Shown: one piece after another, positions 1 through 21,513 of the stretch
How positions within the stretch are numbered: the first letter of the stretch is position 1
Layout of the letters: every line of letters starts with the position of its first letter
NCBI RefSeq assembly: GCF_004365815.1
Contig: NZ_SODD01000041.1
Span: 1-21,513, forward strand
Direction of reading: 5' to 3'
Origin: Breznakia blatticola
Lineage (GTDB): Bacteria > Bacillota_I > Bacilli_A > Erysipelotrichales > Erysipelotrichaceae
DNA: 21,513 nucleotides
Position numbers and translations under genes: made by a program
The notes under the pieces: generated by a model
Told to the model about the DNA's origin: nothing
Seen by the model: only the letters and a program-made list of their open reading frames with translations
Database searches by the model: none

Positions 1-93
1 TTACCATCACAAGAAATGCTTTAAAGACACATAAATTATTCAGTACTTATCAGTGATTTATCGAGACTTGGTATGCACTGGTTGAATTAAGCC
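1..93. repeat. Left arm of a perfect terminal inverted repeat (93 bp; 95 bp if tt at 94-95 is included)
   Basis: I reverse-complemented 1-93 base by base and it equals 21421-21513 with 0 mismatches and 0 indels. The arm begins at window base 1. It carries the last 17 codons plus TGA (3-56) of an ORF entering from outside the window (...TITRNALKTHKLFSTYQ*). Confidence 0.97.
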
Positions 94-131
94 TTAAGGA
101 TTATAAATTCTACTTACTACTAATTTACGTT

Positions 132-1526
132 TTGGCTGCTACAGCTTTTGTTGCTCAAACATTCATTTCAAAGCTAATCCCTTTGAAATATATAGCTGTA
201 GTTGCTGTTATACTACTTTTGTTAGGACTAGCATTTTGGTTCTTATTATTCAGCAAAAGAATTAATAAATTTAATCGAGCGTTCGGTGTGTTTCTTACAG
301 TTGTACTTGCAATAAGTATGGTTGTTGGAAATGTATATTTGTATTCAACATATAGTGCACTAGGCAGTATAGCAAGTGATGATGATAAAGAAATTGGTAT
401 TTCAATTGTTGTATTAAAAGATTCAAGGTATAAAACAATAGAAGATTTAGATGGACAACCATTTGGTCGAGCAACTAACTTGCCTGATACAAATGTTGAT
501 AAAGTACAAGAAGAGTTATCACAAACATATAGTGACACTCTTGAAATGAAAAATTACGAAAGTGTAAATGATTTTGCTGATGCTCTATACAACAAAGAAG
601 TTGAAGCTATCTTACTAAATGAAGGTAGTCGAGGTTTGTTTGATGAAAAGCATCCTAAATTCAACGAAGAAACTAGAGTGATTAAAACATTTAAGTATAC
701 AGAAGAAGCAGTTAATATTGCTAAACCAGTAGATGTGACAAAAGATCCATTTGTAATGTATGTGTCAGGTATTGATACATACGGATCAGTGCAAACGGTG
801 TCACGTACAGATGTAAATATGCTATTAGCAGTTAATCCAAATACACATCAAATATTGATTGTAAGTATCCCACGTGACTATTATGTGGCACAAACTTGTC
901 AAGGGGATGCTTTGGATAAACTTACACACACTGGAATCTTTGGTATAGATTGTAGTGTGAGTACACTAGAAAATTTCTTTGGTATGGACATTAACTATTA
1001 TGGTCGTGTCAATTTTTCAAGTTTAGTTGATATTGTTGATGCTTTAGGTGGTATCACAGTTAATTCGCCAGTTGCTTTTAGTGGTGGTGAATATTCGTTT
1101 GTTGCAGGGGAAAATCATATTAATGGAAATGAAGCGTTGGCTTTTGTACGTGAAAGGTATTCACTTAGTGGTGGAGATAACGATCGTGTGAAAAACCAAG
1201 CTCGAGTAATTTCGGGAATTATAGATAAAGCAACATCACCATCTATATTAACTGGATATGTTGGATTAATGAATTCACTATCAAATTCATTTCAACTTAA
1301 TATGACAAGTGATGAACTATCTTCACTTGTACAAATGCAATTGAATGATATGAAAGGTTGGAAAATCAACCAAGTAAGTGTTAGCGGATCAGGGGAAACA
1401 AACTGGAGTCCGGCAAATGGATTCAATTCGTATGTAATGCGACCAAATATGGACACAGTCGAATACGCAAAAGAACTAATACAAAAAGTGTTGAATGGGG
1501 AAATCATTGACGAAAGTCAATTATAG
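132..1526 (+). CDS. LytR-CpsA-Psr (LCP) family glycopolymer ligase (CpsA/Wzg-like), apparently missing its native 5' end
   Basis: LCP blocks are visible in the translation: FVMYVSGIDTYG, SRTDVNMLLAVNP, IVSIPRDYYV, DKLTHTGIFG, NGNEALAFVRERYSLSGGDNDRVKNQ. TM helices precede an extracytoplasmic domain, as in streptococcal CpsA. The start is unresolved. TTG132 has no SD and lies inside a hydrophobic helix. The frame is open back to 57 with no ATG, GTG or TTG, and TGA 54-56 lies inside the repeat. Confidence 0.85.
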   Translation: MAATAFVAQTFISKLIPLKYIAVVAVILLLLGLAFWFLLFSKRINKFNRAFGVFLTVVLAISMVVGNVYLYSTYSALGSIASDDDKEIGISIVVLKDSRYKTIEDLDGQPFGRATNLPDTNVDKVQEELSQTYSDTLEMKNYESVNDFADALYNKEVEAILLNEGSRGLFDEKHPKFNEETRVIKTFKYTEEAVNIAKPVDVTKDPFVMYVSGIDTYGSVQTVSRTDVNMLLAVNPNTHQILIVSIPRDYYVAQTCQGDALDKLTHTGIFGIDCSVSTLENFFGMDINYYGRVNFSSLVDIVDALGGITVNSPVAFSGGEYSFVAGENHINGNEALAFVRERYSLSGGDNDRVKNQARVISGIIDKATSPSILTGYVGLMNSLSNSFQLNMTSDELSSLVQMQLNDMKGWKINQVSVSGSGETNWSPANGFNSYVMRPNMDTVEYAKELIQKVLNGEIIDESQL

Positions 1527-1588
1527 AAAATACTCATTCATTATAATTGATATTAAGTAATGATTAATTATGCTTAATTTTATAAAGC

Positions 1589-1658
1589 AAAAGGATAGAT
1601 GAATATCAAGTTCATGTAGTAGTGAAAATGATACAAAACTATCCTTTTATCTTTTTTT
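1589..1658. terminator. Bidirectional hairpin terminator between the convergent LCP and Nudix-fusion genes
   Basis: aaaaggatag (1589-1598) pairs with ctatcctttt (1639-1648). An inner stem atgaa/ttcat sits in the loop. A T-run follows at 1652-1658, and an A-run on the other side serves the minus-strand gene. Confidence 0.55.
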
Positions 1659-1726
1659 GACATAGATGAATAATAAATTATTGTAGTTGCTTAATATTCT
1701 TGTAACAAAAAGAATGATTACTGTTA

Positions 1727-3871
1727 TTATTTATTATTCTTTAGTGCTTTTAATTTTGCATATGCGGCAAGGGTGAAACCATCAACAAGAACATCTGAAT
1801 GAATTAGTTTTTCGAATTCTGAAATAGATAGTATTTCAAAATCAATTATTCCTTCATGTTTCTCTAATTTTTTTGGAAAAGTATTCGTTTTACAATAAAA
1901 AACATTCGCTGCGTTATTTGTCACGCCGGTATCTGGGTATATTAAACCAAGATTTAAAATGGATTCTTGAGTGATACATATTCCAAGTTCTTCGTATACT
2001 TCTTTGGTTAAATTATCAATATTTGATAAACCACTTTCGTTAAAACCGCGAACAAATGCGTACTGATAGTCTCTGATACTATGTCTAAATTGTTTGAGTA
2101 TGATTAGACGGTTTTCAAATTCAACTATAGCTACACTTCCTGGATTTGATAATGAAAGCATTCTCTCATAAGCAAAAGGTCTACCATTTTCATCATAAAC
2201 CATATCAACTACAAGTGTATGAAATGGACTATGATAAATAACACCAATTTTTAGATTATTTTCAGTCTCAAAAGTTACTATTTTCTTGTAGTCACGCTCG
2301 ATATTAAAAATTCCAATATTTTTGAATAATTCTGGATTTTGGGCAACTAGCACCTCGTACTCCATCCATTCTTTAGATTTTGAATAATCATTAGATCTAA
2401 ATAATGATTTGTTATTCTTTGTTTGATCTTGTTTGAATCGAATGTTAATTTTCCTTATATGAAATCTAACGAAATCAACTACTATTTCAACAATGTTTCT
2501 TATACTTTCGATCACATCGGGTATTTTTGTAAAAGACTGAATAATCCATAAGAAAAATGCAGAAATTAATATAGTAAAGAATGATGACCAAAAAGCACTT
2601 TCAGTAAGGATCAGGTTTCCTAGAAATTGAAATGAATTGGCTAATTCGTCGGCGATAATCTCAAATTCTACTACCAATATGAAAGTTAATATAGAGAGAA
2701 GTATAAAAAAAATGAATTGAATTAATACTTGTAAAAGCCAAGAGAAGTTTGATATGAGTTTTGAAATAGGATTTTCCCAATCATATATTTTGTTTACATT
2801 CTTTCTGATTCGATATGCAGTATCCCAATGAATAGTATTGATATTTGGTTTATTTTTTTTAAACAAACGTTTTGTCGTAGCAGGTATCGAATAGTTTAAA
2901 TAATGCCAATCGATTTCATTACAATTGAATTTATCTCCTAACTCTACATGATTATTATAGTAGTCGTCTAATTTATTGCTAAAATCATTAATAAAAGTAA
3001 TATCTTTTATTGATTGATATGGTTTCAATAGATTTCCTATATTTTCTTGTACAGTATAATTGTATACCATATCTATGATAGATTTCGCCATAATTTTACT
3101 TGTTCCAGTTTGGTCAGTATTTAAAAGACTAATCCAGCTTGATCGATTATTTATGTGGTTTTGAGGTATTTTTGATCTTGCCTTCTTTAAAAGTACTATT
3201 GCATCTGACACTTCTTCAGGATAGTTAGTTTTAATTTGGTTTGAAAGCACAAGGTGTTCAACGTAGAACAAAAGTTCTGAGAAAGTAGTTAGTTTATTTG
3301 AATTTGGTACATATGTATTTAAATTTAAACTAATAGATATTATCATTTTTAGGTAGTTTATTATGTACTCCAATTTGCGTTCACGAGGAGTTTTTATTTT
3401 TGGGTTTCCGCGAGATGTGCGTTCGCGTTTAAGTTCGTCTTCCAATTCCTCAAAGCTATTATAAGTTAGTGCTTTCTTGATTTTTCTAAGTTCATTTATA
3501 TCGTTTGGAGAAACTGGTATTCCAGAAAATATAAAGGGGAAAATACTACATTGATCACCTTTTTCTAAATGTTCAATATTTCTATTTACGACTTCTTGGA
3601 TGTATTCTGAAGGTGAAGAATAATTATAATTTGCTACTTTGAGAACACCTAACTGAAATAACTGGAAAACATGCTTATAACTTGCTTCATCATGGAGCAA
3701 ACTTAAAAAAGATTGTGAGTCAGTTAACTGGTTTAGACTTAATACAATACAGTGTCCTTTATTAACGATTTCTTCATACATTTTTTCATGAGCTAGTATA
3801 ATTTCTTTAGCTGAGGAGTTTCTAACTGAGTCTAACTCAAATAGATAAATATTTTTACTAGATTTATTCAT
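1727..3871 (-). CDS. Fusion protein: ~375-aa N-terminal domain of unknown function + two-TM hairpin + C-terminal Nudix hydrolase domain (ADP-ribose/NDP-sugar pyrophosphatase-like)
   Basis: The 732-codon ORF is trimmed to ATG at 3871 (MNKSSKNIYLFELD...), preceded by AAGGAG with 7-nt spacing. The 23-residue Nudix box GFNESGLSNIDNLTKEVYEELGI (about 1979-2047) fits GX5EX7REUXEEXGU in exact length, with E16/E19/E20 kept, R15->K and E7->L. Upstream beta-strand region (GSVAIVEFENRLIILKQFR) and the C-terminal DGFTLAAYAKL resemble NudF/NudK-type enzymes. Two hydrophobic helices, WLLQVLIQFIFFILLSILTFILVV and AFWSSFFTILISAFFLWIIQSF, map to about 2533-2740. Confidence 0.75.
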   Translation of the reverse strand: MNKSSKNIYLFELDSVRNSSAKEIILAHEKMYEEIVNKGHCIVLSLNQLTDSQSFLSLLHDEASYKHVFQLFQLGVLKVANYNYSSPSEYIQEVVNRNIEHLEKGDQCSIFPFIFSGIPVSPNDINELRKIKKALTYNSFEELEDELKRERTSRGNPKIKTPRERKLEYIINYLKMIISISLNLNTYVPNSNKLTTFSELLFYVEHLVLSNQIKTNYPEEVSDAIVLLKKARSKIPQNHINNRSSWISLLNTDQTGTSKIMAKSIIDMVYNYTVQENIGNLLKPYQSIKDITFINDFSNKLDDYYNNHVELGDKFNCNEIDWHYLNYSIPATTKRLFKKNKPNINTIHWDTAYRIRKNVNKIYDWENPISKLISNFSWLLQVLIQFIFFILLSILTFILVVEFEIIADELANSFQFLGNLILTESAFWSSFFTILISAFFLWIIQSFTKIPDVIESIRNIVEIVVDFVRFHIRKINIRFKQDQTKNNKSLFRSNDYSKSKEWMEYEVLVAQNPELFKNIGIFNIERDYKKIVTFETENNLKIGVIYHSPFHTLVVDMVYDENGRPFAYERMLSLSNPGSVAIVEFENRLIILKQFRHSIRDYQYAFVRGFNESGLSNIDNLTKEVYEELGICITQESILNLGLIYPDTGVTNNAANVFYCKTNTFPKKLEKHEGIIDFEILSISEFEKLIHSDVLVDGFTLAAYAKLKALKNNK

Positions 3872-4045
3872 GGTATATCTCCTTTTTTCATCATACATTC
3901 TATATAGAAAATTACCAAAATGCAAAGGTATAAGTTGATGTTTTATGTTAGTGATATAATAAATCTCTTGAATCTTATTTCTACCTTGTCTAAAAACATA
4001 GTATTTTACCCTGTGATTGTATAGATATTATTATTCAGATAAATC

Positions 4046-4073
4046 TTGATAAATATAGAACATAAGTTATAAT
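4046..4073 (+). promoter_or_regulatory. Sigma-A-type promoter candidate for galE
   Basis: TTGATA (4046-4051), a 16-nt spacer, then TATAAT (4068-4073), about 65 nt upstream of galE. Confidence 0.5.
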
Positions 4074-4091
4074 TTAGGAGTCTAGATACTG

Positions 4092-4140
4092 AAAGGAGTG
4101 GCATGAAATGATACGATTGATTTCATGTGATATTATATGA
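4092..4140 (+). promoter_or_regulatory. galE leader: SD, 2-codon and 10-codon upstream ORFs, and a hairpin; the uORF stop overlaps the galE ATG
   Basis: AAAGGAG lies at 4092-4098. ATG 4103 gives MK*. ATG 4108 (9 nt after GGAG) gives MIRLISCDII* with TGA at 4138-4140, overlapping the galE ATG at 4137-4139 (ATATGA). catgaaat (4102-4109) pairs with atttcatg (4120-4127). galE itself has no SD in the 15 nt before its ATG. Confidence 0.35.
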
Positions 4141-5144
4141 AAATTTTAGTTACAGGTGGGTTAGGGTTTATCGGAAGTCATACATGTGTTGAATTATTGA
4201 ATAATGGATACGATGTAGTGGTTATTGATAACTTATATAACTCAAAAATTGAAGTAAAAGACTATATTAAAGAAATTACAGGAAAAGACATTGTTTTCTA
4301 TGAAGCGGATGTTTGTGATAAACAAGCGGTTGATAAAATCTTCGCAGAAAATGACATTGATGCAGTGATTCACTTTGCAGCGTACAAAGCAGTTGGAGAA
4401 TCTGTGCAAAAACCAATTGAATACTATCAAAACAACTTGGTCAGTACACTTACCCTTTGTGATGTTATGCGTAATCATGGTTGTAAGAACTTTGTATTCA
4501 GTTCTAGTGCAACGGTTTATGGTGATCCAGAAAGAGTGCCTATTGATGAAAAATGTGCTGTAGGGGCTACTACAAACCCATACGGGACTACAAAAGTTAT
4601 GATAGAACAAATTCTTAGAGATATTTATATTTCTGATAATGAGTGGAATGTTATCTTATTAAGATACTTTAATCCAATTGGTGCACACAATAGCGGATTG
4701 ATTGGTGAAAACCCTGTTGGTATTCCAAATAACATCATGCCTTACATCGCTATGGTGGCTAATAAAGAATTACCTGAACTTCACGTTTTTGGTGATGACT
4801 ATGATACACCTGATGGAACAGGAGTACGTGACTATATTCATGTGGTTGACTTAGCTAAAGGTCATGTAAAAGCCATGGATAAATTATCAAAAGATAAAGT
4901 TGGTGTTGATGCAATCAACTTAGGAACTGGAAACGGTTATAGTGTATTACAATTAGTTAAAGCATTTGAAGAAAGTAACGGTGTTGAAGTACCATATGTT
5001 ATTGATCCACGTAGAGCTGGTGATATTGCTACATGTTATGCGGCAACAGATAAGGCTAGAGAAGTACTTGGATGGGTTGCAGAAAAAGATATTAATGACA
5101 TGATGAAAGATTCATGGATGTTTATTCAAAACAGAAATAAGTAG
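4137..5144 (+). CDS. galE: UDP-glucose 4-epimerase
   Basis: 335 aa. N-terminal Rossmann motif MKILVTGGLGFIGSH, catalytic region SSSATVYG and YGTTK (YxxxK), and full-length GalE-like collinearity (HFAAYKAVGES, RYFNPIGAH, RDYIHVVDLA). Confidence 0.93.
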   Translation: MKILVTGGLGFIGSHTCVELLNNGYDVVVIDNLYNSKIEVKDYIKEITGKDIVFYEADVCDKQAVDKIFAENDIDAVIHFAAYKAVGESVQKPIEYYQNNLVSTLTLCDVMRNHGCKNFVFSSSATVYGDPERVPIDEKCAVGATTNPYGTTKVMIEQILRDIYISDNEWNVILLRYFNPIGAHNSGLIGENPVGIPNNIMPYIAMVANKELPELHVFGDDYDTPDGTGVRDYIHVVDLAKGHVKAMDKLSKDKVGVDAINLGTGNGYSVLQLVKAFEESNGVEVPYVIDPRRAGDIATCYAATDKAREVLGWVAEKDINDMMKDSWMFIQNRNK

Positions 5145-5192
5145 ACATAAAAATGGGAAAAAATGAGGCTGTAACGAATACAGTCACTAAAT

Positions 5193-5235
5193 AAAAAATG
5201 GAGCTGACCACATATAGTGGATAGCTCCATTTTTT
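5193..5235. terminator. Strong hairpin terminator inside the IS left end (also positioned to terminate galE transcripts)
   Basis: aaaaaatggagct (5193-5205) pairs with agctccatttttt (5223-5235), a 13-bp stem. An inner ccac/gtgg stem is present. The A-run/T-run flanks make it bidirectional. Confidence 0.6.
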
Positions 5236-5249
5236 GGTAAAATATGTTT

Positions 5250-6801
5250 ATGAATACACAAACAAATGAGACTCACAAATATACCCTTCCTCAGCAAGAA
5301 AAGTATACCACTAGATTTATCAATTAAAATTGATAAATCTAGTGATAAGCTTCAATGAAGTGATGGAAGGAATCAATCTAGCAAAGTACCTTGTGAAACA
5401 ACACAAAGGTAGACAAGAATATAATCCCTTCACGATGATAAAAGTTGTCCTATTTACTTATATGAATCAAATCTATTCTTTACGCAAAATTGAAAAAGCT
5501 ATACGAACGGACATACGCTTTATGTGGTTAGCCCAGGAAGAACAACCATCACATATGGCAATTAAACGCTTTATCGATGAAAAGTTAAGATATAATATCA
5601 AGAATATTTATCATGATGTATTAAATCGTATTATTGAACTTGATGAAGTAGATACATCGACTATATACATCGATGGAACAAAACTACAAGCAAATGCTAG
5701 AAAACTTAGTTTTGTGTGGAAAAAACTGCTATAAAAACTAGAGATAAAATATTTGCGAAGTTGAATGAAGATGTACATAAAATACAGGAGTACTTACCTA
5801 TGATACAGGAGAAGGATGTTTGGACATTGGAAGATGTTGATGAAATTAGAAGTCAATAAATTTCATTGTCTGAAAAGGATGGTATCACACACGTCTATGG
5901 CAAGGGAAAGAGAAAAACACCTATTCAACGCATCTATGATACATTAGATAAATACTATATAACTCTAGAAAGTTATCTTGAGCGTATAAGAATTTGCGGG
6001 GATCACAATAGTTATGGCAAGACGGATAACGATGCAACAACGATGCATTTTAAGGAAGATTATTATATGAAAACTGGTGTGTTTCATCCAGCATATAATA
6101 TACAAATTGGAGTGTCAGATGAATATATTATGCATGCAACGGTTCATCAAGATCGTTCTGATTAAAAAACATTCATTCCATTTTTAGAAGAATACAAGAA
6201 ATATCGTGGAATTAACGATTTAAAGAATGTCGTTGCGGATGCAGGGTATGGAAGTTATGACAATTAGTTTTACTGCTTAGAAAACAAGTTGAATAGTTAT
6301 ATTAAATACAACACCTATCGCATAGAGAAAACAGCAAAGTTTAAGAAGAAAATCTACAACAAAAATAACTTCGAAAGAAATGCGTGTGGTGAATACATCT
6401 GTCCAGAAGGAAAATTTTTCCACTATGCATTTGAAACGGAGGATAAAAGAAGCAAATATTATCGTATTAATGAATACTATGAAAGCGAGTGTGATGGATG
6501 TCTTGTGAAAGAGGAATGCACCAAAGCGAAAGGTAATAGAAAAATCACACATAATCCAGTACTACAAGAATTTCAAAAGAATGCAAAAACACTATTGGAT
6601 AGTGAAGATGCTATTCGTTTTAGAACGCAAAGATCCATACAAGTTGAGGGTGCGTTCGGAGTAATCGAACAAGACTTCGGTTATGAGAGAGTGCAACGAA
6701 TAGGGCTAAAAAACGTTAGAATGGAAGTTCTCTTGGTTTGTCTTGGATATAATCTAAAAAAATATCATAATAAGAAGCATAGACCGAACATATTAAACTA
6801 A
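5250..6801 (+). pseudogene. IS1182-family DDE transposase, multiply disrupted
   Basis: The fragments carry family-typical blocks: PLDLSIKI, GRQEYNPFTMIKVVLFTYMNQIYSLRKIEKAIRTDIRFMWLA, IYIDGTKLQANA, NVVADAGYGSYDN, and RSIQVEGAFGVIEQDFGYERVQRIGLKNV...LGYNLKKY. The frame is broken by +1 shifts near 5308 and 5344, a shift in the A6 run at 5720-5725, and in-frame stops TAA 5857-5859, TAA 6163-6165 and TAG 6265-6267. Confidence 0.85.
5309..5344. repeat. 36-bp perfect palindrome (17-bp arms, 2-nt centre) in the 5' coding part of the transposase
   Basis: cactagatttatcaatt (5309-5325), aa, then aattgataaatctagtg (5328-5344). I checked the arms by reverse complementation. Confidence 0.9.
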
Positions 6802-6840
6802 ACATTTTCAATCAAAATCTACATAGATGTTTTCATAATG

Positions 6841-6870
6841 CCTTAAATCCTGATATTTAAGGTGTTTTTT
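6841..6870 (+). terminator. Rho-independent terminator after the transposase ORF, inside the IS right end
   Basis: ccttaaat (6841-6848) pairs with atttaagg (6855-6862) across a 6-nt loop, followed by a T6 run at 6865-6870. Confidence 0.55.
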
Positions 6871-6960
6871 AATATTTTCGTCAAAGCTACAAAAAAAGGG
6901 GGCTGATAAACCCCATAGATCATAAACTAATCTATTTCGTTACAACCCCATTTTTATCTT

Positions 6961-6992
6961 TACGTATTGAAATACGTATAATATGATATAAT
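6961..6992 (+). promoter_or_regulatory. Promoter candidate for the 7007-21345 operon, with a palindromic operator-like site
   Basis: Extended -10 TGATATAAT at 6984-6992. TTGAAA at 6967-6972 is only 14 nt upstream of the -10 hexamer. An inverted repeat tacgtatt/aatacgta (6961-6978, 8-bp arms, 2-nt centre) covers the -35 position. It starts 4 nt after the inferred IS end. Confidence 0.45.
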
Positions 6993-7006
6993 ATCAAAGA
7001 GGAATT

Positions 7007-7477
7007 ATGAAAAAAGTAATGTTTATATCTAGCACAGGTGGTCATTTATCTGAGTTGTTGCAATTGCAACCTATTTTTGATGAATACGATTATCACATTG
7101 TTACTGAAAAAACTAAATCAAATATAAAGTTAATGGATAGATTCCCTAATCGTATTAGTTTTGTTAAATACGGAACAAAACACAATTTATTCACTTATTT
7201 TTTTATATTTCCATTTAATTGTATTCTATGCTTAATACTTTATATACGATTAAAGCCAGATGTAGTCGTATCTACTGGGGCTCATACAGGCATACCAATG
7301 TTATACATAGCGCATTTTTTTAAGAAAAAAGTAGTCTTTATTGAAACGTTTGCTAATATACGAACAAAATCTCTTTCTGGTAAGCTTGCTTACAAAATTG
7401 CTGACACTTTTATTGTGCAATGGGAAAGTATGCTTGAACTTTATCCAGATGCAATCTATGCGGGGTGGATATTCTAA
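7007..7477 (+). CDS. Alg14-like membrane subunit of a split glycosyltransferase (Cps14F/PssD-like)
   Basis: 156 aa. N-terminal MFISSTGGHLSELLQL motif typical of Alg14-family proteins, a central TM segment, and AGAGGA upstream. Paired with an Alg13-like gene through a TAATG overlap. Confidence 0.8.
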   Translation: MKKVMFISSTGGHLSELLQLQPIFDEYDYHIVTEKTKSNIKLMDRFPNRISFVKYGTKHNLFTYFFIFPFNCILCLILYIRLKPDVVVSTGAHTGIPMLYIAHFFKKKVVFIETFANIRTKSLSGKLAYKIADTFIVQWESMLELYPDAIYAGWIF

Positions 7478-7950
7478 TGATATTTGTTACAGTAGGAACT
7501 CAAGATAAAGGATTCCCTCGATTGCTTGAGGAAATTGAACGACTAATTATTAAAGGAGTTATTAAGGAAGAGGTCATCGCTCAAATTGGTTCTACAAGTG
7601 TAGATTTAAAACATATTAAAACATTTGATTATACAGATATGGAAGAGTTTCATTCATATATAGTGAAGTGCACATTCTTGATTACACATGCTGGGGTTGG
7701 GTCGATTTTAGCTGGATTAATAGAAGATAAAAAAGTAATTGCTGTTGCACGGAGAGAGAAATATGATGAACATGAAAACGAACATCAGACTGAAATTTGT
7801 GAAGTTTTTGATGAAATGGGATACGTTATTGGTTGTTTAGATGCAAATGAATTAGAAGATGCTGTTCAAACAATTGAAATGTTCACTCCGCGGAAATACG
7901 TAAGAAATAACGAATATTTTTGTTCGTTGATGAAGTCAATTATTGGTTAG
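7477..7950 (+). CDS. Alg13-like catalytic subunit (GT28 C-terminal domain; Cps14G/PssE-like)
   Basis: MIFVTVGTQDKGFPRLL... and ITHAGVGSIL motifs. I chose ATG 7477 (overlapping the upstream TAA as TAATG) over the track's GTG 7465. Confidence 0.8.
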   Translation: MIFVTVGTQDKGFPRLLEEIERLIIKGVIKEEVIAQIGSTSVDLKHIKTFDYTDMEEFHSYIVKCTFLITHAGVGSILAGLIEDKKVIAVARREKYDEHENEHQTEICEVFDEMGYVIGCLDANELEDAVQTIEMFTPRKYVRNNEYFCSLMKSIIG

Positions 7951-7961
7951 GAGATTTGCTT

Positions 7962-9131
7962 GTGATTTATATAAAAATAATAATACAGAGTATTTGCTTT
8001 TTTTGTTCTAAAGTGATATCAATTTTGTTTAGCGTATGTGAAATTAAAGGAAATAAAGTTTTCTTTTATAGTTATAGAGGAAATAAATATGCAGATAATC
8101 AGAGATCTTTCACTGAATACTATTTAGAAAAAGGTGAAAATGATTTGGAAATTGTCTGGGGGTATAGAAATGATGCTACTAGAGATTCAATTCCTGAAGG
8201 TGTCAAGAAGGTGAAGATGATTTCTTTCAAGTATTTCTATCACTTATATACATCAAGGTTCATTTCAACTAATCAAAGGATATCGTTTTTGGACTTCATT
8301 AGCAAGAGACATGGGCAAGTATATATTCAAACTTGGCATGCAAGTGCTGCGTTGAAGAAAATTGAAGTAGATGCATTGAGAGATTTACCTGAAATTTATG
8401 TTCGGGAAGCTAAAAGAGATTCAAAAATGACTGATTTAATTATTTCGGGAAGTCGCCAGTATTCTGAAGTATATAAAAATAAATTTTGGTATAATGGTCC
8501 GTTATTAGAGATTGGGACAATGAGAAATGATGTGTTATTTAAAGATAACAATACACGAGTAAAAATAATAAAGCAAAAACTGCAGATTCCGTTAAATCAG
8601 AAAGTTGTATTATATGCTCCAACATTCAGAAATAATCCAGATTTATCAATAAATTTTGATTTTGACTATGGAATGAATTACGAAATGATATCAGAGGCGT
8701 TTGAGAAAATGATTGGTGAGAACATTATACTTGTAAAGCAACATCCCAATTTAAAAAATCACAAGTTGACAGAAACAAAATGGTCGAGAGATATTACAGA
8801 CTATCAAGATATACAAGAACTGTTGTTAATTGCAGATGTACTTGTTACTGATTACTCGTCAGTATTATTTGATTTCATTCTTATGAAGAAACCGCTTTTT
8901 ATTTATGCAAGTGATTTCGATACATACTCACGTGATTTTATGGTTGATTTAAATGAAATGCCTTGTTCAATTTCAAGGAATAACGAACAGTTAAAAGAGT
9001 CAATATTGATTTTTAATGATAAAGAATATCTAGATCGATTATATGATTTTGATAAAAAACATATAGGTACTTTTGAAACAGGAAATGCAAATAAAGATTT
9101 TTATAAGTATTTGAAAAAAAATATAAATTAA
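7962..9131 (+). CDS. CDP-glycerol glycerophosphotransferase family protein (TagB/TagF-like)
   Basis: Family motifs VLYAPTFRNN, LVTDYSSVLFDF and QTWHASAALKK. I chose GTG 7962 (AGGAG 7949-7953, 8-nt spacing) over TTG 7920, which would overlap the upstream gene. Confidence 0.8.
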   Translation: MIYIKIIIQSICFFCSKVISILFSVCEIKGNKVFFYSYRGNKYADNQRSFTEYYLEKGENDLEIVWGYRNDATRDSIPEGVKKVKMISFKYFYHLYTSRFISTNQRISFLDFISKRHGQVYIQTWHASAALKKIEVDALRDLPEIYVREAKRDSKMTDLIISGSRQYSEVYKNKFWYNGPLLEIGTMRNDVLFKDNNTRVKIIKQKLQIPLNQKVVLYAPTFRNNPDLSINFDFDYGMNYEMISEAFEKMIGENIILVKQHPNLKNHKLTETKWSRDITDYQDIQELLLIADVLVTDYSSVLFDFILMKKPLFIYASDFDTYSRDFMVDLNEMPCSISRNNEQLKESILIFNDKEYLDRLYDFDKKHIGTFETGNANKDFYKYLKKNIN

Positions 9132-9145
9132 GAAGAGAGGGAATT

Positions 9146-10657
9146 ATGCGTACAAAAAAAGCTTTGAAAAATATTGTTTTCAATTTTATACAACAGCTTA
9201 TTGGGATTGTAGTTAATTTTATTTTACCACCATTAATAATTGGAAGGTTTGGAGATAGTATAAATGGACTTGTACAAACCATTCGACAAATGATGCAATA
9301 TGCACAATTAACAGGTGCCGGGATTGGAGCGAGTAGTACGTATGCGATGTATAAGCCTTTACACGAACAAAACTACCATACACTAAGTGGTGTATATAAT
9401 GCGACAAAGAAGATGTTCACAAATGCAGGAAATCTCTTCACAATTATAGTTTTAATTCTTTCGGTAGGTTATCCTTTTTTTGTAGAAGGAATAGACTTTA
9501 AAACAGTAGCACTTTCTGTGTTAGTTATTGGAATTTCTGGAATTTCTGAATTTTATGTATATGGGAAATATCAATCAATAATTAATGCAAATCAAGATAA
9601 CTATATAATTGCCATAGCACAAACAATAGGAAATGTTGCAAATGTAGTTGTTTCAGTGATTTTAATATATTTAAACTGTAATATAGTAATTGTTTTACTC
9701 GGTGGGAGTGTGATTTATTTACTTAGGATATTAATTTTGACGAGATTTGTTCGATCTAACTATCAATACTTAGATCCTAATGTAAGACCTATGATGGATT
9801 TAATTGATCAACGTAATGATGCAATTGTTCATCAAATTTCAGGTTTAATTGTTTTAAGTAGTTCTACTATTATTTTAAGTTTGATGTGTGGTTTGGAAGA
9901 AGCAAGTGTGTACTCAGTTTATGCGCTTGTTTTTGGAGGCATTAATACAATATGTCAAATTGTAGCAACTGCAATTTACTCTTCATTTGGGGAAGTGATA
10001 GTAAAAGGGAAAAACGATGTGTTGAAGGCTGCATTTAATGTATATGAATGCTTATTTTTCTTTGCAATTTTTATTGTATTTACTGTTGCTTATGTGATGA
10101 TTATGCCGTTTATAAGTATTTATACGAATAATTTATCAGTAAATGTAGAATACTTTTTACCTTTACTTGGATCTTTGTTTGTATTTGTAGGTATTGCGAA
10201 TAATTTGCGTGTTCCAGCTCGAACTTTGGTGGATGCTGCTGGGCACTTTAAGCGTACGAGAAATCGTTCGGTTGTTGAAATGATAATTAATCTAGTAGGA
10301 CAAATTGTGTTTACTTACATGTTTGGTATTTATGGTGTGCTTTTAGGATGTTTAGCTTCATATTCGTATCGGACAATTGATTTTATTTTATACACAAATA
10401 AGCATATTATCAAACAATCAAATTTAGTGAGTATTCGAAGAATTGTGGTTGGATTTGCCGCTAGTATTTGTATGGTTCTACTTTTGCAAGTAATTGTACC
10501 CTTAAGAATGACTGGATATGTTGAGTGGGTTATTTATGGATTCATTGCCACGTTTGCAACCAGTGTTGTGTTTTTTATTATTTATATTATCTTCGATCAA
10601 AAAACTATGAAGGAGATTTACAATATATTAAAAAATATCTTAAAGAAAAGTAATTAG
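9146..10657 (+). CDS. wzx: Wzx-type oligosaccharide flippase (MOP superfamily polysaccharide biosynthesis protein)
   Basis: 503 aa and polytopic, about 12-14 hydrophobic segments. Typical N-terminus MRTKKALKNIVFNFIQQLIGIVVNFILPPLIIGRFG. Located in a glycan locus. Confidence 0.75.
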   Translation: MRTKKALKNIVFNFIQQLIGIVVNFILPPLIIGRFGDSINGLVQTIRQMMQYAQLTGAGIGASSTYAMYKPLHEQNYHTLSGVYNATKKMFTNAGNLFTIIVLILSVGYPFFVEGIDFKTVALSVLVIGISGISEFYVYGKYQSIINANQDNYIIAIAQTIGNVANVVVSVILIYLNCNIVIVLLGGSVIYLLRILILTRFVRSNYQYLDPNVRPMMDLIDQRNDAIVHQISGLIVLSSSTIILSLMCGLEEASVYSVYALVFGGINTICQIVATAIYSSFGEVIVKGKNDVLKAAFNVYECLFFFAIFIVFTVAYVMIMPFISIYTNNLSVNVEYFLPLLGSLFVFVGIANNLRVPARTLVDAAGHFKRTRNRSVVEMIINLVGQIVFTYMFGIYGVLLGCLASYSYRTIDFILYTNKHIIKQSNLVSIRRIVVGFAASICMVLLLQVIVPLRMTGYVEWVIYGFIATFATSVVFFIIYIIFDQKTMKEIYNILKNILKKSN

Positions 10658-10688
10658 TTGTGCATGAAAAGCATATTTTTGCTATAAT
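10658..10688 (+). promoter_or_regulatory. Possible internal promoter ahead of the GT2/DUF2304/polytopic module
   Basis: Extended -10 TGCTATAAT at 10680-10688. TTGTGC at 10658-10663 has a long 19-nt spacer. Sits in the 54-nt gap after wzx. Confidence 0.3.
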
Positions 10689-10711
10689 TGATTGGATTGG
10701 AGGTTTTAGAC

Positions 10712-11401
10712 ATGTTAAAAACACTAATTATTGTGCCAGCATATAATGAAGCTTTAAATATTGAGAAAGTTGTTAATGATATTGTTGTAAATGCACCTGA
10801 AGCTGATTATATAATTGTTAATGATGGATCAAAAGATAATACTTTAGATGTTATTAAAAAAAATAGTTTTAATTGCATTAATGGGTTTATCAACTTAGGA
10901 TTGTGGGGAGCAGTTCAAACAGGTTTTAAATACGCTCTTGATTCAGGATATGATGTAGCAATCCAGTTTGATGGAGACGGTCAACATTCAGCAGAATATG
11001 TAAAAACTCTCGTTGAAGAAATTGAAAATGGAAATGATATCGCAATTGGATCACGCTTCGTTACAGAGAAAAAACCAATGACAAGTCGAATGTTAGGAAG
11101 TCGACTTATATCTATGGCAATATTTCTTGTAACTAGAAAGAGAATTAATGATCCTACCAGTGGAATGAGAGCATATAATAGAACAACTATGATAGACTAT
11201 GCCACTGATATGAATAACCCACCTGAACCAGATACACTTGTGTATATGTTACGTAAAAATAGAAAGGTGAAAGAAGTTCAAGTAGAAATGACTGATAGAG
11301 AGTTTGGAGAGTCTATCTTCAATATATCTCATACAATTAGTTATATGAGTAGAATTATGATTTCTATATTATTAATTCAACCATTTAGAAAAGTGAAATA
11401 G
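10712..11401 (+). CDS. GT2 glycosyltransferase, polyprenyl-phosphate sugar synthase-like (GtrB/DPM1/EpaI-like)
   Basis: LIIVPAYNEALNI, IIVNDGSKDNT, QFDGDGQH and DPTSGMRAYNR motifs. I chose ATG 10712 (GGAGG 8 nt upstream) over TTG 10688. Confidence 0.75.
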   Translation: MLKTLIIVPAYNEALNIEKVVNDIVVNAPEADYIIVNDGSKDNTLDVIKKNSFNCINGFINLGLWGAVQTGFKYALDSGYDVAIQFDGDGQHSAEYVKTLVEEIENGNDIAIGSRFVTEKKPMTSRMLGSRLISMAIFLVTRKRINDPTSGMRAYNRTTMIDYATDMNNPPEPDTLVYMLRKNRKVKEVQVEMTDREFGESIFNISHTISYMSRIMISILLIQPFRKVK

Positions 11402-11411
11402 AGGTAAGAAT

Positions 11412-11774
11412 ATGATACCATCAGATTTACAGATAGTTTTCGTTACAACTAGTTTATTTACATTTGTATACATTTTAGGACAAATACGAAAACATAAAAC
11501 AAATATTAATGATTCAATCATTTGGATTCTATGGAGTGTGGGATTACTTATTATGAGCATTTTCCCAAAACTTGCAATGAGTCTTGCAACACTATTAGGT
11601 TTTCAATCAACTAGTAATTTTATAATTGTTGTGTTTATTTTCTTCATTTACATTATTGTATTCTCACAGGTTAATAAAATTTCTTTGTTAGAAGAAAAGA
11701 ATAAACAACTTGCTCAAAAATGCAGCATATATGCTTATGAGCTTGAGAAAGAAAAATTAAAAGGAAAAGAATAA
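11412..11774 (+). CDS. Small membrane protein, DUF2304-like (typical partner of the preceding GT2 type)
   Basis: 120 aa. Hydrophobic helices are followed by the LLGFQSTSNF motif and a C-terminal charged coiled segment LLEEKNKQLAQK...ELEKEK, which matches my memory of the DUF2304 pattern. Confidence 0.65.
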   Translation: MIPSDLQIVFVTTSLFTFVYILGQIRKHKTNINDSIIWILWSVGLLIMSIFPKLAMSLATLLGFQSTSNFIIVVFIFFIYIIVFSQVNKISLLEEKNKQLAQKCSIYAYELEKEKLKGKE

Positions 11775-13978
11775 TGTTTGAAGTAATAAAATTAACGTTA
11801 ATAACAGTTATACTATTTTTTTCATCGAAAGCGTTTGGTGAACTTTTAAATATGAAATGGAAGAATCCATTTTCAAGTGTTTTAGGAGTTGGATATTTAG
11901 CTAATTTAGCTTGTTTTTTTGTTATTACATTACCAGTAATGATTTTTAAACTCTCAACACAATATCTCTTTGTGTTGGGACTTTTGTATTTGTGTATTTT
12001 AATCCTTGCAATTTATAAAACTATACAAAAAAAAGTTTTATTTCGATTCGATAAAATTGACATAGTTATACTAAGTTGTTCAGTTGTGTTACTTGGTTTT
12101 TACGGATTTGTGCTAGATTTCGGTTTGATTGAAACTTATGATTCGATATTTTATAGTAGTTTGACAAACAATGCGTCAAATTCACATGCTATATCTGTAG
12201 TGGATCCGTATACGGGATTGTCCAATTTGCAAAATTTCTACAAATATATGTCATACTACTATTTAGCTAGTTTTTATGGAGTGCTTTTTCAACTCAAACA
12301 CGCATACTTGGTTCTAGTTTGGTCTTTTACGTTTATGAACTTCATATTGTTCTTTAATACAGCATTCACTGTATGCCGAATTTCGAAGAACAAAGTGGTA
12401 AATAATATAATAAGTGTGTTTTATTTGTCACTGATATTGAGCATGTTTCGCGCTCCATTCAATGCGTTGCACTTAACAACGTTTGTTGTTTCAATATATG
12501 TGTTTAGATTTACTTTTCGTTTATTTAAGAAGAATTATGACATTCTTCCATATTTAATCATTACAATTATTGCATGTATTTCATTCACATCAACATCATT
12601 ATTTACCATTTTGCCTTTTGTTTTGGTGCTGTTAATTACAAATGCATGCATAAAAGATAGAATTCCTTATAAATATTTATACTATTTAACAATTCCGGTG
12701 TTGGTACTCGGTTTCTTGTATGTGTATGAATCACTGAAGAATCCTTTTGTACTAGTTGCGGCAATTGCTATCTTGATTTGCTTTAGTCTTTTATTTCTAT
12801 GGAAGCCGTTTGATACTATCGTTAGATATGGAAGCTTATTTTTAGGAATTATAGTATTTACTGTCTTTTTAATCCCTGATAAATTACCAATTCAAAATCT
12901 TATTTCTAACAACTTTATGCAATCAACAGCTATCAGTAAAAATGAATCAATTCCAGAAAATGAATCAGGAGATATAATTGAAGATTGTTTGGGTATTCAT
13001 TCGCTGAAGGTAAAGAACAATGATTCAATGTATGACTATAAAAAAGGTTTAGGGTCTTCGATAAACTATATGATAGGAGATGGCGATTTAAAAATTACTA
13101 CAATAATGATTACTTTCTCTCATTCTATTCCAAAGTATGGAGGAATGTTATTTTTGTTGATTTACGGATTTATCAAAAGAAGAAAATCATATGCCTTTGT
13201 TTCATATGTAGTATACTTATTATTGTTTAATAATCCGCTAGTTGCTAATGGTGTGAATTTACTTACTTTTGGACTGAGTCAAAGGATTGTACTGTTTTTT
13301 AATACGTATTATGCTATTTTGGGAGTTAAGTACTTTTTTGATTACTTTATCGATTATGTGTGGACTAAGTATAAGATTTCAGTTAGTTTACAAAGTGTTT
13401 TACGCTTTACATTTTATAGTTTAACGATATGTTTGATTACTTCAATATGTACATATGGAATAAATATTATGCCAAAAAGTTATACAAATTATAATTTCTT
13501 ATACAAAGTTCCGAATAGAATCGTAGAGCTCGAGGATAAAATATATGAACTTAATCTAGATAATGGTAAAGATTATAAGGAACGCTACTTTTTCACAGAA
13601 AGTGCATTCAATGTGAAATTGCTAGATCGAAGAGGTGAGAGCAAGGTTACTGTAATGAACAGCAAGGAATATATGAATTACTTCGGGAACCGAGATGTTA
13701 TCACAGATAAAACAATAATTAATGACTATTTCGAAAGTGAAGGTTTGTATAGTTTGAACTCAGTTGTAAATAAATGCAATTTGATGGAATTAAATGAAGA
13801 GCAAATAAAGCCAAATTGCGTTTGTTCTATAAAGAATATTGTTAAAAATTATGGTGTTGATTATATAGTTACAAAAGCTCCAAAAAATAGTGTATTTAAA
13901 GAAAGTTTACAAGATGATTTTTTAATAGTTTGGGAAAATGATGATTACATAATATTAAGAAATAAGGAGAGTGTATAG
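11774..13978 (+). CDS. Large polytopic membrane protein with a C-terminal soluble domain; candidate GT-C-type extracytoplasmic glycosyltransferase or polymerase
   Basis: 734 aa with many hydrophobic segments through about residue 560, then a hydrophilic ~170-aa tail. Coupled to the upstream gene by TAATG. Paralogous in N- and C-terminal features to 18587-20455. No family motif that I can name with certainty. Confidence 0.55.
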   Translation: MFEVIKLTLITVILFFSSKAFGELLNMKWKNPFSSVLGVGYLANLACFFVITLPVMIFKLSTQYLFVLGLLYLCILILAIYKTIQKKVLFRFDKIDIVILSCSVVLLGFYGFVLDFGLIETYDSIFYSSLTNNASNSHAISVVDPYTGLSNLQNFYKYMSYYYLASFYGVLFQLKHAYLVLVWSFTFMNFILFFNTAFTVCRISKNKVVNNIISVFYLSLILSMFRAPFNALHLTTFVVSIYVFRFTFRLFKKNYDILPYLIITIIACISFTSTSLFTILPFVLVLLITNACIKDRIPYKYLYYLTIPVLVLGFLYVYESLKNPFVLVAAIAILICFSLLFLWKPFDTIVRYGSLFLGIIVFTVFLIPDKLPIQNLISNNFMQSTAISKNESIPENESGDIIEDCLGIHSLKVKNNDSMYDYKKGLGSSINYMIGDGDLKITTIMITFSHSIPKYGGMLFLLIYGFIKRRKSYAFVSYVVYLLLFNNPLVANGVNLLTFGLSQRIVLFFNTYYAILGVKYFFDYFIDYVWTKYKISVSLQSVLRFTFYSLTICLITSICTYGINIMPKSYTNYNFLYKVPNRIVELEDKIYELNLDNGKDYKERYFFTESAFNVKLLDRRGESKVTVMNSKEYMNYFGNRDVITDKTIINDYFESEGLYSLNSVVNKCNLMELNEEQIKPNCVCSIKNIVKNYGVDYIVTKAPKNSVFKESLQDDFLIVWENDDYIILRNKESV

Positions 13979-13979
13979 T

Positions 13980-14813
13980 ATGAGTTTAAGCAATATTACA
14001 ATGATAATAAAAACATTTGAACGACCAGATTGTATACGAAAACTAGTAAAATCAATATATAAATACTATCCTGAAGCAATTGTCTTGATTGGTGATGATA
14101 GTGAAGTGTCATGCAAAGATGAGATTGAAGGTAAATATAAAAATAAACAAATAAAAGTTTATGAGCTACCGAAAGATAGTGGACTATCATTTGGTAGAAA
14201 CTTTTTATTGGAAAAAGTCGATACACCTTATTTCTTATTATTAGATGATGATTTTGTTTTTGACAATAGAACTAAAATAGTTGAGTGCTTGAACGTTTTT
14301 ATGAAAAATGATATCGATATACTAGGTGGTTTGTTCAGAAATTATAAGATTATCAATCATTGGTATGACAATCTTATTGTATTCGCACAAAAAATACTTC
14401 GTTATGAACTGACTACAAATTACATTGGAACTATTGATTTTGATGAAAATACGAAGATACTTACTACAAAGTATGAATTACATCGATTTCCTAAATATGA
14501 AAAAACTGATATTGTGCATAATTTCTTTATAGCAAAGACAGATAAGGTACGAAACGAGAACTTATGGGATAATGATCTTAAGCTTCAAGAGCATACGCCA
14601 TTCTTTTTTGAAGCCAAGAAAAAAGGATTTAAAGTATACACAACAAATCAACTAAGTGTAAGACATATGCCAAAGCGAATGAAAAAATACAATAGTTTCC
14701 GTGGTAGGGATTTTGTCCAAGTATTTATGCATAAATACAATATTAATCAAATCAGAATGTCAAATGATGACGGAGTTAATAAAGTAATTAATAAGAAGGA
14801 TAAATATGATTAG
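13980..14813 (+). CDS. GT-A fold (GT2-like) glycosyltransferase
   Basis: ITMIIKTFERPDCIRKLVKSI, VLIGDDSEV and LLLDDDFVF (DxD) motifs. I chose ATG 13980 (AAGGAG 13964-13969) over GTG 13971. Confidence 0.6.
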   Translation: MSLSNITMIIKTFERPDCIRKLVKSIYKYYPEAIVLIGDDSEVSCKDEIEGKYKNKQIKVYELPKDSGLSFGRNFLLEKVDTPYFLLLDDDFVFDNRTKIVECLNVFMKNDIDILGGLFRNYKIINHWYDNLIVFAQKILRYELTTNYIGTIDFDENTKILTTKYELHRFPKYEKTDIVHNFFIAKTDKVRNENLWDNDLKLQEHTPFFFEAKKKGFKVYTTNQLSVRHMPKRMKKYNSFRGRDFVQVFMHKYNINQIRMSNDDGVNKVINKKDKYD

Positions 14814-15807
14814 TATTATTGTACCTGTGTATAATGCAGAACGTTATGTTGAACAATTAGTTAATAATATCAAAAATCAAACACACAAAGATTTTGAGGC
14901 TATTTTAGTTAACAATAATTCTAAAGATAATACAGAAAAACGTTTAAAAGAGTTAATCAAAGATGATTCGCGTTTTAGAATTCTTTTTGAAAGTAAGCAA
15001 GGTCCAAACTATGCAAGATTGAAAGGATTTGAATCTGCGATTGGTGAATATGTATACTTTTTTGATAGCGATGACCGAATTTATCCACATACAATAGAAA
15101 ACTTGTATAGAAATGCAATTGAAAATCATAGTGATATAGTTATTGCAGATTATGTTGAAATTGACGAAACAGGAGAAATTACTAAACGATGTAAAGGAAT
15201 TAATTATTCAATAAATGATTCTTCGAGTATATTTGATCCTGAAAAGACATTTTTTGTAAAGATGCCACTTTGGAATAAATTGATTAAGAGAAATATGCTT
15301 AAAAAAGAATATTTTGCTTTTTCTTCAATTGGTGAAGATATGCTTATATCTTTATGTTGTGTTGCTAATTCAACTAAAATATCATATTTAGACAAAGAAA
15401 TATATCAGTACTTAGTAACTGAAAACGGATTATCATACGAAGTTACACTAAAGAATTCTTTAGGGATTCTTGAAACTTTCAAAGTGATGGATTTAATCTT
15501 CGATAATGAGTTCAGAAAGCGCTATGATGAACAAAAAGTATATATTCAAACACAACATTTGTTGTTTCGTTTGATGCGCTCAATATTACTAAATAAGAAC
15601 GACAGAAAAATTGCATATATGCAGTTGACGAATTTCTTGAAGACAAGTAATTATAAAAATAACGTTTACTATAAAAAAAGTATTCCTTTTAAAGGAGCAA
15701 GTTTTCTTTTAACAAACTTATTCATGTATAAAGTAAGCAGCGTAATTTTAAAACCATTTCTAGTAAATAAAACATTACAAAAAGTGTTAAAGAAATTAGA
15801 TAAATAG
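14806..15807 (+). CDS. GT2 family glycosyltransferase
   Basis: ISIIVPVYNAERYVEQLVNNIKNQTHKDFEAILVNNNSKDNT and FFDSDD motifs. The ATG overlaps the upstream stop (ATGATTAG). Confidence 0.85.
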   Translation: MISIIVPVYNAERYVEQLVNNIKNQTHKDFEAILVNNNSKDNTEKRLKELIKDDSRFRILFESKQGPNYARLKGFESAIGEYVYFFDSDDRIYPHTIENLYRNAIENHSDIVIADYVEIDETGEITKRCKGINYSINDSSSIFDPEKTFFVKMPLWNKLIKRNMLKKEYFAFSSIGEDMLISLCCVANSTKISYLDKEIYQYLVTENGLSYEVTLKNSLGILETFKVMDLIFDNEFRKRYDEQKVYIQTQHLLFRLMRSILLNKNDRKIAYMQLTNFLKTSNYKNNVYYKKSIPFKGASFLLTNLFMYKVSSVILKPFLVNKTLQKVLKKLDK

Positions 15808-15815
15808 GAGAATTT

Positions 15816-16586
15816 ATGAATATTGAAGTACTCATGTCGACAATGAAACGTTCATCTATAAATGAATTGAAGCTAAAGGAGAAAAATATTTCGACTCCCC
15901 TGTTAGTTGTGAATCAACTCGCTGACTCAGATTCTCACGTGATAGAGGATGAATGTAGATTCTTTTCCTATACCGAAAAAGGATTATCAAGATCAAGAAA
16001 CATACTGCTTAAAAATGCAAAAGGTGATGTTGGGATAATTACTGATGATGATATTACATTTATTGCAGAATATAAAACGATTTTATGTAACGCATATGAA
16101 AAGCATCCTGAGGCTGGTATTATTACATTCAATCTAAAAATAGGAGATGATACAAAAGGCTGGGACAAAGAGTTTACACATACTTTTTGGTCGTTAATGA
16201 GTGTAGCATCCTGTCAAATAAGTATAAAACCATCAGTAATAAGAAATTTAGATATTCATTTTAATGAGAGCTTTGGTTTAGGAGCAAGTTTTAAAAGTGG
16301 TGAAGAAAATCTTTTTCTGAATGATTGTCGAAAAAAAGGTGTAACTATTATTCATGTTCCAATTACATTGTGTTCTCATCCACACGAGGATACAACTGGA
16401 GAACTATGGAGTGCTGATTTAGTAAAGTCAAAAGGTGCACTTTCAACTGCTTTATTAGGTAAGAAACATGTTTTATTTCTATTGTATTTTATATTGGTAA
16501 AGCATAAAGAGTATAAAAAAACAATGAAAATAAAGGAGTTTTACAGAAATTATATGAATGGTGTGCATGAATATAGGAGTAGATAA
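15816..16586 (+). CDS. Probable GT-A-like glycosyltransferase
   Basis: 256 aa with a GIITDDDITF (DxD) motif and a GEENLFLNDCRKKG block. GGAG is 5 nt upstream. The family assignment is tentative. Confidence 0.5.
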   Translation: MNIEVLMSTMKRSSINELKLKEKNISTPLLVVNQLADSDSHVIEDECRFFSYTEKGLSRSRNILLKNAKGDVGIITDDDITFIAEYKTILCNAYEKHPEAGIITFNLKIGDDTKGWDKEFTHTFWSLMSVASCQISIKPSVIRNLDIHFNESFGLGASFKSGEENLFLNDCRKKGVTIIHVPITLCSHPHEDTTGELWSADLVKSKGALSTALLGKKHVLFLLYFILVKHKEYKKTMKIKEFYRNYMNGVHEYRSR

Positions 16587-17659
16587 TGAGCAAATGTAAG
16601 GTAGCAATATTCCAGTATGATCTCGGAGTTGGTGGAATTCAAAAATCATTGATTAATTTATTAAATGCTATTGATGAAAAGAAATATGATATTGATTTGT
16701 TTTTGTTTTCGAAAGAAGATTTTTATGAAACTAGTTTACCAAAATTTGTTACAGTTAATTATATACATTCCTTTCCAAGTTGGATGAAAATTTTGCCTTT
16801 TAGAATAGCGAAACGATTTGCGCATAAATTAAATGACACAATCTATGATGTTGCGATTGATTTTAATTCATATCAAAATGAATGTGCTGCATTTGCATTG
16901 CTTTGTAATGCGAATAGGCATATTATTTGGTGTCATAATGATGTAAAAATTAAACAAAAGAATGAGGCAAGATATCGATATTTATGGCTGATGATGAAAT
17001 CGAAGTTTTACTTTTTTGATAATATCTGTATTGTTTCCAAGGGAGCAAAAAAAAGCTTTGTGGAAGTAACAGGAATTGAGGAAAAAAAAGTACACGTATT
17101 ACCTAATATAATTAATACAGATGAAATTTTTCAATATAAGAATCAAGTTAATTCAATAGAAGTTGATAATAATAAATACAATTTAATCACAGTTGGGCGG
17201 ATATCACATCAAAAAGGACTAGATATTTTAGTTGAACTGTTTGGAAAAGTTGTTGAGAAAAGAAAGGATATACACTTATATATTGTCGGAGATGGTGACG
17301 ATAAGAAAAAATTGATTGAAGAAGTACAAAAATTAAAACTTAATAATTTTGTTACATTTACTGGATATTTGAAAAATCCATTTAGTTTAATGAATAATAT
17401 GGATGGATTTATATTAACATCAAGATATGAAGGTCAAGGAATGGTATTGTTAGAAGCAAAAAGTCTTGGTCTTGATGTTTTTATTCCAAAGCATTTAGAA
17501 CAATACGTCGATAACATCTCTGGACAAGTGGATTTAATTAATTCCTTACTTAATGCGTCTAAAAATGCAATAAAACGCTATGATGATTTGTCTACGTATA
17601 ATAATTCGATAATTGAGAAATTTGATCAATTGTGTACTGAGGAGACCAACTATGAATGA
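16586..17659 (+). CDS. GT4 (GT-B, group 1) glycosyltransferase
   Basis: ITVGRISHQKGLDILV, LYIVGDGDDKKKL and SRYEGQGMVLLEAKSLG (EX7E) motifs. TAATG overlap with the upstream gene. Confidence 0.85.
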   Translation: MSKCKVAIFQYDLGVGGIQKSLINLLNAIDEKKYDIDLFLFSKEDFYETSLPKFVTVNYIHSFPSWMKILPFRIAKRFAHKLNDTIYDVAIDFNSYQNECAAFALLCNANRHIIWCHNDVKIKQKNEARYRYLWLMMKSKFYFFDNICIVSKGAKKSFVEVTGIEEKKVHVLPNIINTDEIFQYKNQVNSIEVDNNKYNLITVGRISHQKGLDILVELFGKVVEKRKDIHLYIVGDGDDKKKLIEEVQKLKLNNFVTFTGYLKNPFSLMNNMDGFILTSRYEGQGMVLLEAKSLGLDVFIPKHLEQYVDNISGQVDLINSLLNASKNAIKRYDDLSTYNNSIIEKFDQLCTEETNYE

Positions 17660-18587
17660 TGTATCTGTAATTATTCCGGTTTACAATGCTGAATTATACA
17701 TTGCTAGATGTGTTGATTCATTATTAAATCAAAAAACACAATATTCATATGAAATAATTTGCGTTGATGACGGATCAACAGATAATAGTGCACAAATATT
17801 AATGAAATATAATGGCATGATACGTGTGATTTTGAGTGAAAACAATGGACCAGGACATGCACGAAATTTAGCTGTGAATAACTCAAATAGTACTTATCTA
17901 ATGTTTGTAGATGCAGATGATTATGTGAGTGATGATTTTATAGAAATGCATATGACAGCATTGAAAGAAACTAACTCAGATATATGTATTTCGGATTTTT
18001 ATCGTGTCACTCAAGATAAAAAAAAATATGTTTCAAAAGGAAAATATAAAATATATCTAAAAGGTCAATTTCAGGAAGTATTGTTAATGGAATTTCATTC
18101 TGTTAATAAAGCAATTAAAAGAAGTGTTTTCATTAATTATCCTGAGAATATTTTTTTTGAAGATATGGTAGCCATGTCTGAATCAATTTTGAATGCGAAC
18201 AAGATTGTGAAAATTGAGAAAGCTGGTTATTATTATAATTGTGTTGAAAATTCTACAACGAATACTTTAAGTGACAAAATATATGATATTTATTACGCCA
18301 CAATGATGATGGAACCTAGTTTTGTAAGAAATGGTTATAGTCAAGAAATTGAGTATCTATTCGTTAATGGAATTCTTGTGGATTTATGTATTAAACTTAT
18401 AAAAGCAAAAGGAATCAAAGCTAAACAAGAAGTATATGAGTACTTAAATGAAGTTAGCATAAAATACCCAAGGTGGTATCGAAATAAATATGTAAAAGAT
18501 ACTAGATTTATGAAAAGGATATACTTATTCTTATTAAGAAAACATCTGTTTTTAATCGTTATGCTAGTTTTTCGGAGGAAAAAATAA
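17652..18587 (+). CDS. GT2 family glycosyltransferase
   Basis: VSVIIPVYNAELYIARCVDSLLNQ, IICVDDGSTDNS and FVDADDY motifs. I chose ATG 17652 (GGAG upstream, ATGAATGA overlap) over 17613. Confidence 0.85.
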   Translation: MNDVSVIIPVYNAELYIARCVDSLLNQKTQYSYEIICVDDGSTDNSAQILMKYNGMIRVILSENNGPGHARNLAVNNSNSTYLMFVDADDYVSDDFIEMHMTALKETNSDICISDFYRVTQDKKKYVSKGKYKIYLKGQFQEVLLMEFHSVNKAIKRSVFINYPENIFFEDMVAMSESILNANKIVKIEKAGYYYNCVENSTTNTLSDKIYDIYYATMMMEPSFVRNGYSQEIEYLFVNGILVDLCIKLIKAKGIKAKQEVYEYLNEVSIKYPRWYRNKYVKDTRFMKRIYLFLLRKHLFLIVMLVFRRKK

Positions 18588-20455
18588 TGGAACTATTTTT
18601 TATTATTTATGCATTGTTAATGTTCTTTATCTCTAATGGATTAGGTAAATTAATTCTAAAAAAGGAAAGTAAGATATATCCGTTCCGTTCGTTATTAGGG
18701 TTTTGCCTGTTCATTTCCACACTACAATTGGGATATTATCCTATGCAGTATTTTCAGGTATCTATTAACTTTGTTTACATTTGGACGATGATAGTCTTTA
18801 TTGTTTCATTTGTTATTGGTGTACGATTTTTTTCGAAAGATGACTTTAAAATCTTTAAAAGATGGGAATTTTACTTCTTGTTTTTCTTAGTATTCTTTTT
18901 TGTGAAAATTTTGCCAATAAATGAAGCTGGTGATGATTGGTTTTATATGCCATTAATCATGGACAACGTTGATGCATCAAGAATAAATTCAATAGATCCA
19001 AGAACTGGGTGGAATTTAGATATTGGGAGTATATGGAGTTATCAAGGATACTATCTATTGGCAACATGTATATATAAGATTCAAAGTTTATTTGATACTT
19101 CTGTAAATGCAATTTTTGTTTCATTCCGTTCCACTTTCTCTTTGTTAATGATTCTTTTTTCTTCAATTGTATTGTCCGAAATACCGAATATATTGAAGAT
19201 AAAAAAACGTTCTATTAATATTATTATCCAATTACTATCAATTTACTTGGTTGGTTTCTTAGAATGGTCACACATTTATTGGGGTTCTTTTGCATCATTC
19301 ACTACATTTTTTCCTTTAATGGTGTTTTCAATAAATGATTATGTAAAAGTTCCAACACAAAGAAAGGCAATAATTATTGCAATAATAAATGGAGCAATAA
19401 TATCACTGTTCTCATCAGCGTTATTCTTAACTGCATTTTTAATGTATTCCTTTTTTACATGCAGCATATTCAGGAGAAATGTACGTTTTATAGATTATTA
19501 TATAATGCTTATTCCATCATTGATATATCTTTCATTATTTGTGGAAAAACCATATCTTATTCTTTTAGTGGTTCTTTTTTTCTATATTGCAAGCAAGTTT
19601 TTGTCGACTAAAATTGATCTATTTTTTAATAAATATGGAATGTATTTTGTAATAGCAATTCCAATACTAATAGTTTTAATTACTCCTATTCTTGGTATGA
19701 AATATACATGGTCATTGTATCGGTTAGGTTATATATATTTGCTATTTAATATTAGTATTTCCATTTTTATTATGTATGAAATAATGAAGAAGAAAAGAAC
19801 TATAGAACCACTTTTATTAATGTTTGTAGTATATGTGATTACTTTTTTTAATCCGCTAGTTTGTCCATTTATTTCAAATTACTTTACAAGTGATCAAGTC
19901 TATTATAGATTGTTTTACATAACAAAAAATCCATTAGTCATTGCTTTTATTTTTAAATATATTTATGTGCATTACTTTAAAAATAAAAATGCACAAATTG
20001 TATACAGTATATTTATATCTTCGTTAATGTGTTACTATTTACTTGTTTTTCTTCAAGGAGTAAATTTCAATGTCGAATTCTCAAATAGTTATAATTATAT
20101 TTTAAGAGAAGATGATGATGAGTTAGCTGTTGGTTCTTTTCTAGCAATAGAAAAATTTGACTGCGACACGTTGATATGGAGTGATTATATACAACCACGA
20201 ATGTTTAATCAAAAAGTGAAGGCTCGGGTTTCACGATACGCAGAAACTGATCAAGGTATTGAAGTGATTGATCAGTTTCTGCATTCAGAAGAAGAGTTAC
20301 CAACTGAAAAATTTATTGATAGTAAAAACGCAATTCATAATTCTGGAGTTTCTTTATTGATTACAAGAAACAATTCAATAATTAAGGAGAGAGTTACTTT
20401 AATATCAGATATAATATATGAGAATGATTCCTATATAGTTTATAAAGTGAGGTAA
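18587..20455 (+). CDS. Second large polytopic membrane protein, paralogous in architecture to 11774-13978
   Basis: 622 aa. Its N-terminus FFISNGLGKLILKKESKIYPFRSLLG compares with FFSSKAFGELLNMKWKNPFSSVLG in the other protein. Its C-terminus IIYENDSYIVYKVR compares with IVWENDDYIILRNK. Many TM segments precede a ~140-aa hydrophilic tail. TAATG coupling. Confidence 0.55.
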   Translation: MELFFIIYALLMFFISNGLGKLILKKESKIYPFRSLLGFCLFISTLQLGYYPMQYFQVSINFVYIWTMIVFIVSFVIGVRFFSKDDFKIFKRWEFYFLFFLVFFFVKILPINEAGDDWFYMPLIMDNVDASRINSIDPRTGWNLDIGSIWSYQGYYLLATCIYKIQSLFDTSVNAIFVSFRSTFSLLMILFSSIVLSEIPNILKIKKRSINIIIQLLSIYLVGFLEWSHIYWGSFASFTTFFPLMVFSINDYVKVPTQRKAIIIAIINGAIISLFSSALFLTAFLMYSFFTCSIFRRNVRFIDYYIMLIPSLIYLSLFVEKPYLILLVVLFFYIASKFLSTKIDLFFNKYGMYFVIAIPILIVLITPILGMKYTWSLYRLGYIYLLFNISISIFIMYEIMKKKRTIEPLLLMFVVYVITFFNPLVCPFISNYFTSDQVYYRLFYITKNPLVIAFIFKYIYVHYFKNKNAQIVYSIFISSLMCYYLLVFLQGVNFNVEFSNSYNYILREDDDELAVGSFLAIEKFDCDTLIWSDYIQPRMFNQKVKARVSRYAETDQGIEVIDQFLHSEEELPTEKFIDSKNAIHNSGVSLLITRNNSIIKERVTLISDIIYENDSYIVYKVR

Positions 20456-20457
20456 AA

Positions 20458-21345
20458 ATGAGAAGACATGCATACTTAATCATGGCACATAACAATTTCT
20501 CTATATTAAAAAGATTAATTTCTATTTTAGATGATGAAAGAAACGATATCTTTATTCATATTGATGCAAAAATTGAGTGTTTTGACTCCTCTGAATATGC
20601 CGGTATTGCAAAAAGGTCAAAAGTACAATTCATTGATAGAATTCCTGTATATTGGGGAGATTATTCACAAATACAGTGTGAGTATAATCTACTTCGCGCT
20701 GCGAACGGAGATTATGAATATTATCATCTTCTCTCAGGAACTGATTTGCCAATAAAAACACAAGATGAGATACACAGTTTTTTTAATCAATTGAGTGGCA
20801 AAAGCTTAATTCAATTTGTATCAAGGTCATATGCAGAGAAAACTAGTGCTTACTATAGACTAAAGCGTTATAAGTTCTTTCAAAAATATGTCAAGTCAAA
20901 TAAAGTGTTACCCAAATTTTGTGCTAATTTATTTCAACACATATTTATGCCGCTACAGACTATTTTCGGTGTTGATCGTACAAAAAAGAAAAATATATCA
21001 ATCGGTTTTGGTGCAAACTGGTTTAGCTTATATAAGGATGATTATAAGCTAGTTATCGAAAAACAGTGCTTTGTTGAAGAAAATTTCAAACATACATTGT
21101 GTGCAGATGAATTATTCATTCAGACTATATTGTTGACATTTGGAAATGTTGACGTAACTTTTGATGAAGACTTTAATGGCAAATCGCATGGAAGATATAT
21201 AGATTGGAATAGAGGAAATCCATATATTTTTCGAACAGAGGATTATGATTTGCTAATTAATAGTCAGTGTTTATTTGCTAGAAAATTTGATGAAAATATA
21301 GATTTTAATATTATTAATAAAATCTATGATAATATAAAAAAATAA
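20458..21345 (+). CDS. GT14-like (Core-2/I-branching enzyme family) glycosyltransferase
   Basis: AYLIMAHNNFSILKRLISILDDERNDIFIHIDAK, YHLLSGTDLPIK and GANWFSL blocks resemble bacterial Branch-domain proteins, from memory. Confidence 0.65.
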   Translation: MRRHAYLIMAHNNFSILKRLISILDDERNDIFIHIDAKIECFDSSEYAGIAKRSKVQFIDRIPVYWGDYSQIQCEYNLLRAANGDYEYYHLLSGTDLPIKTQDEIHSFFNQLSGKSLIQFVSRSYAEKTSAYYRLKRYKFFQKYVKSNKVLPKFCANLFQHIFMPLQTIFGVDRTKKKNISIGFGANWFSLYKDDYKLVIEKQCFVEENFKHTLCADELFIQTILLTFGNVDVTFDEDFNGKSHGRYIDWNRGNPYIFRTEDYDLLINSQCLFARKFDENIDFNIINKIYDNIKK

Positions 21346-21371
21346 CAGCATTATACTTTTTTTTGAATATG

Positions 21372-21402
21372 TATAATGTTATCATTATCAAGTTAAGGAG
21401 GG
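21372..21402 (+). promoter_or_regulatory. -10-like element and strong SD preceding the orphan start codon
   Basis: TATG-TATAAT, with the hexamer at 21372-21377 and no good -35. AAGGAGGG at 21395-21402 lies 3 nt before ATG 21406, the same spacing style as the wzx RBS (GAGGGAATTATG). Confidence 0.4.
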
Positions 21403-21405
21403 AAT

Positions 21406-21456
21406 ATGAGAATTAAAAAAGGCTTAATTCAACCAGTGCATACCAAGTCTCGATAA
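21406..21456 (+). pseudogene. Orphan gene start: ATG + 4 native codons (MRIKK), then read-through into the right repeat arm to TAA
   Basis: ATG AGA ATT AAA AAA | GGC TTA ATT CAA CCA GTG CAT ACC AAG TCT CGA TAA. Codons 6-16 are repeat sequence. It reads as a real translation start cut off at 21420/21421. Confidence 0.5.
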
Positions 21457-21513
21457 ATCACTGATAAGTACTGAATAATTTATGTGTCTTTAAAGCATTT
21501 CTTGTGATGGTAA
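21421..21513. repeat. Right arm of the perfect terminal inverted repeat
   Basis: Exact reverse complement of 1-93, ending on the last base of the window. The inner terminus reads GGCTTAATTCAACC... going outward. Confidence 0.97.

Follow-up and report, generated by a model that had tools for sequence, protein, structure and literature searches.

A locus for polysaccharide synthesis in Breznakia blatticola is closed at both ends by a perfect inverted repeat, which raises the question of whether this repeat is a structure of the genome or a product of sequence assembly. The locus lies on a complete draft contig of 21,513 nt, hereafter called the window, which carries the genes for an LCP (LytR-CpsA-Psr) protein (TDW13940.1, WP_243833761.1) and a GT14 protein. 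By direct sequence comparison, the first 95 nt of the window are the exact reverse complement of the last 95 (95/95), and the outermost bases of the two arms are the first and the last base of the contig. This confirms the first-pass annotation, in which perfect terminal inverted repeats of 93/95 bp had been described. A match of this length and quality cannot be chance. The arms are 21,323 nt apart, their identity ends at base 96, and elsewhere in the window no second inverted repeat was detected that is longer than 40 nt or shows more than 90% complementarity over at least 25 nt. Stop codons occur in all six frames of the arm, in which one open frame spans 17 codons; the arm is non-coding. 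Scans of the window, arm included, revealed neither an Rfam family nor a tRNA, and a search of the arm for an outward or hybrid promoter gave a single weak match on the minus strand, fewer than in shuffled sequences.

Gene content of the locus

The features of the window are compiled in Table 1. Products encoded by the glycan-synthesis block are Alg14/Alg13-like proteins, a glycerophosphotransferase, a flippase, GT2 and GT4 glycosyltransferases, a DUF2304 protein, two large membrane proteins and a GT14 'Branch' enzyme. A GalE gene is also present, and GC skew is positive over nearly the whole window. The interior had initially been described as a polysaccharide locus with a Nudix fusion gene and a dead IS. 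According to the Pfam scans this description is broadly right, except that the NUDIX match of the ORF in question (732 aa, minus strand) reached 17.1 bits and hence remained under the cut-off of 21.1. The last gene of the block is 100% identical to the entry 'core-2/I-Branching enzyme [Breznakia blatticola]' while the next homologue, which is the best one outside this species entry, shares only 57% identity; in the relatives, no context comparable to the right end was found. Between Breznakia strains, the glycan loci that follow LCP are entirely different.

Table 1. Features of the 21,513-nt window of B. blatticola
Feature	Position	Strand	Basis or description
Left arm	1..95	.	1-93, end portion of a repeated element that is not LCP; the TT at 94-95 additionally fits a native LCP codon
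LCP (LytR-CpsA-Psr) gene, 5'-truncated	96..1526	+	orthologues of relatives with PF03816, 96% protein identity (P0001)
Decayed IS1182-family copy, unrelated to the arms	5159..6955	+	three ORF fragments with DUF772 and DDE_Tnp_1_6; 20-nt TIRs
Glycan-synthesis block, about 14 genes	7007..21345	+ (all)	Pfam scans
Start of a second gene, presumably cut by the right arm	21395..21420	+	read from the sequence
Right arm	21419..21513	.	left-arm 95-mer in reverse complement, up to the last base of the contig

The left junction

In the relatives, LCP is a chromosomal gene that immediately follows the gene for an M29 aminopeptidase. DNA homology of the window to these relatives amounts to 94-95% and is confined to positions 94-1528. 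Intact LCP genes, which are present on seven related contigs, possess 22 additional coding nucleotides and a promoter region that are absent from the window. The arm stands in their place, so that the promoter and the first 22 nt of LCP (8 codons, MNKTRKWF in the relatives) are replaced. As the first canonical start codon remaining is a TTG at 132, the product would comprise 464 aa compared to 484 aa in the relatives; in the source record, LCP is annotated in two versions of 464 and 447 aa. Homology to the relatives' LCP genes begins only at 94/95, which marks the arm as foreign to this locus.

The exact border depends on the relative chosen for comparison since homology to the intact genes begins either at position 94 (L001-L005, L009) or at 95 (L006, L007). 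The split into 93 and two further bases, already proposed in the first-pass annotation, is therefore real. On the basis of this alignment, the two T at 94-95 may belong to LCP itself (TGG TTT AAG in the relatives), which would reduce the foreign arm to 93 nt followed by two coincidental bases. Alternatively, the arm comprises 95 nt and its final two bases match LCP by accident. The M29 aminopeptidase of B. blatticola (TDW09101.1) is encoded on a separate contig of 9,155 nt. Such a separation of M29 and LCP is as expected if a repeat lies between the two genes.

Probable assembly origin of the terminal repeat

Neighbouring edges of a SPAdes graph share K bases, and a contig broken off by a repeat that could not be resolved includes exactly K bases of it. 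The genome looks like a JGI submission, judging from the TDW accessions and the IMG-style product names. According to the published methods for JGI isolates, SPAdes is run with --careful and -k 25,55,95, and contigs shorter than 1 kb are dropped. With 95 nt, the arm is exactly as long as the final k of this recipe, whose use for the present genome we infer from the style of accessions and product names together with the match of 95. The second line of evidence is the Logan contig SRR8436184_177 (k=31), to which the GalE gene of the window led. This contig corresponds to window positions 66-6836 without any mismatch over 6,771 nt and starts 30 nt (k-1) before 95/96, the point at which the two junction sequences diverge. 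Logan represents an independent assembler rather than independent data, and the assignment of the run to the library of this genome is presumed from the 100% identity over 6.8 kb.

Most likely, the inverted repeat of 95 bases is the fixed SPAdes overlap left at an unresolved repeat. Both ends of the contig would meet the same vertex of the graph, once in each orientation, so that the 95-mer is written at the start and its reverse complement at the end. Length (95), identity (100%) and terminal position of the arms would then be properties of the assembly and not of the DNA. As a single vertex would have been written out twice, the arms would be identical by construction, and neither their length nor their perfection, both due to the overlap left by the assembler, would be biologically informative. 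Taken together, we assign a probability of roughly 0.85 to the reading that the arms are the contig-end K overlap at a collapsed repeat node, with inverted copies of an element, probably an IS, beside both ends of the locus. Of the four explanations offered initially, this corresponds to a contig whose two ends run into one and the same collapsed repeat node, and it is supported by the completeness of the contig, the agreement of the arm with K=95 and the break of the k=31 assembly k-1 bases from the branch point. By contrast, the argument that identical arms beside a heavily decayed IS1182 copy imply a recent duplication or ongoing homogenisation fails, as a single vertex would stand twice in the output.

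The same behaviour is known from other K-length terminal overlaps of SPAdes, for instance from the small single-copy region of plastomes with a collapsed IR and from circular plasmid contigs, which likewise show an exact repeat of K on their end bases. An inverted orientation results when the two contig ends are attached to a collapsed repeat node on its same side, as would be the case here. No substantive difference between such de Bruijn systems and the B. blatticola contig was apparent. The main lesson is one of caution: perfect repeats, inverted or direct, that occupy the very ends of a contig and whose odd length equals a common assembler k (here 95, as set for SPAdes at JGI) should be suspected to be graph overlaps before a biological meaning is considered. 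Readings at risk are inverted terminal repeats, composite transposons, invertons and 'complete' linear genomes.

An assembly origin of the arms has to be distinguished from a pure misassembly, in which one of the two junctions would be chimeric and absent from the genome. Nothing direct speaks for this, only the general possibility of such errors at contig ends bounded by repeats. On the other hand, each junction was the sole continuation kept at K=95, and the k=31 assembly branches exactly where the junctions diverge, as expected if both are contained in the reads. The chance of a chimeric junction thus appears to be close to negligible.

The right junction

At the right end of the window, a Shine-Dalgarno sequence (AAGGAGG, 21395-21401) is followed by an ATG at 21406 and the codons MRIKK; the frame enters the arm and stops at 21456. 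If this start represented the missing 5' end of LCP, the molecule would be circular. This candidate was rejected because the alignment of the right end to LCP upstream regions (scores 17-20, shuffle p 0.01-0.04) was no better than that of the control, the upstream region of the Alg14-like gene (16-20); a true orthologue of the LCP 5' end would be expected to reach about 95% identity.

The result bears on the proposal that the arms belong to one element with perfect TIRs of at least 95 bp inserted into a circular or tandemly arrayed molecule of 21.3 kb. From the logic of the assembly, a circular molecule with such an insertion would yield the same contig. Joining the right to the left end, however, does not rebuild LCP, as promoter, ribosome binding site and start (MRIKK versus MNKTRKWF) are different. 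Moreover, LCP is located on the chromosome beside the M29 peptidase gene in the relatives, and neither genes for replication or partition nor phage genes are among the ORFs of the window; plasmid or phage matches were likewise missing. With an MRIKK start that is not the LCP 5' end and nothing replicon-like in the window, this proposal is disfavoured and must be regarded as extremely unlikely. Inverted terminal repeats of a linear replicon or a phage were rejected as well: the ORFs are all related to glycan synthesis, GalE, LCP or IS remnants, LCP is chromosomal in the relatives, and matches to phages or plasmids were missing.

Possible mobilisation or inversion of the locus

One rival reading is a functional composite transposon in the manner of Tn10 or Tn5, with the glycan locus captured between two inverted copies of one IS that can mobilise it as a whole. 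The topology of the contig implies that the same end of the repeat faces inward on both sides, as in these two transposons, and the complete difference between the glycan loci of Breznakia strains downstream of LCP would also suit such a scenario. Unlike in Tn10 and Tn5, the putative cargo of B. blatticola starts inside a native chromosomal LCP gene at its usual position. The left junction interrupts a 94-95% identical orthologue which forms the conserved head of the locus in all relatives, and the cargo is not placed differently from the relatives, in which this LCP border has M29 as its neighbour. Since the left border lies inside the orthologous LCP gene, it appears that the segment stands where it natively belongs and has received an IS insertion, rather than having been delivered from elsewhere. 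A composite transposon is thus quite unlikely, and from the corresponding initial proposal only one part stands: two inverted repeat copies very probably flank the locus, but its 'capture' is not supported, given a junction inside the native LCP gene.

It is similarly unlikely that recombination between the inverted copies flips the 21.3-kb locus so that both orientations coexist. Long pairs of inverted repeats are substrates for RecA-mediated inversion, and the assembly graph should fit either orientation equally well. No ORF of the window, however, contains a recombinase or invertase domain, the transposase-like ORFs being only the decayed IS1182 fragments; the window lacks the adjacent gene of this kind that site-specific invertible segments (invertons, shufflons) have. 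Because the start at the right end is not the LCP 5' end, an inversion would restore neither LCP nor the MRIKK gene, and no switch function is apparent. The near-continuous positive GC skew is consistent with a stable block of co-oriented genes. Altogether, it is improbable that the two inverted copies make the locus a mobilisable or invertible module. If they did, exchange or flipping of IS-bracketed cassettes downstream of LCP would help to explain the differences between Breznakia strains, and the locus gains interest only if the segment is shown to invert or move.

The putative flanking element

Under the preferred reading, a collapsed repeat node at both contig ends, a repeated element would be present in the genome at least twice, flanking the 21.3-kb glycan locus with the same end turned inward on either side. 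From the contig topology, at least two inverted copies flanking the locus are likely. The left copy would lie inside the native LCP gene after nucleotide 22, and the right copy would cut another gene after codon 5. The element is probably an insertion sequence, as suggested by one non-coding end of 93-95 nt. A non-coding arm is as expected of the subterminal part of an IS, and the loss of homology at 94/95, within a gene that is intact on seven related contigs, has the form of an IS-type interruption of a sequence continuous in the relatives.

Several collections were searched for the parent element. There was no exact match of a 29-mer or of the terminal 20-mer in genome contigs (a collection without the source genome), none in metagenome contigs with the 29-mer or a wobble-tolerant pattern of the 17-codon frame, none for four arm patterns in viral contigs, and none by blastn against plasmids and phages. 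The internal IS1182 copy was ruled out as the origin of the arm since it possesses its own, different 20-nt TIRs (5159-5178 and 6936-6955, 90% complementary), and its ends are unlike the arm.

The cps/eps loci of Firmicutes are commonly bordered by IS elements. The B. blatticola locus resembles such capsule and cell-wall polysaccharide loci in that a repeated non-coding end interrupts genes at both borders. It differs from them in that neither a transposase nor a second end or target-site duplication of the element was seen in the window, and that no sequence relative of the element occurs in the collections searched. What remains on the biological side is routine for Firmicutes drafts, namely a repeat, probably an IS, that interrupts LCP at the edge of a cell-wall glycan locus specific to the strain. 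A further likeness to polysaccharide loci of Firmicutes with IS elements is the additional, decayed IS1182 copy inside the B. blatticola locus.

Origin of the terminal inverted repeats

By direct sequence comparison, the left arm and the reverse complement of the right arm were identical at 95 of 95 positions. The arms occupy the very first and very last bases of the window and identity stops at base 96, which confirms the perfect terminal repeats described in the first-pass annotation. The next-best inverted repeats revealed by a scan of the whole window were at most 40 nt long with approximately 73% identity. All six frames of the arm hold stop codons, and scans of the window assigned it neither to an Rfam family nor to a tRNA. 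Searches for its parent element in plasmid, phage, viral, genome and metagenome collections, which apparently lack the source genome, gave 0 matches.

The window comprises one entire contig of the draft genome of Breznakia blatticola and is no excerpt from a longer one. This bacterium is a member of the Erysipelotrichaceae isolated from an insect gut. The TDW-type accessions and names like 'LytR family transcriptional attenuator' and 'aminopeptidase II' presumably reflect the JGI submission style. In a SPAdes graph, adjoining edges overlap by the final k-mer size K, and a contig halted at a repeat carries the final K-mer of the repeat as its own start or finish. A unique segment between two inverted copies of one repeat joins the same vertex with both ends, so that one contig end shows the K-mer and the opposite end its reverse complement. 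Plastomes show this behaviour with their small single-copy region. According to published methods, the JGI isolate recipe runs SPAdes with '--careful -k 25,55,95' and drops contigs below 1 kb. At 95 nt, the arms match the last k of this recipe exactly.

Contig SRR8436184_177 of the Logan assemblies (k=31) covers window 66-6836 (6,771 nt) without a single mismatch. Judged by this sequence identity, SRR8436184 is the same strain and probably even the same library. The contig begins exactly k-1 = 30 nt before the position (95/96) at which the junction sequences diverge, so a different assembler branches at the same base. Such a matching branch is as expected with both junctions present in the reads and makes a false junction unlikely. 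The perfection of the arms, their 95-nt length and their exact terminal position are therefore best explained as a by-product of assembly with K=95, in agreement with the earlier suggestion of an assembly-graph artefact at a collapsed repeat. As the arms are most likely one vertex printed twice, their identity says nothing about gene conversion or the recent duplication or ongoing homogenisation that had been deduced from it.

Genes at the two junctions

At the left end, the arm cuts a LytR-CpsA-Psr (LCP) gene. In close relatives (five Logan metagenome contigs, Breznakia sp. GCA_029893755.1 and two ENA contigs), an M29 aminopeptidase gene is directly followed by an intact LCP gene of 484 aa, beyond which lie glycan loci of differing content. 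The DNA of the window is 94-95% identical to that of the relatives (80% for a more distant pair) from position 94 or 95 to 1528, just past the LCP stop. Homology to all relatives ends within 2-6 nt of this stop codon. The five metagenome contigs, which carry a 96%-identical LCP, all terminate exactly 326 nt past the LCP stop. The LCP gene is thus the conserved border of a hypervariable Breznakia glycan locus, whose content is wholly different between strains.

According to the junction alignment, the arm replaces the LCP promoter region and the first 22 coding nucleotides (MNKTRKWF). Together with the start of homology at 94/95, this gives a foreign part of 93 nt. The bases TT at 94-95 may belong to the LCP codon TTT; in that case the two further matching bases of the opposite arm are a 1-in-16 coincidence, or vice versa. 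Both readings fit a K=95 vertex. The 464-aa annotation agrees with the first canonical start codon that LCP still has. In B. blatticola, the M29 aminopeptidase gene is located on a separate contig of 9,155 nt, as expected with the repeat now lying between the two genes. Capture of the glycan locus by a composite transposon, as had been proposed, is not supported because the left border lies within the orthologous LCP gene heading the locus and the segment is thus apparently in its native place. The segment may be mobile, though with low probability.

The right arm apparently cuts a second gene, which reads MRIKK before entering the arm. This start was considered as the missing 5' end of LCP and rejected, since it resembled LCP upstream regions no more than a control upstream region of the window did. 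Window 21346-21420, which holds the start of the cut gene and the sequence ahead of it, showed a weak likeness to the LCP upstream region of a related contig (L009, 11308-11360; shuffle p 0.01-0.04), the control scoring the same; it probably reflects a generic similarity of promoters, ribosome-binding sites and lysine-rich N-termini. As the right-end start is not the LCP start, circular or tandem joining leaves LCP unrebuilt. A single element with long terminal inverted repeats in a circle or tandem array, another earlier proposal, is for this reason disfavoured, and the chromosomal synteny of LCP in relatives and the lack of replicon genes in the window also argue against a circular molecule. 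The best homologue for the right part of the locus was 57% identical; a close relative was not found.

The underlying repeat

The most economical reading is a repeated element that is present at least twice and faces inward with the same end on both sides of the locus, one copy lying within LCP and the other within the MRIKK gene. The element is probably an insertion sequence, which would fit its non-coding subterminal sequence, its repetition and the cutting of genes otherwise found intact. The 93-95 nt of it in the window showed neither a transposase nor a second end or a target duplication. Recombination between the two inverted copies could physically invert the segment, and either orientation is compatible with the assembly. 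However, inversion would restore neither disrupted gene, the window contains no invertase and GC skew is uniformly positive across almost the whole window. A repeat, probably an insertion sequence, that borders and disrupts a strain-specific glycan locus is commonplace biology.

Interior of the locus

Features of the window
Feature	Position	Size	Remarks
Left arm	1-95	95 nt	
LCP gene, first remaining start	132		TTG
End of LCP gene and of homology to relatives	1526-1528		protein in same 90% cluster as TDW13940.1 and WP_243833761.1 (Breznakia blatticola)
ORF	1727-3925	732 aa	sole minus-strand gene; lowest-GC part of left half (~28%)
GalE gene	interior		Pfam scan
IS1182-family copy, decayed	5159-6955		DUF772, DDE_Tnp_1_6; three ORF fragments
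IS1182 terminal inverted repeats	5159-5178, 6936-6955	20 nt	90% complementary
Co-oriented glycan block			Pfam: Alg14/Alg13-like, glycerophosphotransferase, flippase, several GT2 and GT4, DUF2304, GT14 'Branch'
Large hydrophobic ORF	11774-13978	734 aa	glycan block; no Pfam match
Large hydrophobic ORF	18587-20455	622 aa	glycan block; no Pfam match
Last gene			100% identical to 'core-2/I-Branching enzyme [Breznakia blatticola]'
Shine-Dalgarno sequence	21395-21401		AAGGAGG, strong; opens gene cut by right arm
Start codon of MRIKK gene	21406		ATG
Right arm	21419-21513	95 nt	

Pfam scans recovered the GalE gene, the decayed IS1182 copy and the glycan genes, and detected no recombinase, replication or phage genes in the window. 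The 'Nudix fusion' label of the 732-aa ORF is plausible but unproven: no Pfam family reached the threshold, the N-terminal 535 aa were without any match and the C-terminal 197 aa gave a sub-threshold NUDIX hit (E 0.006, 17.1 bits; cut-off 21.1). The two large, strongly hydrophobic ORFs may encode polymerases, ligases or GT-C-type membrane enzymes.

The arm was ruled out as an IS1182 end, the ends of IS1182 being unrelated to it. The Logan contig of the same strain stops at window 6836, inside the IS1182 copy. The 30-mer 6807-6836 therefore probably recurs elsewhere in the genome, in further IS1182 copies sharing this 3' part. A near-perfect palindrome (5301-5352) with 25-nt arms, 88% complementary, and a 2-nt spacer falls just within the left portion of the decayed IS1182 copy, directly before the first ORF fragment.

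Follow-up and report, generated by a model that had tools for sequence, protein, structure and literature searches.

A 5′-truncated LCP gene at an inverted repeat bordering a polysaccharide locus of Breznakia blatticola

Breznakia blatticola, a member of the Erysipelotrichaceae, is a cockroach-gut bacterium. The window analysed here (21,513 nt) is a whole contig of its draft genome, and its two extremities, referred to as the arms, are inverted copies of one and the same sequence. Immediately inside the left arm lies a gene of the LytR-CpsA-Psr (LCP) family that has no evident beginning. A sequence-only reading of this DNA had proposed that the junction with the repeat removed the 5′ end, or head, of the gene. 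The questions that the locus raises are therefore whether this loss is genuine, what the repeat is, and what remains of the gene as a functional unit. Exactly as the sequence-only reading described it, the LCP frame runs without a stop between 57 and 1526, a TGA at 54-56 that sits in the arm closes it upstream, and the first in-frame ATG, GTG or TTG is indeed the TTG at 132 (TTG132). Translation with genetic code 4, in which TGA would specify Trp, was also considered and was set aside, because TGA ends the ORF at 16586-17659 and the organism belongs to the Erysipelotrichaceae. The features of the window are collected in Table 1.

Table 1. Features of the 21,513-nt window, in order along the forward strand (TM, transmembrane; R, the repeat of which the arms are part).
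Feature	Position	Strand	Remarks
Left arm	1..95	+	Probably inner 95 nt of repeat R; replaces LCP head, ribosome-binding site and promoter
TGA closing LCP frame upstream	54..56	+	Inside the arm
LCP gene body	94..1526	+	Ancestral codon 9 (AAG at 96) to TAG 1524-1526; intact, conserved
First TM segment	114..170	+	aa 15-33 in full-length numbering; split by TTG132, the only canonical start within it
TTG start of GenBank model TDW13940.1 (464 aa)	132..134	+	Shine-Dalgarno +2.9 kcal/mol, i.e. no pairing
TTG start of RefSeq model WP_243833761.1 (447 aa)	183..185	+	Shine-Dalgarno -0.3 kcal/mol, i.e. no pairing
Second and third TM segments	192..335 (192-248, 279-335)	+	Basic loop KRINKFNR between them (hydropathy)
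732-aa protein, no function assigned	in segment between arms	convergent	
UDP-sugar epimerase gene	in segment between arms		
Decayed IS1182-like element	about 5136-6968		20-22-nt terminal repeats
Gene run	from 7007	+	Alg14/Alg13-like, TagF-like, flippase, GT2/GT4, DUF2304; also a Branch-type transferase and a pair of large membrane proteins of DUF6077-like type
Orphan gene head	21396..21456	+	AAGGAGGG, ATG 21406, about 4-5 codons (MRIKK), then arm; stop 21454-21456
Right arm	21419..21513	-	Same 95 nt as the left arm, inverted; thus a second copy of this part of R

Downstream of the junction, sequence comparison identifies the gene as a member of the LCP family, Cps2A/Wzg-like and predicted to encode a glycopolymer transferase. 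Its product scores 132.2 bits against PF03816 (cut-off 24.6) and 109 bits against TIGR00350 (cut-off 62.3), and residues 95-469 align with the Cps2A crystal chain 2xxp at an E value of 2e-65, with conservation of the blocks SGIDTYG..VSRxDVN, PRDxYV, DKLTHxGI, FVRERYSL, and GDxDRxxNQ, which bears out the earlier impression that the remainder of the gene is intact. From the Cps2A literature we take the Arg and Asp residues of these blocks to bind pyrophosphate and Mg. The score against the NCBIfam Cps2A equivalog model NF051849 is 346.9 bits, below its cut-off of 650, in an alignment that covers model positions 14-477 and from which the N-terminus is absent; the protein is thus a family member and not a Cps2A equivalog. 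The parallel with Cps2A/Wzg (CpsA) of Streptococcus pneumoniae extends to the order of an N-terminal membrane region, an accessory domain, and the LCP catalytic domain, and to the position of the relatives’ LCP gene, which is likewise the first of a polysaccharide locus. The gene in the window differs in having no head, ribosome-binding site, or promoter, and in retaining two complete TM segments.

The missing portion can be read from close relatives. The nearest LCP proteins (P0001, at 96% identity; P0243, from several Breznakia genomes, at 98.3%; and P0246, at 98.5%) are each 484 aa long and begin with MNKTRKWF followed by KDYKFYLLLIY, and the window matches them from KDYK, at nt 96. Comparison with full-length homologues therefore puts the loss at 8 codons, those for MNKTRKWF, and leaves 476 of the ancestral 484. 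At the nucleotide level, the window is 94-96% identical to five Logan loci (L001-L005), to Breznakia sp. GCA_029893755.1 (L009), and to L010, and the similarity to all of these (by blastn for five related loci) runs from window nt 94-95 to the LCP stop codon. Since arm and native sequence both have TT at 94-95, the breakpoint can be placed to within 2 nt (93/94 to 95/96), a range that includes the inner edge of the repeat at 95/96. The break and the repeat boundary, which the earlier reading had placed together, do coincide.

In the relatives, a gene for an M29 aminopeptidase is followed by a 111-nt spacer, which carries a TATAAT box and the ribosome-binding site GAGGAAAA, and then by the LCP gene, which starts ATG AAT AAA ACA AGA AAA TGG TTT and continues AAG GAT. 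At the left junction of the window, arm sequence stands in place of the eight codons and of the promoter and ribosome-binding site, and the upstream M29 gene is likewise absent; the M29 gene of B. blatticola (TDW09101.1) is found on a separate contig of 9,155 nt. The left arm does not resemble what precedes LCP in the relatives. A 24-mer conserved upstream of the relatives’ LCP ATG gave no match among the genome contigs scanned, a result that would carry weight only if B. blatticola is in that collection. In an alignment of 122 homologues, every protein has 14 or more residues (median 25) ahead of the TTG132 column, with a basic N-terminal tail (mean net charge +4.9) and a complete first TM segment, whereas the window has at that place non-homologous codons derived from the arm and a stop. 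None of the 122 starts naturally at or near the equivalent of TTG132, an observation that, had it gone the other way, would have spoken against a truncation.

The remnant is poorly equipped for expression. The earlier reading had doubted TTG132 for want of a purine-rich site, and the calculated energies for it and for the start of the RefSeq model (Table 1) agree with that doubt; every other in-frame candidate, including ATT, ATC, and CTG, pairs at -3.3 kcal/mol or more weakly, and the values for most genuine starts in the window fall between -5.8 and -11.6 kcal/mol. A plus-strand promoter-like site was sought in positions 1-131 and none was found. The LCP remnant thus has neither a start with a ribosome-binding site nor a promoter, the features by which a functional gene would be recognized. 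The protein of the GenBank model, which is identical to the translation from TTG132 and carries the product name ‘LytR family transcriptional attenuator’, and the shorter RefSeq protein appear to be gene-caller fallbacks rather than products of natural starts.

Membrane topology adds less than was first supposed. By Kyte-Doolittle hydropathy, the reconstructed full-length protein has three TM-like segments (aa 15-33, 41-59, and 70-88), and products that start at TTG132, which does fall inside the first segment as had been stated, or at TTG183 have two. The earlier argument, that LCP enzymes need an external catalytic domain and normally have an odd number of TM helices, was right as to the loss of a complete helix but overstated its consequence: by the positive-inside rule, the strongly basic KRINKFNR loop could still allow TM3 of a two-helix product to carry the catalytic domain across the membrane. 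What the gene has firmly lost is its promoter, its ribosome-binding site, and its start codon, and topology is not decisive.

Is the junction itself genuine? The arms are a perfect inverted repeat (positions 1-95 vs 21419-21513, without a mismatch), which none of 100 shuffled sequences matched. Both end at the ends of the contig and are cut off by them, so that 95 nt is the visible part of the repeat and not the length of a defined 95-bp element. The length is informative in another respect. The JGI recipe for isolate genomes runs SPAdes with -k 25,55,95 and discards contigs below 1 kb (PMC11320900), and the arm length equals the largest k of that recipe. We infer from this match and from the IMG-style product name that JGI made the B. 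blatticola assembly. An arm of exactly that length is probably a contig-end overlap, one k-mer shared with a longer repeat, R, copies of which probably flank the 21.3-kb polysaccharide locus in inverted orientation. The same sequence is joined to both ends of the unique 21.3-kb segment, as would be seen if a single k-mer vertex stood at both ends of the assembly edge in opposite orientation; the layout would then be R, 21.3 kb, inverted R. R would measure 95 nt or more and occur at least twice, in opposite orientations, and its inner 95 nt are the part known here. This resembles the contig-end overlaps of length k that SPAdes is known to leave, the terminal repeat being here likewise equal to k (95), and differs from the more familiar de Bruijn case, in which a circular contig repeats its start at its end, in that the overlap is inverted.

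A second assembly agrees. The Logan contig SRR8436184_177, built with k=31, is 100% identical to window positions 66-6836 and begins exactly 30 nt, or k-1, inside the arm. A contig that starts k-1 nt into the arm implies a branch in the graph at the inner edge of the arm and an unbranched LCP side; the k=31 contig thus stops k-1 into the repeat just as the SPAdes contig ends in an overlap of k. No path that joins an intact head to the body (...ATGAATAAAACAAGAAAATGG directly followed by TTTAAGGATTATAAA) lies above the assembler threshold in the k=31 assembly of SRR8436184. The junction between arm and LCP gene is real in the DNA that was sequenced and is not a mis-join, although both assemblies probably derive from one read set.

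The arm resembles nothing in the collections that were searched. It has stop codons in all six frames and is non-coding. Exact-match scans with its 22- to 46-mers gave no match in collections of viral, metagenome, and species-representative genome sequences, blastn against plasmids and phages returned nothing meaningful, Rfam gave no match at either the gathering or the E-value threshold, and folding indicated no notable structure. No internal copy was found in the window, where Smith-Waterman scores stay within the range of shuffled sequence. One arm frame is open to the left contig end and stops at the TGA at 54-56; its 17-aa peptide, queried in tandem, gave no match in a database of 5.8 billion sequences. 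The decayed IS1182-like element was considered as a candidate for R and was rejected, its terminal repeats being unlike the arm.

The right junction mirrors the left: at the left there is a gene body without a head, and at the right a gene head without a body. No Shine-Dalgarno site of the window is stronger than the AAGGAGGG at the right junction (-11.6 kcal/mol), and the reading frame that this site serves runs into the arm after a few codons (Table 1); a scan of viral contigs with this orphan head gave no match. The possibility that it is the missing LCP head, separated from its body by a 190-nt palindrome inserted into a circular contig, was examined and dismissed, since the relatives read MNKTRKWF and not MRIKK and since a join of 21418 to 96 would also be out of frame. 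That unrelated genes are truncated at the two junctions indicates that neither arm originally belonged beside its present flank. A mobile or recombinogenic repeat in two inverted copies would produce both junctions, through two insertions or through one insertion and a subsequent inversion.

Collectively, these observations make it likely that the LCP gene was truncated at an inverted and probably mobile repeat, and that it is now a very recent pseudogene or, at best, weakly expressed. In such a scheme, R would have inserted between the head and the body of the gene, or a rearrangement between two R copies would have removed the head, and a second copy would have cut an unrelated gene at the right end, sparing its ribosome-binding site and first four to five codons. 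Any residual expression of LCP would be weak and would depend on read-through from R combined with leaderless or internal initiation.

The body of the gene bears on the age of the event. Against relatives, its dN/dS is 0.03-0.06, a sign of purifying selection, and the changes private to the window’s branch comprise 22 synonymous and four conservative non-synonymous substitutions (I84V, K119R, T150S, and M470I), where neutrality would predict about 78 of the non-synonymous kind. The unconstrained share of the branch can therefore not exceed about 10%, and the lack of decay means either that the truncation is recent or that the gene is still in use. The recency that the earlier reading had suggested is supported in this sense, and continued function fits the same data equally well.

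This latter possibility, that the truncated gene works, would have it transcribed from R and translated from TTG132, TTG183, or a non-canonical start into a two-helix product that exports its catalytic domain, with the public gene models approximately right. We regard it as unlikely. The body is undecayed and under strong constraint on its own branch, the basic loop between TM2 and TM3 would keep TM3 oriented from in to out under the positive-inside rule, and many LCP enzymes, such as TagT/U/V, whose PDB chains are among the structural matches to the window protein, function with a single helix. However, a very recent event accounts for the conservation just as well, the candidate starts lack Shine-Dalgarno pairing in a window whose other genes mostly have strong sites, the arm carries no promoter-like site that faces the gene, and such a start has no counterpart among the 122 homologues. 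An artefact of assembly or library preparation, in which chimeric reads or a mis-join conceal an intact LCP gene beside M29 in the real genome, is very improbable. It would be in keeping with an inverted repeat exactly as long as the assembler’s k and with the apparent descent of both junction-bearing assemblies from the read set SRR8436184. But two different assemblers, at k=95 and k=31, give an identical junction sequence, the k=31 contig includes 30 nt of the arm and is unbranched towards the LCP gene, reads that join head to body are absent or below threshold, and the M29 gene is on another contig; moreover, overlap of k-mers explains the length of the arm and not the junction.

Two further readings give the repeat itself a function. 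In one, the 21.3 kb would form a cassette that is programmed to invert or that is mobile, and the R copies would serve as its recombination sites or delimit a composite transposon. The whole locus does lie between inverted copies of one sequence, as a cassette would between its flanking repeats, the SPAdes contig stops inside R at both ends, from which R would be longer than the insert size or both orientations would coexist, and a strong orphan ribosome-binding site with its ATG faces outward at the right end. Inversion or transposition of such a cassette might then switch or exchange the surface polymer and, together with it, turn on or off the LCP ligase and the gene whose strong start is stranded at the right end, a coupling that we hold to be improbable, as we do the cassette itself. 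The stops in every frame of the arm prevent the LCP gene or the right-hand gene from being rebuilt across R in either orientation, the truncated genes at the two inner junctions look accidental, and no invertase or recombinase was found in the window: among 20 scanned ORFs, no recombinase family was represented, the decayed IS1182-like transposase being the sole enzyme of this kind. The other reading, which takes the contig for a linear replicon or a virus and its 95-bp ends for genuine inverted terminal repeats, is scarcely credible. A perfect terminal inverted repeat and a contig of phage-like size are what it would predict, but the contig carries chromosomal glycan genes and no replication, terminal-protein, or structural genes, its LCP gene is orthologous to a chromosomal gene that stands beside M29 in relatives, its repeat length equals k, and it has no phage, plasmid, or viral match.

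We therefore return to truncation at a probably mobile R as the preferred reading. The requirement that an insertion sequence or composite transposon be present in at least two copies agrees with what is seen, namely one copy at each contig end and a branch of the k=31 graph at the inner edge. Against this, a typical insertion sequence longer than 1 kb should have left a contig that passed the 1-kb filter, and the inner 23-mer of the arm would then probably have been found, provided that B. blatticola is in the collection. Insertion sequences that disrupt capsule or exopolysaccharide genes, or that flank polysaccharide loci, in Firmicutes offer the closest precedent: there, as here, a repeat copy abuts a truncated gene at each end, and the event is likewise clonal and recent. 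The difference is that R matches nothing in the searched collections and that the one recognizable insertion sequence of the window, the IS1182-like element, is unrelated to the arm. The locus thus presents a real but ordinary strain-level 5′ truncation at a repeat; either it happened recently or the gene has kept its function.

These findings have consequences for the use of the public record. GenBank and RefSeq both list the LCP gene of this type-strain genome as an ordinary CDS, with differing and non-homologous starts, and it merits a flag as 5′-truncated or suspect. A perfect terminal inverted repeat of the length of the assembler’s k can also mimic a complete linear element in screens for terminal repeats. 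If no LCP paralogue compensates for the loss, the deposited culture may not link this polymer to its wall, and such a loss of wall linkage would matter for studies of the cell surface or of host colonization.

The 21.3-kb segment beyond the LCP gene is a cell-wall or exopolysaccharide locus, with the gene content given in Table 1; its right-hand glycosyltransferase gene occupies 20458-21345. The genes 3′ of LCP are entirely different in the relatives, and this divergence is the usual hypervariability of polysaccharide loci.

The LCP gene, which lost its first eight codons at the left repeat arm, is annotated with two different starts, TTG 132-134 in GenBank (TDW13940.1, 464 aa) and TTG 183-185 in RefSeq (WP_243833761.1, 447 aa). 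Neither TTG is preceded by a ribosome-binding site, and the same truncated gene carries no partial or pseudo flag in either record; the LCP proteins of relatives are 484 aa long. At the opposite end of the window, the right arm interrupts a gene start after only 4-5 codons (MRIKK). The Shine-Dalgarno site upstream of this ATG is the strongest in the window (-11.6 kcal/mol), reading from the ATG terminates at the stop codon at 21454-21456, and the body of the gene is absent from the window.

Downstream of the LCP gene, from position 1527, the match to all relatives (L001-L005 from Logan contigs, L006, and L009 from Breznakia sp. GCA_029893755.1) is lost within a few bases of the stop codon, and the polysaccharide locus 3' of the gene is wholly dissimilar from strain to strain. 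The closest LCP gene is carried by five Logan contigs, all of which terminate exactly 326 nt past it. Between the LCP gene and the convergent 732-aa ORF lies a probable bidirectional terminator (1589-1660), made up of a 26-nt stem, 77% paired, and a T-run after it. The ORF itself has no Pfam family, its C-terminus giving a weak NudE-like match alone (NCBIfam E 1e-5, far under the cut-off). The two large membrane proteins look paralogous and have sub-threshold DUF6077 matches and nothing else; they may be polymerases or ligases of the polysaccharide locus.

Features of the window, with coordinates
Feature	Position	Strand	Remarks
732-aa ORF	1727-3925	-	convergent with LCP gene
IS1182-family element, decayed	about 5136-6968		transposase broken into three ORFs
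Bounding inverted repeats	5136-5178 and 6936-6968		20-22 nt
Transposase fragment 1	5330-5734		DUF772
Transposase fragment 2	5866-6165		99 aa
Transposase fragment 3	6289-6801		DDE_Tnp_1_6
Large membrane protein	11774-13978	+	734 aa
Large membrane protein	18587-20455	+	622 aa
Orphan gene start	21396-21456	+	Shine-Dalgarno site AAGGAGGG, ATG 21406

The k=31 Logan contig ends at position 6836, within the IS1182-family element, which suggests that additional copies of this element are present elsewhere in the genome. The remnant also contains a near-perfect palindrome (5301-5352; 25+25 nt, 88% complementary, 2-nt spacer), which covers the TTG start (5330) of the first transposase fragment.

Follow-up and report, generated by a model that had tools for sequence, protein, structure and literature searches.

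Why does a draft contig that carries the surface-glycopolymer genes of Breznakia blatticola begin and end with the same sequence in opposite orientation, and does this repeat mark out the glycan locus as a mobile unit? The window, which is the whole stretch of DNA analysed here, has 21,513 nt and is one complete draft contig of this species. Its proteins are found in NCBI as TDW13942-TDW13959, with locus tags EDD63_141xx (exact look-up of ten proteins), and we take the sequenced genome to be that of the type strain. Our reading, to which we assign a probability of about 0.7, is that the two arms of the repeat represent the final 93 bp at one end of a repeated transposable element, called E below and most likely an insertion sequence or derived from one, which has at least two inverted chromosomal copies on either side of a native cell-wall glycopolymer locus.

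Identical arms with unrelated flanks

The following features define the two ends of the window.

1-93, + strand: left arm, the terminal 93 nt of E, with the terminus at base 93 (...GGTTGAATTAAGCC) and the outer side cut at the contig start
94-95, no strand: TT, coincidental flank bases opposite AA at 21419-21420, belonging to the cpsA/LCP gene
21421-21513, - strand: right arm, the same terminal 93 nt of E inverted, with the terminus GGC at 21421

A repeat-finding tool reported that positions 1-95 and 21419-21513 are 100% complementary, which gives a perfect 95-nt inverted repeat at the extreme ends of the window, far above chance level. The terminal 24-mer GGCTTAATTCAACCAGTGCATACC (outward reading) was found only at 70-93 on the - strand and at 21421-21444 on the + strand, with 0 occurrences expected by chance. 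When read outward, the arm terminus starts with GGCTTAATTC, or in its longer form with GGCTTAATTCAACC. The apparent length is 95 nt instead of 93 because the flank bases at 94-95 and 21419-21420 match by coincidence. A palindrome, CCTTAAGG, lies across the left junction (92-99), and it is this palindrome, together with the AA at 21419-21420, that led the tool to give the longer figure. The inner flanks begin with the 8-mers ttaaggat (TTAAGGAT, 94-101) and ttaaaaaa (TTAAAAAA, 21413-21420). The two copies of E therefore have identical, sharp termini that abut unrelated flanks at different sites, as is expected of a transposable element. Searches of the arm returned no tRNA, no Rfam family, and no notable hairpin or unusual fold. 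An earlier note on this DNA had listed the identical arms, a TGA at 54-56, the 37 nt from there to base 93, and both flank 8-mers, and this description was accurate throughout.

The left arm interrupts cpsA

The gene that adjoins the left arm is the first gene of the glycopolymer locus.

94-1526, + strand: cpsA/LCP-family gene without its first 22 nt (start codon plus 7.3 codons); Pfam PF03816, NCBIfam LCP_trans_Cps2A

The protein encoded in the window starts at KDYKF. Its closest homologue (96% identity, 484 aa) starts with MNKTRKWF-KDYKFYLLLIYV, and more distant homologues start with MKKTNKLY-KDYKF. The empty site is available from five Logan contigs of the relative with the 96% identical LCP protein, which read gaggaaaattttATGAATAAAACAAGAAAATGGT / TTAAGGATTATAAATTC (also given as gaggaaaattttATGAATAAAACAAGAAAATGGT / TTAAGGATTATAAATTCTAC; the slash marks the position of the break). 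The cpsA gene is uninterrupted in this relative, and the comparison, which concerns the left junction only, places the break between bases 93 and 94. The sequence of the relative, ...AAAATGGT / TTAAGGATTAT..., identifies the TT at 94-95 as gene sequence. Identity between the window and the relative begins at base 94 and is random upstream, so the foreign DNA ends at base 93, with a terminus that reads GGC... outward. This agrees with the earlier note, which had placed the boundary of the element at the same base.

The left arm thus takes the place of the first 22 nt of cpsA and of its promoter. There is no start codon from the TGA of the arm to a TTG at 132, which is the first in-frame start of the gene and has no ribosome-binding site, and we found no convincing promoter-like site in the arm that reads outward towards cpsA. 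Because the start and promoter have been lost, no start codon precedes the TTG at 132, and no promoter-like site faces the gene, cpsA is probably inactivated and likely a pseudogene. The first gene of the surface-glycopolymer locus has lost its start, and attachment of the polymer may be impaired or may be carried out by a paralogue.

The right arm follows a putative gene start

At the other end of the window, the right arm is preceded by a short stub.

21395-21420, + strand: putative gene-start stub, consisting of a good ribosome-binding site (AAGGAGGG), an ATG at 21406, and five codons (MRIKK), followed by the right arm

The MRIKK frame opens 60 nt past the last glycosyltransferase gene and ends eleven codons into the arm. 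Read through the arm, it encodes MRIKKGLIQPVHTKSR, followed by a stop. From the ribosome-binding site and the ATG alone, we infer that the stub is the real start of a second gene that was cut at its fifth codon. The gene is predicted from signals only because no relative has this part of the locus. All nine of the cps proteins that were checked from 7007-21345 are singletons, found only on this contig.

Other identities of the stub were considered and rejected. If MRIKK were the missing N-terminus of cpsA, as would hold for a circular molecule that has a single element with long terminal repeats, the join would be out of frame unless 2 nt were removed, and cpsA starts with MNKTRKWF or MKKTNKLY in its relatives. 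A circular permutation also conflicts with gene order, as the gene upstream of cpsA in every relative encodes an M29 aminopeptidase and not a Branch-family glycosyltransferase. Nor does MRIKK agree with the start, MEKNIKKK, of the 332-aa second LCP gene located ahead of galE in other Breznakia.

The length of the repeat matches the k-mer of the assembler

In the de Bruijn graph of SPAdes, a contig that enters a repeat on both sides ends exactly k bases past the point where the paths diverge. Judging from the style of its locus tags and accessions, the B. blatticola genome appears to be a JGI isolate genome. The JGI recipe for isolates uses SPAdes --careful -k 25,55,95 and discards contigs <1 kb (PMC11320900). 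In the window, the paths diverge between bases 95 and 96 and between bases 21418 and 21419, and the common stretch of 95 nt is as long as the largest k-mer of this recipe. For this reason, the repeat is almost certainly longer than its visible part and was most likely cut off by the assembler.

We compared the window with an assembly made at a different k. Logan contig SRR8436184_177 (L001; k=31) corresponds to window positions 66-6836 with 0 mismatches over 6,771 nt, and SRR8436184 is presumably the read set of the B. blatticola genome. The first base of the Logan contig is window base 66, 30 nt (k-1) short of base 96, and the reads therefore contain the same branch point. Two identical copies of E, each longer than 95 nt, would block a short-read assembler, and the contig would end k = 95 nt past the divergence. 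The perfect 95-nt ‘terminal inverted repeat’ would then exist because the assembler could not pass these copies. It would be the footprint of an assembler halting at a repeated mobile element and not a structural feature of the glycan locus. The suspicion, voiced in the earlier note, that the true repeat is longer and is cut by the window was well founded: the visible length equals a k of 95, and the assembly at k=31 branches at the same point.

The open frame in the arm is at chance level

The arm had been proposed to be the end of a larger, gene-carrying element, on account of a frame that is open from the contig edge.

3-56, + strand: open frame (frame 3 from base 3), TITRNALKTHKLFSTYQ and then TGA at 54-56, with 37 nt left to base 93; proposed transposase tail, with no coding evidence

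The open tail is at chance level. A frame that is open for at least 17 codons from the edge was seen in 64% of the mononucleotide shuffles of the arm and in 84% of random 93-nt slices of the window. We note that this frame and cpsA are in the same frame, with only the TGA at 54-56 between them.

We searched the tail against a protein collection that includes both the NCBI and the Logan proteins of the B. blatticola genome; the search covers only the representatives of clusters at 90%. With the tail as a triple repeat, no protein scored. With the tail as an X-padded profile, there was no candidate with even three common 5-residue words among 5.8 billion protein representatives. Simulations of the power of these searches indicated that an exact match would reach an E-value of ~2 for the tripled query and of ~5e-9 for the X-padded profile. 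The 17 putative C-terminal residues had no Pfam or NCBIfam match, and a tblastn search against plasmids was empty. A match would be expected if the tail were coding, as the proteins of B. blatticola are present in the collection that was searched. Since there was none, the tail is either non-coding or part of a gene that was never assembled or called.

The proposal is therefore upheld in one part. The arm is the end of a longer inserted repeat, as indicated by the cut at k length and by the interruption of cpsA, but a gene tail finds no such backing. The specific claim that 3-56 encodes the C-terminal tail of a transposase is not supported, in view of the chance-level frame, the lack of a match in 5.8 billion representatives, and the lack of a Pfam or NCBIfam match.

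The kind of element

Although E is seen only to 93 nt, it is repeated, inverted, and interrupts genes, and it is probably a transposable element, most likely an insertion sequence (IS) or IS-derived, to which no family is assigned. Exact-match scans with 18-28-mers taken from the arm gave no occurrence in GTDB (one genome per species), JGI metagenomes, or IMG/VR, and blastn of the arm against plasmids and phages returned nothing. We also asked whether E is another copy of a decayed IS1182-family element that lies within the window (5159-6955), and rejected this since the termini and the C-terminal tail both differ.

The main alternative to an element of the IS kind takes E to be short (<~1 kb) and non-autonomous, either MITE-like or a solo IS end, without any gene of its own and with the tail as a chance open frame in non-coding DNA. 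We consider this unlikely. The chance level of the tail speaks for it, as does the lack of any protein with three 5-mers of the tail among the 5.8 billion representatives despite the inclusion of the proteins of this genome, and the removal of contigs <1 kb by JGI would explain why an E-encoded protein is absent. However, SPAdes with paired 2x150 reads usually bridges repeats well below the insert size unless there are many copies, and the protein search was limited to representatives of the 90% clusters. Furthermore, an ordinary IS would account for the arm just as well, if this were its 5' (promoter) end and its transposase gene started past the contig edge.

E could also be a mobile element that no catalogue yet lists, since neither its 93-nt end nor the putative tail of 17 residues had a match in any of the collections searched (genomes, metagenomes, viruses, plasmids, and proteins). 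With two inverted copies of such an element, the whole 21-kb glycan locus would be a cassette that can be inverted or mobilised, and the insertion would have switched cpsA off. We regard this as quite improbable.

We compared E with the ISL3 family, to which the earlier note had tentatively linked it. ISL3 elements are common in low-GC Firmicutes, and the host of E is a low-GC Firmicute. Members of the family have a transposase with the catalytic domain DDE_Tnp_ISL3 (PF01610), terminal inverted repeats of some 15-40 bp whose typical start is GGCTCTT, and target-site duplications of 8 bp. The ISL3-family element ISArsp7 has a length of 1,451 bp, an inverted repeat that starts with GGCTCTTCGCGGTTGG..., the terminus GGCTCTTCGCGG, and an 8-bp direct repeat (PMC6305408). 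The terminus of E likewise begins with GGCT, and a stop codon closes its open frame within a few tens of nt (37 nt) of the end. Yet GGCT is all that GGCTTAATTCAACC and the ISArsp7 terminus have in common, for the one end of E that was compared, and the sequences part after the fourth base (GGCTTAATTC in E and GGCTCTTCGC in ISArsp7). The statement in the earlier note that ISL3 ends begin with GGCT(CTT) holds for ISArsp7 (PMC6305408), whereas the arm shares only the GGCT. It is possible that E belongs to ISL3, and just as possible that the arm is the 5' end of an IS with its gene past the edge of the contig, or that it terminates a short non-autonomous element. The ISL3 assignment itself is not supported, given that only these four bases agree with a documented terminus and that the tail has no homologue or family match.

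The glycan locus looks native

The position of cpsA is informative about the origin of the locus. The gene order BipA, one optional gene, M29 aminopeptidase, LCP, and variable cps genes is found in MTC7 (Erysipelotrichaceae bacterium), in two further lineages, and in other Breznakia, and at least four lineages have cpsA at this conserved place on the chromosome. In B. blatticola, the orthologues of the block from the DUF4438 gene to the M29 gene are TDW09092-TDW09101 (locus tags EDD63_163x), on a contig of 9,155 nt. This block occupies 8,868 nt in a relative, which leaves ~290 nt on the B. blatticola contig. There is thus room for an intergenic region, a 22-nt stub, and a 95-nt arm, and not for an intact cpsA of 1,455 nt. 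The backbone contig appears to stop where the cpsA gene of the window begins, as would be expected if E had simply inserted into a native gene. We infer that the other side of the left E copy carries the 5' stub of cpsA. Under a simple insertion, the end of the 9,155-nt contig past the M29 gene would read ...ATGAATAAAACAAGAAAATGGT, perhaps then TTAAGGAT, and then the other end of E. Since cpsA is in its conserved place by the M29 aminopeptidase and BipA genes, the locus looks native and not brought in by a composite transposon, and the copies of E would be later arrivals.

The earlier note had suggested the opposite relationship, in which E would be an ISL3 insertion sequence and the arrangement IS-locus-IS a composite-transposon-like unit; on this reading, the glycan locus would have been imported. 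As in Tn5 and Tn10, two identical inverted ends bracket a block of genes (here 21.3 kb), and the same end faces the locus on both sides. The GGCT terminus, as in ISArsp7 (GGCTCTTCGCGG..., with an 8-bp duplication), and the stop codon 37 nt from the end fit an ISL3 element. A composite transposon has one target duplication around the unit as a whole or occupies different sites in different genomes. Unlike the cargo of Tn5/Tn10-type transposons, though, the block bracketed by E shows no sign of moving as a unit and begins inside a truncated resident gene, at a conserved chromosomal position with conserved upstream synteny. The left boundary therefore lies within a native gene that was itself cut by E and not around imported cargo, and the cpsA stub would be expected at about the point where the backbone contig stops. 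In addition, the match to the ISL3 terminus comprises 4 nt only, the tail is without a homologue or family match, and ttaaggat and ttaaaaaa, the inner flanks, show no relation to each other, in line with independent insertions. Taken together, this makes import of the locus by an ISL3 composite transposon very improbable. What remains of the proposal is an inserted repeat in two inverted copies, both with the same end towards the locus; the IS family and the transposase are not supported. As for a composite-transposon-like unit, the geometry fits, but cpsA is in its native slot and the M29 contig has no room for an intact cpsA.

Origin of the two copies

In our preferred reading, later insertion of E at a native locus, E would have inserted into the 5' ends of two genes that border the cps locus. 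One copy would lie inside cpsA/LCP, the first gene of the locus, after nt 22, and the other would cut the gene that comes next after the last glycosyltransferase gene, at a point five codons in. Two identical inverted copies of E would result from two independent insertions, or from one insertion followed by an inversion-type event.

The second of these routes can be put more strictly, as one original copy of E followed by an IS-mediated inversion (intramolecular replicative transposition or homologous recombination) that left the 21-kb segment flipped or flippable. Inverted copies with the same end inward are the expected product of inversion-type intramolecular transposition, and both junctions are at most 5-8 codons from gene starts, but nothing in the window separates an inversion from two independent insertions, and we hold this version to be highly improbable. 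Whatever their origin, identical inverted repeats that bracket a 21.3-kb segment are substrates for homologous recombination and could promote its inversion.

It is scarcely credible that the arms are an assembly artefact, a chimeric or fold-back product of the assembler with junctions that are not real, for although the arm is as long as the k of the assembler and the repeat is placed at the very ends of the contig, a second assembler (k=31) also produced the junction from the arm (66-95) to cpsA and stopped at the same branch point, in a contig whose 6,771 nt carry 0 mismatches, and cpsA is truly without its 5' end when compared with its relatives.

IS copies are known to break short-read assemblies and to flank or interrupt cps loci, for example in streptococci and other Firmicutes. 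E resembles these in that its copies are identical, are located at contig ends (cut at k) and in resident genes, and flank a hypervariable glycan locus in which there is also another IS, now decayed (the IS1182-family remnant at 5159-6955). It differs in that its terminus and putative tail match nothing that was searched, E being known here from one 93-nt end alone. A mobile element at contig ends that interrupts genes of a capsule locus is an ordinary situation, and it leaves the understanding of insertion sequences and of capsule loci unchanged.

Content of the locus and its surroundings

Further features of the window concern the polymer and the history of the locus.

1727-3925, - strand: protein of 732 aa without a Pfam family
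5330-5734, 5866-6165, and 6289-6801: ORF fragments of the IS1182-family remnant that match NF033551, DUF772, and DDE_Tnp_1_6, with frameshifts and stops
7007-9131: Alg14-like and Alg13-like (Glyco_tran_28_C) pair, followed by a CDP-glycerol glycerophosphotransferase gene
11774-13978, + strand: protein of 734 aa without a Pfam family
18587-20455, + strand: protein of 622 aa without a Pfam family

The content of the locus after cpsA is completely different between strains. For this reason, the cps locus is hypervariable, with signs of IS-associated rearrangement. The galE gene is at 4137-5144 in the window, 2.6 kb from cpsA, and adjoins the IS1182 remnant. In other Breznakia (L010, 8990-11008, and L012, 13305-21830), galE is instead located at the far end of the cps locus, between the 332-aa second LCP gene upstream and choline (lic-like) genes downstream.

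Because the Alg14/Alg13-like pair precedes a CDP-glycerol glycerophosphotransferase gene, the gene content suggests a polymer that is teichoic-acid-like and contains glycerol phosphate, rather than a plain capsule. Candidate roles for the three large proteins without a Pfam family are those of a polymerase, a ligase, or a membrane protein in the pathway. The 734-aa and 622-aa proteins were looked up and are singletons at 90% identity.

The decayed IS1182-family element is located between galE and the Alg14-like gene and has imperfect terminal repeats, AAAAATGAGGCTGTAACGAA and TTCGTTACAACCCCATTTTT. At 6836, within the right end of this remnant, the Logan contig of the same strain is broken off, which suggests that there are other copies with that end. 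The DUF4438 gene is the first on the 9,155-nt backbone contig, which lacks the Amidase_3 gene that relatives have ahead of DUF4438. This points to another assembly break at that position and possibly to another repeat copy. The locus tags of B. blatticola reach contig number 163, suggesting a fragmented, repeat-rich genome.
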